Shown in pieces: positions 1-64,000 of a DNA stretch of 64,000 bases. The stretch's first letter is position 1, and each line of letters begins with the position of its first letter. Origin of the DNA: Terriglobia bacterium (GTDB taxonomy: Bacteria > Acidobacteriota > Terriglobia > 20CM-2-55-15); contig CBDAOY010000008.1 in the NCBI GenBank assembly GCA_965198225.1, forward strand, positions 1,120,001 to 1,184,000. Reading direction: 5' to 3'. The notes beneath the pieces are model-generated. The model saw only the letters and a list, made by a program, of their open reading frames with translations, ran no database searches and was not told where the DNA came from. Both the position numbers and the translations under genes were made by a program.

Positions 1-429
1 CGTAAAAGCGTGGATCGGGATCGGAATCTCAAGACCAAGATACTCCGCAGAAAAGTAGTAGAGGACGGCGGCAGCCGCGATCAGTCGCCCGGCCTGCCCC
101 ACCACGCACTGCAGCAGGGTCGTGGCCAGGACGTACCAGAGCGGCCACTTCTTCCAGGCCGTCGAGTACGCGTCCAACATGCTCCGGCCCGTGGCGTGGG
201 TAAAACGAAACGCCATTTCAAAGCCGTAGTACTTGAAGATGTAGGCCACGGGAATGCACCACAGAAGGGCGTAGGCAAACCGCCCGCCGGCAACTGGCGC
301 GCTGATCAGGTGACTGGTCCCGATGCCGGTCATCATCAGGATCATCCCGGGGCCGAAATGCCGCGCCAGCCCGGTAAGGGAAGTCTCAGGGAGCGGAAGG
401 GTCTCGAGTGGATCGGTCGTGTCGGCCAT
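1..429 (-). CDS. Nramp/MntH-like divalent metal transporter, 5' part (runs off the window edge)
   Basis: Hand translation from the ATG at 429: MADTTDPLETLPLPETSLTGLARHFGPGMILMMTGIGTSHLISAPVAGGRFAYALLW...KYYGFEMAFRFTHATGRS. This fits the Nramp-like GPG...G...AG...Y.LLW pattern. Absent from the ORF track because it has no stop in the window. Confidence 0.8.
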   Translation of the reverse strand, partial: MADTTDPLETLPLPETSLTGLARHFGPGMILMMTGIGTSHLISAPVAGGRFAYALLWCIPVAYIFKYYGFEMAFRFTHATGRSMLDAYSTAWKKWPLWYVLATTLLQCVVGQAGRLIAAAAVLYYFSAEYLGLEIPIPIHAFT

Positions 430-587
430 AGTCAACAGCTCACCTCGGGTTCAGATTCCGGCCGCAATCCTATCGGACTCGTGAGCCGAGGGTCAATTTC
501 GATGTTCGAATATACGCTCCGGGAAGTATATTAAGGAGCTTTGAGCCGGCAAACTGCACGCTTCGTCGGCCGCTAAAACGCACGAGC

Positions 588-1383
588 ATGTCGTCACCAA
601 CGCATCTCTACGACGAACTTTCCCGCACCGTCGATCGCCTGAACCGGATCGTCGAGGCCACCAAGCTCCTCAACTCGACGCTGGACCTGGCGGAACTGAC
701 CGGAATCATCCTGCAGATTGTCCGCGACGAGGTCGGTATCGAGCGCGGGCTCGTCTGACATGTGCCACGAGGTCGGCGGCGATTACCTTTCATTTTTTCC
801 CCTGTCGGACGGCCGCTTCATCGTGATGCTCGGAGACGTGTCCGGCAAGGGAATCGGGGCTGCCTTGGTCATGACTTCGGTCCACGCGATGTGCCGAGCG
901 CTGGTGCGCCACGTGCATTCCCTGGAACGGATCACTTATGTCCTCAACGAAATGCTGTTGGAGTCCACGCAAACCCAAAGCTTCCTCACCTTGATGATCG
1001 CCCTGGTCGATCCGCTGAAGAACCGCGTCCATTTGTTGAGCGCTGGCCACAACCCGCCGGTGCTGGTTGACGGATCCGGCATCGTTCGGATGCTCAAAGA
1101 CGGCGGGGGCCCGCCGGTCGGGCTGTTTGCGGGCCTCCGGTACAGCCGCGAGATCATCGACGTCGAGCCGGGATCCGTCCTCGTGCTCTACACCGACGGT
1201 GTCAGCGAGGCCGAGGACGCGAACCAGGAGGAGTTCGGGACCGATCGCCTCTCCATCGTCATCAGTCGGAACAGCAAGAAGTCATCAAAGGAAATCCACG
1301 GCGCAATCCGGGACACACTCCGGGAGTTCGTCGGCGAAACTCCCGCGAACGACGACAGCACCATGATGGTGCTGAAGTTCTGA
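588..1383 (+). pseudogene. GAF-SpoIIE (PP2C) phosphatase with an apparent internal deletion and frameshift near 750
   Basis: 588-758 encodes a GAF N-terminal helix (LNRIVEATKLLNSTLDLAELTGIILQIVRDEVGIERG) and then stops. Another frame gives an intact PP2C domain (EVGGDY, GDVSGKG, AGHNPP, YTDGVSEA, DDST). Confidence 0.75.
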
Positions 1384-1394
1384 CGAGCTCTCTC

Positions 1395-1778
1395 TTGTCT
1401 CTGCCGTTGTCGAAGCTGCTGGTCAGTGTTCTCCGACTCCGTTGTCCCTTCTGTCTCAAAGGGAAGGTCTTCGACGGCCTGTTCAACACCCTGCGCCGCT
1501 GTCCGGAATGCGGCTACTTCTTCACCAGGGAGAGCGGCTACTTCCTGGGGTCGGTGTACTTCGGCTACGGGGCAACGGTCCTGGTGGCGCTGGGTGCGTG
1601 GCCCATGCTGAAATACGTGATCGCACTCGAGTCCGAACTGCTGATCCTCGGCATCCTCGTGGCAATCGCGGGGCTGTTTCCGATCTGGTTCTTCCGGTAC
1701 TCCAGGATGATCTGGATGGCCTTCGACCTCTTCTGGAACCCTCCGGTCCGGGAGGACTTCGACTCGCGCGGCCGGTAG
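1395..1778 (+). CDS. DUF983-like membrane protein with a Zn-ribbon
   Basis: RCPFC..G..F...RRCPECG..F.RE.GYF.G motif, two TM helices, C-terminal YSR.IW. Confidence 0.75.
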   Translation: MSLPLSKLLVSVLRLRCPFCLKGKVFDGLFNTLRRCPECGYFFTRESGYFLGSVYFGYGATVLVALGAWPMLKYVIALESELLILGILVAIAGLFPIWFFRYSRMIWMAFDLFWNPPVREDFDSRGR

Positions 1779-1857
1779 GCAGCCCGCGTGGGGGGTTGCG
1801 GCGACTCCGGGCTCAGCTTAGAATGAATGGCTCGCCTTGGCATGAACGCCTCGCTTT

Positions 1858-1930
1858 GGCCCCATCGTCTAGGGGTTTAGGACGTAGCCCTCTCAAGGCT
1901 AAAACACGGGTTCGATTCCCGTTGGGGCTA
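1858..1930 (+). tRNA. tRNA-Glu (anticodon CTC)
   Basis: Cloverleaf: acceptor GGCCCCA/TGGGGCT, D arm GTCT..GGAC, anticodon arm TAGCC-CTCTCAA-GGCTA, T arm ACGGG-TTCGATT-CCCGT. CCA is not encoded. Confidence 0.95.
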
Positions 1931-1940
1931 TCCTCAGCAT

Positions 1941-1973
1941 CGGTAACGGCCGGCCATGAGCCGGTCGTTACCG
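1941..1973 (+). terminator. Stem-loop downstream of tRNA-Glu
   Basis: CGGTAACGGCCGGC / GCCGGTCGTTACCG 14-bp stem with one G-U pair. U-tract is weak. Confidence 0.5.
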
Positions 1974-2083
1974 GCCTGTTTCATCCCGCCTGAACAGGTG
2001 CATCCCACTGCGTTTCATTGACTTGGACGATTTGGCGCACTAACATACCGACCCTGTCTTGCCCGAATTCGGAGGGAACCGAC

Positions 2084-2872
2084 ATGTCGTCGGCCGAGCC
2101 AGCCCGCGTCTTTCAACAACTCCTGTCGCTCGCGCCCGAACAGGTGCGCAGCGCAACGTTCTCCGGGATGGGAACGTTGCAGGCCTCCGGCGAGAGATTC
2201 AGCTATACCGTCCGCTTTCTCTTTCCCGATGATGTCGGGCTCATTCTCCGGCTGCACCAGGACGTCCTGGCCAACCTGCCCAACCCGCTGTTGCTCTACG
2301 TTCGCGACCGGGACTTTTTCGCCCAGTGCGTCGGGAAACGCGGGTGTGTTGCGGGGGCTTTCCAAAACGGCAGGCTCCTGGGCTACGCGGCGGGCTGGAT
2401 CCCTCCCACCGGGCAGGACAACTATGGGAAGGATCTCGGCCTCACTCCAGACGACCTTCCGCACGTCGCTCACCTTGCGGGCTCATGCATCCATCCGGCG
2501 TATCGCGGTAACCGCTTGCATGCCCAGTTGGTGGGCCTGCGTTCCGCGTTGCTGCATTCGGAAGGGTTCTACCACCAGTGTGGCGAAGTGCTTCCCCGCA
2601 ACGTCTTCAGCATCAAGAACCACCTGGCCGGCGGCTATTACCTGAAGGGGTTCAAGGTCGACGACTTTCGCTTCGACGACGAGGGCGCGCCACACTTTCT
2701 CCTCCACAGGGACACTCGCTCCGACCCTCGAAGGGATGATGAGGAAAACCCTCCGGAGTCACGGATCGACGACATCCCGACGTACCGTCGAATGCTCGAT
2801 GAAGGGCGTTGGGGCTACCGGATCCGGTACCTTGACGGAGAGCCGCATCTCGCATACGGAGTCTTCGCGTAA
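2084..2872 (+). CDS. GNAT-family N-acetyltransferase
   Basis: Acetyl-CoA motif A IHPAYRGNRL and N..S motif PRNVFSIKN. GGAGGG RBS precedes the ATG at 2084. Confidence 0.7.
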   Translation: MSSAEPARVFQQLLSLAPEQVRSATFSGMGTLQASGERFSYTVRFLFPDDVGLILRLHQDVLANLPNPLLLYVRDRDFFAQCVGKRGCVAGAFQNGRLLGYAAGWIPPTGQDNYGKDLGLTPDDLPHVAHLAGSCIHPAYRGNRLHAQLVGLRSALLHSEGFYHQCGEVLPRNVFSIKNHLAGGYYLKGFKVDDFRFDDEGAPHFLLHRDTRSDPRRDDEENPPESRIDDIPTYRRMLDEGRWGYRIRYLDGEPHLAYGVFA

Positions 2873-2901
2873 CAATTTCAACATGGTTAAGTAATTGACT
2901 C

Positions 2902-5900
2902 ATGAATAGATTGTTACGCTTTTTAGATGTCCAACCCGAAGAACGAACTCTGACCGGAAGCCTGTTCCTGTTTTCGTTTGAGATCGGGCTCGCGCGGTTC
3001 TTCGTCTTAACTCCAGCGCTGGCGCTGTTCCTGGAAAGGTTCGATGCGGAAGACCTGGGACTGGTCTACACCTTGCTGGCCCTGCCCCTCATCGTCGTCA
3101 GCACGGCCTACGTCCGGCTCGGCCGGATCCTGCCACTCCGGACCCTGATCGTTTCGAACCTCCTGTTCGTGGTGGGCCTTACGATCCTGATCCGACTGGC
3201 TCTCGACCTGGACTCCCGCTGGCCCGCTTTGCTGCCGGCCGTTTGGTTCTATGTTCTGTTCACTCTGACAAGTTCCGCGTTCACGGCGGCTGCCAATCGC
3301 GTTCTGGACATTCGGCAGGGCAAGAGACTCATCCCCCTGTCAACGACCGGTGATGTGATCGCGTTTTTCATCGGCGGAGCGGCGACACCCTGGCTCGTGG
3401 CCCGGATGGGTACTGCTAATCTGCTGCTGCTCGCGGCCGCCGCAGCGCTGCTCTCCCTGCTCACCTTCCTTCGCCTGAATGCCCGGTACCGCGGCCGCTT
3501 TGCGCCAAGAAAGTCCCGCCGACCGGCGACTGGGGAAGAAACGAGCCGCCGGGACTGGTCGAGCCCGTACCTGCGCTTGATGGCGGGCTATTTTGCGGTG
3601 AGTGCGCTGGCCTATGTGCTGATCGACAATGCATTCAATGCCGTTGCCGAGCAACGGTACCTCGACACCGCCCAGCTTGCTGCGTTCTTCGGCACCTACG
3701 CTGCTGTGGCAGCCATCGCCAACTTCATGTTCAAGTCCTTTGTCGGAGGTCGGATCGTGCGCAGGTTCGGAGTGAGCGGGATACTGCTGGGTTTTCCGCT
3801 GGCGATCGGTATCGGATCGTTCCTCGTCGTCGTCGGGCCACCGATACTCGCCCGGGGCGATTCCCTGCTTGCCCTTGCACTGGTGTTCTGGTTCACGACC
3901 ATGATGCGGCTGATTAACAAGGTCTTCCTGAGCGCTCAATACTCCACTTTTCCCACGCTGTACCAGCCGCTGGACGAGAAAGCTACCGGAGTGCAGGCCA
4001 CGCTGGAAGGCGTCGTCGAAGCAAGCGCCTATGGACTGGCCGGGCTGCTCCTGCTGGGTCTGCATGCGTTCTTCGACTTCGGGGCGGTCCAACTGTCCGT
4101 GGTCCTGATCGGGGTCTGCGGGGGCTGGGCCTACATCGCGCTCTCACTGAGGCGGGAATACACCGACGTGCTGGGCCAGGCGCTTCAACGACGTCGGATC
4201 GGGCCCGCGTCGTTGAGTCTGGCCGACCGCGCCAGCCTGGACCTCGTGATGGAACAACTCGAGAGCCCTCATCCGGAAAGCGCCCTCTATGCCCTCGACT
4301 TGTTGGAGGAGTCCTATCCAGAGAGCGTGGGGGAAATCCTGGTCGGGCTGCTGGATCATCCGTCGCCCGACATCCGGGTCGAAGCATTGGCCCGGATCGA
4401 GAAACATCATGTCGCGGACGCCTTCCCAAGGGTCCGGGCTCTGGCGATGAATCCCGACGTCAGCCCGGTACTGCGGGGCGCAGCCGCTCGGACTCGGTGG
4501 GTGCTCAGCGATAAAGACGTCCACGAGGGCATCATGGCTCTCAGCGATCCCGATAGCCAGGTGCGTACCGGGACCATGGTCGGCATGCTGCGTTCCGGCT
4601 CCGTCGAAGGCATCGTGTATGCGGGTCACTGCCTGCTCGACAACCTGCGATCGGGCGTAGCGGAGGAGAGAATCTTTGCCGCAAGGGTCATCGGCGAATC
4701 CGGAATGGAAAGCTTTCACCGGCAAGCCCTGGAACTGCTCAAAGACGAGAATACGGCCGTTCGCAAGGCGATCATCAAGAGTGCACCCCGGATCGGGCAC
4801 GACGGGTTGTGGCCTCTCGTCGTTGAAGCGCTCCGCGATCGGGAAGTGGCGGCGGCTGCGTCCGAGGCGCTCGTCGCCGCCGGATCGGTCGTGACCCCGA
4901 GCCTGGCAGCCGGAATCCGGGATTCAGCCTCCGACCGCGGCGCTCGGCTCAGTGCCCTTAGGATTCTCGGACTGATTCGCGGCCCGGAAGCCATCGTCGA
5001 GCTCTGCCCGTTCACGGAGCTGAGGGATCCGGACGAAAGACATGCCGCGATGTCCGCGCTTGCCAACTGCTCCTTCGAGGCGGACGACTCGCAGATCCAA
5101 TGGTTGAAGGGCCTTCTCAAACGCGAAGCCGATCACGCTGCTTATCGATTCGCGTCCATCGCCGACATCTCGATAAACAAGTCCGTCGAGCTGCTCGTAG
5201 GTGCTTTGAACTGCGAACTCGCCGCCATCCGGCATCGGATTTTTCTGTTGCTCTCTTTCATCTACTCACAACGCGATGTGTTGACGGCCTGGGACAACTA
5301 CAACAGCAGCGACCGGGACAAGAGGGCCTACGCGCTCGAGCTGGTCGAGAACGTCATCAGTACGGATCTCAAGTCGATGCTTTTCCCCGTGCTCGACGAC
5401 ATCGTCCAGGACGAACGGTTGGCTCAGTTGCGGCTGCTGCATGACGCTCAGCTTCTGGGTGCTCCGACGAGACTCAAGCAGATTCTCAGCTGGCAGCAAC
5501 ACGGCATCAGCGGCTGGACTTCCAGTTGTGCCCGCCACCTGGCCGCCGAGTACGGCGTGGAGACGGCCTCTCCCCCCGAGACCATCGTCGAGCAAACGAT
5601 GCGGCTCAAGTCGGTCGATCTCTTCGAGGAGGTGCCCGAGCACGTTCTGGCCGGGATCGTCCCGGAGCTCCAGGAGATCCGTCTCCGGCAAGACGAGACG
5701 GTCTTCGCCAAAGGAGACGTCGGCGACAGTCTTTACATCGTGATCGAGGGAAGCGTCCGGATGCATGACGAGGCGGTCACGGTCGCAGAGGTCGGGCACA
5801 ATCGTGTTTTCGGCGAGATGACCGTGCTTCAGGCGGCGCCGAGGACGCTGTCGGCCACCACGAGCATGCCGACACGCCTGTTCCGTTTCGAGCAGGACGC

Positions 5901-6012
5901 GCTCTACCGGCTGATCGTCGATCAGGTGGGCATCGCTCGGAGCATGATTCAGATCATCATCGAACGCCTGCGCCAAAACCAGGCGATGAGGGCGGGAGTC
6001 GTCGGCCGTTGA
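2902..6012 (+). CDS. Npt1/Npt2-like (ATP/ADP carrier, MFS) transporter fused to HEAT repeats and a C-terminal cNMP-binding domain
   Basis: About 12 TM helices with the RQGKRL motif, HEAT-like repeats (LLDHPSPDIRVEAL, LKDENTAVRKA) and a cNMP domain (KGDVGDSLYIV..FGEM..PRT). Confidence 0.85.
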   Translation: MNRLLRFLDVQPEERTLTGSLFLFSFEIGLARFFVLTPALALFLERFDAEDLGLVYTLLALPLIVVSTAYVRLGRILPLRTLIVSNLLFVVGLTILIRLALDLDSRWPALLPAVWFYVLFTLTSSAFTAAANRVLDIRQGKRLIPLSTTGDVIAFFIGGAATPWLVARMGTANLLLLAAAAALLSLLTFLRLNARYRGRFAPRKSRRPATGEETSRRDWSSPYLRLMAGYFAVSALAYVLIDNAFNAVAEQRYLDTAQLAAFFGTYAAVAAIANFMFKSFVGGRIVRRFGVSGILLGFPLAIGIGSFLVVVGPPILARGDSLLALALVFWFTTMMRLINKVFLSAQYSTFPTLYQPLDEKATGVQATLEGVVEASAYGLAGLLLLGLHAFFDFGAVQLSVVLIGVCGGWAYIALSLRREYTDVLGQALQRRRIGPASLSLADRASLDLVMEQLESPHPESALYALDLLEESYPESVGEILVGLLDHPSPDIRVEALARIEKHHVADAFPRVRALAMNPDVSPVLRGAAARTRWVLSDKDVHEGIMALSDPDSQVRTGTMVGMLRSGSVEGIVYAGHCLLDNLRSGVAEERIFAARVIGESGMESFHRQALELLKDENTAVRKAIIKSAPRIGHDGLWPLVVEALRDREVAAAASEALVAAGSVVTPSLAAGIRDSASDRGARLSALRILGLIRGPEAIVELCPFTELRDPDERHAAMSALANCSFEADDSQIQWLKGLLKREADHAAYRFASIADISINKSVELLVGALNCELAAIRHRIFLLLSFIYSQRDVLTAWDNYNSSDRDKRAYALELVENVISTDLKSMLFPVLDDIVQDERLAQLRLLHDAQLLGAPTRLKQILSWQQHGISGWTSSCARHLAAEYGVETASPPETIVEQTMRLKSVDLFEEVPEHVLAGIVPELQEIRLRQDETVFAKGDVGDSLYIVIEGSVRMHDEAVTVAEVGHNRVFGEMTVLQAAPRTLSATTSMPTRLFRFEQDALYRLIVDQVGIARSMIQIIIERLRQNQAMRAGVVGR

Positions 6013-6015
6013 TAA

Positions 6016-6408
6016 TCAGTTCAGGCGCGCGACTAGAACGCTGATGATTCCTTTGGACACAGCGGGGTTCCCCGCCATGAGTTCGTAGAAGACATCCTGG
6101 TCGAGCCGGAGCAGGTCGGTCTCCTCCACTGCCGTAGCGCTCTGTCCGCGCACTTCCGAAGTCAGAACGCTCAGCTCACCGAACACGTCATAGGCGTTCA
6201 GGACTGTTTCATCCAGGTTTCCGTCGTGTAGTCGGACTTGACCGTTGACGACGACATACATCGATTTGCCGACGTCCCCGGCTTTGAAGACAGTTCCACC
6301 GGGACCGACGTGGACTTCCTCGAGGTAGGCCACCAGACTCGCGAGGATGTCGTCCGGGACATCCCGAAAAATCTCAGTTCGCTTCAGAATGAAGACTCGC
6401 TCAATCAT
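6016..6408 (-). CDS. Stand-alone cyclic-nucleotide-binding domain protein
   Basis: ERVFILKRTEIF...VFKAGDVGKSMYVV..G.V...FGELSVL...R..SATA. No HTH domain. Confidence 0.85.
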   Translation of the reverse strand: MIERVFILKRTEIFRDVPDDILASLVAYLEEVHVGPGGTVFKAGDVGKSMYVVVNGQVRLHDGNLDETVLNAYDVFGELSVLTSEVRGQSATAVEETDLLRLDQDVFYELMAGNPAVSKGIISVLVARLN

Positions 6409-6643
6409 CCCTTATTGAGACACGTGCGGCAGTTTTCGCTCAGATCAACCCTTACGCCCGACCAGGCATGAAGGCCCTCAAACCGCTGAGAGCGCTATGC
6501 ATGGAAGTCAAACTCTACCTAGGTGCTCGAAATTGACCAGTCAGAGGAACTCTTATACACTTTCTGTGAACCGCGTGCATGTGATTTGACTCGCCGTGCG
6601 AGAAGTACGAACTCGACCCTATCCGGATTCCAGTAGACGGATC

Positions 6644-9313
6644 ATGATCGGTACGACAGTTACCCACTACAAAGTTCTGGAGAGAATCGGCGGTGGCGGC
6701 ATGGGTGTCGTCTACAAAGCCCGAGACACGAAACTCGGACGTACGGTCGCACTGAAATTCCTGCCGGACCACCTCGCCGAGAACCCCCGGGCGCTGGAAC
6801 GATTCAGACGTGAGGCAAAGACCGCGTCATCTCTGAACCATCCGCACATCTGCACGATTTATGACGTCGACGAGCACGAAGGTCGTCCATTTATCGCGAT
6901 GGAACTACTCGTAGGTCAAACATTGCGCGAGCGGATTCAGGGCAGTCCGCTGCCGAGCCTCGAAGCCCTGGATCTCGGGATCCAGATCGCCGACGCACTC
7001 GAGGCCGCTCATTCCAGGGGGATCATCCATCGCGACATCAAGCCCGCGAATCGCGACATCAAGCCCGCGAATCTGTTCGTAACGACGCGCAATCAAATCA
7101 AGGTACTCGATTTCGGTCTGGCGAAAGCCGTACCCAAGGGCGGCCTACCCGACTCCGACGCACTCATGTCGGAGGACGTGGCCACGGTAACCCACGACAT
7201 GCTCACTGATTCGGGCGCGGCGGTCGGAACGGTCGCTTTCATGTCCCCGGAGCAGGCAAGAGGCGAAACTCTGGATGCACGGACGGACGTGTTTTCGTTC
7301 GGTGAGGTGCTCTACCAGATGGTCACCGGAGAGCCTCCGTTTACTGGCAACACAGCCGCCGTCGTCTTCCACGCATTGCTGGAGAAGCAGCCGACCCCGC
7401 CAGGCCAGGTCAACCATGAAGTCCCTACGCAACTGGACCGGCTCATCACGGGCGCTCTGGAGAAGGATCGAGAGGTCCGGGTGCAATCCGCGGCACAGCT
7501 CCGCGCGGAGTTGACAAAGCTGCACCGGACCCTCACTGGAGGATCGGGCGCGGACATTGCCGGAGCAGGTGAATCCGGGGAGCGGAGTCGCATGGCGGGT
7601 GTGCTGCTGGCAACCCTGGCCCTGGCGGCCCTCGTCGTCCTCTTTGTCATGTTCGGACCGGGAAACGCACCCGCAGGCTTCCCCGACAACGCGCGGTTCG
7701 AGCAGTTGACTTCCCAATCCGGCGAGGAACTCTTCCCGAACCTTTCGCCCGACGCTCGATCGTTCATCTACATAAGCTATGCCACCGGCGGTGGTGACAT
7801 TTACCTGCAGAGGGTCGACGGCGCGAACCCGAACAACCTCACGGTGGGAAGTGAGGCCTACGATGGCGAGGCCAGTTTCTCGAACGACGGCAACTTCATC
7901 GCTTTCCGTTCCGATCGCCAGGCCGGCGGTATCTTCGTGATGGGAGCGACGGGTGAGTCGGTTCGGCAACTTGCAGATTTCGGGTACAATCCCGCCTGGT
8001 CACCCGATGACAGTCAGATCCTCTTCACGAGCGAACAGGTCCTGAACTCTCCCGAACGTCGTTTCGGAGTCAGTGAACTCTGGGCAGTCGATGTGGCGAC
8101 CGAGCAGACGCGAAGAATCCATGGCGGAGACGCTGTCCAGTCTGGATGGGCGCCCGACGGCGAACGGATCGTCTACTGGGCTCAGGAAGCGGGTCGGCGG
8201 GACATCTGGACGATATCGGCCGACGGCAGCGACTCCATCCGTGTGACCGACGACGACGCACTGGACTGGAATCCGGTCTGGTCGCCCGAAGGTTTCATTT
8301 ATTTTTCGAGCGACCGGGGAGGCAACATGAACCTTTGGCGGGTTCCGGTTTCGGCCTCCGGTGTGCTGGAGGGTGACCCGCAACCGGTAACAACCGGCGT
8401 CGTTGAGGTCAGCCAGCACCCGACTATATCGGCAGACGGGAAGCGTCTTGCCTATGCTGCCCGGACGAGTTCACGAAACATCCAGCGGATTGGCTTCGAT
8501 CCAGCATCGAAGCAGACAACCGGCTTTCCGGAAGCGGTCACGGAGGGGTCGATTCTCAGCGAATGGAGCGACCCTTCCCCCGACGGCCAGGCCGTCGCCT
8601 TCATGAGGCAGGACGATATCTTCGTGACCAGGACCGATGGCTCCGGACTGAACCGGCTCACCGACGACGACTTCAACGACCGCCACCCCAAATGGTCACC
8701 GGATGGGGACAAGATTCTGTTCTATTCGAATCGCGGCGGCAGCCTCTACCAGATATGGGTGATGAACCCGGACGGAAGTGGGAAGGTCCAGGTGACCGAC
8801 GATGACTCCGAACCGGTCTACCCTGCCTGGTCACCCGACGGCGAGCGAATCAGCTACGGCGATACGGCATCGGGCTCATTTATCATTGAAGCTAACGCTG
8901 CAGGCGGGCAGGAACGATTCGCGCTGCCGCCCCTCGAAGCCGTCGGCACGGCGTTCATGGCAAGGTCGTGGTCGCCGGATGGACGCTTTCTGGCTGGAGA
9001 TCTGTTGGTGCTGGATGATCAACGATTGGACGGCATACTCGTCTACTCCTTCGAATCCGGAGAATACGATCAGGTTGCCGAACACGGTGTCGAACCCACC
9101 TGGCTGGGCGATTCCCAGACGATCCTGTTCCAGTCCAACATCGTGCCGCCGAGCGAAATCCTCCAGGCGGATCGCATATCGAAGGAAGTCCGACCCATCC
9201 TTTCCAACAGCCCGTATTCGCTTGCCGGCCCGAGCCTCCCCCTCGACGATAGAACCCTCTTCTACACGGCAATTGAAGCCGAAGCGGATATCTGGCTCAT
9301 AACCATCCCTTAG
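6644..9313 (+). CDS. Hanks-type Ser/Thr protein kinase with a TM helix and TolB-like PD40 beta-propeller
   Basis: IGGGGMGVVY, VALK, HRDIKPAN, DFG and MSPEQ motifs, then a TM segment and repeated P.WSPDG motifs. Confidence 0.92.
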   Translation: MIGTTVTHYKVLERIGGGGMGVVYKARDTKLGRTVALKFLPDHLAENPRALERFRREAKTASSLNHPHICTIYDVDEHEGRPFIAMELLVGQTLRERIQGSPLPSLEALDLGIQIADALEAAHSRGIIHRDIKPANRDIKPANLFVTTRNQIKVLDFGLAKAVPKGGLPDSDALMSEDVATVTHDMLTDSGAAVGTVAFMSPEQARGETLDARTDVFSFGEVLYQMVTGEPPFTGNTAAVVFHALLEKQPTPPGQVNHEVPTQLDRLITGALEKDREVRVQSAAQLRAELTKLHRTLTGGSGADIAGAGESGERSRMAGVLLATLALAALVVLFVMFGPGNAPAGFPDNARFEQLTSQSGEELFPNLSPDARSFIYISYATGGGDIYLQRVDGANPNNLTVGSEAYDGEASFSNDGNFIAFRSDRQAGGIFVMGATGESVRQLADFGYNPAWSPDDSQILFTSEQVLNSPERRFGVSELWAVDVATEQTRRIHGGDAVQSGWAPDGERIVYWAQEAGRRDIWTISADGSDSIRVTDDDALDWNPVWSPEGFIYFSSDRGGNMNLWRVPVSASGVLEGDPQPVTTGVVEVSQHPTISADGKRLAYAARTSSRNIQRIGFDPASKQTTGFPEAVTEGSILSEWSDPSPDGQAVAFMRQDDIFVTRTDGSGLNRLTDDDFNDRHPKWSPDGDKILFYSNRGGSLYQIWVMNPDGSGKVQVTDDDSEPVYPAWSPDGERISYGDTASGSFIIEANAAGGQERFALPPLEAVGTAFMARSWSPDGRFLAGDLLVLDDQRLDGILVYSFESGEYDQVAEHGVEPTWLGDSQTILFQSNIVPPSEILQADRISKEVRPILSNSPYSLAGPSLPLDDRTLFYTAIEAEADIWLITIP
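7031..7072 (+). repeat. Perfect 21-bp tandem duplication in the kinase catalytic loop
   Basis: CGCGACATCAAGCCCGCGAAT x2, giving HRDIKPANRDIKPANLFV. Confidence 0.95.
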
Positions 9314-9316
9314 GCC

Positions 9317-9500
9317 GTGTAGGTGCGCTCTATGAGCGGAACTATCTGTTAGCGTCGGGCCCACCGTCCCCCTCACGACGAAAGACTGAACGTTCACGGA
9401 CCGAGTTGCAGTGCGTGGGTTCGCGGAGAAAGACAGTTGGTCCGGTCCCCCCACGCCGTCCTTGACCAGAACAGTGTGCGGTCATAGACCGCACCTACAC
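9317..9500. mobile_element. 184-bp GTAG-type REP doublet (REPIN-like), copy 1
   Basis: Ends GTGTAGGTGCGCTCTATGAGCG ... GTGCGGTCATAGACCGCACCTACAC. Homologous along its whole length to 54705-54888. Confidence 0.75.
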
Positions 9501-9518
9501 CGCATTCAAACACACGCC

Positions 9519-10562
9519 TCAAGGCTGGACGAACGCGCCTTTCGGGATGGTCCCCAGGCTGCGGGCGACGGCCGTGCGACCGTATGCGTTCGAAATCCAG
9601 TTCTCAAATAAGGCAGGAATTCCGCTGGACTGACCTGGATCCGGGCCGCTCATCGCGTGGAAGTGAAGGTGGGGCTCGATGGAGTCTCCCGAGTTGCCGA
9701 CCTCCCCGATGACGTCGCCGGCAGAAACACTGTCTCCGACACCGACCTTCATCCCGCTGGGCGTCATGTGGGCGTAATAGGTGTATTGTTCGTCGTCATG
9801 CCGGATGACGATTGCGTTGCCGCCCGGAGTCGCGGGCATGGCCTGACCGGGAACGTTCTCGGGAACGTTGTTCCGCATATAGACGACTTCCCCGTCCCCG
9901 GCTGCCAGAACCGGCTCGCGGTAGGCGTAGTACTCGCTGTTGCGGGAGCCGTTTCCCTGGTAGCTCTTCCCGCCTGACCCGATCACCAGGAAATCGTAGG
10001 CGAACGCTTCGGGCACGAAGCGTTTGTGGGAATCGAGGAACCCGTGCTCTTCCGCCACGTACCATGTCCCGTTGAACGGCAGCCGGCCGACGAATCCCTC
10101 CGAGGAACGAACCGGCGCCGATATTTTCTCCACTTCAGCCGTCTCTCCCGCGGCAAACTCGCTCTCGACGATCAGGGTCTGCCCAATCAGACCCGCAGGC
10201 AGGTCCAGAAACACGTCGGACAAGGACTTCCTCTGGTCTGCCTCCAGCACGAGGGTCCCCGAGGGTGTCCGTTCTATCCGGCGGCGTTCCATGGCGTTGT
10301 CGAAAAGCGCGATCAAGGCGGGCCCGGAGAACTGTCCCGACACCACCCCGCCCGATGTCCCGACCAGATCGAAGCGGATCCACCGGATCTCGATCGGGCG
10401 AGCCGACACGTTGTGGAAGATGACGTGGAAGAAGACGCGGTTGACCGGCACGATTCCGCCACCGAGTTCTTCGACGTGGATCGCGTCGGGCCGAACGATG
10501 ATGTCCAGGTCCTGGGCGAAGCCGGAAACAGCGAGTAGCAGGATCAGTATCGATACACGCAT
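9519..10562 (-). CDS. Secreted M23-family metallopeptidase
   Basis: Signal peptide, then H....AYDF, GGNAIVIRH, YAHM and GNSGDS.EPHLHF motifs. Confidence 0.88.
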   Translation of the reverse strand: MRVSILILLLAVSGFAQDLDIIVRPDAIHVEELGGGIVPVNRVFFHVIFHNVSARPIEIRWIRFDLVGTSGGVVSGQFSGPALIALFDNAMERRRIERTPSGTLVLEADQRKSLSDVFLDLPAGLIGQTLIVESEFAAGETAEVEKISAPVRSSEGFVGRLPFNGTWYVAEEHGFLDSHKRFVPEAFAYDFLVIGSGGKSYQGNGSRNSEYYAYREPVLAAGDGEVVYMRNNVPENVPGQAMPATPGGNAIVIRHDDEQYTYYAHMTPSGMKVGVGDSVSAGDVIGEVGNSGDSIEPHLHFHAMSGPDPGQSSGIPALFENWISNAYGRTAVARSLGTIPKGAFVQP

Positions 10563-10731
10563 TGCGACTTGAGGCTAAGACATAGAAGTGATAAAAATCA
10601 ACCGTTTCACAGAACCAGCAGCCAGTTCGCCTACCGTGACACAACCGTCGACCGCGCGTCGCGGACGACAAAACGTGTCGCTGACGATCATGCCCGGCGG
10701 CCTGCGATACTTTCGACGGTCAGTGGGAGCG

Positions 10732-12423
10732 ATGATGAATGAAGATCGTTTGCGAAGACTTCTGAAAAAGCGGGGAGTCCTCTACCCCGTCAACCATCCG
10801 CTTCCGAGCCAGACCCGAACCCGACAGATCGGTCGAAGAGAGTTCGTCAAGATGACCGGCGCCGCCGGCGCCGTCCTCGCTGTCGGACCCGGTAGCTTCG
10901 GGTGCCACCCGTCCACGCCGCCGGTAAGCGGAAGCGGACCGGCTCCGGACGCCGCGGAGCGAGATCTAGCGCTGCTCGCGCTCGACGAGGCGCGATCGGC
11001 CGGCGCCGGCTATGTCGATGTCCGCATCTCCCGGCACCGGAACGAATCTGTCAGTACGCGCGAACAACGGATCACGAACGTCAGCAAGAGCGATTCCTAC
11101 GGAATCGGTGTTCGGGCGCTCGTCGGAGGATCCTGGGGATTCTCCGCAACACGGGATCTCAGTCGTGACGCCGTGACGGCAGCGGCCCGGGAAGCGGCTT
11201 CCATCGCCGCGTCGAACGATCGGATCGCTCCAGCAAGAACATTGCTCGCTCCCGTGGATCCGGTTCCCGACGGCCGGTGGGTCACGCCGCATGAGATCGA
11301 TCCGTTCGATGTCCCGATCGAAGAAAAGGCCAACCTGCTCTTCAGCGCGAATGCAGCAGCCATGAGCGTCGATGGCGTCGGTTTTGTCTCCTCCAACATC
11401 GGCTCGGTGAAGGAAAGTCGCCTTGTCGCGACAAGCGAAGGGTCCGTCATCCAGCAAACCTTCATCCGGATGAACCCGAGCATGAACATCACCGCCGTCT
11501 CATCGGATCGCTCCGACTTTCAAAGCCGCGGGCGCGTGGTGGAACCGGGTGGGCGCGGCTGGGAGTACGTGACGGGAATCGACTTACCCGGTAATGCCCC
11601 GCGTTGGGCCGAGGAAGCCGTCATGAAGTTGACCGCACCTTCGGTCGAACCCGGAACCTGGGACCTGATTCTGCACCCGTCGAACTTGTGGCTGACGATT
11701 CACGAATCGATCGCGCACCCGACGGAACTGGATCGGACCCTGGGTTACGAGGCCAACTATGCCGGCACGTCGTTCATCTTCCCGCCCGAAGAAGCGCTCA
11801 ACAACCTCCGGTTGGGCCAGGACTTCGTGACGTTTATGGGAAACCGGACCGAGGAGGGCGGATGCGCAACCGTCGGTTGGGACGACGAGGGCGTTCCGGC
11901 TACCTCGTGGCCCATCATCGACAAGGGCATCTTCGTCAACTACCAGACAACGCGAGAGCAGGCCGGGTGGATCGCCGAACAGACCGGCATCACCCAAAGC
12001 CTGGGGTGCGCTTACGGAATGAACTGGTCGAGCATTCCGTTCCAGAGGATGCCAAACGTCAGCCTGATGCCGGGAGAACAGGACCTGAGTGAAGACGACA
12101 TCATCGCCGCCACTGATCGCGGCATCATGGTCGAGGGGAGGGGATCCTACTCGATCGATCAGCAGCGGTACAACTTCCAGTTTGCCGGGCAGGTGTTCTG
12201 GGAGATTCGGAACGGCAAGAAGTACCAGATGCTCCGGGACGTCGCCTACCAGGGCCGGACGCCCGAGTTCTGGAACTCGATGTCCCTGATCGGCGGCCCG
12301 AGCACCTACTACCTTGGTACTTCCTTCGGCGATGCCAAGGGCCAGCCCGGTCAGTCCAACGCCGTCTCACACGGATGCCCCATCGCGCTGTTCCGCGACG
12401 TCAACATTCTCAACACCGCATAG
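10732..12423 (+). CDS. tldD: TldD-family metalloprotease subunit with a twin-arginine (lipoprotein-like) signal
   Basis: HESIAH zinc motif, DDEG, RMPN, C-terminal SHGCP. N-terminal RREFVK..hydrophobic..SFGC. GGGAG RBS precedes 10732. Confidence 0.85.
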   Translation: MMNEDRLRRLLKKRGVLYPVNHPLPSQTRTRQIGRREFVKMTGAAGAVLAVGPGSFGCHPSTPPVSGSGPAPDAAERDLALLALDEARSAGAGYVDVRISRHRNESVSTREQRITNVSKSDSYGIGVRALVGGSWGFSATRDLSRDAVTAAAREAASIAASNDRIAPARTLLAPVDPVPDGRWVTPHEIDPFDVPIEEKANLLFSANAAAMSVDGVGFVSSNIGSVKESRLVATSEGSVIQQTFIRMNPSMNITAVSSDRSDFQSRGRVVEPGGRGWEYVTGIDLPGNAPRWAEEAVMKLTAPSVEPGTWDLILHPSNLWLTIHESIAHPTELDRTLGYEANYAGTSFIFPPEEALNNLRLGQDFVTFMGNRTEEGGCATVGWDDEGVPATSWPIIDKGIFVNYQTTREQAGWIAEQTGITQSLGCAYGMNWSSIPFQRMPNVSLMPGEQDLSEDDIIAATDRGIMVEGRGSYSIDQQRYNFQFAGQVFWEIRNGKKYQMLRDVAYQGRTPEFWNSMSLIGGPSTYYLGTSFGDAKGQPGQSNAVSHGCPIALFRDVNILNTA

Positions 12424-12598
12424 CCCGGATTATTCATGGATTGTCTACTGCAGCGGCGGATACACTCGCAGATACGGCGTTGCGCTAACGGGTCGGCCTC
12501 GGCATTCGATCCAGACACGCCGTCCTCGCGCGCCTTGTCTCTGCGGCGTCTCCACCGCTTCGCGACGATTGGGCGGAACCACGAATAATCCGGGCTAG
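12421..12598. mobile_element. ~178-bp MITE-like element between tldD and tldE
   Basis: Terminal inverted repeats TAGCCCGGATTATTCATGG / CCACGAATAATCCGGGCTA and an imperfect internal fold-back. The left end includes the tldD TAG stop. Confidence 0.7.
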
Positions 12599-12607
12599 GG
12601 AGAAGAC

Positions 12608-13996
12608 ATGAGCCGATTCCAGTCTGAAGGGTCCGCTCGCCACGGACTGTCCGCCGACAAAGCGCGGGAGCTGTGCGAACTCGTTCTCAGCCTCTCCGGG
12701 GCGGATCACGCACGCGTGAACCTGAACTCAGGCTGGCGAGGCTTCACACGGACCGCCATGAACCGCATCACGACGGCCGGGGGCACCAGGGACACCACGG
12801 TTCAGGTCACAAGTGTTTTCGGGAAGCGTGTGGCGCGCGTGACCACGAACAACCTCGAGAGAAGCGGGCTGGAACAGGCCGTTAAAGAGTCCGAAGCTTT
12901 GGCAAGGATCTCGCCCGAGGATCCCGAGTACCTGCCCGAACTCGAACAGCAGGAATACGTCGAGGTGGAGGGATACTACCCGGCGACGGGCGACCTGGCT
13001 CCCGAGACGCGGGCAACGTCGATGGCCCTGGCGCTGGACGCAGCGAAAGGGTCCAACACGATCGCGGCCGGGTTCATCGCGGCCGGGTTCATGGACGTCC
13101 GCGCCGGCGCCCGTGCCGTCGCCACGTCAAACGGGCTCTTCGCCTACCACGCGTCGACCGGCGTGGCTTCGACCCTCACCGTGCGCACGCCGGACGGACA
13201 ATCCTCCGGCTGGGCCGGCGACGAAGCAGCCGATTGGACGTCGATCGAATCGGAGCGGGTTGCCGAAGACGCCGTGCGGAAATGCCTGGACTGGCGCGGC
13301 AAAACGTCGCTCGAACCGGGGGAGTACGATGTCGTCCTCGAACCGACCGCCGTGGGAATGTTGATGCGAAACATGCGGAACGTCTTCAATGCCCGGACGG
13401 CCGACGAGGGTCGTTCCTATTTCTCCAAGCGCGGAGGCGGCACGCGACTGGGCGAGAGGGTCTTCGATACGAAAGTCACGATCCAGAGCAGTCCCAAAGC
13501 TCAGGACGCCGAGACCAGCCCGTTCACCGGCGACGGTGCCCCGGTTCGACCCGAAGTGTGGGTCGACAACGGCACTCTGCGGGCGCTCTCCTACAGCCGC
13601 TCGTGGGCCGACCGGCAGGGTGTCGAGCCCAGAGCGACACCGCAGAATCTGATCATGTCGGGCGGCGATGCGACCGTCGAGGAAATGATCGCGTCGATCC
13701 GACGCGGGGTCCTGATCACACGTTTCTGGTACATCCGGGGCCTGAACCCAAGGACCATTTCCTACACCGGGTTGACTCGGGACGGCACGTTCCTGATCGA
13801 GAACGGAAGGATCAGCCGGCCGGTCACGAACTTCCGCTTCAACCAATCGATGGTGTCGCTGCTCCAGAACGTCGAGATGTTTGGTAGACCGACCCGGGTG
13901 GCCGCGAGCGAAAACAGCTCCGTTTCGGCACCGATCGTCGTCCCCGCGCTGAAGGTTCGCGGATTCAACCTGGCCAGCGTGAGCGACGCAATCTAG
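12608..13996 (+). CDS. TldE/PmbA-family partner subunit
   Basis: LEPGEYDVVLEP, TGLTRDGTFLIENG.I..PV.NFRFN. No HExxxH. Contains a 15-bp tandem duplication at 13061-13090 (IAAGF x2). Confidence 0.85.
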   Translation: MSRFQSEGSARHGLSADKARELCELVLSLSGADHARVNLNSGWRGFTRTAMNRITTAGGTRDTTVQVTSVFGKRVARVTTNNLERSGLEQAVKESEALARISPEDPEYLPELEQQEYVEVEGYYPATGDLAPETRATSMALALDAAKGSNTIAAGFIAAGFMDVRAGARAVATSNGLFAYHASTGVASTLTVRTPDGQSSGWAGDEAADWTSIESERVAEDAVRKCLDWRGKTSLEPGEYDVVLEPTAVGMLMRNMRNVFNARTADEGRSYFSKRGGGTRLGERVFDTKVTIQSSPKAQDAETSPFTGDGAPVRPEVWVDNGTLRALSYSRSWADRQGVEPRATPQNLIMSGGDATVEEMIASIRRGVLITRFWYIRGLNPRTISYTGLTRDGTFLIENGRISRPVTNFRFNQSMVSLLQNVEMFGRPTRVAASENSSVSAPIVVPALKVRGFNLASVSDAI

Positions 13997-14066
13997 GGGG
14001 CAGAGCCCCCATTAACCTGATTCGTTATTCAGCTATCCCAGTCTTGACGACGTAACTCTGGCTCGG

Positions 14067-15305
14067 CTAGAAGCGCCCGGGATCGAACGCTCTCAAATCC
14101 TCCTCCGAGCGCCCTTCGACAACGAGTTCCGCCAACGCTGAACCCGTGCTGAGCGCCAGCGTGACCCCCAACATCGCGTGTCCCGTGGCCACATACACGT
14201 TCGAACGACCAGGCAGCCGACCGATGACCGGCAATCCATCCGGAGTGATCGGCCGCATCCCGACCCAGTCGGTGCGGCGTGTCCCCTCCAGGGCGCGCGG
14301 CACGTAGCGTCCGACCGATCGCTCCAGCGTCGCTATGCGCCTTCGATCGAATGTCTGGTTGACACCGGAGAGTTCCATCGTGCCCGCAATTCGAGAGGCC
14401 CCCTGATACGGCGTGCATCCCATCTTCGCCTCGGCCAGGTAGAGCGGGTGCCGTAGTGGAACGGCCGGGTCGCGGACCGTAATGCTATAGCCTTTGCCCG
14501 CCTGCACGGGGAGGCGGTAACCGCACCGCGCAGTAAGACGGCCGGACCAGGCTCCGGCGGCGATCACGAACGCGTCCGCCTCGATCCGGCCATCAGAGCT
14601 CACGAACGCCGCCACACGCTCGCCCGACCGCGTCACGTCCTGGATTTCGACGCCCTCACGAATTTCGATTCCGGCTTTTTTCACCCAAGCCTCCAGGCCG
14701 GCGCACAGAGTCTCCGGCCGGACGTGCCGGTCTCCTTCCAGGTGGACACCCCCGAACAAATCGTTCGTGACCCCCGGCTCGAATTCCTTGAGCTCGGCGC
14801 CCGACAGCGTCCTGGCGGGTTTGTATCCGTAGCGCTCCAGCGGGCGGAGTTCCTGAACCACCTCGTCTCGTGCCTCCTGGGTCCTGAACAGGTACAGCAA
14901 CCCCTTCTCGTCCATCTCGAACGCCACGCCGTCTTCGACAAGCTGATCGAGAAGCGGCATCGCGGTCTGGCCGAACGCGGCGATCGCGTGGAAGCCCGCT
15001 TCGTGATCCCTTGGATTACAGTGTCCTCGGAACTGCCACAGCCAGCCAAACAGCGACGGGATCGCGGCCGGTTTGATGTAGAGGGGGCTGTCGGATCGAA
15101 TCAGCCAGCGGAGGGACTTCAGAGTCAGTCCGGGAGCCGGTACGGGCCCGGCATGAGACGGAACGATCCATCCGAGGTTCCCTGCAGAACAGGCAGCGCC
15201 GACCCTGCCCTTGTCGATGACGACTACATCGGCACCGCGCCTCCGCAGGCAGTATGCGGCTGCGAGCCCGATGACTCCGCCACCGATGACTGCCACCCGG
15301 GACAT
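14067..15305 (-). CDS. FAD-dependent D-amino-acid dehydrogenase (DadA-like)
   Basis: VAVIGGGVIG FAD motif, CSAGNLG, GKGYS, W.GMRPITPDGLPVIG, TGH.MLG. Confidence 0.85.
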   Translation of the reverse strand: MSRVAVIGGGVIGLAAAYCLRRRGADVVVIDKGRVGAACSAGNLGWIVPSHAGPVPAPGLTLKSLRWLIRSDSPLYIKPAAIPSLFGWLWQFRGHCNPRDHEAGFHAIAAFGQTAMPLLDQLVEDGVAFEMDEKGLLYLFRTQEARDEVVQELRPLERYGYKPARTLSGAELKEFEPGVTNDLFGGVHLEGDRHVRPETLCAGLEAWVKKAGIEIREGVEIQDVTRSGERVAAFVSSDGRIEADAFVIAAGAWSGRLTARCGYRLPVQAGKGYSITVRDPAVPLRHPLYLAEAKMGCTPYQGASRIAGTMELSGVNQTFDRRRIATLERSVGRYVPRALEGTRRTDWVGMRPITPDGLPVIGRLPGRSNVYVATGHAMLGVTLALSTGSALAELVVEGRSEEDLRAFDPGRF

Positions 15306-15306
15306 G

Positions 15307-16440
15307 CTAAGGGCCGGCCTTTACCGTGGCGCTCCGACGCTCGTCGTTCGTCGCCCGTTGCTCCCGGCACACCTTCCAGACACCCCAGGTCAGCACCGGA
15401 ATGACGAAGATCGCCAGAAACACCCATGCCATCGCACCGTAGCCGCGGGCGATCAGGTCGATGAGCCCGACGCGAGCCATCAGCGCGGCGAAGGCCAGAA
15501 GCGCGACGGCGCTGACCGAGCGCATTGATCGCGGTAGTTCGCGCCCCTTCTCTTCGAAGCTGCGGGCCAGCCGTTCATTCACGGCGTGAATCATCGCGGT
15601 GCCCGTCTCGATCAGGGTTCCGAAGAGGGCGATTCCAAAAATCACCGAAAGGGTGTTGGATCCGATGAGTTCCAGCAGGAAAGTCACCGGAACCGCGCGA
15701 TCGAGCACCGCGGGATACTGTCCGATCATGGCAATGTAGAACAGGACTGCGGGAATGATCGCTATTGGGCCGGCCAGGATGCCCGCGATGACGGTGTCGC
15801 GCCGCGAGGTCGCGTGGCGAAGCGTAAACAGAACCGACGCGATGACCGCCAGGCTGTACCCCGCATACTGCACACCGCCGATCCACCACCCCCGCTTGAT
15901 CTCTCCGGTCGCGAGAACGGCACGGATGTCGCCGCCGAACGTCGCGAACGCCCATACGAACATGACGATGTAAACCGCGTACAGCAGGAACGACCAGCCG
16001 GCCAGAAACTTCTCGATCGATCCACTTCCGAGGCAAACCAGCAGACCTACTGCGGCCATCATACCGAGTGCCCCTACAGCGTACGGAAGTCCCATACCGT
16101 CTTGAAGCATCGTTCCGGCCGTCGCACCGATCACGGCCAGGACGATGAGCATCAGGAGGATGTAGGCTACTTCGAAAAGGATCCATCCCGGCCCGAGGAG
16201 TTTCAGGAAGAAGGTCCTGTAGTCGAAGACGCGAAAAACGCGGGCGAACTCGAAGCTGGCCACGTTCACCACGCTCCAGATCGCGGTGGTGACGAAGACC
16301 ATGCTGAGCAGCCCGCCCAGCGGCCCGTAGGCCATGAAGAACTCGACGAGTTCCCGCCCTGTTCCGTACCCGCCGGCGATGATGACGGACTGAAACACGA
16401 AGCCCGGAAGCAGGTAGCGCTGGAACCAGCTGGATTTCAT
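15307..16440 (-). CDS. YkvI-like multi-pass membrane protein (probable amino-acid/peptide permease)
   Basis: FQSVIIAGGYGTGRELVEFF motif and about 10 TM helices. An alternative GTG start at 16455 overlaps the MITE end. Confidence 0.75.
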   Translation of the reverse strand: MKSSWFQRYLLPGFVFQSVIIAGGYGTGRELVEFFMAYGPLGGLLSMVFVTTAIWSVVNVASFEFARVFRVFDYRTFFLKLLGPGWILFEVAYILLMLIVLAVIGATAGTMLQDGMGLPYAVGALGMMAAVGLLVCLGSGSIEKFLAGWSFLLYAVYIVMFVWAFATFGGDIRAVLATGEIKRGWWIGGVQYAGYSLAVIASVLFTLRHATSRRDTVIAGILAGPIAIIPAVLFYIAMIGQYPAVLDRAVPVTFLLELIGSNTLSVIFGIALFGTLIETGTAMIHAVNERLARSFEEKGRELPRSMRSVSAVALLAFAALMARVGLIDLIARGYGAMAWVFLAIFVIPVLTWGVWKVCREQRATNDERRSATVKAGP

Positions 16441-16454
16441 CGGCGGATCCGACA

Positions 16455-16732
16455 CTAGTGGCCTGTAACGGAGATATCGGCACTATCGCCGATGGGTCTT
16501 GCCAGTCGAGGTCGAGGAGAGAGGAGGAATTGATGCGGTTTCATCATGACGACGAACGACAAAGAGATCGACGGCAACCCCCATCGGCCCGGAGGGTTGC
16601 GGCGGAACGGCACCGTCTTCGTTGCCGCTACCATTTCTTTGTAAGACCCGCTTCTCACGGGTTGTCGGCTCCTAGAATCCGGTGCCGTTCCACCGCAACG
16701 CTGGTACCGATATCTCCGTTGCAGGCCACTAG
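16455..16732. mobile_element. 278-bp CTAG-bounded MITE (family A, copy 1)
   Basis: TIR CTAGTGGCCTGTAACGGAGATATCGG / CCGATATCTCCGTTGCAGGCCACTAG. Core shared with 20606-21147 and 59489-59763. Confidence 0.85.
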
Positions 16733-16733
16733 A

Positions 16734-17900
16734 TCACGAGCCCCAGACCTGCCGGAACACGCGCAGCCAGTTCTCGCCCAGCATCTTGTCCAACTCGACT
16801 TCCGTCCAGCCGCGGCCCCGGAGTCCTTCGATCAGGTTGGGCAGTTCGGAGATATCCGCATAACCCTCGACCGTCTGCCCGACGCCCTTGTCCTTGGAAT
16901 CCGGCGGAAAGGCGACGGAGTCTTCCGGCTCCATGGGCAAAGTTTCGGCCCAGCCCCAGATGAAATCCGGACCCAGGGCCAGATGGTCCACACCGACCAG
17001 TCGCTTTCCGTGATCGTAGTGATCCAACAACAGACCGAGCTTCGCGCGCGGGCTTCGTGGTCCGTGAACTTTCGCCGTTTCCGGATTGCGGACGAGAAAG
17101 TCGCTCATTGTCGTCAGACCGATCACTCCACCGGTCGCCGCGATCGCTTCAGCGAGGCGATCCGAGATGCAACGCATGTTGTTGTTCAGAGCGGCAAAAT
17201 TCGTGTGCGTGCAGACAGCGATCTCCCCGCCGGACACCTCGATCGCATCCAGGCTCGTACGCTCACCGGTATGACCACCCACATCGAGCACGATGTTGTG
17301 ACGGTGGATCTCCTCAACCAGGCGTCTCCCCGCCCGCGTGAGCGGGACTGCGTGGTCCAGGCACCCGCTGCCGAAGACGTTGTACGTGTTGTAGCAGATG
17401 CCTTGAATTCTCAAGCCGAGCGCTCTGTAGGTTTGAAGCCCGTCGGCAAGCAGACGCAGGCTACCCAGCGGTTGCCTCGCCATCACCAGATCCAGACCGT
17501 TGCTCGAGAACGGTCCTCCGGCCGCCTGGGCGCCAAGGACGAACGAGATCTTACCCTCACGATGAGCGCGACGTATTTCCTCAACAGTTCCCGCGATCAC
17601 GATCCTATCGCGACGGGCATCGACGAAACCGTGGAGTTCGGCAAATGTGTCCAGGCCTCCCATGCTCTTGTGGACGCAGTGCGCGCCCCCTTTGCGGATC
17701 AACTCCAGGTACTCGTCGTTGATGATCGACGTGTCGAGACCGTCGACCACGAGCCGGCCGGCTCCTGCCTGAGCCTCGGCTCTCGCAGGCCAGAGTCCAC
17801 GGATTCCGAGGAGTCCTGCCGCGGCCATCCCTGCTGCGCCTCCAAGGAACGAGCGACGCGTTACGCCTTTCTCCGTGTCGGTCGGATGCGATGTGTTCAT
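16734..17900 (-). CDS. Tat-exported M19 membrane (renal-type) dipeptidase
   Basis: TRRSFLGG Tat signal, then GLRIQGICYN, LTRAGRRLV, THTN, RCISD and VGVDHLALGPDF motifs. Confidence 0.85.
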   Translation of the reverse strand: MNTSHPTDTEKGVTRRSFLGGAAGMAAAGLLGIRGLWPARAEAQAGAGRLVVDGLDTSIINDEYLELIRKGGAHCVHKSMGGLDTFAELHGFVDARRDRIVIAGTVEEIRRAHREGKISFVLGAQAAGGPFSSNGLDLVMARQPLGSLRLLADGLQTYRALGLRIQGICYNTYNVFGSGCLDHAVPLTRAGRRLVEEIHRHNIVLDVGGHTGERTSLDAIEVSGGEIAVCTHTNFAALNNNMRCISDRLAEAIAATGGVIGLTTMSDFLVRNPETAKVHGPRSPRAKLGLLLDHYDHGKRLVGVDHLALGPDFIWGWAETLPMEPEDSVAFPPDSKDKGVGQTVEGYADISELPNLIEGLRGRGWTEVELDKMLGENWLRVFRQVWGS

Positions 17901-17925
17901 GAAACCCTCCGCTGAAGGATCGAAT

Positions 17926-17953
17926 AATAGGAACAATTTCGACTGCCCCTATT
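17926..17953. repeat. Degenerate AATAGGGACAGTC-type palindrome
   Basis: AATAGGAACAATT-TC-GACTGCCCCTATT, similar to the perfect copy at 19013. Confidence 0.55.
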
Positions 17954-17968
17954 CTATCTCCTGTTTTT

Positions 17969-18976
17969 TCAAGTACTTACTGCGCGGACCGTCGGTTGGT
18001 CGTGCCCCAGGATTGGGTGAGGCACGTAGGGCGCCTCCAGCCGCTCGATCTCTTCGCCGTTCAACTCCACATCCAAGGCCGCCACCGCGTCGTCGATGTA
18101 CTCCACCTTCGTCGTGCCGATGATCGGTGCCGTCACGGCCGGAACGGAGAGCAGCCAGGCAAAAGCGACCTGGGCCGGCTTGATTCCCTGCTGCCCGGCA
18201 ACCTCCAGGACTGCGTCGAGAACTTGGAAGTCTGTCTCCGCGAAGTACATGTCGTCCGCAAAACCGTCGGCCTTCGAGCGTGGGGTGTTTTGTTCCCCAC
18301 CCCGGCTTCGGCTGCCGGTGAGGAAACCCCGCGCGAGCGGGCTCCATGGAATGACCCCCACACCCTGGTCCATACACAGGGGAATCATCTCCCGTTCTTC
18401 TTCCCGGTAGACCAGGTTGTAGTGGTTCTGCATCGACACGAACCGATGCCAGCCGTGCTCACCCGCGACATACAACGCTCGCGAAAACTGCCAGGCCGCC
18501 ATGCTGCTCGCGCCCACGTACCGCACTTTTCCGGCCCGAACGAGTGAATCCAGCGCTTCGGTGACTTCCTCGACCGGGGAGTTCGGATCCCATCGGTGGA
18601 TCTGGTACAGGTCGATGAAGTCGGTACCCAAGCGTTTGAGCGACGCATCACAAGCCTCGAGGACGTGCTTGCGTGACAGCCCGCTCCGATTGGGCCCTTC
18701 GTGGACCGGAAAGTGGACCTTCGAAGCCAGGACATAATCGTCACGCGAGGCCATTTCGCCCAGAGCGCGTCCCGTGACTTCCTCGCTGACACCCAGCGAG
18801 TACATGTCCGCGGTGTCGAAGAAATTGATGCCGTGCTCCAGAGCGCGTTCGAAATGCGGCCGGGCCGTTTCCTCGTCCAGAACCCAGGGTCGCCAGTTCG
18901 GGTCACCGTAAGACATACAACCGAGGCAGATTCGGGAGACTTCCAGTCCGGTGTTACCGAGTCGTGTGTATTTCAT
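17969..18976 (-). CDS. Aldo/keto reductase
   Basis: LGNTGLEVSRICLGCM, FFDTADMY, IDLYQIHRWD, WSPLARG. Confidence 0.95.
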   Translation of the reverse strand: MKYTRLGNTGLEVSRICLGCMSYGDPNWRPWVLDEETARPHFERALEHGINFFDTADMYSLGVSEEVTGRALGEMASRDDYVLASKVHFPVHEGPNRSGLSRKHVLEACDASLKRLGTDFIDLYQIHRWDPNSPVEEVTEALDSLVRAGKVRYVGASSMAAWQFSRALYVAGEHGWHRFVSMQNHYNLVYREEEREMIPLCMDQGVGVIPWSPLARGFLTGSRSRGGEQNTPRSKADGFADDMYFAETDFQVLDAVLEVAGQQGIKPAQVAFAWLLSVPAVTAPIIGTTKVEYIDDAVAALDVELNGEEIERLEAPYVPHPILGHDQPTVRAVST

Positions 18977-19012
18977 AGCTCTGACATCCTAAACGAAACC
19001 GCAGGTCTGGAA

Positions 19013-19042
19013 AAATAGGGACAGTCTCGACTGTCCCTATTT
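19013..19042. repeat. Perfect 14-bp palindrome (REP-like or operator)
   Basis: AAATAGGGACAGTC-TC-GACTGTCCCTATTT in a divergent intergenic region. Confidence 0.75.
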
Positions 19043-19066
19043 CTTATCCGTTAGAATGAAGGAGCC

Positions 19067-19798
19067 TTGAAGGATTTACCCAAACTTTACGGTGAGCTCG
19101 CCGAGTGGTTTCATCTTCTGACCGCCCCATCCAGCTACATCGAAGAAGCAAATTTCGTCAGGCGAACACTCGAAAAGTTCTGCGCCAACAACCCGCAAAC
19201 CCTGCTGGAACTCGGAAGCGGAGGCGGGAACAACGCATCGCATCTCAAGCAACGGTTTACGATGACGCTCGTCGATCGGTCGCCGGAGATGCTGGCGCTT
19301 AGCCAGGGCCTGAACCCGGAATGCGAACACATACGGGGAGACATGCGCAACGTCCGACTGGACAGGGTGTTCGATGCTGTCTTCATCCACGACGCCATCA
19401 TGTACATCACGACACCAGAGGATCTCCGCAGCGTCATGGAGACCGCGTACGCTCACTGCCGGGAGGGCGGCGCGGTTCACATCCTGCCCGACTGCATTCG
19501 CGAGAGCTTCGAGCCCAAAACCGAACATGGAGGCCATGACGGTGAGGGACGCGGTCTGCGGTACGTCAGTTGGGAACACGAACCGGACGAAGAGGACAGC
19601 ACCTACGTCGTCGATATGGGCTATCTGCTGCGAGAAGGAAACGGAGAGACCAAAGCGATCCACGACCGCCACATCCTTGGGCTCTTCTCCAAGGCGGAAT
19701 GGCTCGAGGTGATGAGCGAAGCAGGGTTTGCTGCCAGGGTGATGGCAGACGACCCGTACGGCCGTGACACTTTCGTCGGTGTCAAGCCGCGGGAGTGA
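19067..19798 (+). CDS. Class I SAM-dependent methyltransferase
   Basis: LLELGSGGG motif I, GDMR, FDAVFIHDAIMY. Confidence 0.9.
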   Translation: MKDLPKLYGELAEWFHLLTAPSSYIEEANFVRRTLEKFCANNPQTLLELGSGGGNNASHLKQRFTMTLVDRSPEMLALSQGLNPECEHIRGDMRNVRLDRVFDAVFIHDAIMYITTPEDLRSVMETAYAHCREGGAVHILPDCIRESFEPKTEHGGHDGEGRGLRYVSWEHEPDEEDSTYVVDMGYLLREGNGETKAIHDRHILGLFSKAEWLEVMSEAGFAARVMADDPYGRDTFVGVKPRE

Positions 19799-19801
19799 TT
19801 C

Positions 19802-20599
19802 ATGGCGCCTGAACTCCGCGATGCCGGCGGACTGAAAGGCGTTCGGGGAGTCCTCCTCGATCTGGACGGTACCGTCTACGAAGATAACGGGCTGGTCCAC
19901 GGGGCCGGCGAAGCCGTCGATTCACTGCGCGACCGGATGCCGGTCCGTTTCGTGACGAACACGACGCGGATGTCTCGGTCGAACCTCGTGGAAAAGATTC
20001 GCGGGATGGGATTGAGTGTCGGGGCCGACGAACTGCTGACGGCGCCACTGGCGGCCACGCGATGGCTTGGCGATCGAGGAATCCACGACATAGCACTGTA
20101 TCTGCCTGGGGCGACCCATGCCGATTTCTCCGATTTCCGCATCGACGCCGAAACGCCCGAGGTCGTCATCGTCGGAGACCTGGGTTCCGGGTGGACATTC
20201 GACGTCATGAATCACATTTTTCGGCAACTGCTCGACGGAGCTGCACTCGTCGCCCTTCAGCGGAATCGTTACTGGAAGAAGGCCGAAGAACTGGTCCTGG
20301 ACGCGGGCCCGTTCGTGGCCGCGCTGGAGTACGCCGCGGGCATCAAAGCCACGATCGTGGGCAAACCGAGCGTTGCCTTCTTCGAAGCTGCGGCCAGTGT
20401 GATGAAGGTTCCCCTGGAGTCGATCCTGATGGTCGGAGACGACATCGAGGCCGACGTCGGGGGGGTTCAAGACTGCGGCGGCCGGGGAGTCCTGGTCAAG
20501 ACCGGTAAGTTTCGCACCGCAGACCTGGAATCGTCCCTCGTCCGGCCCGACGTGGTGATCGACTCGATCGCGGACCTGCCGGGAGTCCTGGCGAGGTAG
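19802..20599 (+). CDS. HAD-superfamily IIA hydrolase (LHPP/TIGR01458-like)
   Basis: DLDGT, VTNTT, GKP, MVGDD, LVKTGK. Confidence 0.9.
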   Translation: MAPELRDAGGLKGVRGVLLDLDGTVYEDNGLVHGAGEAVDSLRDRMPVRFVTNTTRMSRSNLVEKIRGMGLSVGADELLTAPLAATRWLGDRGIHDIALYLPGATHADFSDFRIDAETPEVVIVGDLGSGWTFDVMNHIFRQLLDGAALVALQRNRYWKKAEELVLDAGPFVAALEYAAGIKATIVGKPSVAFFEAAASVMKVPLESILMVGDDIEADVGGVQDCGGRGVLVKTGKFRTADLESSLVRPDVVIDSIADLPGVLAR

Positions 20600-20605
20600 A
20601 AGTCG

Positions 20606-21147
20606 CTAGTGGCCTGTAACAGAGAGAGTGATAGTGGCGTTGCGAGCGCAACGGTACCGGATTTCAGTACCCGGTCCCATAGATAGGGAGCTTAACGTTC
20701 GGAGCGCAACGGCATCGGATTCTAGGAGCGACGAGGGAACGAATGCTCTTTCATTCTGAGTGAGGAGCGACAACGAAGACGATGCCGTTCCGCCCGAACC
20801 CTTCGGGCCGATGGGGGTTGGCGGCGATCTCTTTGTCGCTCGCCGCTCAGGATGAAGGGCCATCACTTCGCGCCTCGCTCCTCGACCTCGCCGCCAAGAC
20901 CCATCGGCGTTACGCTCCCTATCTATGGGACCGGGTACAAGGAGCGCCGCCCGAGGTCATGCTGCTTCATTGCGAGAAGGCGCGACGACGAAGACGGTGC
21001 TGTTCCGCCGCAACCCGAAGGGACGATGGGTCTTGCCAGCCACACAGAGGAGCTAGGAAACCGGCGTTTTTCGTGCTCCAACGACTCGCGAGAGGACCCG
21101 CAAGCCCCATCGGCGACGCTGTCACTATCTCTGTTGCAGGCCACTAG
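20606..21147. mobile_element. 542-bp composite MITE (family A, inverted core) carrying a nested element
   Basis: TIR CTAGTGGCCTGTAACAGAGA / TCTCTGTTGCAGGCCACTAG. The right-end CTAG supplies the TAG stop of the VOC gene. Confidence 0.85.
20664..20941. mobile_element. Nested 278-bp MITE with 25-bp perfect inverted repeats
   Basis: GTACCCGGTCCCATAGATAGGGAGC (20667-20691) / GCTCCCTATCTATGGGACCGGGTAC (20914-20938). Flanked by TCAG/CAAG and encloses a family-A core. Confidence 0.8.
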
Positions 21148-21509
21148 GGCGTGGACAGGACGTACATGTTGCCATCCGGATCTTTGAGGATCGCCGACGT
21201 CCCCCAGTCTTCCTTCTTCAATTCCTGCACGAACTCCACCCCCTTCTCCTTCAGCTGTTCGTACGTCGTGTCGATGTCGTCGGTCAGGAACGACAGGTTG
21301 GTAAACCCTCCGATGCGGTCCTCGTGCCCGTCCGGTGTGAACAGAACCAGACGCGTCTCCGCGCCGGGAATTCGCAGCTCGATCCAGCGTTGTTTTCCGT
21401 CGAACGGTTGGTCGGTAGCCACGGCGAAGCCCAGCTTTTCCGTGAAGAACTTCAGCGACCGGTCCTGATCGGTGACGGGCACACTGGCGAATTTGATGGC
21501 TTTGATCAC
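21144..21509 (-). CDS. VOC/glyoxalase-family protein
   Basis: VPVTDQDRSLKFFTEKLGF...WG....KDPDGN. GTG start with a GAGGAGG RBS. Confidence 0.9.
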   Translation of the reverse strand: MIKAIKFASVPVTDQDRSLKFFTEKLGFAVATDQPFDGKQRWIELRIPGAETRLVLFTPDGHEDRIGGFTNLSFLTDDIDTTYEQLKEKGVEFVQELKKEDWGTSAILKDPDGNMYVLSTP

Positions 21510-21587
21510 GATCCCCTCCTCGTCGTGAGACTCGAGGACTAACTTACGTCGTCGATCTCGTTGACCACAAGTCGCGAAACGCCTACT

Positions 21588-21920
21588 ATGGCAGTGATTG
21601 CCATAGCGAGGCTTCGCCCTTTGGAACAGACCAAACTGGACGGCTACATCCTTGATACGCTGATGCCGGATCTGGTCGGGCACGATCGCCAACCGGCCGC
21701 ATTTCTGGTGTACCTATACCTGTGGCGTAACGTCTCGGGAAAGAGACCGCACCGCCAGCGCAGCCTCCGGGAAATCTCCGAGGGCACCGGCCTGTCAAAA
21801 CGCGCGGTTCAGGAGGCCGTTACCCGGCTTGTCAAACGGCAACTGATCAGCGTCGAGCGGGAATCTACCACCGCGGTACCGAAGTACACGGTGCACCGGC
21901 CCTGGGCCCGGTACGAATGA
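21588..21920 (+). CDS. Small winged-HTH protein
   Basis: SLREISEGTGLSKRAVQEAVTRLVKRQLI helix-turn-helix. Divergent from the VOC gene. Confidence 0.75.
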   Translation: MAVIAIARLRPLEQTKLDGYILDTLMPDLVGHDRQPAAFLVYLYLWRNVSGKRPHRQRSLREISEGTGLSKRAVQEAVTRLVKRQLISVERESTTAVPKYTVHRPWARYE

Positions 21921-21943
21921 CCGAAACGCAAGGGGAGGAGAGC

Positions 21944-22501
21944 ATGAGCGCGAATGAGGAAATCGCCACGCTGGGAGGTGGATGCTTCTGGTGTCTGGAA
22001 GCCGTGTACGAGCAGGTTGAAGGAGTGGCGTCAGTTCAATCGGGCTACACGGGTGGCGCGCGGCCGAACCCGACCTACGAACAGGTATGCTCCGGTGCAA
22101 CCGGCCACGCCGAAGTCGTGCAGGTCAGGTTTGACTCCACGGTAATCACGTTCAGGGAGATCCTTCAGATCTTCTTTGCGATCCACGACCCGACGACGCT
22201 CAACCGTCAAGGGAACGACGTGGGCACGCAGTACCGGTCGGCCATCTTCTATCACTCGGACGAGCAGAAGGCGACTGCGGAGGCAGTGATCGCCGAGATC
22301 GGGGCTGCCGAAGTGTTTGCGAATCCAATCGTCACAGAGGTCGTCCCCCTCGACCAGTACTACCCGGGCGAGCAACACCACCAGGAATACTATCGACGAA
22401 ACTCGAGCCAGCCCTACTGCCAGTTCGTCATTGACCCGAAGGTAGCGAAGTTCCGAAGCCAGTATTTCGATAAGTTGAAGAAGTCGGCCGCTGGCGATTG
22501 A
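21944..22501 (+). CDS. msrA: Peptide-methionine (S)-S-oxide reductase
   Basis: GGGCFWCLE, TGHAEVVQ, HDPT..NRQGND.GTQYRS, HQEYY. Confidence 0.97.
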   Translation: MSANEEIATLGGGCFWCLEAVYEQVEGVASVQSGYTGGARPNPTYEQVCSGATGHAEVVQVRFDSTVITFREILQIFFAIHDPTTLNRQGNDVGTQYRSAIFYHSDEQKATAEAVIAEIGAAEVFANPIVTEVVPLDQYYPGEQHHQEYYRRNSSQPYCQFVIDPKVAKFRSQYFDKLKKSAAGD

Positions 22502-22503
22502 GG

Positions 22504-23220
22504 ATGGATCCCCTATCCCCATACGGCCGAGCCCTTCTCGATTATTTCCAGGGCGACACCGACGCCACGCTCACGGTGCACACCGATCTTGGCGAGCACG
22601 ACGCAATGCCGGTCGCGCTATTTTTCAGAACTCCGGACAACTTCTTTCCTTTCGAGCAAGCCGCCCTCGCACTGTGCCGCGGCGTCGTGCTCGACGTTGG
22701 TGCTGGCGCCGGGGTGCACACGCTGTATCTTCAGGATCAGGGGTTCGACGTTCGAGCCATAGAAGTCGTTCCCGAAGCCATCGAAATCATGAGGAAGCGC
22801 GGTGTCCGAAAACTGATCCAAAGCGATATCTTCGAGATCGAGACCGAACCCGTCGACACGGTGCTCATGATGATGAACGGACCGGGCCCTGCTGGAACTA
22901 TCCGGGGTCTCAAAGAGCTATTGATCAAGCTCCGGACGTTGCTGAAACCCGGCGGACAAATCCTGTTGGATTCAGCATCGCCTCGCCGGCGGAGTTCGCA
23001 GGACGAAGCTCCGGAACTCGAATGGCCCGAACGGATGAGTGACTATCTCGGTGAGGCGTGGGTCCGGCTGGAATACAAGGAGCAAATCGGACCACCATTC
23101 CAGGAGCTGTACGTCGACTACCGCACAATGGTCGACCGGGCCGCACCGGCGGGTCTTGCATGGGACCGCGTCTTCAGCGGAAATGAGGAAAGCTATGTCG
23201 CTCGTCTGGTCCGAAAATAG
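22504..23220 (+). CDS. Class I SAM-dependent methyltransferase
   Basis: VLDVGAGAG, DTVLMMMNG, LKPGGQILLDS. Confidence 0.88.
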   Translation: MDPLSPYGRALLDYFQGDTDATLTVHTDLGEHDAMPVALFFRTPDNFFPFEQAALALCRGVVLDVGAGAGVHTLYLQDQGFDVRAIEVVPEAIEIMRKRGVRKLIQSDIFEIETEPVDTVLMMMNGPGPAGTIRGLKELLIKLRTLLKPGGQILLDSASPRRRSSQDEAPELEWPERMSDYLGEAWVRLEYKEQIGPPFQELYVDYRTMVDRAAPAGLAWDRVFSGNEESYVARLVRK

Positions 23221-23241
23221 GACAGAATCGAGGGCCGCCCT

Positions 23242-23823
23242 CTAATTGAGTCGAAGGATAGACAGGATGCGGACTGGCGGGGTCAGGCGTTGTTCTTCGT
23301 GCGGCGCCACCTGGATCTTCCGGACGACGTTCATCCCCCGAACGACTCTTCCGAAAGCCGCAAAGCCCTGGCCGTCGGGATTCCGATTCCCTCCAAAGTC
23401 GAGCGACGGCTGATAGTTGATGCAGATGAAGAAGTCAGACCGTGCCGTGTCCGGGCCTCCCCGGGCCATCGAGATGGCACCGTCGGTGTGTAGCATGCCC
23501 GTTTCGTTCGTCCGTTCCAAATCGATCGGTGGAAAGAGCTCCTCCGTACGTTCCGGATTGACACCCGCCTGGATTACTTCGATCAGGACCTCGTTGTTCG
23601 GCTGGTTATCCATCGTTACCGTCCGGTGAAACCGGCCGCCCGAGTAGAACCCGCCGTCCACATACTTCAGGAAATTCTCAACGGTCAGCGGGGCCTTCAA
23701 CGGATAGAGTTCCAGGTCGATGTTCCCCATTCCAGTCTCGATTCGGACCTGGACATTGTCCTGTCCCAGAGCCGGCACAGCCAGGACGGCAAGGCAAATT
23801 CCAAGCAGCAACATGCGAGTCAT
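23242..23823 (-). CDS. Secreted cyclophilin-type peptidyl-prolyl isomerase
   Basis: Signal peptide, then KAPLTVENF, FHR, ISMAR, SDFFI, FGRVVRGM. Confidence 0.92.
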   Translation of the reverse strand: MTRMLLLGICLAVLAVPALGQDNVQVRIETGMGNIDLELYPLKAPLTVENFLKYVDGGFYSGGRFHRTVTMDNQPNNEVLIEVIQAGVNPERTEELFPPIDLERTNETGMLHTDGAISMARGGPDTARSDFFICINYQPSLDFGGNRNPDGQGFAAFGRVVRGMNVVRKIQVAPHEEQRLTPPVRILSILRLN

Positions 23824-23946
23824 GACAGTCTCCTCTCGAAAGCCGCACTATACGTCACCGGGGCCGTTCGAGTTATGATCCTGTGTCCAAAAACGGGGAC
23901 ACCGGAGTCTGTCATTCTTTTATCGTTCCTATTTTCAGGGGTTTGA

Positions 23947-24657
23947 ATGTCGTTCAAAGTCGAGTCGAAAATATTCGAGATGTTCCCCGGCCTCCGCCTG
24001 GCCGTGGCCGTCGCGCGCGGCGTGGACAATTCGAACGAACATCCCAACCTGACCGAAGCATGGCACCAGGCATGGAATTCGGCTCCGGCTCAGATCGGCG
24101 GCGGCGATCGTCAGTCCCACTCCCGTATCAAGCCCTGGCGTGACGCCTGGAAACGGATCGGCGTGTCATCGAAGAAATTCCCCTGCTCGATCGAGTCGCT
24201 TGTCAAGCGTGCGTTGAAAGGCGGCCAGCCCTTCTCGATCAACCCGATCGTCGACTTCTACAACACCATCTCACTCCGCCACATCGCGCCGGCCGGGGCG
24301 TTCGACCTGGAGGAAATGAGCGACACCATCGAGCTGCGGCTGACCCGTTTGGAGGATACATTCCAGGCTCTCGATGAGAGTGACCCGGAACCCGTGCCGG
24401 AAGGTGAAACCGCTTACGCCACGGGGTCCGTCGTCCTCACGCGCCACTTCGTATGGAAACAGTCCCAGCAGGCACTGGTCCAGCCCACGACAACAGGTAT
24501 TTTCCTGGTTTCGGAAGTTCTGGGTGAGCTGCCCGACGACGTCGCACCATCGATACGGATGGATTTCGATGAAGGACTGCGAAATTACTTCGGCGTCGGC
24601 TGCGAGAGCTTCGTTCTGGATCGAGACAAGGTCGAAGCTTCATGGTCGACGGCCTGA
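23947..24657 (+). CDS. Stand-alone B3/4-domain protein (PheRS-beta editing-like)
   Basis: W..AW...G...KKFPCSIESLVKR, INPIVDFYNTISL, GAFDL. Confidence 0.85.
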   Translation: MSFKVESKIFEMFPGLRLAVAVARGVDNSNEHPNLTEAWHQAWNSAPAQIGGGDRQSHSRIKPWRDAWKRIGVSSKKFPCSIESLVKRALKGGQPFSINPIVDFYNTISLRHIAPAGAFDLEEMSDTIELRLTRLEDTFQALDESDPEPVPEGETAYATGSVVLTRHFVWKQSQQALVQPTTTGIFLVSEVLGELPDDVAPSIRMDFDEGLRNYFGVGCESFVLDRDKVEASWSTA

Positions 24658-24786
24658 ATCCGACACGGAAGGACACGCTTTTCCGACCCTGATTTCGTAT
24701 AATACGTCCCAATCTCAATCGAAAACCTCCGAACCGGAACCGGTTTTTCGTCCACATTCGTTCCGCGACCTCCGATGGACACTCGC

Positions 24787-27700
24787 ATGCGGGCTACCGA
24801 GCGCACAAGGATTTGGCTCTTCTTCGCGATTGGCGTCTGCTTCCTGCTCAGCCAAGCAGTCATCGTTCTCGCCCAACGTCTTCCGATAACGAGCTACGCT
24901 CGCCGACGGGCTGGCTCATGAGCGCGTCAAGTGCGTTTTTCAGGATTCGAAGGGTTTCATCTGGTTCTGTACGCTGAATGGATTGAGCCGATATGACGGT
25001 TACCGTTTCGCGACCTACGGCACCGAAGACGGGCTCCCGCACGTTTCGATCAACGATTTCCTGGAGACGTCGACCGGCGAATACTGGGTCGCGACCAACG
25101 GCGGGGGCGTTGCCCGATTCGATCCGGAAGCTGCTCTTCCGTCCGAGGGGCCGTTGTTCACCGCGCACTCGGTGGGCGAGGGGACGCCGACGGGATCCGC
25201 GATGGACGACCTCGGGGGAAGGGCCGGTCCGCGACCGAACCGCGTCAATGTGTTGTACGAGGACCAGCGCAGGCGACTCTGGGCCGGTACCGACGACGGC
25301 TTGTTTCGTCTCGACGGGGCGACCGACTCGCCCGGGTTCCAGCGAGTCGATCTGGATTGGCCCCTCCAGCCTGGCCAGTTTCTAAATGTCTGGACTTTGA
25401 TCGAGGGTCCTGACGGCAGTCTGTGGCTCGGCACATCGATCGGGCTGACCCGACGGTTTCCTGACGGTCGTGTGGCGCACTACGACATGAGCCAGGACGG
25501 AGAGGAACGTGCCGTGTGGGCGTTACTGATCGAAAGTGAAAGGCTGTGGATCGGTAATGGGGCAGGGCTAACGATCTTGTATCCCGAAGCGGCCTCGACG
25601 GCCCACTCCGATGCTCGTGTGCCCTGGCGGCGGCTTCTGACCGACAAGTCCACACTGCCCTCAACGCCGGGCGAGGCGCTATGGGTGACACGTGCGGATG
25701 GGTTGGTCGACGAGCATGTCCGGACCATCCATCAAACCTCCGACGGGCGTGTCTGGCTTGGCACTAACGGAGGCGGGTGGATTGGCTTAGGCGGAGGCGG
25801 GCTAACCGAATTCGACGGCGGCGCCTTCAGGAGCTACACGCCCTCGGACGGGCTGACCGACGACATGATCATCGACCTCACGGAGGACCGCGACGGGAAT
25901 CTCTGGGTGGGCACCGCTACCCAAGGGGCAATGAAAATCGCGACACACGGATTCACGGCCTATGACGAAACCGACGGAGTGAGTAACACTCTTGTCGCGT
26001 CGATCTTCGAGGACCGAAACGGCGCTCTATACGCCGTGGGTCCCAGACCTGTCATCAATCGGTTCGATGGACGACGGTTTTCCTCGATTCGGCCGGTACT
26101 GCCTGATGCGCCCACCGCGGCCCTGAACAGATGGTATTACTCCGCGGTTCAAGACCGGGCCGGGGAGTGGTGGGTGGGGACCAGAGAAGGTCTGCACCGC
26201 TTCGCGAAAGCCGACAGGGTCGACCAGATCACCGAGCGGTATCCCAAGGCGATATACACAACCCATGACGGACTGGTCGGCAACCAGATCTCGACCCTCT
26301 ATGAAGACTCACGCGGGGATATCTGGTTTGGGACCGAAGATGAAGACGTCCTCACAAGGTGGGAACGTTCCACCGCGACGTTTCACCAGTACTCGGAACG
26401 GAACGGCTTGCCGGCTTCCGAGCGGCCGAATACGTATTCAGAAGATCGATCGGGTAACCTGTGGATCGGCTTCGATCGTGGCGGACTCGTACGGTACCGC
26501 GCCGGTCGTTTTGTGCAGTTCACGGACATCACCGGTTCCCCGAGGAGTCGGATCAACCAGCTGTATCTGGACCGGTCTGGAGGACTGTGGATAGTGACCG
26601 CTGCTTCCGGCGTGATCCGCATCGTTAATCCAAACGCGGATCACACCAAACTTGTGACCCATACGCCCGCCTGGGGACAGCCCGCTTGCGAAGCGAGGTC
26701 CGTTACAGAAGATCCGTGGAGACGCCTCTATATAGGAACGGCATGTGGCGTGGACAGGATTGATCCCACGACCGGCCGGATCAAACACTACACGACCGCG
26801 GACGGACTCGGCTCGAACGACGTGTTGACGACCTTCCGTGACAGCCGCGCAACTCTGTGGTTCGGTACGCAAGGAGGGATCTCTCGACTCATCCCGATAA
26901 AGGACGAGTTGGTACAACCGGCGCCCATCCTGATCCGCGGCGTTCGCATCTCAGGTCAGCCCTATCCCGTGTCGGAATTAGGAAACGCACTGATCCAAGA
27001 TATCGAGCTCACGCCGAGTCAAAACGAGATTGAAATCGACTACGTCGGCCTGAGCTTCGCCCTGGGCCGCCGGCTGCAGTATGAGTACATGCTCGAGGGC
27101 GCCGACGCGGACTGGAACGAGCCGACCGATCAGAACACGATCATCTACGGCAACCTGTCGCCGGGCCAATACCGCTTCCAGGTGCGCGCACTCGATGCCG
27201 ATGGCCGCAGGAGCCCGGCGCCAGCCGTGATGGCCTTCACGATCCTCCCCCCCATCTGGCAGCGCGGATGGTTCTTCGCCCTTTCAGCGCTACTCCTTTC
27301 CTCGCTGGCCTACACCGCGTACCGTTACCGCCTGGAACGTGTCCTCCAGGTCCAACGCATGCGCCTGCGTATTGCTGCCGACCTCCACGATGACATCGGG
27401 GCAGGCCTGTCACGGGTGGTCCTCCTGAGCGAGGTCTTGAAACGTGAGGCGCCGCTCGATGAGCAGGCGTTCGGCACACTGACAAAGATTGGCGACACCG
27501 GGCGAGAGTTGGTCGATTCCATGGCGGACATCGTATGGGCGATGAACCCGCGACGCGACGACTTGCGAAGCCTGGTTCTGCGTGTGCGACAGTTCGCGTC
27601 CGACTTGCTCGAGAGCAAAGGAATTGAATGGGAGTTTACACCGCCGGAAGAGCTCGAGAATATCAAGATCTCGCCAGATCTGCGACGTCACGTCCTGTCG

Positions 27701-27970
27701 ATTTTCAAAGAGGCGCTCCACAACATCGTGCGTCATTCCGAGTGCAAGTCTGTCTCGTTACAGTTTCTGTTGAATGGTGACTTCCTCGAAGCCGACATTC
27801 GAGATGACGGACGTGGGTTCACCAACGCAGCCGATGACTCAACGTGGAGGCGCACAGGCAGCGGGTTGATCAACATGCAGCAACGTGCGGTGGAACTGCA
27901 CGGGGAGCTGAAGATCGAATCGTCTCCGGGGAGCGGTACGCTGCTAAAACTGAGGGTGCCGGTCGACTAA
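24787..27970 (+). CDS. Sensor histidine kinase 1 (Reg_prop beta-propellers, Y_Y_Y, TM, HisKA_3/HATPase); frameshifted near 24897 as assembled
   Basis: Signal peptide MRATERTRIWLFF..AQRLPITSY is joined to the 24983 ORF if 2 nt are restored (TACG vs TACACG in the paralog). Repeated ED..G.LW.GT, YRFQVRA, RIAADLHDDIG H-box, GSGLINM G2 box. Confidence 0.88.
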
Positions 27971-27989
27971 CTCGCATGTCCATGCGATT
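27970..27989 (+). promoter_or_regulatory. 9-2-9 palindromic box upstream of the response regulator
   Basis: ACTCGCATG-TC-CATGCGATT, with -10-like TAGAGT at 28011. Confidence 0.75.
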
Positions 27990-28046
27990 GTGCCCCAACC
28001 CCGCCCGAGTTAGAGTGGACATCCATTGAAACCGAAAGAGACGCGG

Positions 28047-28697
28047 ATGACGGTGAACGAAACCATTCGAGTGGCAATCGTCGAAGATGAGGAAACCGTC
28101 TGCCACAGCCTCGGGGTGCTCATCGACGGCACTCCCGGTTACACTTGTGTCGGAATGTTTCCTTCAATGGAAGATGCACTCGAGCGAATACAGGATGACG
28201 TCCCGGACGTACTGTTACTGGATATCCATCTTCCCGGAATGTCCGGCACTGAAGGCGCGAAAGTCATACAAGAGCAATATCCGGCTGTTCAAGTACTGAT
28301 TCTCACCGTCTACGACGATGAAGAAAAGGTGTTCGAATCGATCTGCAATGGCGCCAGCGGCTACTTGCTCAAGAAAACACCACCTGCCCGGCTATTGGAG
28401 GCAATCCAGCAAGCCCACGAAGGCGGATCTCCGATGACCCCCGAGATCGCTCGTAAGGTTGTTGATCTTTTCCAGAAGACGGGTCCACCGGAGACCGTGG
28501 ACACGGACCTGACCCCTCAAGAGGTCCGGTTGCTAAGAATGCTGGCTGACGGCTACAGCTACAAAGCCGCGGCCGACCGGCTCAAGATCAGCATCAACAC
28601 GATCCGCGTCTACATCCGCAGCATCTACGAAAAGCTCCACGTCCACTCCAAGTCGGAGGCCGTGAGTAAGGCGATCCGCACACATATCATCGATTAG
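28047..28697 (+). CDS. NarL/LuxR-family response regulator
   Basis: REC domain (IVEDE, LLDIHLPG, GYLLK) plus LuxR HTH (LTPQEVRLL..GYSYK..IYEKLHVHSKSEAV). Confidence 0.95.
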   Translation: MTVNETIRVAIVEDEETVCHSLGVLIDGTPGYTCVGMFPSMEDALERIQDDVPDVLLLDIHLPGMSGTEGAKVIQEQYPAVQVLILTVYDDEEKVFESICNGASGYLLKKTPPARLLEAIQQAHEGGSPMTPEIARKVVDLFQKTGPPETVDTDLTPQEVRLLRMLADGYSYKAAADRLKISINTIRVYIRSIYEKLHVHSKSEAVSKAIRTHIID

Positions 28698-28771
28698 CGC
28701 GCCACACATCTCCGAAGCAGCATTTATCAAAGGGTTTCCGACACCATCTCGGCAATGTGCTGAGACCGGAA

Positions 28772-28791
28772 AGCCGCATGTTCATGCGATT
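28772..28791 (+). promoter_or_regulatory. 9-2-9 palindromic box upstream of kinase 2
   Basis: AGCCGCATG-TT-CATGCGATT, then 19 bp, then CGTAGAAAT. Confidence 0.75.
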
Positions 28792-29029
28792 CTCCACGTG
28801 CTGGCCATGTCGTAGAAATTGGACTGACGTGACATTCACATGAGGCGTGCCACAAAAGCTCAGAATAGGCGATGTCGTTTGCGTGTCCATTACCCTCCCG
28901 TTTTCCGGCTCACGTCAGAACGCACTTGACTCTCCGGAATGACGTCTGTACGCGTATAATCCGTCTAAGTTTCTGTCCTAAGCCGCGCGATCGGAGAAAG
29001 CGGTCAGTCTCCTCGAACCGGTCCCGCGG

Positions 29030-32000
29030 ATGACGCCCCTGCAGTCTATGAAATCGAAGGCAGTTCCGTTCTTACTTGCCACAGGTCTTGCCCTGTCGCT
29101 CGCTCCACCGGTCGTCGTCCGGGCCGAGCGCTTGCCGATCACGAGCTACACGATCGCCGACGGTCTGGCTCATGAGCGGGTCAAGTGCGTTTTTCAGGAT
29201 TCGAAGGGTTTCCTGTGGTTCTGCACGTCGAACGGTTTGAACCGCTACGACGGTTACCGTTTTGCGACCTATCGCACCGAACACGGACTTCCGCATGTTT
29301 CGATTAACGACATGCTGGAAACGCGGTCTGGCGAATACTGGATCGCGACCAACGGCGGGGGTGTGGCCCGATTCCACCCCGATGGGACTCTCGACAGCCA
29401 CTCGCCGCTATTCACTGCCTACTCCCTGATCGAAGAGGGCACGACCGGAGCCGCGGCGGACGATCTTCGAGGAACTGCGGGTCCGCGACCCAACCGTGTC
29501 AACGTCTTGTACGAAGACCGCCGTCGACAACTATGGGCGGGCACCGACGACGGTCTGTTTCGCCTCGATACGACGGACCACTCTCCCACATTCAAGCGAG
29601 TCGAACTTGATTACCCCCTGGTTTCGGGTCAATTCCTGGCCATCTGGACTTTGATAGGAGACGATGAAGGCAATCTGTGGCTCGGCACATCGCGAGGGCT
29701 GACCAGACGGTATCCAGACGGCCGGACAGCGCACCACTCTGTCACGCCGGACCAGGACAACCTTTCGGTGCGAGCCCTGCTGGTAGAGGGCGGGAGGCTC
29801 TGGATCGGTCACGAAGCAGGTCTGACGATCGTTTATCCCGAACCGGCCTCGATGAGCGATTCCGATGCCCCGTTGCCGTGGCGGCGACTTCTATCCGACA
29901 GGTCCACATTGCCGTCAACTCCGGGCGACGCCATCTGGGTGACCCGCGCCGACGGTCTCGTCGACGAACACGTCCGCACGATGTATCAGACCTCCGATGG
30001 ACGAATTTGGCTGGGCTCCAACGGGGGCGGGTGGATTGGCTTCGGTGGGGGCGGACTGACCGAATTCGACGGCAAAACGTTCAAGAGCTACACACCGGCA
30101 GACGGCCTGGCCGACGACATGATCGTCGACCTCGCCGAAGGCCGGGACGGCAACCTCTGGGTTGGCACCGGATCCCGCGGCGCGATGAAGATTTCAACAC
30201 ACGGGTTTACTTCTTACGGCGAGATGGACGGCGTGGGCCATACCGTGGTGCGATCTCTTTTCGAAGACCGTAACCACAACATCTACGCGGTCGGAGACAG
30301 GCCGTTTATCAATCGCCTCGACGGAGGACGCTTCACTCAGATCGAACCGGTTCTGCCGGTGACGCCCACCGAAACGCTCGTGTGGAATTACAGCCTCGTT
30401 CAGGATCAAACGGACCACTGGTGGATCGGAACGCGGGAAGGCCTGTACCGCTTCGCGAACACCGATAGCATCGACCAGCTTGCAAACGAGCAAGCGACGA
30501 CCATCTACACGACACGAGACGGACTCGCCGGCAACCGGATTCTGAGTCTTTATGAGGACTCGCGGGGCGACATCTGGTTTGGAACCGAGGGCCGGGAGGT
30601 GCTTTCGCGATGGGAGCGCTCTACCGGCCTGTTTAATCACTATTCCGCGCAGAATGGCTTGCCCCCTTCCCAACCGTACGCTTATGCGGAGGACCGATCG
30701 GGCAACTTGTGGATTGGTTTCAATCGCGGTGGAGTGGTCCGCTACAGGGACGGACGGTTCGTGACCGTCCCGGACCTTCCCGGGGCTTCAAGCAGTCGGG
30801 TCTCGGGGCTGTACCTGGATCACGCCGGTCGAATCTGGATCCTGACCTCGGTCTCTGGTGTCACTCGCGTCGACGATCCCGACGCCGATCGACCCGGCTT
30901 TGTCACCTACACGTCCGCCCAAGGTTTGTCCAGCTGTGAGGCTACCTCAATCACGGAGGACGCGTACGGGCGGGTCTATGTTGCAGGATTCTGTGGCGTG
31001 AACCGGATCGACCCGGTAACAGATCGGATCAAGCACTACACGACGGCCGACGGGCTGGGCTCCAACGAAGTGGAGAGCGCATTCCGTGACAGCGGCGACA
31101 CTCTGTGGTTCGGCACGAAGAGGGGTATCTCACGGCTGATTCCCAGAGAAGAACCTCCGGAACAGCCTCCGCCTGTCCTGATCCGCGGCCTGCGCATCTC
31201 GGGCCAGCGCTATCCGGTGTCGGAGCTGGGCGATGCCTTGATAGATGAGATCCAGCTTGGACCGGCTCAGAATCACATCGAGATCGATTTTGTCGGCCTC
31301 AGCTTTGCTCTGGGTCGTCAACTTCGTTATGAGTACGTACTCGAAGGCGCCGACACGGATTGGAATGAACCGACCGACCAGAACACCATCATCTACGGCA
31401 GCCTTTCACCGGGCCAATACCGCTTCCAGGTGCGCGCCCTCGATGCCGATGGTCTAACGAGCACCACGCCTGCTGTGATGGCCTTCACGATCCTTCCGCC
31501 CCTGTGGCAACGGGGATGGGTACTGAGCCTGGCGGTTCTTGTGATCGCTTCGCTCGCGTATGGGCTGTACCGGTACCGCCTGGAACAGCTACTCCACGTC
31601 GAGCGGATGCGCACCCGGATCGCGGCAGACCTCCACGACGATATCGGCGCAGGACTCTCGCGGATAGTGCTTCTCAGTGAAGTTCTCCGGCGTGAAGAGG
31701 GACCCAATGAGCGAGGCTCCGAGCGGTTGACCAAGATCGCGGACACGGGGCGAGAGCTCGTCGATTCGATGGCCGACATCGTCTGGTCGATGAACCCGCT
31801 GCGCGATGACTTGAGGAGCCTGGTCCTGCGGATTCGGCAGTTCGCCTCGGATTTGTTGGAGATCAAGGGTATCGAATGGGAGTTCCGGTCACCCGAAATA
31901 CTGGACGACGTCAAGCTTTCGCCGGACGTGCGACGGCATGTCCTGTCGATTTTCAAGGAAGCCCTCAACAACATCGTGCGACATGCCGACTGCCGGTCGG

Positions 32001-32218
32001 CTGCGCTGGACCTCAACATGACCGATGGTTCACTCGAAGCCGAGATTTGCGATGACGGCCGTGGTTTCGTCACGTCCGAAAAGGACTCCACGTGGAGGCG
32101 AAGTGGGAGCGGGTTGATAAACATGCAGCGGCGGGCGATAGAGCTCGGCGGTGAGTTGAAGATCGATTCGTCTCCCGGAAGGGGCACCCGGATAACGATG
32201 AGCGTGCCGCTCCGCTGA
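29030..32218 (+). CDS. Sensor histidine kinase 2 (paralog of kinase 1, intact)
   Basis: Signal peptide, propeller repeats, Y_Y_Y, TM, RIAADLHDDIG, DDGRGF, GSGLINM. Confidence 0.93.
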   Translation: MTPLQSMKSKAVPFLLATGLALSLAPPVVVRAERLPITSYTIADGLAHERVKCVFQDSKGFLWFCTSNGLNRYDGYRFATYRTEHGLPHVSINDMLETRSGEYWIATNGGGVARFHPDGTLDSHSPLFTAYSLIEEGTTGAAADDLRGTAGPRPNRVNVLYEDRRRQLWAGTDDGLFRLDTTDHSPTFKRVELDYPLVSGQFLAIWTLIGDDEGNLWLGTSRGLTRRYPDGRTAHHSVTPDQDNLSVRALLVEGGRLWIGHEAGLTIVYPEPASMSDSDAPLPWRRLLSDRSTLPSTPGDAIWVTRADGLVDEHVRTMYQTSDGRIWLGSNGGGWIGFGGGGLTEFDGKTFKSYTPADGLADDMIVDLAEGRDGNLWVGTGSRGAMKISTHGFTSYGEMDGVGHTVVRSLFEDRNHNIYAVGDRPFINRLDGGRFTQIEPVLPVTPTETLVWNYSLVQDQTDHWWIGTREGLYRFANTDSIDQLANEQATTIYTTRDGLAGNRILSLYEDSRGDIWFGTEGREVLSRWERSTGLFNHYSAQNGLPPSQPYAYAEDRSGNLWIGFNRGGVVRYRDGRFVTVPDLPGASSSRVSGLYLDHAGRIWILTSVSGVTRVDDPDADRPGFVTYTSAQGLSSCEATSITEDAYGRVYVAGFCGVNRIDPVTDRIKHYTTADGLGSNEVESAFRDSGDTLWFGTKRGISRLIPREEPPEQPPPVLIRGLRISGQRYPVSELGDALIDEIQLGPAQNHIEIDFVGLSFALGRQLRYEYVLEGADTDWNEPTDQNTIIYGSLSPGQYRFQVRALDADGLTSTTPAVMAFTILPPLWQRGWVLSLAVLVIASLAYGLYRYRLEQLLHVERMRTRIAADLHDDIGAGLSRIVLLSEVLRREEGPNERGSERLTKIADTGRELVDSMADIVWSMNPLRDDLRSLVLRIRQFASDLLEIKGIEWEFRSPEILDDVKLSPDVRRHVLSIFKEALNNIVRHADCRSAALDLNMTDGSLEAEICDDGRGFVTSEKDSTWRRSGSGLINMQRRAIELGGELKIDSSPGRGTRITMSVPLR

Positions 32219-32222
32219 ACCT

Positions 32223-32242
32223 GATCGCATGCCCATGCGATT
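32223..32242 (+). promoter_or_regulatory. 9-2-9 palindromic box (near-perfect) after kinase 2
   Basis: GATCGCATG-CC-CATGCGATT, in the position equivalent to the box after kinase 1. Confidence 0.75.
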
Positions 32243-32272
32243 TGGTTCGCAGGGTCAGAGGTACCCCAACTT

Positions 32273-32308
32273 CACTCAAGATCCGAGGCCATCAGTAAGG
32301 CGATCCCC
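32273..32308 (+). pseudogene. Relic of a second response regulator (C-terminal end only)
   Basis: CACTCAAGATCCGAGGCCATCAGTAAGGCGATC = HSRSEAISKAI, versus HSKSEAVSKAI at the end of the intact regulator. Confidence 0.7.
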
Positions 32309-32439
32309 GCGTATGACCCCCTTTGGCCCTCGATCGGGCCGCATTCCTCACCACAGCAATCCTTAGCCAAAGGAGGTGCGGGCCCGCACCGGCCGCGGCA
32401 CGATGCTTTGCATCCGTCTCCATCCTGCCGAGAACGAAA

Positions 32440-32459
32440 AACTACATGTTCATGCGATT
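32440..32459 (+). promoter_or_regulatory. 9-2-9 palindromic box upstream of NHLP precursors 1 and 2
   Basis: AACTACATG-TT-CATGCGATT, then 19 bp, then TTCAAAAAT. Confidence 0.75.
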
Positions 32460-32578
32460 ACGCCAACAATGACCCTCCTTCAAAAATGGAACTGACGCAA
32501 CAGTGACAGGAGTTGCACCAAGGAGAACAACGAGGATCTCGGCAAAGCAGATCTTCTCTAACAATCAAAGGAGACACG

Positions 32579-32950
32579 ATGATGCAGAACGATGACAATT
32601 CCGCGAACGACCCACAGATGCGAGTGATCGCAAAGGCCTGGAAAGACGACGGTTTTCACCAGGAGCTGCTCAACGATCCGAAAGCCACGATCGAAAAGGA
32701 ACTGAGTGTCAAGCTGCCGGAGGGCTTGAGCGTCCAGGTTCACGAACAGTCCGAGAGAGTGCTTCATCTGCTGTTGCCGCCCAGACCTGAAGAAAGCGAG
32801 CTCTCCGACGCCCAGTTGGAAGCGGTCGCGGGCGGCGGTTTCAATTCCCAAGTGGGATTCAACCCGCAACCGGAACCGCCGGGCATGGAGGCGGTGTCGA
32901 ACCAATTCAGCAGGTGGGGAGGCGGCGGGTTCAACTGGTTCCTTCATTAG
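32579..32950 (+). CDS. NHLP-leader RiPP-like precursor peptide 1
   Basis: VIAKAWKDDGF..ELLNDPKA...HLLLPPRP..ELSDAQLEAVAGG leader. 37-aa core GFNSQVGFNPQPEPPGMEAVSNQFSRWGGGGFNWFLH. AAGGAG RBS. Confidence 0.92.
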   Translation: MMQNDDNSANDPQMRVIAKAWKDDGFHQELLNDPKATIEKELSVKLPEGLSVQVHEQSERVLHLLLPPRPEESELSDAQLEAVAGGGFNSQVGFNPQPEPPGMEAVSNQFSRWGGGGFNWFLH

Positions 32951-32998
32951 GCGGGTCGCAATCCGGCGAATCGCCACAAACGAATCAAGAGGTAAGAG

Positions 32999-33325
32999 AT
33001 GCAGAAGAACGAAGATGAAATCAGAGAACTGTGGGCGAACCTCGTGACCCGATCCTGGGACGATCCGTATCTGAGGCGGCGGTTGCTCGAAGAGCCGGCC
33101 TCGGTGCTCGACGAGAACGGTGTCGAAGTTCCCGGTGAGGCGACGATCAAGACCTTCGAAGACGACGGCGACACCATAGTTCTGCCGATCGCGCGGAAAC
33201 CCGCGGACACCGAGCTGGCCGAAGAGCAACTGGAGGCGGTGGCGGGAGGAGGCATCGTAATAGATTACAAGTCACCCGCTCGATCTATCCGGAGCTTCGG
33301 CAGCCTTCAGATGTTCGGTCGATAG
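32999..33325 (+). CDS. NHLP-leader precursor peptide 2
   Basis: LVTRSWDDP..RRRLLEEP...ELAEEQLEAVAGG leader. Core GIVIDYKSPARSIRSFGSLQMFGR. Confidence 0.9.
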   Translation: MQKNEDEIRELWANLVTRSWDDPYLRRRLLEEPASVLDENGVEVPGEATIKTFEDDGDTIVLPIARKPADTELAEEQLEAVAGGGIVIDYKSPARSIRSFGSLQMFGR

Positions 33326-33409
33326 GCATCGGTCAGTGTGAGGGAGGTCGTCCAAGAGCTCGAGATTCATCTCTTGAGCGGCCAATCCTCACTCTACAGA
33401 CGAAGCGAC

Positions 33410-33429
33410 AATCACATATTCATGCGATT
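33410..33429 (+). promoter_or_regulatory. 9-2-9 palindromic box upstream of NHLP precursor 3
   Basis: AATCACATA-TT-CATGCGATT, then 19 bp, then CGTACAAAT. Confidence 0.75.
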
Positions 33430-33511
33430 TCCAACCCATTGACCGTGCCGTACAAATTTGAATAACGCGGCAGTCCACTCGAGTCGCGACAAAAATCAGG
33501 AGGCAAGAAAA

Positions 33512-33841
33512 ATGTCAGGAAACGAAAACGAAATCGAAGAACTGTGGGCCACGCTCGTGACCCGATCCTGGGAGGATCCGCACTTGAGGCGGCGGCTACT
33601 CGAAGAGCCCGCCGCGGTTCTCCATGAAAGCGGTGTGGCGGTTCCCGAAGGGGCCACGATCAAGACTTTCGAGGACGACGGCAACACCATAGTTATGCCG
33701 GTCGCACAGGAACCCGAAGACACCGAGCTGGCCGAGGAGCAACTCGCGTCCGTAGCGGGGGGCATCATCGTTATCGAGGGCGGCAGGTCGGCTCTGCCCT
33801 CGATCCGGAGCTTCGGCAGCCTTCAAATGTTCGGTCGGTAG
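33512..33841 (+). CDS. NHLP-leader precursor peptide 3 (paralog of 2)
   Basis: ELAEEQLASVAGG leader end. Core IIVIEGGRSALPSIRSFGSLQMFGR. AGGAGG RBS. Confidence 0.9.
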   Translation: MSGNENEIEELWATLVTRSWEDPHLRRRLLEEPAAVLHESGVAVPEGATIKTFEDDGNTIVMPVAQEPEDTELAEEQLASVAGGIIVIEGGRSALPSIRSFGSLQMFGR

Positions 33842-34001
33842 AGCCGTGCGACATACGGGCGGTCTCCCCGGCCGCCCGAGTCCATTCATCATAAACACGC
33901 CAGCTTGCTTTCCAGCTTCCAGTAGAACGCACCGCCACTCCGGCAGCAGCCTTCCGCACTGACTTTTCCCACGCGTTCTCAGCCTTCGGCTTAGACGAGA
34001 A

Positions 34002-34021
34002 AACCACATGTTCATGCGATT
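34002..34021 (+). promoter_or_regulatory. 9-2-9 palindromic box upstream of the giant surface protein
   Basis: AACCACATG-TT-CATGCGATT, then 19 bp, then CGTAGAAAT. Confidence 0.75.
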
Positions 34022-34096
34022 TCGCCAACGCCGACCCTCCCGTAGAAATGTAGTCAGCCTGGCGGTCGTACATCCGCCAGGCGCTGGAGGGATGAG

Positions 34097-37000
34097 ATGC
34101 GATCGGTATTGAGAGCCTTCTTGGTCTGCTTTTTGTTCGGAATCGTAGTTTCCCCGGGAGGGGCCAACAACCAGGGTAAAGGAAACGTCGACCAGAGCAT
34201 ACCGGCGACCTTCGTGCAATTGCCGATGGCTTTCGAGCCCAACCAGGGTCAGGCGGACGAAAAGGTCCGGTTCATCTCCCGTGGCAGGGGCTATACGCTC
34301 TTCTTGACTCCAGAAGAAGCGGTTCTTCTGCTCCGTGAGCGCGACGCCAGCAAGGCTCGGGCCGGTGCGGTGCGGATGCGGTTCGTCGGTGCCGACCCCG
34401 CAACGACGATCACGGGGCGTCAAGAACTCCGCGGCAGGAGCAACTACCTCATGGGTCGCGATCCCGCCAATTGGCGGACGAACATCCCGAACTTCGGCCG
34501 GGTCCATTACAGAGGACTCTATCCCGGCGTCGACGCCACCTTCTATGGCAACCAGGGACGGCTCGAATATGACTTCATCGTCGAGCCGGGCATACGGCCC
34601 GAAACGATCCGGCTCGGATTCGACGGGATCCAGGAAATTGCGGTAGGCACTGATGGCGACCTGCTGCTCGAGACCGCGGTCGGTGAAGTTCGGCTGAGCA
34701 AACCGATCCTCTACCAGGAAACAGCTGGTGGGAGAAACGAGATTGCCGGTCAGTACCTCTTGCTTGAAAACAACGAGGTCGGTTTCACCGTCGGAACATA
34801 TGACGCCGACAAACCGCTCGTGATCGACCCCCAGCTCCTGTATGCGACCTATCTCAGCGGCAGCACGACCGAGGACGGCTTTGCGGTCGCCGTCGACAGC
34901 GCCGGCGACGCGTATGTGACCGGCCAGACGTTTTCAGCCAACTTCCCGACTTCCTTCGGAGCCTTCCATACGCTCCCATTGGGCAGTGGCGAGGTTTTCG
35001 TCACGAAGTTGCGCCCGACAGCGGCCGACGGACAGGGTTCCGACCTGATCTATTCCACTTTGATCAGCGGTAGCGCGAACGACATCGCCCGAGACATTGC
35101 CGTACACAACGCGACTGGTAACGCCTGCGTCGTCGGCGATACCCTGTCGCGCCTGAGTTTCCCCATCACAGCGAACGCTTTCCAGAACGCAACCGTCGGC
35201 GCTGGGGACGTCTTCATGACTTGCCTGAACTCAACCGGCACCGCCCTCGTCTACTCCACGTTCCTTTCGGGCAACAACGGCTCCGTAGGTCGCGGTATCG
35301 CGGTCGACGACTCCAGCGGAGTGTACGTGACCGGTCGGGCAGACTCGGCGGATTTTCCGACGAAAAACGCGTTTCAGTCTGCACACGGTGGAAATACGGA
35401 CGTATTCGTCGCGAAGATCGATCCTACCCAAAGTGGCGCGGCATCCCTCATCTACTCGACACTCCTCGGCGGATCTTCCGACGAAAACGGCGAAGACGTC
35501 GCCGTGGACTCGTCTGGTGCCGCCTACGTCACCGGACAGACCCTGTCGACGAACACCACTGGTACGCTTTTCCCCATTCGTGGTGCCGCTCAATCCAGTC
35601 CCGGCGCCAATGGTTCCAGGGACGCATTCGTGGCAAAGATCGATCCGTCACTAGTCGGCGGCCCGTCCCTCATCTATTCAACCTTCCTCGGCGGCAGCGG
35701 CGTTGAGAACAGTACGGTCGAAGACGGAGGCATCGCTGTGGATTCTCTCGGGGCCGCCTACGTGACGGGGGCAACCGTTTCAGCCGATTTTCCGGTCACT
35801 GCAGGCGCGTACCAATCCGTCGCAGCCAGCCTCGGCGACGCCTTCCTGGTGAAGCTCAACCCCGCGGGCGACCTGTTCCTCTATTCGACATACCTCGGAG
35901 GAAGCGCTTCGGACAAAGGCACGGCCGTCGCCGTCGACTCGTCGGGGCGGGCCTACGTAACGGGTTATACCGGATCAGCGGACTTCCCGATCGCGGATGC
36001 TTTCCAGGTTCTGAACAACGGCGGCCAGGACGCCTTCGTGACCCAGATCGATCCGTCGCAGAGTGGAAACGCCTCTCTGGGTTACTCCACGTATCTTGGC
36101 GGCAACTCCGTCGACTGGGGCTATGGCATCGCAGTCGATAGCAGCGGTGCTGCACACGTCGCCGGAACGACTGCCGGCAATACCTTCCCGGCCACCGCCG
36201 GCGCATTCCAGACCCAAACCTCAGGCGGTCGGGATGCGTTTCTAGCGAAGATTGGGTCGAGCAACAGGGCGCCACGAGCCACCGACGACGACTACGAGGT
36301 GGATGAAGACAACGGGTTAACCATAGCTGCCCCCGGAGTATTAACCAACGATACGGACGACGATGGCGATCCGCTTACCGCCGATCTGATTGACGGCGCC
36401 ACAGACGGCACGCTAACTCTGAATTCGAACGGATCTTTTACATATGATCCCGACCCCGATTTCAACGGAGCGGACACCTTCACCTACGTTGCCAACGACG
36501 GAACGGAGGCCAGCAATGTCGCCACCGTGACGATTACCGTGCGGCCGGTCAACGATGCCCCGCTGGGGGTCGACGACGCCTACACGGTGAACGAGGATGC
36601 AACTCTCGACGTGGCGCCGCCCGGCGTCCTCACGAACGACACGGACGCCGATCTGGATGCGCTGACCGCAACCCTGGTGACCGATGTCAGCAACGGCACG
36701 CTGACGCTGATCGCGGATGGATCCTTTAGGTACACTCCGAATGCCGATTTCAACGGGGCCGACACCTTTACCTACAACGCCAACGATCCGTCTGGTGCCG
36801 CGGCCTCCGCCACCGTGACGATTACCGTGATCGCGGTCAACGATCCTCCGAACGCGCGAGATGACTCGGTCACCACGCCAGAGGATACTCCGATCACGAT
36901 CACGGTTCTCGCCAACGACGACGATCCCGACGCTGACCAACTCACCGTCACAGCTGTCTCCGATCCGTCCAACGGCACCGTGCGGATAGAGCCCGACGGC

Positions 37001-40000
37001 ACTTTGACGTTTATACCAGGCGTGGATGTCAACGGCGCTGACACCTTCACCTACGACGTCGATGACGGTCAGGGTGGACGCTCTACCGCCACAGTCGACA
37101 TCACGGTGACGCCCGTCAACGATGCCCCCATCGCTGCAGACGACGCCTATTCCGTTGACGAGGACGACGCTCTCGTCGTCCAGAACGTCCCGGGAGAAGA
37201 CATACTCGAAAACGATTCCGATGTGGACGGGGATGCTCTGACCGCCGTACTGATAACCGACGTCAGCAACGGAACCCTCGCTCTGGCCCCAAACGGGTCG
37301 TTTACCTACACACCGAACGCCGATTTCAACGGCACTGACAGCTTCACCTACGTCGCCAATGACGGGACCGAAGACAGCAACGTCGCCACCGTCAACATCA
37401 CCGTCGATCCCGTCAACGATCCTCCAGTCGGTGTCGATGACGCTTACGCCGTCGACGAAGATCAGGTGCTCACGATCGCGGCTCCGGGTCTGCTGGACAA
37501 CGATCTCGACGTCGACGGCGACGCTTTGGCGTCCGGTCTCGGTGCGAATCCCGGCAGCGGGACCCTCACGCTGAACGGAGATGGCTCGTTTACCTACACA
37601 CCGAATGCGGATTTCAACGGCACCGATACGTTCCAGTACCTCCCGAGAGACGGGACCGTAGACGGCAATCTCACTACGGTTACGATCACGGTGCGGCCGG
37701 TCAACGATGCCCCTGTCGCGGCCGGCGTCAGCTACTCGACCGATGAAGACACGGCCTTGACGATCGCTGTGCCTGGCGTGCTGGGGAATGATACGGACGT
37801 TGACGGAGATGCTTTGACGGCGGTTCTGTCTACCGACGTCAGCAACGGAACCCTCGCTCTGGCCCCCGACGGGTCGTTTACCTACACACCGAACGCCGAT
37901 TTCAACGGCGCTGACAGCTTCACCTACGTCGCTAATGACGGGACTGAAAACAGCAACGTCGCCACCGTCAACATCACCGTCAATCCGGTTAACGATCAGC
38001 CTGTTGCCACCGATGATGTCTACGCGGTGAACGAGGACACCCCGCTCGACATTCCAGCTCCCGGTGTCTTGACCAACGACTCCGACCCCGACGGCGACGC
38101 CCCGTCCGCGGCACTGGCCACGGATGTCAGTAACGGGACGTTGACCTTGAACCTCGACGGTTCCTTTGACTACAACCCGAACCCGAACTTCTCCGGCGTC
38201 GACTCCTTCACCTACGTCGCCGCTGACGGCTCGCTCAACAGCAACCCGGCCACCGTCACGATCACCGTCACTCCGGTCAACGATCCTCCGACGACTGTCG
38301 ATGACACGGCCGTCACCGGGGAAGACTCGCCCGTCAACATCAACGTTCTCGCCAACGACAGCGACCCCGAGGGGGATCCTTTAACGGTCACCGCCTCGGA
38401 TCCGCCCAACGGCACAACCCGGGTCAACCCTGACCTCACGGTGACCTACACGCCCGATCCCGACTTCAACGGTGCGGATTCCTTCACCTATGACGCCGAT
38501 GACGGAAACGGTGGACGCTCCACCGGCACGGTCACCATCACCGTCGATCCGGTTAACGATCAGCCTGTTGCCGCCGATGATGTCTACGCGGTGAACGAAG
38601 ACACCCTGCTGAACATTCCGTCTCCCGGCGTGCTGACGAACGATTCCGACCCCGACGGCGATGCCCTCTCCGCGGCTCTCGCCACCGATGTCAGCAACGG
38701 AACGTTGACCTTGAACCTCGACGGTTCCTTTGACTACAACCCGAACCCGAACTTCTCCGGCGTTGACTCCTTCACTTACGTCGCCGCAGACGGGTCGCTC
38801 AACAGCAACCCGGCCACCGTCACGATCACCGTCACTCCGGTCAACGATCCTCCGATCGCCAATCCCGATTCGGTGACAACCGAGGAGGATCGGCCGGTGA
38901 CTGTGGATATCCTCGCGAACGATTCCGATCCTGATGGGGACCCGCTGGGCGTAGATACATGCAGCGATCCAGTGTTTGGCCGGGTTGTTATCAACACGAC
39001 CAACAACGCCGTCACTTACACTCCGGACCCCGACTTCAACGGTGAGGACACCTGCAACTGTGTCGTCACCGACGGCCGGGGCGGTTCCGCCACAGCGCTC
39101 GTCACCTTCATCGTCACGCCCGTCAACGACGCTCCGTTCGCCGTCAGCGACGACTACACGGCGATCGAAGACACGACGCTCAACGTTCCGGCTTCCGGAG
39201 TCCTGACGAATGACACAGATGTGGACGGCGATGCGCTGACGGCGGTTCTCGCCACCAACGCTGCCAACGGGACTGTGGCTCTCGCCGTCGACGGGTCATT
39301 CACTTACAAACCCGATCCCAACTTCAACGGCTTCGACTCCTTCACCTATACCGCCAGCGATGGCACCGACAACAGTGGTCCGGTGAACGTCAATATCGAT
39401 GTCCTCGCGACAAACGATCCTCCGACCGCTAACCCCGACTCCGCCACGACCGAGGAGGATCGGCCGGTGACTCTGGACATCCTCGCGAACGATTCCGATC
39501 CTGATGGGGACCCGCTGGGTGTGGACACATGCAGCGATCCAGTGTTTGGCCGGGTCGTTATCAACACGACCAACAATGCCGTCACCTACACCCCCGACCC
39601 CGACTTCAACGGCGAGGACAACACCAACTGCATGATCAACGACGGCCAGGGCGGTTCGGCCACGGCGCTCGTCACCGTTATCGTGACGCCGGTCAACGAT
39701 GCTCCGTTCGCCGTCAGCGACGACTACACGGCGATCGAAGACACGACGCTCAACGTTCCGGCTTCCGGAGTCCTGACGAATGACACGGATGTGGACGGCG
39801 ACGCTTTGGCAGCGATACTGGTCACCGACGCTGCCAACGGCACGGTGGCTCTGGCTGCCGACGGCTCATTCACCTACATGCCCGATCCCAACTTCAACGG
39901 CTTCGACTCCTTCACCTACACCGCCAGCGATGGCACCGACAACAGTGGCCCGGTGAACGTCAATATCGAGATCCTCCCGACCAACGATCCTCCCATTCTC

Positions 40001-42911
40001 AACCCCGACTCCGCCACGACCGAGGAGGACCGGCCGGTGACTGTGGACATCCTCGCGAACGATTCCGATCCTGACGGCGACCCGCTGGACGTCGATCAAT
40101 GCAACAACCCGCCGAACGGGCGGATCGTCATCAACGTCGACGACAGCATTACCTACATTCCGAACCCCGACTTCAACGGTGACGACGCCGCCGACTGCAT
40201 GATCAACGACGGCCAGGGTGGTACGGCCACTTCTCGCGTCACCTTCACCGTCAGACCCGTCAACGATCCCCCGGTAGGCGTGGATGACAGCTACACCGTC
40301 GATGAAGACCAGGTGTTGACCGTGCTGGCTCCAGGCGTCCTGGCCAACGACACCGATGTAGAAGGGGATCCTCTAAAGGCAATTCTTGTGACAGACGTCG
40401 CAGACGGTTCGCTCGCGCTGAATGCCGACGGGTCGTTCACCTACAAGCCGAATTCCGACTTCAACGGATCCGACGGCTTCACCTATGTCCCCAACGACGG
40501 GACCGTCGACGGGAACATCACCGCGGTCACGATTCGCGTCAATCCGGTCAACGATCCTCCGGTCGCAACCGATGACAACGCTTCCACATCAGAGGACACG
40601 TCCGTTACGATCGACGTCCTCGCGAACGACAGCGATCCCGATGGCGATGGCCTGAACATCACTTTGGTCTCGAATCCAGCTAACGGTGACGCCACGATCC
40701 AGGGAACCGGCATCGCTTACTCGCCGGATCCCGATTTCAACGGACCTGACACCTTCAGCTACACCATCAGCGACGGTCAGACATTAGCTACCGCTACGGT
40801 CGACGTCGACGTAACAGCCCTCAACGACGCTCCCGTTGCAGCCGCCGACGCGTACTCGGTGAATGAGGATCAGATTCTGACCATTCCCGCTCCTGGCGTG
40901 CTCGGCAACGACTCCGATGTCGACGGTGATGCGCTGATCGCAAAACTCGGTCCAGATCCTCCTCCCTGGATAGCCTTGAACGCTAACGGGTCTTTTACGT
41001 ATACACCGGAGAACAACTTCAACGGCGTCAGGACCTTCACTTACGTCGCAAGCGACAGCACGGTCGACAGTAACATCGCCACCGTTACGATCACGGTCAA
41101 CCCGGTCAACGATCCGCCGATCGCCGGTGACGACACGGCAACCACTACGGAAGGAACGTCCGTTGTCATCAATGTCCTCGGCAACGACTCGGATGTCGAT
41201 GGTGACACCTTGAACGTTACCGCCGTCACGGATCCTCCGTCCGGGGATGCAACAATCAACACGGACCGCACGGTGACGTACAACCCCGACTCCGGATTCA
41301 CGGGCACCGATGCCTTCTCTTACACAGCCAGCGACAGCACCGGTCTCACCGCAACGGCCAACGTCACGGTCACCGTGAACACTGGTGGGATCGAGGTGTC
41401 GATCGACATCCGGCCCGGAAACCCGAACAACCGGATCAATCTCCAGTCCAACGGGTTGTTACCTGTCGCAATCTTCAGCACCCCCGAGTTCGACGCGACC
41501 ACGATCGATCCCGCGACGGTGACCCTGGCAGGAGCGGCCATTCGAGTCCTGAGAAACGGCAGACACCTCGTGGCACGGGTCGACCGCAACAGGGACGGTA
41601 TCCGCGATCTGCTCGCTTTCTTCCCGATATCGGAGCTCGAGTTGACGGTCCAGGATCAGACTGCAGTCCTGAGGGGTCGGACTGTCGACGGAACACGAAT
41701 CCGTGGTGAAGACTCCGTCCAGGTTTCTGACCGACAGGTTCGTCTCAGGAACAACGTCGTCTGGCCTTCGCCGCTGTACTCCACCCTGCAGGATGCGGTC
41801 GACGCTGTCCGGGATGGTGGCACGGTCCGGGTGCTAGCCGGTCGTCATGAAATCAATGAGCCCACCATTCTTGAAAGAGACGTGACGATTCGGGGAGGCG
41901 GCTGCGGCGAATGCCAGAAGCCTCGCAGCGCCGGTCGACCCAGAGGGCGAAGCACGGAGCTGGTCGGACCGACACCGACTACCGTCGTTGAAGCCGATCT
42001 TGCAATCGGCATGTTCACTTATGCAGGCGGCGGAGGCGGCGGGGGGGGGTATTGTCGGACGCGGGGGCGGGGGTGGCAAGATCAGAGACATCGCTCTGCA
42101 TGGCTTCGACGCCAGCATCGTCAGCATCACCACGAGCCGCCCGCTATCGGTCGAAAACGTCCTGATGGCGGACACAACGCGCGGCATATTGTGGATGGCT
42201 CCAGCCCCGCTTTCCGTCGATCAAGTGACGGTGAAAGGCGTTCTATGGAATGGCATCTCCCTCGTCGGCGACGGGGAGTTTGACGCTCCGTACCATCTGA
42301 GCAATACCGTCATGGAGGAAATCACGAACATCGGAATCCTCATCGTCGACAAGCCCGGAACCTGCAACTCGGATCACACGGTGACGAAACAAGACATACG
42401 TCAGACTTCGGGCGGTGGACTTGTGGTCATACGAAGCGGCGTGTGTGTTTTCGATTCGTTCTTCCTGGCCAACGCCTACTCCGGCATCCGCGCAATCGAC
42501 TCCGCGGTCTTTGTCCAGAATACTCTGGTCGCCGGCACGATTCCCCGCTCCGACGGCGGATACGGCGACGGCATCCTCGTCGCGAGTTCCGAAACACCTG
42601 GATCCGACGTCACTCTAGTCAACGCCACGCTTCAGACCAACAGCCGGACCGGCCTGTCCAACTTCGGCAGCAAGGTGACGATCGAGGAAGCGGACTTCGT
42701 CTGCAACATCGGATTCGACATGCACGCTGAATCCCAATATCCCATCAGCTTCACCGGACAACCGGGAGACACGGAGTTGAACATACCGTTCGACTTCGAT
42801 TTTCCGGATGAGGACAAGGTCACCTGCGGCTGCGGTGGCCAGGAACATGAGTGCAGTGTGATAAGTAGCGTGGGAGCACTACCGGCGATCGGGGGCGATG
42901 AGGAACCTTAA
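34097..42911 (+). CDS. Giant secreted/surface protein: SBBP beta-propeller repeats, 18 tandem-95/cadherin-like repeats and a C-terminal beta-helix; frameshift at the G-run near 42041
   Basis: Signal peptide, AFEPNQGQ N-domain, AVDSSG.AYVTG.T.S.DFP repeats, 18 [VT]ND.P...ED repeats, a DIRPG..N.IN domain and a YSTLQDAVDA beta-helix cap. The helix continues in the 41988-42911 frame. Confidence 0.85.
36263..41380 (+). repeat. Array of 18 ~95-aa acidic Ig/cadherin-like coding repeats
   Basis: Counted from the translation. Units 7 and 9, and units 10-11 and 12-13, are near-identical at DNA level. Confidence 0.85.
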
Positions 42912-42920
42912 ACCAGGACG

Positions 42921-42974
42921 ACCAGGAGGCTCGGAGAATAGAATTCTCTCCGTGCCTCCGCGCCTCCGTGGTTA
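42921..42974. repeat. Fold-back built from 9-bp CTCCGTG(C/T)C units
   Basis: GGAGGCTCGGAG ... CTCCGTGCCTCCGCGCCTCCGTGGTT between convergent genes. Confidence 0.65.
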
Positions 42975-42992
42975 AAACCGGTTCTGGTCGGT

Positions 42993-43421
42993 TTAGTTGT
43001 GCGTGCCCAGCACGTTATGGGCCCCATGAATCAAAACGATCTGCCAGTCGTCGCCCATTTTTCTGAAAACGGCGCTGCCTAGACCTTCGATCACCGCTTC
43101 GCCACCCACTTCGATCGCGTAGTTGAAATGGGACCAGGCGGCGTCGGCCGAGGTAAAGACCTTGACGTTCCGGGTCACGATTTTCTGCCCCTCGACCATG
43201 AGCCGGCGGGTGATGAAGCCGGCGACGCGCTCCTTGCCTGCGATCGCATGCCCGTCTTCGTCGAGCCACACTGCTTCGGCGGCAAGATGCTTCTCGAAAT
43301 AAGCGGCATCCTGGTTGTTGAACGCCTTGATCGCATCATCGACCAGCGCGGTATCCTGGGCGTACGCCGCAGATACTCCCATCAACAAAATCAAGACAAA
43401 CAGAAACGCAAACTTCTTCAC
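42993..43421 (-). CDS. Secreted NTF2/SnoaL-like (DUF4440) protein
   Basis: Signal peptide, then AFNNQDA..., GKE.V, and C-terminal VFRK.GDDWQIV..H. Confidence 0.75.
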   Translation of the reverse strand: MKKFAFLFVLILLMGVSAAYAQDTALVDDAIKAFNNQDAAYFEKHLAAEAVWLDEDGHAIAGKERVAGFITRRLMVEGQKIVTRNVKVFTSADAAWSHFNYAIEVGGEAVIEGLGSAVFRKMGDDWQIVLIHGAHNVLGTHN

Positions 43422-43533
43422 GATTGAACTCCTTTTTAAACAGTTGAAATGCTCGCCCAGACGGGCAAAAACGGAAAATAAGCCTATATATCATGCACTT
43501 ATCGATCACTTTTGGGAAGAATATCATTCCCCC

Positions 43534-43562
43534 TTGACTACCGAACATTTGTTCGGTATAAC
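43534..43562 (+). promoter_or_regulatory. Sigma70 promoter with a LexA (SOS) box in the spacer
   Basis: TTGACT-17 bp-TATAAC. The palindrome TACCGAACATTTGTTCGGTA (GAAC-N4-GTTC) lies at 43539-43558, directly before imuA. Confidence 0.85.
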
Positions 43563-43568
43563 ACTCCA

Positions 43569-44351
43569 ATGCGTTCCGCGACGATTCGGGCCAAACTGGA
43601 GCTGGCACTGGCGGAAAGGAACCCTGCGCCGTTCAATCCGCCCCGGATTCCACGCCCGGAAACCGTTCCCACAGGCCTCGCTGAGATCGACCGGCTGACC
43701 GGGGGCATTCCCCGCGGCCGGATCACTGAAATCTTCGGGCCGGCCTCGTCGGGACGCACCAGCCTGCTTCTTTCGCTGTTCAGCCAGATAACAGGAAAAA
43801 ACGAAGAGTTCTGCTGCCTCGTGGACCCTGGCAATGCGTTCGATCCGGCTTCCGCGGATGCTGCCGGCGTCGATCTGGCAAGGCTGCTCTGGATCCGGGC
43901 CGAACCCGACATCGATCCGGTGCTCAAAACCACGGATCTGCTGCTTCAGGGAGGCGGGTTCGGGCTGATCGGCGTCGATTTCAGCGACGTCCAGCCACGA
44001 GACATCCACCGCATTCCCCTCTCGACCTGGTTTCGCCTTCAACGGGCTGCGGAAAATACCCCCACAATCCTCCTGTTCCTCGGCCAGGAATCATCGATCA
44101 AAACGTGTGCTTCGCTGGTGGTCCGGCTGGGGTTGTACGGCGCAGAATGGTCTCCGCACCTGTTGTGTGGCATCCATCCAAATGCCGAAATCATCCGGTC
44201 TAGGACAGATCCTGCGGCTGGATGGAGCGGCCGGAGCCAGCGCTGCCGGGTCGAATCGCCGCACTGCCTGCAGGCTGTCGCCGGGAGCCATGCCCCAATC
44301 ATCACCCCTGCACCCATAGGGGATCGGTATCAGAGGAGCTTTCCAGTATGA
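43569..44351 (+). CDS. imuA: RecA-like mutasome accessory protein ImuA
   Basis: TGLAEIDRLTGGIPRGRITEIFGPASSGRT, FDPASA..AGVDL.RLLW. First gene of the cassette. Confidence 0.8.
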   Translation: MRSATIRAKLELALAERNPAPFNPPRIPRPETVPTGLAEIDRLTGGIPRGRITEIFGPASSGRTSLLLSLFSQITGKNEEFCCLVDPGNAFDPASADAAGVDLARLLWIRAEPDIDPVLKTTDLLLQGGGFGLIGVDFSDVQPRDIHRIPLSTWFRLQRAAENTPTILLFLGQESSIKTCASLVVRLGLYGAEWSPHLLCGIHPNAEIIRSRTDPAAGWSGRSQRCRVESPHCLQAVAGSHAPIITPAPIGDRYQRSFPV

Positions 44352-45931
44352 GTACCAACGTTTCACGCATCGTGGATCATCTTGATGCCAGCCGGCCGGG
44401 GCTGCTTTACGGCTGCATCCATGTTCCGGATTCCCCCGTACAGGCTTTCGTACGCAACGAACCCGAGCTGAGGCGACAACAGGTCGCCGTCCTCGACGGC
44501 GCCTTCCCTCTCTTTACCGTGGTTTCAGCAAACCAGTTCGCGCGTCAGGCCGGCGTGGAGATCGGCATGACCAAACTACAGCTCGAGTGCTTTCCGGAGC
44601 TCCGCGTCCGCTACCGATCCCGAAACCAGGAAGACAGCATGCACCACGCTCTGCTGGACTGCGCACACTACTTTTCGCCACGCGTAGAAGACACGGCTCC
44701 CGACACCGTAGCGCTGGACCTGAACGGGTTGTTCAGAGTTTGGGGAACGCCACGAACCATGGCACAGAAACTGTTCCGTGCCGCCGACAAACTGGGAATC
44801 GAGGCACACATCGCGACGGCCAGCAACCCGGACGCAGCGATCCATGCCGCCAAGGGAGGAGCCGGCATCACCGTGATCCCGGCAGGCCAGGAGATGAAAC
44901 GATTGGGGGATCTTCCCCTCCAAGTCCTGTCTCCATCCGGAGAAATCTCCGAAACCCTCGCACGCTGGGGCCTGGAGACGTTCCAGGATCTGACACGACT
45001 CCCGAAGATCCAGGTTTCCGAGCGTCTGGGACAGGAAGGCGTCCACCTGCAGCAACTGGCTCGTGGAGAAACCTCACGTCCGCTGCTCACAAAAAAGGAC
45101 AAGTTACACTTCAGGGAATCGATGGAATTAGAACATTCTATTGACTCTTTAGAGCCATTGACGTTCGTCCTCAGCCGCCTCCTGAACCAGATCTGCCAAC
45201 GCCTGACGGCTCGAAACCTGACAACCAACAAGCTGGATCTCTCACTTTCGTTGGAGTCTGCCAGGGATCAGCCAGACAATTTCGTCCGGACAATTAACCT
45301 CCCGATTCCTATCCGGGATCCCAAAATCCTGCTGAAGTTGTTTCAACTGGATTTAGACGGCCACCGCCCACCGGCACCGATCGAAGCCGTCGCCCTCAAC
45401 GCCGAACCCGTCCAGCCCCGGCGCGTCCAGAACGGTCTGTTCTTCCCTCTGGCCCCCGAACCGGAAAAACTGGAGCTAACCCTGGCACGCATCGGATCGA
45501 TCGTCGGCGGCGACAACGTCGGCTCCCCCGAACTGCTCGACACCCATCGGCCGGACGCATTCCGGATGAAACGTTTTGATGTGACTCGCACCTCAAAGCA
45601 AAAACCGGCCCGACGTCGACCGGATCCCCCTGGAGCGGCGGATGGAACTACCGCTCCTGCCTCGATGGCCCTGCGCGCTTTGCGGCCTCCCATAACCGCT
45701 TCTGTCAAGATGCGCCAGGGCCATCCCTCCCGCGTTCACTTCTCCGGCAGGTCCGGGAAAGTCGTCGCGACGGCCGGCCCGTGGAACTCTTCAGGCCAAT
45801 GGTGGCGCCCCGACCCCTGGAACCGGGAGGAATGGGACGTCGAAGTCCAGAGCGGGCAGCAAAACACGCTCTACCGTATCTACCAGGACAAACGATCAAA
45901 TGACTGGTTCGTAGACGGTATCTACGACTGA
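44348..45931 (+). CDS. imuB: Inactive Y-family polymerase ImuB
   Basis: FSPRVE, LDL.G, QNGLF clamp-like motif, C-terminal GPW..SGQWW..EEWDV..W.VDGIYD. ATGA overlap with imuA. Confidence 0.88.
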   Translation: MSTNVSRIVDHLDASRPGLLYGCIHVPDSPVQAFVRNEPELRRQQVAVLDGAFPLFTVVSANQFARQAGVEIGMTKLQLECFPELRVRYRSRNQEDSMHHALLDCAHYFSPRVEDTAPDTVALDLNGLFRVWGTPRTMAQKLFRAADKLGIEAHIATASNPDAAIHAAKGGAGITVIPAGQEMKRLGDLPLQVLSPSGEISETLARWGLETFQDLTRLPKIQVSERLGQEGVHLQQLARGETSRPLLTKKDKLHFRESMELEHSIDSLEPLTFVLSRLLNQICQRLTARNLTTNKLDLSLSLESARDQPDNFVRTINLPIPIRDPKILLKLFQLDLDGHRPPAPIEAVALNAEPVQPRRVQNGLFFPLAPEPEKLELTLARIGSIVGGDNVGSPELLDTHRPDAFRMKRFDVTRTSKQKPARRRPDPPGAADGTTAPASMALRALRPPITASVKMRQGHPSRVHFSGRSGKVVATAGPWNSSGQWWRPDPWNREEWDVEVQSGQQNTLYRIYQDKRSNDWFVDGIYD

Positions 45932-45981
45932 ACCGCGCAATCTCGCGATCAATCAACATCTCGCAAACCGTAACAAAGATT

Positions 45982-46055
45982 TTTAACCACGGAGGCTCGG
46001 AGGCACAGAGATTTTGATTTTTAGTTCTCCGCGCCTCCGTGTCTCCGTGGTTAAA
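45982..46055. repeat. Fold-back of 9-bp units between imuB and dnaE2
   Basis: TTTAACCACGGAGGCTCGGAGGCACAGAG ... CTCCGCGCCTCCGTGTCTCCGTGGTTAAA. Confidence 0.75.
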
Positions 46056-46075
46056 CCTCTTTCTCTTTGTTCCCG

Positions 46076-49000
46076 ATGTATGTCGAATTGCATGCCGCCT
46101 CCGCATTCAGTTTTCTCCAGGCAGCTTCCCAGCCCGAGGAGCTTGCCCGGATGGCGGCGCGGATGGACATGCCGGCGATGGCGCTCATCGACCGAGACGG
46201 GGTGTTCGGCGCGCCGCGGTTCCACCAGGAGGGCCGGCATCTGGGCATCCGGCCCCACATCGGTTCGGAAATCACCGCCGTCGGGGGGCATCGCTATCCC
46301 CTCTTGATCGCTACTCGGCAGGGTTACCGCAACCTGTGCCGGCTGGTCACGCGTATGAAGATGCGTGCGCGGAAGGGCGAAGGTGTCGCCACGCTGGAAG
46401 AACTGGCCGAACATGCCGCCGGGCTGATCTGCCTGACCGGGGACGAACATGGGCCGCTCACCGCCGCACTCCGCAACGGAGGCATCCCTGTTGCACGCCA
46501 GTGTCTCCGGCAATTGACCGATATATTCGGCCGGCTGAACGTGTACGTCGAGTTGCAACGCCATTTCGACCGCGAGGAGGAAGCCCGCACTCAGGCCGCG
46601 GTCGCGCTCGCTCGCGAGATGCGCCTGCCGATCCTGGCCACCAACGGTGTCCGCCACACCACGCACCGGGAGATCCTGGATGTGTTCACCTGCATCCGAA
46701 ACCATCGGACGCTGGAAACAGCGGGTCGCCTGCTCGCCCAGAACGTCGAACGACGGCTGAAAAGCCCGAAAGAGATGTCTTTGCTGTTCCGGGATCTTCC
46801 CGAAGCAATCGCGCACACCGAAGAGGCTTCCCGACGACTCCAATTCACGCTGAACGACCTCGGCTACGAGTTTCCCAAATACCCCGTTCCCGAAGGCGAA
46901 ACGATGGATTCGTTCCTCCGGAAGCGGACATACGAGGGCGCACGGAACAGGTATCGGCCACTGCACGAGAAGGCCCGGCGCCAGATCGAACGCGAACTGG
47001 CGCTGATCGAAAAACTCGAACTGCCCGGCTACTTCTTAATCGTCTGGGACATCGTCGGGTTCTGCCGCAGGCAGAACATCCTGATCCAGGGGCGCGGATC
47101 GGCCGCCAACAGCGCGGTCTGCTATTCGCTGGGGATCACCGCGGTCGATCCCGTGGGCATGGATCTGCTGTTTGAGCGATTCCTTTCCGAAGAACGCGGG
47201 GAGTGGCCCGACATCGACCTGGATCTGCCGAGCGGCGATGAACGGGAAAAGGCCATTCAGTACGTCTACGAACGTTACGGACAACGTGGCGCCGCCATGA
47301 CGGCCAACGTCATCTCGTATCGGGGTCGTAGCGCTGCCCGCGAGGTCGGCAAAGTCCTCGGTTTCGACACCGAAACCCTGAACCGTCTTTCTAACCTGGT
47401 CGGCCACTGGGAATACAAAGACCCCAAGGAAAACCTGGAGCTGAAATTCCGGACGGCCGGGATGGATGTAAACCATCCGCGTATCCAAAAGTTCATGGAG
47501 CTCTGCTGCGACATGCAGAACCTGCCGCGGCACCTCGGCCAGCATTCCGGCGGCATGGTGATCTGCCGCGGAGAACTGGATTCGGTCGTTCCGTTGGAGC
47601 CGGCGACGATGCCGGGACGATCGGTTGTCCAGTGGGACAAGGACGATTGTGCCAACATGGGCATCATCAAGGTCGACCTGCTGGGTCTGGGCATGCTGGC
47701 TGTGCTGAAGGACTCGATCGAATTGATCCGTGAAGGTTACGGCAAAGAACTCGACCTGGCACACCTGCCCTCCGACGACCCGACAGTCTACCGGACCTTG
47801 CACAAGGCCGACACGGTCGGGATGTTCCAGATCGAAAGCCGCGCGCAGATGTCCTGTCTTCCCCGCTTGAAACCCACCTGTTTTTACGACCTTGTCGTCG
47901 AGGTTGCAATCATCCGGCCCGGTCCGATCGTCGGACAGATGGTGCACCCCTACCTGAACCGCCGGCAGGGACGCGAGCCGGTCACCTATCCTCACCCGTC
48001 GCTCGGGCCTGTACTCCAGCGGACGCTCGGCGTACCGCTCTTTCAGGAGCAACTGTTGCGCGTCGCGATGATCGCCGCGGGATTCAGCGGAGGCGAAGCC
48101 GAAGGACTCCGGCGGGCCTTCGGTTTCAAACGATCCGAGGAAAAGATGGACGACATCGAAGTGAAGCTGCGCCAGGGCATGTCCGAGCGCGGGATCGCTG
48201 GCGAAGCCCAGAACCAGATCGTTCAATCGATTACATCCTTTGCCCTGTACGGGTTTCCCGAGTCTCATGCTGCCAGCTTCGCGTTGATTGCATACGCGAG
48301 CGCCTACCTGAAGTGTCACTACCTGGCGGCTTTTACCGCCGCCATCCTCAACAACCAGCCGATGGGGTTCTACAGCCCCGCGACGCTCGTCAAGGACGCC
48401 CAGCGACACGGGTTGCGCATCAAACCGATTCATGTCGGACGATCCGACTGGTTGTGCACGCTCGAACACCTGAAAGCCGACGAACAGAAATCAAAAACAC
48501 CATGGCCGGACATCGGGGTTCGCCTGGGTCTGAATTACGTTAAAGGACTCCGGGAATTCGCCGGCATGGCTATCGTTCGCGAACGCGCCAGGAGACCGTT
48601 TCGGTCGATCGACGATCTCGCACGCCGCGTCCCGGAATTACAGAAGAAAGAAATGACCCTGCTGGCTGAAGTCGGGGCATTGAACTTCATCAACCCCGAT
48701 CGCCCCCTGAACCGTCGGGACGCTCTCTGGCAGGTCGAACGCGCTTCGCGCCGTGCGGGTCCTCTCCTGGATCCGGTCATTGAACCGGACCGACCATCGC
48801 CGCTAAGACAGATGAGCGATGAAGAGCGCCTTGTTTCCGACTTCCGCGTGTCGGGCGTCACGGTCGGCAAACACCCCATGTCGTTCTGCCGCGACAGGTT
48901 GCACAAGATGGGCGTCCGGCGGGCCATCGACTTGCCCCACCTTACTCACGGGACCTGGGTAAAAACAGCAGGATGTGTCATCGCAAGACAACGCCCGGGT

Positions 49001-49228
49001 ACGGCAAAGGGCTTCGTTTTCCTCAGCCTGGAGGATGAAACAGGAATCGCGAACGCGATCTTCACCCCCGACATGCTGGAGCGGAACCGCGCCGTCATCA
49101 CGACGGAGCGATTCATCCTGATCGAAGGGCATCTCCAGCATCAGGACAATGTCGTCTCCGTGAAGGTCTGGAAAGTCCGGCCAATCTCGATCACCGAAGC
49201 GGAAACCAAATCCCGGAATTTCTACTGA
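46076..49228 (+). CDS. dnaE2: Error-prone DNA polymerase DnaE2 (ImuC)
   Basis: YVELHAASAFSFL PHP start, GRGSAANS, PDIDLD, YGFPESHA, C-terminal SRNFY. Confidence 0.97.
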   Translation: MYVELHAASAFSFLQAASQPEELARMAARMDMPAMALIDRDGVFGAPRFHQEGRHLGIRPHIGSEITAVGGHRYPLLIATRQGYRNLCRLVTRMKMRARKGEGVATLEELAEHAAGLICLTGDEHGPLTAALRNGGIPVARQCLRQLTDIFGRLNVYVELQRHFDREEEARTQAAVALAREMRLPILATNGVRHTTHREILDVFTCIRNHRTLETAGRLLAQNVERRLKSPKEMSLLFRDLPEAIAHTEEASRRLQFTLNDLGYEFPKYPVPEGETMDSFLRKRTYEGARNRYRPLHEKARRQIERELALIEKLELPGYFLIVWDIVGFCRRQNILIQGRGSAANSAVCYSLGITAVDPVGMDLLFERFLSEERGEWPDIDLDLPSGDEREKAIQYVYERYGQRGAAMTANVISYRGRSAAREVGKVLGFDTETLNRLSNLVGHWEYKDPKENLELKFRTAGMDVNHPRIQKFMELCCDMQNLPRHLGQHSGGMVICRGELDSVVPLEPATMPGRSVVQWDKDDCANMGIIKVDLLGLGMLAVLKDSIELIREGYGKELDLAHLPSDDPTVYRTLHKADTVGMFQIESRAQMSCLPRLKPTCFYDLVVEVAIIRPGPIVGQMVHPYLNRRQGREPVTYPHPSLGPVLQRTLGVPLFQEQLLRVAMIAAGFSGGEAEGLRRAFGFKRSEEKMDDIEVKLRQGMSERGIAGEAQNQIVQSITSFALYGFPESHAASFALIAYASAYLKCHYLAAFTAAILNNQPMGFYSPATLVKDAQRHGLRIKPIHVGRSDWLCTLEHLKADEQKSKTPWPDIGVRLGLNYVKGLREFAGMAIVRERARRPFRSIDDLARRVPELQKKEMTLLAEVGALNFINPDRPLNRRDALWQVERASRRAGPLLDPVIEPDRPSPLRQMSDEERLVSDFRVSGVTVGKHPMSFCRDRLHKMGVRRAIDLPHLTHGTWVKTAGCVIARQRPGTAKGFVFLSLEDETGIANAIFTPDMLERNRAVITTERFILIEGHLQHQDNVVSVKVWKVRPISITEAETKSRNFY

Positions 49229-49349
49229 GACCGGTGCCGCGTCACATACCTCAACGCCCGGACTGGGTTATTCTTGGCGGGTGACGGGGTATCGGCGACT
49301 TCAAGTTGTCATTCCCGAACAAGGAAGGCCGGAGCCGGGCCAGACTCTG

Positions 49350-50651
49350 ATGGCAACGAAACGCAAGAAACGCCCCACCAAAGTCAGCTTTGACGATGCA
49401 TGCCTGACCCTGGAAACGGTCCTCAAAGAACAGACGCGCCGGGAGATTCTCGACGAAATCTCGAACGCCAAGAACTTCCGGGTATCGTTGTCGCGGTTGA
49501 GGGATGGCATGCGCTCCAATCTTTTCAAGGTAGGGCGTCAACAGGTTTACCTGGACAAGCTCGTCAAACAATTCGACGACCGCACTCGTCAGGACGGCTT
49601 CCACGTCCTTCACGACTGGGACGGCGAGGCCGACAAGCTCAACCCGGAGACCATACCCGTCGACATCGTCAATTACCTGCTTGCCGGCGCCGCCGCACAT
49701 CCTGAGAGACAGGTTCTGGAAATCCTTCTCGACTACTACTTCCTCTACGTCCTGGCGCTCATGACCCTGAGATCCTGGGACGGCAATGCCGACGAAAATC
49801 TCGACCGGCTCAACGGACTTCTCGGAGAGCTCCAGGGCCCGAACGGCAGCGGCCAGAAGTTCACCGAAAACGCCGAAACCCTCCTGCTCATTGCCACCTC
49901 CCATTTCGAACCGGACGACACGGCTTATCACCGCTTGCTCGACAGGGTACGGACCTGGAATGAATCCCATCGTGTAAAGATCGCCCTCGCGCACGCGGCG
50001 ATACTCGGCAGTCATCTGCGGTTCGGGTTCGAAGCGTCATACGGCAGGGACATCGTCGCACTCCGAGAGGACAATGTCCCCGACTATCCCTGGTTGTGTT
50101 TCGCGGCTTCGACCCTGATGCAGGCCTACTCACGCATGCACGATGAGGGCATTCAGGGAGCGGAACGCGAGCAGGTCGTGGAGGGAGTCCTGAACAGCCT
50201 GACCCCGGACCCCAGGGCATTCGTCGGTAAGCCTCCGGCTTCCCTGGCCGCCTACGAAGACGAGCGTTCGCAGGTTCCCGAACTCCTCGGAGTACACGGT
50301 AGACACCTGTTCGACGAAGGCAGAAGCCATCGGCCTTCGCCCGACAAGTACTCGCCGATGGCCTTCTTCTTCAACTTTCCGCACAACATCCTCAAGGGGA
50401 TGGTCGTTCATTCGCTTCTTCACGGAGAATTGTCCCGCCTGACGATGAATGACCTGCTCACCGGCATTCCCCGGGACGATCAACTCAGCGAATCGAAAAC
50501 GAGGTTGGCGCAAACTCTGATGGCATACGCGCGTTCGAGTCCGGACACGATACGAGGTCGACCGACACCCGCCGTCATCTATGACCCCTCCGCAGGCCTT
50601 CGGTTCTTTGTGAAGACGATGGGTGTCGTCAAGGGACAGGCAGTCCAATAG
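49350..50651 (+). CDS. Hypothetical protein (predicted mostly helical)
   Basis: Long ORF with typical composition. No family motif recognised. Confidence 0.7.
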   Translation: MATKRKKRPTKVSFDDACLTLETVLKEQTRREILDEISNAKNFRVSLSRLRDGMRSNLFKVGRQQVYLDKLVKQFDDRTRQDGFHVLHDWDGEADKLNPETIPVDIVNYLLAGAAAHPERQVLEILLDYYFLYVLALMTLRSWDGNADENLDRLNGLLGELQGPNGSGQKFTENAETLLLIATSHFEPDDTAYHRLLDRVRTWNESHRVKIALAHAAILGSHLRFGFEASYGRDIVALREDNVPDYPWLCFAASTLMQAYSRMHDEGIQGAEREQVVEGVLNSLTPDPRAFVGKPPASLAAYEDERSQVPELLGVHGRHLFDEGRSHRPSPDKYSPMAFFFNFPHNILKGMVVHSLLHGELSRLTMNDLLTGIPRDDQLSESKTRLAQTLMAYARSSPDTIRGRPTPAVIYDPSAGLRFFVKTMGVVKGQAVQ

Positions 50652-50778
50652 CGCCGCGCTGGCTCGGCCGTCAAGAGGGGACGGCAAATGAAAGGCGATC
50701 AACGCCGCGAGGAAGGACACGCTGCCCAGCGTCACGGCTGGCTGATGCAGGGGAAAACGTGCGGTTGGCGCCCGTTGC

Positions 50779-52731
50779 TCAGGCGACGCCCGCCCACCGC
50801 AGTGTCTGAACCGTGGCCACCGCGGCGACGTAGCCCAGTCCGGTGTAGAACGCCAGCTGGATCATCGCGAACCGCCAGGAATTCGTCTCTTTACGGACCA
50901 CGGCAACGGTCGCAACACATTGGAGGGAGAAGAAAAAGAACACGATCAGACCGACCATGCTCGAAGGAGTGAAGACCGGCGTTCCATCGGGAAATGTCGC
51001 CGTTCGCATCTCTTCCAGGAGGCCCGTTGCTTGCGCATCTTCGTCGCCTTCGACATGGAAAACGATCGCCATCGCGCTGACGAACACCTCGCGGGCCGCA
51101 AACGCCGAAATCAATCCGACTCCGACACGCCAATCGACGCCCATCGGCCGCAGCAGCGGCTCCATGGTCTGACCCAGCTGCGCCGCCAGCGAGAGATCCA
51201 TTTCCGACTGCACGATCAGCGGAGGGGTTGCCGCCGATGCAAGCTGCGGTTGTTGCGAGCCCAGACCGAAGTTCGAAAGCAGCCAGAGGACTATCGCAAT
51301 CACCACGATCGGCCCCCCTGCCTTCTTCAGGTACGACGACGAGCGGGCCCACGTCATGCGGAGGATGATCTTCCAGCGTGGAACGCGGTAGACGGGCAGT
51401 TCCATGGCGAGCATGGATGACGTCTGCTCGCGGTAGACGAACCGCCCGATCACCCCGGCAACCAGGGAACCGATCAGCAGACTGGATACGTAAATCGCAG
51501 CGAGACTGAGACCGGCCGCCCAGGCCAAGCCGGGCAGTAAGGCGGCCAGCAGCAGCGCATAGACCGGAAGCCGGGCGCTACAGCTCATCAGGGGGATGAT
51601 CCAGATCGTCAGAAGGCGTTCGCGCAGGGTGGGGATGGATCGCGATGCGAACACTGCAGGAATCGCACACGCGAAGCCCGACAGCATCGGGACGAACGAC
51701 CGACCGTGCAACCCGAAGTAGGACAGGGGACGGTCGACCAGCGTCGCGCCGCGTGCGAGATAACCGGAATCCTCCAGGAGTGTCATCAGAAAAAACAGGA
51801 TCACGATCTGGGGGAAGAATACGGCTACCGCCCCGACCCCTCCGATGAGACCTTCGGCGACAAACCGTGTCAGCAACGACTCGGGAGATACCGACACGAA
51901 CAGATTGCCCGTCGCGCCGAACAGTCCATCGATGGCGTCCATGAAAGGCTGCGCAAACCAGAAGATCGACGCGAACAGCCCGATCAGGACGGCCAAGAAG
52001 AGCGGAAAACCGAGGTGTCGATGCAAGGCGATCTGATCGATACGTGCGGTGAGCGAATCGCTCTGAACTCGTACGTCCGAACGGGTAAGCGCTGCGCTCG
52101 AGCGCAGCAGGCCGCGCACCTGGTCGTAACCGACCACCGGGTCATCGTCCACTCTCGCCAATTCGTTGGACGCCGAACCTGGCCCGGCTGGGGACCGTAC
52201 CGAAGACACGAGTTCCGGCACTCCCCGTCCCGTGCGAGCGTCGACGGCCACCGCCGGCACGCCCAGTGTTGTAGACAGTCGTTCCACATCCAGCGACTGT
52301 CCCGTCCGGTCGAGCAGGTCCATCATCGTCAGGGCCAGAATCACCGGACTCCCCTGGCGCGCCACGAATGCGGCAAACTTCAGATGGCGTTCCAGCTGTG
52401 TCGCGTCGACGACCAGGACGAAGGCGTCGGCGTGAACCCCAGGATGACGGGACTCGATGACCTGGCAGGACAGCTCTTCTTCAGGCGACGGGTCGATGGG
52501 ACTGTGAACACCGGGCAGGTCGACGAGATCGAGGGGAGGGCCCAGTTCGGATCGAGTCCTGCCCGAGAGTAGATTGACAGTAACGCCGGGATAGTTGGCG
52601 GTATGGAAACTACCGCCGGTGAGGGCATTCATCAGGGTGGTCTTGCCCGAGTTCGGCATTCCCACCAAACACACCGTCAGCGGCTTGGCCTCGTCCTCGA
52701 GCCCACTCGCCGCCTCGGCGGGTGTTTTCAT
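50779..52731 (-). CDS. feoB: Ferrous iron transporter FeoB
   Basis: GMPNSGKT, NYPGVTV, DLPG, LEDSGYLAR, MSCSARLPVY, AREVFV. Confidence 0.95.
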   Translation of the reverse strand: MKTPAEAASGLEDEAKPLTVCLVGMPNSGKTTLMNALTGGSFHTANYPGVTVNLLSGRTRSELGPPLDLVDLPGVHSPIDPSPEEELSCQVIESRHPGVHADAFVLVVDATQLERHLKFAAFVARQGSPVILALTMMDLLDRTGQSLDVERLSTTLGVPAVAVDARTGRGVPELVSSVRSPAGPGSASNELARVDDDPVVGYDQVRGLLRSSAALTRSDVRVQSDSLTARIDQIALHRHLGFPLFLAVLIGLFASIFWFAQPFMDAIDGLFGATGNLFVSVSPESLLTRFVAEGLIGGVGAVAVFFPQIVILFFLMTLLEDSGYLARGATLVDRPLSYFGLHGRSFVPMLSGFACAIPAVFASRSIPTLRERLLTIWIIPLMSCSARLPVYALLLAALLPGLAWAAGLSLAAIYVSSLLIGSLVAGVIGRFVYREQTSSMLAMELPVYRVPRWKIILRMTWARSSSYLKKAGGPIVVIAIVLWLLSNFGLGSQQPQLASAATPPLIVQSEMDLSLAAQLGQTMEPLLRPMGVDWRVGVGLISAFAAREVFVSAMAIVFHVEGDEDAQATGLLEEMRTATFPDGTPVFTPSSMVGLIVFFFFSLQCVATVAVVRKETNSWRFAMIQLAFYTGLGYVAAVATVQTLRWAGVA

Positions 52732-52970
52732 TGCACCAGGATCCAGGAAGCCTCGCGCTTCCTGAGGGCGAGCTGCGCTCCGCGAACCACGACCACGATC
52801 GGACCACCCAAGGGAGTGGAGCGCGCCACGGCAACACGTTCGCCCGGCGTCAGGCCAAGATCCTGAAGCCGCCTGCATTCCTTATCGGGGCCGTCGAGCC
52901 GCGCGATCTCGTGCCACTCGTTCCCAGATACCTCCGATAGCTTCAACCGGTCTCGTGTTAGTTCGATCAC
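52728..52970 (-). CDS. feoA: FeoA
   Basis: RRLQDLGLTPG..V.V....PLGGPI...VRG...ALRK.EA. The start is uncertain (GTG 52970 or ATG 52991). Confidence 0.88.
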   Translation of the reverse strand: MIELTRDRLKLSEVSGNEWHEIARLDGPDKECRRLQDLGLTPGERVAVARSTPLGGPIVVVVRGAQLALRKREASWILVQ

Positions 52971-53002
52971 TCTTCCAACTCCGCTCAACATGATACCACG
53001 CA

Positions 53003-53027
53003 AATGAAAACGATTGTCATTTTCATT
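53003..53027 (-). promoter_or_regulatory. Fur-box-like operator for feoAB
   Basis: Minus-strand GAAAATGACAATCGTTTTC matches 15/19 positions of GATAATGATAATCATTATC, and lies inside the palindrome AATGAAAA..TTTTCATT. Confidence 0.8.
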
Positions 53028-53129
53028 GCTGATTGAACTATCGCCGAAGAGCGCCGGAAGAGCAAGTATGTTTTCGATTATTTTGCAGAAACCGAGGCCA
53101 CTTTCAGGAAGTAGGACCAGGGAACGTTC

Positions 53130-53203
53130 ACCACGGAGGCAAGGAGTCACGGACGGTCGAGTGATTTTGTTCCTTCCACTCCGTGCCTTCGCGCCTCCGT
53201 GGT
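53130..53203. repeat. Fold-back of 9-bp units
   Basis: ACCACGGAGGCAAGGAGTCACGGA ... TCCGTGCCTTCGCGCCTCCGTGGT. Confidence 0.7.
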
Positions 53204-53216
53204 TGCTCTTCATACG

Positions 53217-54613
53217 TCAATCGAACACCCGGCCGCCCTTCATGACGAGATGAATCCTTGTCGTGTTGAGAATATCTTCCAGCGGGTCGGCGTCCAGGAT
53301 GACCAGGTCGGCGTACTTCCCTGCTTCCAGGGTTCCGACATCGTCTTGCTTCCCCATGACTGCCGCGGCGTTCCGAGTCGCCGAGATGAGGATATCCATC
53401 GGTGCCAGCCCCGCATCCCGCATCAAGTCGAATTCCCTGAACAGCGAGGGGCCGTGCAGAGTGCCGATATTTCCGGCATCGGTCGCACCGACCACCCGAA
53501 CGCCTGCCGCCTGGAGTCGCTCCAGGTTGTCGAACGCGACGGGGCGGCCTTCCGGAGCCTGCCGGCGGCGTAACCCTCCCGGGATCTCGTCATGCGGGAT
53601 TCGGTCCAGGTCCGACCAGGTCGCGATGACCTCCGGGTCACCGAGTTCGCGTTCCACCTCCAGCAGGTCCACCTCCTGATTGAGGACCTCGCGGTACCCC
53701 TCGCCGACGACCAGTGTGCTCGTGTACAGTACGTCGTTCTCCTTGAGCAATTCGATGAACTCGTCGTCGACGGGCAGATCCGAGACGCTGTGCACCAGGA
53801 CGTCCGCCCCGGCGCGCACGGCCGCCTTCGCCACCTCGAGTTGCGTGGCGTGGACCGAAGCCCGCACGCCACCTTTGTGGCTCTCATCAATCGCGGCGGC
53901 GACAATTTCGACCTGTTCCGACAGGTCGTCTTCCGGCCTGTGGATGAACCAGACCTTCGTCAGGTCCGGATCCTCGCCGAGCTGGCTGCGTATCAGGTCG
54001 CGGGCGTCCTGCGGCGTGAAGACTCGAATGATAGGGGGGTCGTCGACCTGGACTCTGGAGGTACGTATGTCGACGCCAGTGGGCCGGCCACGGCAACGCG
54101 AGGGGCCCTGTCCGTCTGTTCGGCCAACTCGCGGATATCGAAGTTGCTCATCGGCCCGCCAACATCGACAACGCCCGTGATGCCGCACGACAGGTAGCGC
54201 GCGAACGTGTCAGGCAGACGATCCCAGATCCACTCCCGCTCCTCCTCGTAGGATCGCCACTCCCGTAAATCGATGACGTCTGGCCGCGTGTAGATTCCGC
54301 CCGACTGGAAGAAGTGGACGTGTGCATCGATCAGTCCGGGAATGATCCACTTCCCCTCCGCATCGATCAACTCGGCATCGTCGGGCACGGCAACGCGATC
54401 CCCCGGTCCGATCTCTCGAATCCGTTCTCCCTCGATGACGATCACCGCATCTTCGATCGGCGTTCGTCCGGTCGAATCGATCACCGTGCCGCCGCGGATG
54501 ACCGTGATCCTACCCTGGCCCCAGGCTGTGGCCGGCGCCACCACCGATGCGGCAACCATGAGGAAGGAGATCATGCACCCGAGTGCATGGCGGACGATAA
54601 GGGAGCGACACAT
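53217..54613 (-). pseudogene. Secreted amidohydrolase, frameshifted near 54053 as assembled
   Basis: The N-half (signal, PGLIDAHVH) and C-half (VHA, LVHS, GATDAGN, GTLEAGKYADLVIL) are in different frames. One added base gives PPE-x-QVDD. Confidence 0.8.
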
Positions 54614-54704
54614 GGCTGATCCTCCTGAACAGATCGAATTGATGGAAAAGTCCCTGCATTGTAGCAAAGTGGGTAGTCCGTAGGCCGTTGTCCTTCGAGT
54701 GCGG

Positions 54705-54888
54705 GTGTAGGTGCCGTCTATGATCGGAACCATTCATCAGCGTCGGGCCCACCGTCCCCCTCCTGACGAGAACTTGAGCGTTCAAGTACCGATAGCAGTG
54801 CGCGGGTGTATGGAGAAAGACAGCTGGTCCGGTCCCCCCACGCCTCGCTCGAACCGAAACGATGTACACTCATGGAGCGCACCTACAC
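54705..54888. mobile_element. 184-bp GTAG-type REP doublet, copy 2
   Basis: GTGTAGGTGCCGTCTATGA ... TCATGGAGCGCACCTACAC. Same length and core as 9317-9500. Confidence 0.75.
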
Positions 54889-55518
54889 TCACTTCTTCTC
54901 TTCCACGAATTCCGGCGCGGCCGTGTCGAGGAGAATCTGGATCCCCTTCTGAATGATGAACGGCGCCATGACGACCGCGCCAAGCGCGTCGCCCCACCAA
55001 ATGTCCATGCCCGAATTGATCAGCAGGCTGATCAGAAGGACCATCGAAAGGTAGGAATTGCCGAAGGTGAAGACCGCAGCGCGTTTCAGGGCCGGACTCT
55101 TGAGCTCCATGGCCAGCGCCTTCATGTAGGAACCGATGATGGGTATCAGAAGCATCGACACGGCCGCCAACCCGACGCCCAACAACGTCGCAACGGGTCT
55201 TTCACGACTCCAGAGGCCGCTGATGCCGATTCCGAACGCGATCAAGCCCGCCAGCACATAGCCGGCACCTGCGGCGCGAAAAAGCCCCCTTTCGGGACCT
55301 TCGGCAACGTCGGCCGTGTTGAGCCGGCCGATCCTCACGCCCAGTATCACTTCTCTGGAAGCGCTGACGACTGCGTCAAGACCAAAAGCCAGCAGAACCG
55401 GTGAAGCGACCCGCGACCACAGGGCGAAACTCGCGACGGCCTGAAGCAGGTGAACGAGAGCGGTCAGCAGTGCCAGGAAGAAGAAGTGACGGATCCAGGT
55501 TTGTCGGTCGTCGATCAT
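54889..55518 (-). CDS. Cation-efflux (CDF-like, TM-only) membrane protein
   Basis: S..LLAFGLD, LKSPALK, GMDIWWGDAL. Six TM helices and no cytosolic CTD. Confidence 0.7.
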   Translation of the reverse strand: MIDDRQTWIRHFFFLALLTALVHLLQAVASFALWSRVASPVLLAFGLDAVVSASREVILGVRIGRLNTADVAEGPERGLFRAAGAGYVLAGLIAFGIGISGLWSRERPVATLLGVGLAAVSMLLIPIIGSYMKALAMELKSPALKRAAVFTFGNSYLSMVLLISLLINSGMDIWWGDALGAVVMAPFIIQKGIQILLDTAAPEFVEEKK

Positions 55519-55741
55519 GCAGCAGGGCAATGAGCGATCAGCGTTCAGCTATCAGCTCAACCGGATGCGACTATGGTCGCCTCCCGAAGTAGTGGTCCGG
55601 GTAGGGCGTTGAGAGATGCCGATCTCTGGCAGGTGGCATCAGGCGTGGTTACACGCACTGGTGGCTGCTGACAGCACGCTTGATCCCGAAGAATCTGGGA
55701 GCAAAACGCTCACACCAAAAGATCAAGCGTCAAGGGACGGG

Positions 55742-57172
55742 TCAGTAAGCCCTTCCGAATACCACGCGCTCATCGGCGGCCCCACCGCATGCGACGCAGG
55801 CTCCCGGTTCCTTGTCCTGGTTGGTCGGGATGCAGCGAATCGTGGCCTTTGTCTCGTTCTTGACCTTGTCCTCGCACTCGGCCGAACCGCACCAGTGACT
55901 CCAGAGAAACCCGCCGTCGCCATCGAGGATCTCGTTGAAACGGCCGTATTCGTCGACCTTTTGAGAATGCGCCTCGCGAAAGTCGAGCGCGCGCTGAAAC
56001 AGCCCTTTCTGGACGGCATCGAGCGCCTCGTCTATGGCTGCCCGCAGGCCGTCCTGGGACACGAACTCCTTTTCCCCGGTGTCCCTCCTGGCCAGAACCG
56101 CCTGGTTCTTCTCCAGGTCTTTCGGGCCGAGCTCCATCCGCAACGGCACTCCCCGCTGCTCCCATTGGTTGAACTTCCGACCGGGGCTGTACTGCTCTCG
56201 GTCGTCCACCCTGAATCCGATACCGTCGAGCTCCGCGGCAATCTTGTCGATCCGCTCCAACACGGCGGCCCGTTGCTCGGGATTGCGAAAGATGGGAACG
56301 ATCACCAGCTGCGTGGTCGCCAGCTTCGGCGGGACGATGATACCGCGGTCGTCCCCGTGCGCCATGATCAGCGCGCCTACCATCCGCGTCGATACCCCCC
56401 AGCTGGTCGCGTACACGAATTCCTGCTCGCCCTTCTCGTTCTGGAACTTGACGTCGAACGCCCGGGCAAAGTTCTGGCCGAGGTGATGCGACGTTCCGGC
56501 CTGCAGAGCTTTGCCGTCCTGCATCATAGCTTCGATCGTGTAGGTGTGATCGGCTCCGGCAAACTTCTCGCTCTCGCTCTTGAGGCCGGTCAGGACCGGT
56601 ACCGCCATGTGCTCTTCCGCGAATCGGCGGTACACCTCGAGAATCGTCAGGGTCTCTTCTTCGGCATCGTCGTAGCTCGCATGGGCCGTGTGGCCTTCCT
56701 GCCAGAGGAATTCCGTTGTCCGGAGAAACAGCCGGGTTCGCCTCTCCCACCGCACGACGTTCGCCCACTGGTTGATCAGCAGGGGCAAGTCCCGGTAGGA
56801 CTGGATCCAGTTGCGGTAGGCATGCCAGATGATCGTTTCCGAGGTCGGGCGGACGATTAGCGGCTCCTCCAGCTTCGCCGATCCAGCGTGCGTCACCTTT
56901 GCTACTTCCGGCGCGAAGCCCTCGACGTGTTCCGCTTCCTTGTGAAGAAAGCTCTCGGGAATGAACAGCGGGAAGTAGGCATTCTCGTGCCCCGTTTCCT
57001 TGAACATGCCGTCCATGGCCGCCTGCATCTTCTCCCAGATTGCGTACCCGTTCGGGCGGATGATCATGCAGCCTTTGACCGGCGCGTAGTCGGCCAACTC
57101 GGCGGCCGCGATCACATCCGTGTACCACCGAGCATAGTCATCGGAGCGCTTCGTTATCTTGACGTCAGCCAT
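55742..57172 (-). CDS. proS: Proline--tRNA ligase (archaeal/eukaryotic type)
   Basis: [43 protein letters not shown]-terminal GRAY. No insertion editing domain. Confidence 0.97.
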
Positions 57173-57248
57173 TTCGCTTCTCTTCAGATCGATTTATCAT
57201 TGAGGGAAGAGGCCCCAGAACAAACCGCGTCCGGGCCATAAACCGTTC

Positions 57249-57686
57249 ATGATAGCACACATACTACTGGCCGCTCTCTTGCCGACCGTCGCTGTCACGA
57301 CGCCCTCGGGGGCAACCGTCGAAGCCGAAATCGCGGCCACGCCGCAGTCGCGAGAGCGGGGTCTGATGGATCGGGTCACGCTGGATGAGGACGCCGGAAT
57401 GCTGTTCGTGTTTCCCGAGGATGGTATCTATTCTTTCTGGATGAAGAACACCCGGATTCCACTCGACATCATCTGGTTGGACAGCACACACAAGGCACTT
57501 TTCATCAGCCGTGACACCCCGCCCTGTCCGGTGATGCGGCTCCAGTGCCCGACCTATGGGCCGGACATCCCGGCCCGTTACGTCCTGGAACTCGGTGCAG
57601 GGCGTGGGGCGGAATTGGGTATTCGCGAGGGGGTTCAGCTCGGTTTCGAACTCCCCGACGATCTCGAAATCTCACGCCACCGGTAG
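57249..57686 (+). CDS. DUF192 family protein
   Basis: RERGLM.R, GMLFVF, FWMKNTRIPLDII, YVLEL.AG. Confidence 0.92.
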   Translation: MIAHILLAALLPTVAVTTPSGATVEAEIAATPQSRERGLMDRVTLDEDAGMLFVFPEDGIYSFWMKNTRIPLDIIWLDSTHKALFISRDTPPCPVMRLQCPTYGPDIPARYVLELGAGRGAELGIREGVQLGFELPDDLEISRHR

Positions 57687-57745
57687 CAGCGCCGGAGTCG
57701 ACGGTATTGCGACAGAACTCCAGCACTACCCCGTCGACAATCCAA

Positions 57746-57774
57746 TTGACAGGCGAGGCCAACCGCAATATTAT
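57746..57774 (+). promoter_or_regulatory. Sigma70-type promoter of the mutase operon
   Basis: TTGACA-17 bp-TATTAT. Confidence 0.65.
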
Positions 57775-57842
57775 GAATAGTTTGGCAATCATTAGAGCAT
57801 AGAGTTCGAGATTCGTTCGTGTCCCCACGTCGGGAGGCAAAT

Positions 57843-59492
57843 ATGGCCAAAGACCTGGTTCAGGATTCCGCGACCAAACAACCCGGAGAACAGAGTACCG
57901 ATGTTGCCTCTGACCTCCGGTTCACCACCGTGTCCGGACGACCGATCGAGCGGCTTTACGGTCCCGGCAACCTGGAAGGCGTCGACCTCGACAGGGAACT
58001 CGGGCAGCCGGGAGAGCCGCCTTACACCCGCGGAATCTACCCAACCATGTACCGGGAACGCCTGTGGACGATGCGACAGTTCAGCGGGTTCGGGACTGCC
58101 CAGGACACGAACGAGCGTTTTCACTACCTGCTGGAGAACGGACAGACCGGGCTCTCCGTCGCTTTCCACCTGCCCACTTTGATGGGGTACGACTCCGACC
58201 ATCCCATGTCGGCGGGCGAAGTGGGCAAATGCGGCGTCGCCATCGATTCCCTCCAGGACATGGAAACCCTGTTCGACCGGATTCCGCTCGAGCAGATTTC
58301 GACTTCCATGACCACGAACGCTCCCGCCCCGATAATCTGGGCCATGTACCTGGTCGTCGCCGAGCAACAGGGTGTCGACTGGACGAAGCTTTCCGGAACG
58401 ATTCAGAACGACCTCCTCAAGGAGTACATCGCGCAGAAGACCTTCATCTTCCCTCCGCGGCCCTCGATGAAGCTCATCGTGGACACGTTCGAATTCGGGA
58501 CGCAGCACGTTCCGCGGTGGAATTCGATTTCCATCAGCGGCTACCACATCCGCGAAGCCGGATCGACCGCGCTCCAGGAACTCGCCTTCACGCTCTACGA
58601 CGGTGTCGAGTACGTCGAGTGGGCGCGGAGGGCGGGACTGGATGTCGACGAGTTCGCGCCGCGCTTGTCGTTCTTCTTCAATTCTCACAGCGACCTGTTC
58701 GAGGAAGTCGCCAAGTACCGGGCCGCAAGGAAGATCTGGTACAAGGTCATGACGGATCGCTTCGATTGCAAGAACCCGAAATCGGCGATCCTGCGATTCC
58801 ACACGCAGACAGCAGGCTGCTCCCTCACCGCGCAACAGCCCTACAACAACGTGGTCCGAACGACGATTCAGGCCCTGGCGGGCGTTCTGGGGGGCACTCA
58901 GTCGCTGCACACAAATTCGCTCGACGAAACCCTGGCGTTGCCGACCGAGCATGCCGCCCGGATCGCGCTTCGGACCCAGCAGATCATCGCACACGAGAGC
59001 GGCGTTCCGAACACGGTCGATCCGCTGGGTGGCTCATACTTTGTCGAGAAACTTACCCTCGACATGGAAAAGGGATGCTGGGATTACTTCGAACGTCTCG
59101 ACGACATGGGCGGTATGGTCTCGGCAATCGAAAAGGGGTTTCCACAAAGGGAGATCCAGGACGCTGCATACGAGTACCAGAAGGCCATCGAGCGCAAAGA
59201 AAAAATCGTCGTGGGCATCAACGATTTCGAAATCGAGGACGAGGCTCCGATCGACGTATTGCTGATCGACGAATCCGTCGCCGAGCGCCAGATCGGCAAA
59301 CTTCGGGAACTGCGTGCATCTCGGGACAACGGCAAAATTCAGGCTACTCTCGCGGCGCTGGAGACCGCCGCCCGCGGTGACGCGAACATGATGTATCCGA
59401 TCCTCGACTGCGTGCGCGCCTACGCCACGCTCGGGGAGATGTGCGACACTCTGCGCGGCGTTTACGGTGAATACGAGGAATCCGGGTTCTAG
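57843..59492 (+). CDS. icmA: B12-dependent acyl-CoA mutase large subunit with isobutyryl-CoA-mutase signature
   Basis: [20 protein letters not shown] (Phe), [12 protein letters not shown] (Gln), [20 protein letters not shown]. Confidence 0.8.
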
Positions 59493-59763
59493 TGGCCTGT
59501 AACAATGCTATCGGTACCATCGCCGATGGGTCTTGCGGGCGAGGTCGAGGAGGGAGACGGAAAGCGATGCTCTTTCATCGGTGACGGCTTCCGACAAAGA
59601 GATCGCCCGCAACCCCCATCGGCCCAAAGGGTTCGGCGGAACGGCGCCGTCTTCGGTGTCGTAACGCCCTCGCAATGAAACAGCATTGGCTCGGGCGTCA
59701 CTCCTAGAATCCGACGCCGTTCCGCCGAACGCTGGCACCGATAGCACTGTTACAGGTCACTAG
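59489..59763. mobile_element. 275-bp CTAG-bounded MITE (family A)
   Basis: CTAGTGGCCTGTAACAATGCTATCGG / CCGATAGCACTGTTACAGGTCACTAG. Its CTAG contains the mutase stop codon. Confidence 0.85.
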
Positions 59764-59780
59764 GGTCCTGAGTTACCGAC

Positions 59781-60179
59781 ATGAACGAGAAGATACGCGT
59801 CCTGGTCGCCAAGCCCGGTCTCGACGGACACGACCGGGGAGCCAAGATCATCGCCCGGGCGTTTCGGGATGCCGGATTCGAAGTCATTTACACCGGGTTG
59901 CGACAGACGCCCCAGCAGGTCGTGACCGCGGCGCTTCAGGAAGACGTCGATGTGATCGGGTTGTCGGTGCTGTCGGGGGCCCACATGACCCTGTGTCCTC
60001 AGATCATGGAACTCATTCGCAAAGAGCAGATGGAGGACGTGCTCGTCGTTGTGGGCGGCATCATCCCGGACGAAGACATCACCAAGCTCAAAGACGATGG
60101 CGTGAACGAAATTTTCCTGCCTGGAACGTCGACCGAAGACATCGTCGACTACGTCCGCAAGAACGTACGCCAAAAGTGA
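59781..60179 (+). CDS. Cobalamin-binding small subunit of the acyl-CoA mutase
   Basis: [10 protein letters not shown] (DxHxxG), [14 protein letters not shown]. Confidence 0.93.
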
Positions 60180-60757
60180 AAGCATTTGGCTCGATCCGGG
60201 TCGAGCGCAGAGACGGCGCTGTCACGATCACTCTCCTTCACAGGGTGCTCAGGATCGAAGTCCTCGCGGAAATCGAACTCGCTCTAAGCCAGACCTCTGA
60301 GGCGCTCTTTATCACGGGTACCGAGGGGTACTTCGCCGCCGGCGCCGACATCGCGCAATTGAACGAGCTGACCGGGCCGCTAGCCCTGGCGTTCGCGCGC
60401 CAGGGACAGACTCTTCTCGACAAGCTGGGCGGCCGGGGAGCGCCCAGCATCGCCGCCATCGACGGTTTCTGCCTCGGCGGCGGCCTGGACCTGGCTCTGG
60501 CATGTGACTTTCGTTACGCGAGCGCCCGGTCCCGGTTCGCGCATCCCGGCGGCAGGATCGGAATCCTGACCGGCTGGGGCGGAACGGGTCGGCTTCCGCG
60601 AACGATCGGCAAGAGCCGGGCTCTTGAAATGATGGTTGCCGGTCGGTGGCTCGGGGCTTCAGAAGCTCTGGAATGGGGGTTGATCGACGGCGTCGTTGAT
60701 CAACCGTTGGCTTTCGCCGAGAGTCGTCACGGGTCGTTTCAGCCGCTCACGCTCTGA
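60176..60757 (+). CDS. Enoyl-CoA hydratase/isomerase family protein (short)
   Basis: [40 protein letters not shown] overlap with the upstream stop. Confidence 0.85.
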
Positions 60758-60770
60758 AACAACTCTTAAA

Positions 60771-60955
60771 CACGAAGGCATGAAGGACACGAAGATGGCC
60801 TATTATCTTCGTCTGTCCTCCGCGAACTTCGTGGCTTCGTCTTGAAAGATATCGTGTCCGAAAAGCGCAGATCTTGAGGGTCACGAACACCCTGAAAGGA
60901 AAAAGGCACAGAAGAGAGTCCCTCTGTGCCTCCGTGTCTCCGTGTCTCCGTGGTT
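60771..60955. repeat. Cluster of 9-bp-unit fold-backs between convergent operons
   Basis: CACGAAGGCATGAAGGACACGAAG..CTTCGTGGCTTCGT and GGCACAGA..TCTGTGCCTCCGTGTCTCCGTGTCTCCGTGGTT. Confidence 0.6.
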
Positions 60956-60963
60956 GATCCGTC

Positions 60964-61416
60964 CTAAATCAGTTCGAAGCCCTCGATGTCGAGGATCGAG
61001 CCTTCGCGTTCATCGCGCAGCCGCACTTTCGCGCGCGCACCGATCTTCCATCGTGAAGGATCGCCCAGTCCACGGTGCACCAGCACCGACTGGGCGCCGT
61101 CCAGCCTGACGAGGGCCACCACGTCAGGCGGATCGAGGGGCTGACCTTCGAGACCGAGGTGGCACAGCGTAAAACTGATCACCTCGCCCTCATGGCCGAC
61201 TGGAGTGTGGTCCCTCAGCTCCGCGAAGCATCGTTCGCAGAACAGGGCCGCGGGGACGTAGACCCACTCACATTTCTCGCAACGGGCACCGAGGATCTCG
61301 CCCCGATCCCTTAGGGCCTCGAAGAAGGCCTGGCCCGCCAGGCCCGCTGTGTAAAGGGAACCGAATGGAAGGTTCCCCTTCCATGCGATGTAGTCGTGGT
61401 TGGCAGGCGTTCTCAT
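60964..61416 (-). CDS. DUF35 Zn-ribbon/OB-fold protein
   Basis: RCEKC..VYVP...FCERC, then an OB-fold ending REGSILDI. Confidence 0.9.
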   Translation of the reverse strand: MRTPANHDYIAWKGNLPFGSLYTAGLAGQAFFEALRDRGEILGARCEKCEWVYVPAALFCERCFAELRDHTPVGHEGEVISFTLCHLGLEGQPLDPPDVVALVRLDGAQSVLVHRGLGDPSRWKIGARAKVRLRDEREGSILDIEGFELI

Positions 61417-61913
61417 TTGACCGGCGCCCAGTGCTTGAGGTCGGTGATCGCGCCTTCGCGCTCCTCGGCCGGCTTCCATACGGCCTTGACTTTCATCCCG
61501 ACCCGGACTTCGTCCGGATCGACATCAGCGATGAGGTGCAGGATGCCATACCCCTCCGACGCCCCGTCGACCTCGATCACCGCCGGAATCTGCGGGTAAG
61601 TGAGTTTCTTCATGTCCCACGTCACGTAGCAGATCGAAAACGTGTTGACTGTCCCCGTGTCCTCGAGGGTGACCCATTCGTCAGCGAGTCGGAAGCACAG
61701 CTCGCAGAAATCCCGCGGCGGAATGAACGTCCGGTCGCACTTACGGCACCGGCGGCCCACGAGGCGGCCATTCTTCAGCTCTTCCAGGTAGCGGCCGATC
61801 GCTCGGCCCGCGTCCCACGCATACTCCAGTCGCGGCTCGTAAGACCTGGAGATGACCTTGCCCGACTCGAAGTCGGCTGAACTGAGCGGCGTTCCGTACT
61901 TTGGTTCCATCAT
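61413..61913 (-). CDS. DUF35 Zn-ribbon/OB-fold protein
   Basis: RCRKC....PPRDFCELC, GTVNTFS, VRVGMKV. Confidence 0.9.
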   Translation of the reverse strand: MMEPKYGTPLSSADFESGKVISRSYEPRLEYAWDAGRAIGRYLEELKNGRLVGRRCRKCDRTFIPPRDFCELCFRLADEWVTLEDTGTVNTFSICYVTWDMKKLTYPQIPAVIEVDGASEGYGILHLIADVDPDEVRVGMKVKAVWKPAEEREGAITDLKHWAPVK

Positions 61914-63073
61914 GCCCCCACCACGATGACGGTTCCGACCTGCATCAAGTCGCCCCAGGCCTGGGCCACGCCCCGGCGGGGGTTTCCGCCTTTGACCTGC
62001 CGGGCACCGGCTTCCCCGCGGACCTGCCAGAACAGCTCGCAGATCTTCATCATGCCTGCCGCGGCAATCGGGTTGCCAACGCCGAGCAATCCCCCCGAGG
62101 GAACGGATGGCAGCTTCCCGTCCCGGTTGAAATGGCCTTCAGCCAGAAGCTTCGGAGCCTGGCCCTTCGGAGCCAGCTGCAGACCCTCGAGATGGTGCAG
62201 CTCTTTGTAGGCAAATGGATCGTACGGCTCGGCGAAGTCGATCTCCTCGGCCGGCTTTTCTATGCCCGCCATCTTGTAGGCCATCCACGCCGCCTTCTCG
62301 ACGTAACGCGGGTAGTAGAGGTCGCGGTTCGTCCAGAAGGCGGTGTCCAGCGCCCAGCCGACACCCTCGACCCAGGCAGGTTTGTCGGTCACCGACTTGG
62401 CCACGTCTTCGACTGCCATCACACAGGCGGCCGCGCCGTCGCTGGTCGGGCTGACCATGAGGCGATGGACGGGATGGGCCATGACCTCGGAGTCGAGCAC
62501 CTGCTGGACCGTCACCTCGGCGCCGAGCTGGGCCGACGGGTGATCCAGAGCGTTGCGCTTGTTCTTGACGCTGGCGAGGGCGATCTCTTCGTTCTTGATG
62601 CCGTGGACCGCCATGTAGCGCTGCTGCTCCAGCGCGAAAATCCACAGCAGGTTCGGCCCGAGAGCTCGCTCGGTGGTGTGGTCGAAGATCGTGATGAAGG
62701 CTCCCTGCGGGTGAGGCTGGCAGGAGGACATCTTCTCCTCGCAGACCACCAGGGCCGTTCGGAACTTCCCGCTGGCCAGGTGCATCCACGCGTGGATCGG
62801 CGCGAATACCCCGGTGCCGCCGCCCACGTAGCACCGCGTGTAGGGCTTGCCCCATGCGCCGGACCCGCCGGAGAGATACTCGCCGTTGAAGTGGACGCCG
62901 TCGAAGGCGTCCGGTGCGGTGCCGTGGATCACGCAGTCGATCTCGTCCAATGTCATCCCGGCACTGTCGAGCGCGGCGCTGGCCGCAGCCCACGACAACT
63001 CGGGAGGAGTTTCCTGCGCGCGACGGACGAACTTCGTGATCCCCGCGCCGACGATGGCTACTCGTTTACCCAT
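61910..63073 (-). CDS. Thiolase-domain (SCP-x-like) protein
   Basis: VAIVGAG.TKF, VKN..NA..HP.AQ, SPTSDGAA, EPYDPF, PSGGLLGVGNP. Confidence 0.9.
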   Translation of the reverse strand: MGKRVAIVGAGITKFVRRAQETPPELSWAAASAALDSAGMTLDEIDCVIHGTAPDAFDGVHFNGEYLSGGSGAWGKPYTRCYVGGGTGVFAPIHAWMHLASGKFRTALVVCEEKMSSCQPHPQGAFITIFDHTTERALGPNLLWIFALEQQRYMAVHGIKNEEIALASVKNKRNALDHPSAQLGAEVTVQQVLDSEVMAHPVHRLMVSPTSDGAAACVMAVEDVAKSVTDKPAWVEGVGWALDTAFWTNRDLYYPRYVEKAAWMAYKMAGIEKPAEEIDFAEPYDPFAYKELHHLEGLQLAPKGQAPKLLAEGHFNRDGKLPSVPSGGLLGVGNPIAAAGMMKICELFWQVRGEAGARQVKGGNPRRGVAQAWGDLMQVGTVIVVGA

Positions 63074-64000
63074 GATTCTTGGATAGGATGGCTACCGCCG
63101 CGCTGGTTGTGGGCACTCCCCGCCACGAATGCGCGAGCGCTGTCCCTGCTTCACCGTTGCGCAGGGCCTCTGCACACATTGCGACGCGGTAGAGGCCTAT
63201 CGTGTCGAGCGTGTGCCCCATCCCGATGCTCCCTCCCGAGGTGTTGACCTTTGCCGCCTCGTCTCTCACGCCAATGGTGGCCAGGGTGAGCAACTCGCGG
63301 TAGGCGTACAGGTCGTCAACCTCAAAGAAATCGATCTCCTTGTCCGGATCGTTGATACCGGCCTCGGCGAAGGCCATCCCGGCGGCTTTCTCGGTGGCCG
63401 CGTCAGTGCCCCATGTTCGCGACTCCAGCGTGGGAGTATCGTTCGCCCATCCCGTGCCGGAGATCCAAACCGGCCGACTCGCCTTCTGAGCGCGTTCCTC
63501 CGATGCAAGCACGAGCACGACTGCCCCGTCGGCTCGCTGAGCCTGGTGCATCTCTCGCATGGGCGTGAACGTGTCGGGCGAAAGCGCAACGTCCTCGGCC
63601 GTGATACGCGCAGCATAAGCGGCGATCGGGTTGCCCAATGCGTTGGTCCGATTCTTGGCCGCCACCCTGTCACAATCCTCGACAGTGGCCCCTGACTCCT
63701 TCAGGAAGCGATTCATCTCCAGACCGGCGATGAACTCCGGGTGGAGTCCCAGCGGCCGGTTCCATATCGGATCGAGAGCGTACGCCATCACATGGTCGAA
63801 GGTCAGAATGTTCGATGCTTTGCTGTGGGCCTCCACCACGGCAACCTCGATAGCGCCTGTCTGGATCTGCATCGCGGCTACTGCGAGACCATGCAGGCCG
63901 TCGCCGGTGACTGTTTCCACCGAACGCAGCACCACGCCGAGCTGATCGGGGGTGTACTCGTCAGCTATGGAGATGCCCTCGAAGAAATCTTCTTCGCAGC
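63066..64000 (-). CDS. Second thiolase-domain protein (5' end outside the window)
   Basis: AKNR.NA..NP.A, ADGA..LVLASEE, EVDD, VNTSGG..G.GH. The frame stays open to the window edge. Confidence 0.85.
   Translation of the reverse strand, partial: CEEDFFEGISIADEYTPDQLGVVLRSVETVTGDGLHGLAVAAMQIQTGAIEVAVVEAHSKASNILTFDHVMAYALDPIWNRPLGLHPEFIAGLEMNRFLKESGATVEDCDRVAAKNRTNALGNPIAAYAARITAEDVALSPDTFTPMREMHQAQRADGAVVLVLASEERAQKASRPVWISGTGWANDTPTLESRTWGTDAATEKAAGMAFAEAGINDPDKEIDFFEVDDLYAYRELLTLATIGVRDEAAKVNTSGGSIGMGHTLDTIGLYRVAMCAEALRNGEAGTALAHSWRGVPTTSAAVAILSKNHG

Follow-up and report, generated by a model that had tools for sequence, protein, structure and literature searches.

Probable capture of NHLP peptide genes by a proposed two-component surface-protein regulon in one acidobacterial genome

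A strain-specific island and its genes

The stretch of DNA that we analysed (the window, 64 kb) comes from a soil acidobacterium. It carries a strain-specific 18-kb island, spanning 24.6-43.0 kb, that two congeners (G002 and G003) lack at this site. Homology to both congeners ends at position 24598 and restarts at 43012, and the flanking genes, B3_4 and a SnoaL-like gene, are adjacent to each other in both; judged by this comparison, the 18 kb were inserted between two genes that adjoin in the congeners. The sequence-only reading of this DNA had placed, in one orientation, HK1, a regulator, HK2, three NHLP precursors (P1-P3) and a giant gene, and profile matches bore out this order (Table 1).

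Table 1. Genes and promoter elements of the island, in window positions
Feature	Position	Strand	Basis or remark
HK1, propeller/Y_Y_Y/HisKA_3 sensor kinase, frameshifted	24787..27970 (ORF 24983-27970)	+	Pfam
Box 1, perfect palindrome TCGCATG TC CATGCGA	27972..27987	.	centre 46.5 nt ahead of regulator start codon
NarL/FixJ-type response regulator, REC + GerE HTH	28026..28697	+	Response_reg 81.5 bits, GerE 53.7 bits
Box 2, upstream of HK2, then -10-like TAGAAAT	28774..28789	.	
HK2, intact sensor kinase, 1,062 aa	29030..32218	+	Pfam
Box 3, right after HK2 stop codon; duplicate of box 1, without a following gene	32225..32240	.	
Second-regulator relic, 34 nt	32273-32306	+	82% identity to 28644-28677 (regulator gene 3' end)
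Box 4, predicted P1-P2 promoter	32442..32457	.	
P1, NHLP precursor, 123 aa, AAGGAG Shine-Dalgarno	32579..32950	+	TIGR03793 85.6 bits
P2, NHLP precursor, 108 aa, no box of its own	32999..33325	+	TIGR03793 55.9 bits
Box 5, predicted P3 promoter	33412..33427	.	
P3, NHLP precursor, 109 aa	33512..33841	+	TIGR03793 54.5 bits
Box 6, predicted giant-gene promoter	34004..34019	.	
Giant secreted protein	34097..42911	+	DUF7948 216 bits, SBBP 117 bits, 18 Big_9/cadherin stretches

One congener shares the core of the island: genes for a sensor kinase, for a regulator of the NarL type and for a giant protein with DUF7948, SBBP and cadherin parts, with a 7-2-7 palindrome ahead of the regulator and of the giant gene. 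Here the kinase-regulator unit has been duplicated in tandem. Of the two kinases HK2 has stayed intact and HK1 has become frameshifted, and only 34 nt are left of the second regulator; this remnant, which matches the regulator gene's 3' end, is the "regulator relic" noticed earlier. In addition, 93 nt across the HK2 3' end and the adjoining box are 75% identical to the equivalent stretch behind HK1. Three other runs yielded independent contigs that span the junctions from HK2 through P1, P2 and P3 to the giant gene, each contig with 0-7 differences; no RNA run is among those listed for the locus.

Both of the twin propeller kinases that had been described are present with Pfam matches (Reg_prop 141, Y_Y_Y 61, HisKA_3 34.5 and HATPase_c 39 bits in HK1; 177, 54, 35.5 and 44.7 bits, respectively, in HK2), but alignment with HK2 places a gap of 2 nt in HK1 at ~24897 and, consequently, its signal/TM1 part (from the ATG at 24787) is out of frame with the remainder. 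HK2 carries an HDDIG H-box, and its residues 11-30 and 829-847 form hydrophobic segments; the regulator motif DVLLLDIHLPG includes an Asp. The two kinases are 68.6% identical over 994 aa and their divergence is even along the length (62-86% per domain), with no divergence specific to the sensor. Kinases of this architecture abound (36,370 representatives at E<=1e-30).

As assembled, the giant gene lies in two frames, with the break at a G9 run (42033-42041), and the C-terminal frame has a weak Beta_helix match (27.8 bits). At 42041 a short-read contig from run X1 is one base shorter, and a single frame of 2,937 aa ending at 42911 would result. The frameshift is therefore probably a homopolymer error and 2,937 aa the true length, in keeping with the SBBP/cadherin-like protein of ~2,900 aa noted earlier.

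A common promoter box

The box is a 7-2-7 palindrome, TCGCATG-NN-CATGCGA, with six copies in the window. With at most one mismatch, CATRTYCATGCGATT occurs six times in the window against 0.00 expected (100 shuffles), always on the + strand and inside the island (27975, 28777, 32228, 32445, 33415 and 34007). As had been claimed, a common box precedes the regulator, HK2, P1, P3 and the giant gene; P2, 48 nt behind P1, has no box of its own. At all five of these genes the box lies ~43 nt upstream of a -10-like element, and this spacing is identical across eight promoters. The P1 box promoter (32434-32478) is 87% identical to that of the giant gene (33995-34040), and P1(-P2) and P3 are each preceded by a duplicate of the promoter, box included, that serves the giant gene. 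A scan of 27.8-34.3 kb for sigma-70 consensus promoters gave none on the + strand and one on the - strand, versus 2.0 expected.

There are eight perfect CGCATGNNCATGCG sites in this genome, compared with none for a reversed control, and 0-2 in each of the family's other 33 genomes, where controls likewise gave 0-2. Outside the island, the box is found ahead of a second DUF7948/SBBP gene (C7:998 kb), with a third propeller kinase and LuxR-type regulator (C4:199 and 202 kb) and near an RCC1-repeat gene (C9:1136 kb). From the position, symmetry and enrichment of the box we infer that the regulator binds it, and one sensor-regulator pair seems to turn on the giant protein and the three peptide genes through this common element.

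The peptide precursors

All three precursors score above the TIGR03793 cut-off of 50.9 bits, all three have a VAGG site and none has Cys, which agrees with the earlier statement that the cores are Cys-free. The P1 core has many G, F, N, P and W residues and the P2 core ends in SIRSFGSLQMFGR. P2 and P3 are 74% identical and, with dN/dS of 0.23 (leader) and 0.26 (core) at dS 0.6-0.8, their substitution pattern shows the signature expected of purifying selection ever since duplication. Within the P2/P3 leader, 33 columns are invariant among 16 sequences. Given scores above a curated cut-off, Shine-Dalgarno motifs at all three ORFs, low dN/dS, intact orthologues of P1 and P2 (~70% identity) in other assemblies (P0002, P0016) and the contigs of other runs, P1-P3 look like real genes.

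Maturases and exporters

Among scanned ORFs of at least 100 aa in the whole 64 kb we found no match to YcaO, LanM, radical SAM or C39 families, as the sequence-only reading had maintained, and all genome-wide matches to maturase/exporter families fall outside the window. In the whole-genome scan that it proposed, a LanM cluster and a TIGR03797 subunit were found elsewhere, YcaO and PqqD-like RRE proteins were not found in this genome, and TIGR03796 is represented by a stub.

The LanM cluster (C6:460-470 kb, with LanM at 466-469 kb) has its own NHLP precursor with a P1-like leader; the P1 leader is 36-38% identical to LanM-linked precursors (alignment A2), and 45% identical over 80 aa to the one in G002. 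LanM occurs in two of the four genomes of the genus, the P2/P3 family in all four and YcaO in none. The two SPASM radical SAM genes lie in contexts that are not RiPP-like, and the B12-radical SAM enzymes of the congeners have no close orthologue in this genome (best 28-32% identity).

A TIGR03797 NHLP-type ABC exporter subunit (C5:656-659 kb) scored 921.7 bits in the genome search and 920.4 bits as a called ORF (cut-off 709 bits). Adjoining it is a Nif11-leader precursor (TIGR03798 40.8 bits, cut-off 32.3), which has a Cys-free core and shares with P1 a 'PEP.G' stretch and richness in F, W and G. Its peptidase-bearing partner, TIGR03796, is a 216-aa frame covering the last 157 model positions, beside IS1182 fragments; the TIGR03794 equivalog was not found (top match 58.8 bits versus a cut-off of 156), and the genome's sole C39 domain belongs to a gene with its halves on opposite strands. 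The export route thus looks damaged in this assembly. At E<=1e-120 TIGR03797 had no match in three congeners that carry the P2/P3 family and, therefore, this exporter is not the family's general partner. Haft et al. (2010, PMC2887384) report that NHLP paralogues are frequently dispersed and that the best correlate of the family is this ABC system, not any maturase. Processing in trans, which had been offered as an alternative, fits the LanM cluster and the TIGR03797 exporter with its Nif11 precursor elsewhere in the genome.

Relatives and paralogous loci

In G002 (C1:482-498 kb) the module runs kinase, box, regulator, box, giant gene, without NHLP genes. Its kinase is 82% identical to HK1, its regulator 86% and its giant protein 58-81%, and it is decaying, with a stop codon in the kinase and a transposase and an integrase interrupting the giant gene. 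That HK1 is broken here and the G002 kinase and giant gene are disrupted leads to the conclusion that the module is dispensable and prone to decay. None of the three congener orthologues of P2/P3 lies near such a kinase or box; they are sited elsewhere. Similarly, no match to HK2, the regulator or the giant protein was found at 17 NHLP loci in 14 other Terriglobia genomes from other genera. Within the same genome, a paralogous box-giant locus on C7 has kept both boxes but lacks the P3 ORF, and the third kinase-regulator pair, on C4, has a box and no peptide gene. Both HK2 and the peptide trio are found only in the form that the module takes in this genome. The linkage of these kinases with NHLP genes, which the sequence-only reading had set beforehand as grounds for abandoning its circuit if lacking in relatives, is not conserved in this synteny check.

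Interpretation

The wiring of the island is real and unusual. How did NHLP precursors come to lie within it? On balance we lean towards an adhesin regulon into which promoter duplication brought orphan NHLP peptides that selection has maintained, with their handling in trans.

An unlikely alternative is that the NHLP genes are remnants brought in by recombination and promoter duplication that yield no processed product now, the genes for leader peptidase and exporter being broken. The TIGR03796 stub beside IS1182 fragments, the C39 ABC gene split over two strands, the frameshift in HK1, the absence of P3 from the C7 locus and the decay of the G002 module are all consistent with this. However, P1-P3 are intact with Shine-Dalgarno motifs, core and leader of P2/P3 alike bear low dN/dS, P1 and P2 have intact orthologues elsewhere, near-identical sequence recurs in three other runs, and the exporter breaks may be recent, strain-level or caused by assembly.

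We regard it as decidedly unlikely that the LanM acts in trans on P1, dehydrating its Ser residues, and that P2/P3 use an unrecognised maturase conserved in the genus. The likeness of the P1 leader to LanM-linked precursors favours it, prochlorosins offer a precedent in which a single LanM acts on many scattered precursors, and the conservation of the P2/P3 leader implies a conserved partner. Yet without Cys in any of the three cores a lanthionine ring cannot form, LanM is less widespread in the genus than the P2/P3 family, and for the postulated maturase we found neither YcaO in the genus, nor a PqqD-like RRE in this genome, nor RiPP-like contexts for the SPASM genes, nor any close orthologue of the B12-radical SAM enzymes that the congeners have.

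Very improbable, finally, is the pheromone circuit of the earlier reading, in which exported P1-P3 cores bind the propeller of HK2/HK1 and the regulator induces peptides, HK2 and adhesin: the common box would feed any regulator signal back on peptide genes, HK2 and regulator alike, HK2 and the peptide genes are both peculiar to this genome's form of the module, and kinase-sensed Gly-Gly-leader pheromones are known to drive streptococcal bacteriocin loci (PMC3171984 and PMC5295010), but no result here supports the peptides as signals, and the relatives (the G002 module, the congener orthologues, the 17 loci), the C7 and C4 loci, the even divergence of HK1 and HK2 and so widespread a kinase architecture count against the circuit, as does the control of glycan utilisation by the Y_Y_Y/propeller sensors described in bioRxiv 10.64898/2026.01.10.698779.

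If the adhesin regulon did recruit the peptides, the phosphorylated regulator would bind the box as a dimer, centred ~43 nt upstream of the -10-like element, and would activate its own gene, HK2, the peptide genes and the giant gene, as well as the other DUF7948/SBBP gene with a box, which lies on a different contig. Bacteroidota sensors built in the same way suggest by analogy that the kinase may sense an extracellular glycan or envelope cue, not peptides. The peptides would be cleaved at VAGG and exported in trans, candidate exporters being the NHLP/Nif11-type ABC at C5:656-659 kb or a bacteriocin-type C39 ABC transporter at C5:290 kb; once exported, P1-P3 might act extracellularly in a bacteriocin-like or other manner, co-produced with the adhesin.

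Comparison with known systems

The precursors share with the NHLP/Nif11 families described by Haft, Basu and Mitchell (2010, PMC2887384) a long nitrile-hydratase-like leader with a VAGG motif, several paralogues per genome that are mostly far from a maturase, and a TIGR03797 subunit and LanM cluster elsewhere in the genome. They differ in that the cores are Cys-free, those of P2/P3 are not hypervariable (core dN/dS 0.26) and the exporter set is incomplete. Moreover, the genes lie within a predicted two-component regulon behind copied activator promoters, an arrangement absent from the 17 other Terriglobia NHLP loci.

Proteusin-type clusters combine an NHLP precursor with several B12-dependent radical SAM enzymes. 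Such genes lie between msrA and a PPIase gene in G002 (four radical SAM genes, three with a B12-binding domain) and G003 (an NHLP precursor and a truncated radical SAM gene), a few kb from the island's site here. No such cluster is present in this genome, and identity between P1 and the G003 precursor is only 35%.

Plantaricin and nisin (NisRK) are cases of bacteriocin regulation by peptide pheromone, and Gram-positive pheromone systems typically have a polytopic HPK10 kinase and a LytTR regulator. The streptococcal Blp/Com systems (PMC3171984 and PMC5295010) are further examples of such 'three-component' regulation and resemble the island in having Gly-Gly-leader peptide genes and a kinase-regulator pair in one locus with common promoter boxes (here predicted regulator-binding sites), a layout in which autoregulation is built in. 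By contrast, the kinase here is a large periplasmic tandem-propeller/Y_Y_Y sensor with a HisKA_3 core, the regulator is of the NarL/GerE type, no C39 exporter adjoins and the linkage is not kept in relatives.

Periplasmic sensors of Bacteroidota hybrid two-component systems also have a tandem beta-propeller and Y_Y_Y, with GerE output in BguR, and those described in bioRxiv 10.64898/2026.01.10.698779 control glycan utilisation. Reg_prop repeats, a membrane-proximal Y_Y_Y, a single TM helix and GerE/LuxR-type HTH output are common to both. The system here is instead a classical one of two proteins, a HisKA_3 kinase and a separate REC-GerE regulator, in Acidobacteriota, and its predicted targets are giant repeat proteins and peptides, not polysaccharide-utilisation loci.

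NarL/NarP operators are '7-2-7' sites and the lux box is centred near -42.5. The half-site TCGCATG is unrelated to the NarL heptamer and the box is a putative site; nevertheless, it has the same inverted 7-nt half-sites with a 2-nt gap, its centre lies ~43 nt upstream of the -10-like element, and this spacing matches class II activator geometry.

Gene content of the island and corrected gene models

All genes of the island (window 24.6-43.0 kb) lie on the + strand of the genome under study, which comprises 6.4 Mb in 9 contigs and is 97% complete. Its propeller sensor kinases, HK1 and HK2, and its NarL-type regulator form a pairing of the NarL/FixJ class, HisKA_3 plus HATPase_c in the kinase with a REC plus GerE regulator, with Pfam matches above cut-offs and with the H-box of the kinase and the receiver Asp of the regulator present. 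HK2 fits an HTCS-like tandem-propeller layout, its Reg_prop repeats and Y_Y_Y domain being flanked by a signal/TM1 segment on one side and a TM helix on the other.

Several gene models of the sequence-only reading could be corrected. Twin sensor kinases are indeed encoded, but HK1 is frameshifted: a 2-nt gap relative to HK2 at ~24897 leaves its first 37 codons, which hold the signal/TM1 segment, out of frame, and its 68.6% identity to HK2 is that of an alignment starting only at HK2 residue 70. As assembled, HK2 is the only predicted membrane sensor that is intact. The supposed regulator relic behind HK2 is real, but it measures just 34 nt (32273-32306), which match the end of the regulator gene at 82% identity. 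The length of ~2,900 aa given for the giant surface-protein gene agrees with a contig of another sequencing run, X1, in which one base fewer at 42041 lets the frame read through to 42911 (2,937 aa); in the assembly itself that frame is split at a G9 run. The junctions from HK2 through the precursors P1, P2 and P3 to the giant gene are present in contigs of runs X1, X3 and X5 (three studies), with 0-7 differences per contig. No RNA runs carrying the locus are listed. Antisense ORFs of 223 and 303 aa across P1-P3 have no family match and were taken as spurious.

A contig of a further run, X7, is ~94% identical and carries P1-P2 (window 32574-33286). Its first 789 nt have no window match at >=90% identity, and a related strain may therefore differ, or diverge more, upstream of P1.

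Features of the island (window coordinates), boxes outside it and SPASM radical SAM genes (contig coordinates, same genome)
Feature	Coordinates	Strand	Domains or context
HK1	ATG 24787; main ORF 24983-27970	+	Reg_prop, Y_Y_Y, HisKA_3, HATPase_c
NarL-type regulator	28026-28697	+	Response_reg, GerE
HK2	29030-32218	+	Reg_prop, Y_Y_Y, HisKA_3, HATPase_c
P1	32579-32950	+	NHLP precursor
P2	32999-33325	+	NHLP precursor
P3	33512-33841	+	NHLP precursor
Giant	34097-42911	+	DUF7948, SBBP, 18 Big_9/cadherin stretches; C-terminal frame with weak Beta_helix match (27.8 bits)
Box outside island	C7:998 kb		before second DUF7948/SBBP gene, 1,533 aa
Box outside island	C4:199 and 202 kb		before kinase and before regulator of third propeller kinase + LuxR pair
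Box outside island	C9:1136 kb		near RCC1-repeat gene
SPASM gene	C7:601.7 kb		with CofH/MqnC-like radical SAM and methyltransferase
SPASM gene	C7:1033.9 kb		817-aa radical SAM-methyltransferase fusion

A palindromic box at the island promoters

That the same palindromic box precedes the regulator, HK2, the precursors and the giant gene was borne out: at <=1 mismatch, CATRTYCATGCGATT occurs at 6 sites in the window, all within the island, versus 0.00 in 100 shuffles. The full box is a 7-2-7 palindrome, TCGCATG-NN-CATGCGA, which is perfect before the regulator (box 1) and behind HK2 (box 3), and whose left half is degenerate at the promoters of P1, P3 and the giant gene. In 8 promoters (five of the island, one on contig C7 and two of congener G002) a -10-like element (TAGAAAT, TAGAGT, CAAAAAT or TACAAAT) stands at a constant distance from the box, and this spacing would put the box centre near -43. 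Between 27.8 and 34.3 kb we found no sigma-70 consensus promoter on the + strand and one on the - strand (versus 2.0 expected), and the 4 terminator-like elements (versus 5.6 expected) are no excess over chance. Such a promoter layout suits activator dependence, and the palindrome, enriched and at a fixed distance from -10-like elements, is a putative operator of the regulator.

How far does this putative regulon extend? Perfect CGCATGNNCATGCG sites number 8 in the genome under study, versus 0 for the reversed control, and 0-2 in each of the other 33 genomes of the family, where reversed controls likewise give 0-2; box matches in those genomes stay at control level and none adjoins a kinase or regulator homologue. 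At <=2 mismatches the genome under study has 17 matches, and the surroundings of 10 of the 17 were looked at. One perfect site, at C8:92 kb (C8:92026), falls within the coding region of a release-factor-like gene and was counted as chance. The third propeller kinase-LuxR pair (C4:192-212 kb, L015) is accompanied by a divergent gene for an RCC1-repeat protein, and at C9:1125-1145 kb (L016) a further box adjoins another RCC1-repeat gene. The regulon may include RCC1-like secreted proteins.

Origin of the island

The B3_4 and SnoaL-like genes are adjacent in congeners G002 and G003, whose homology to the window ends at 24598 and restarts at 43012; the genome under study has thus gained the whole block by insertion. 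A related block in G002 (C1:482-498 kb) consists of kinase, box, regulator, box and giant gene. Its kinase is 82% identical to HK1 and has an internal TGA, its regulator is 86% identical, and its giant gene, 58-81% identical, is broken up by an IS91-type transposase and an integrase. A second kinase and NHLP genes are lacking from this block, and neither G001 nor G003 has HK2-like kinases at E<=1e-20.

Within the island, the end of HK2 with box 3 (93 nt) matches the end of HK1 with box 1 at 75%. From this repeat and the 34-nt relic we therefore infer that the kinase-regulator unit was duplicated in tandem and that the second regulator was deleted. The promoters of P1 (32434-32478) and the giant gene share 87% identity. 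Also, a paralogous locus on C7 aligns at 81.6% with two window segments, 33395-33427 (the P3 box) and 33838-34244, without the ~410 nt that hold P3, and either loss or gain would fit.

A few kb from the island site, in the msrA-PPIase interval, G002 and G003 have proteusin-like genes: in G002 (L041:6592-17454) a GSDH gene, four radical SAM genes, three of them with a B12-binding domain, and a transposase, with no NHLP match; in G003 (L038:923-7351) a GSDH gene, an NHLP precursor, a transposase and a truncated radical SAM gene. The same interval in the genome under study holds a methyltransferase only. A REP-like intergenic repeat (...CTCCGTGCCTCCGCGCCTCCGTGGTT...) occurs at window 42950-42985, 45985 and 53193; its 12-nt core has 83 copies in the genome versus ~0.8 expected, and one copy of the repeat sits at the right end of the island and others flank a PD-(D/E)XK_3 gene at C5:289.8 kb. 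The island is directly followed, at 43512-49228, by a mutagenesis cassette kept in the congeners, made up of imuA-like (RecA-fold), imuB (IMS family) and dnaE2 genes. A single Amidohydro_1 domain is divided between two overlapping ORFs at 53217-54733 on the - strand, one with its N-terminal and the other with its C-terminal part; either a frameshifted gene or a homopolymer error is likely.

The NHLP precursors and their family

The description of P1-P3 as precursors with an NHLP leader and a double-Gly motif proved correct: they score 85.6, 55.9 and 54.5 bits, respectively, against TIGR03793 (cut-off 50.9; 6 places above it in a search of the whole genome), and all three leaders end in VAGG, a motif that all 16 aligned family members share unchanged. 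A Shine-Dalgarno motif precedes each gene. There is no Cys anywhere in P1-P3, which agrees with the Cys-free cores noted earlier, and the metal-binding Cys residues of nitrile hydratase are lost, as expected of the family.

P2 and P3, which share 74% identity, are members of a narrow family, for which a search of 5.8 billion proteins yielded 14 proteins from 32 candidates. Across 16 sequences, 33 columns of its leader are invariant, and its variable tails have a loose ..K-S-F-G..S-L motif in common. With dS at 0.6-0.8, the dN/dS ratio of P2 against P3 comes to 0.23 for the leader and 0.26 for the core, and both genes have therefore been retained by selection. Other assemblies encode ~70% orthologues of the island precursors (P0002 and P0016), of which P0016 is a P1 orthologue at 69-76% with a conserved core; the P1 leader is closest, at 36-45%, to the LanM-linked precursors of the genome under study (C6) and of G002. 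Two further P2/P3-type precursors stand in tandem at C7:576.5-577.4 kb (L013:10016-10880), their tails carrying repeated G-P-C motifs, with neither a maturase nor a kinase nor a box within 20 kb. Each congener has one P2/P3 member (58-62%), in a different context each time, without a kinase, regulator or giant match and with no box within 20 kb. Beyond these, a scan of genome contigs, in which two congeners matched, added one leader match at 41% in a Humidesulfovibrio MAG, and a scan of metagenome contigs returned two short contigs only (36-42%).

Maturases and exporters

How would such peptides be matured and exported? No YcaO, LanM, radical SAM or C39 exporter family is among the matches in the 64 kb, just as had been read from the sequence, and the arrangement of a core rich in modifiable Cys/Ser/Thr beside a cyclodehydratase, LanM or radical SAM maturase is not seen. 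YcaO is absent from all 4 genomes of the genus, and the genome under study has no PqqD-like RRE. LanM occurs, among the genomes of the genus, only in G002 and in the genome under study, where its cluster (C6:466-469 kb) has its own Cys-bearing NHLP precursor and two ABC transporters. Other candidates were rejected: the 2 SPASM radical SAM genes are in unrelated contexts and neither adjoins a precursor, and a TldD/PmbA pair (10.6-14.0 kb) and a methyltransferase (22.5 kb) are generic, lie left of the island boundary and showed no link to the peptides. The B12-radical SAM genes of the congeners have no close orthologue in the genome under study.

The only C39 peptidase domain of the whole genome, at C5:290 kb, belongs to a bacteriocin-type ABC gene (C5:290.2-294.7 kb; L010:10201-14637) whose halves are on opposite strands: the + strand carries the C39 and membrane half (model 1-416) and the - strand, 2.2 kb away, the ATPase half (424-655), with an HlyD gene and a Phd/YefM-type antitoxin pair between them. 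The arrangement looks like a ~3-kb inversion. We discarded an invertible switch here, as flanking inverted repeats are absent. Congener G003 encodes an intact C39 ABC transporter, of 697 aa.

Of the three-gene NHLP export system (TIGR03794, TIGR03796 and TIGR03797), the TIGR03797 gene is intact at C5:656.3-659.2 kb, with 921.7 bits when the whole genome is searched and 920.4 as a called ORF (cut-off 709). It is preceded by a 216-aa frame that covers only the last 157 positions of TIGR03796 (554-710, 291 bits) beside IS1182 fragments, and adjoined by a Nif11-leader precursor whose Cys-free tail is P1-like, with a common 'PEP.G' stretch and F/W/G richness. No TIGR03794 equivalog was found, the best match in the genome scoring 58.8 bits versus a cut-off of 156, and none of the 3 congeners has TIGR03797. 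Judged from its gene content, C5:650.7-660.8 kb (L048:7773-17773) is apparently a decayed NHLP/Nif11 export cluster. It also holds an IS1182 transposase, a Ser/Thr kinase-TPR protein and, next to the Nif11 precursor, a DUF7005 gene. DUF7005 was dismissed as a maturase: in G002 and G003 it has no adjoining precursor, no PDB entry is related to it at a meaningful E-value, and we found no paper mentioning the name.

By the default of the family, P1-P3 would be cut at VAGG and exported in trans. Against this stand the peptidase-bearing exporters, which look damaged as assembled, and the occurrence of the P2/P3 family in congeners without an NHLP-type exporter.

Kinase-peptide linkage across Terriglobia

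An NHLP match above cut-off is present in 17 of 250 genomes of the class. Outside the genus, we surveyed 17 loci of 2.9-20 kb from 14 genomes; six loci span <10 kb, and the set leaves out one 1.7-kb contig and two matches inside 472-482-aa frames. None of the 17 matched the HK2 ectodomain, the HK2 kinase core, the regulator or the giant N-terminus (tblastn, E<=1e-8). By the same search an NHLP-type ABC2 homologue is in 6 loci, with a C39 ABC too in 3 of those, LanM is in 1 and B12-radical SAM in 2. This association of NHLP with an ABC export system is that described by Haft et al. 2010 (PMC2887384). Propeller kinases of this architecture abound (36,370 representatives at E<=1e-30), and a 2026 preprint assigns tandem-propeller/Y_Y_Y sensors to the regulation of glycan utilisation in Bacteroidota (bioRxiv 10.64898/2026.01.10.698779).

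Linkage between these kinases and NHLP genes is not conserved in relatives: it is seen in 0 of 3 congener orthologues and 0 of the 17 loci from other genera, and the G002 module is without peptides. The sequence-only reading had itself named this outcome as one that would refute its idea of a pheromone loop sensed by the propeller kinases, for which we found no positive evidence. In its sharpest form HK2, the kinase copy peculiar to this genome's version of the module, would have become a receptor for the Cys-free NHLP peptides that arrived with it. Were that so, the island would encode a Gram-negative, propeller-sensed peptide quorum circuit coupling peptide release to production of a giant adhesin, with the first signalling NHLP peptide and the first peptide ligand of a Reg_prop/Y_Y_Y sensor. 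A three-component pheromone locus would include a dedicated C39-peptidase exporter, and the window has no C39 domain. Co-folding the HK2 ectodomain (31-828, 62-row alignment) with the P3 tail (79-109) gave a score of 0.00, which counts neither for nor against. Titles and abstract openings in the literature on NHLP with Acidobacteria, or with two-component or quorum systems, mention no such kinase-NHLP circuit. We regard this scenario as very improbable.

An accessory surface-protein regulon under a NarL-type pair is the simplest account of the island. In this lineage the kinase-regulator unit would have been duplicated in tandem, one regulator lost, and copies of the activator-dependent promoter placed before orphan NHLP precursor genes, giving a stepwise record of ribosomal peptide genes recruited into an existing regulon. 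The palindrome offers a candidate operator, with a small regulon, for a very common and unstudied class of acidobacterial propeller kinases. The comparison also flags a narrow NHLP peptide family with Cys-free cores, under purifying selection and without a recognisable maturase. On present evidence, the island reveals no new kind of signalling system. Its putative operator resembles NarL sites in its 7-2-7 layout and, in its position, LuxR sites, which are centred near -42.5, and parallels can be drawn with the prochlorosin system, with its LanM, and with that of nisin, with its peptide-pheromone regulation.
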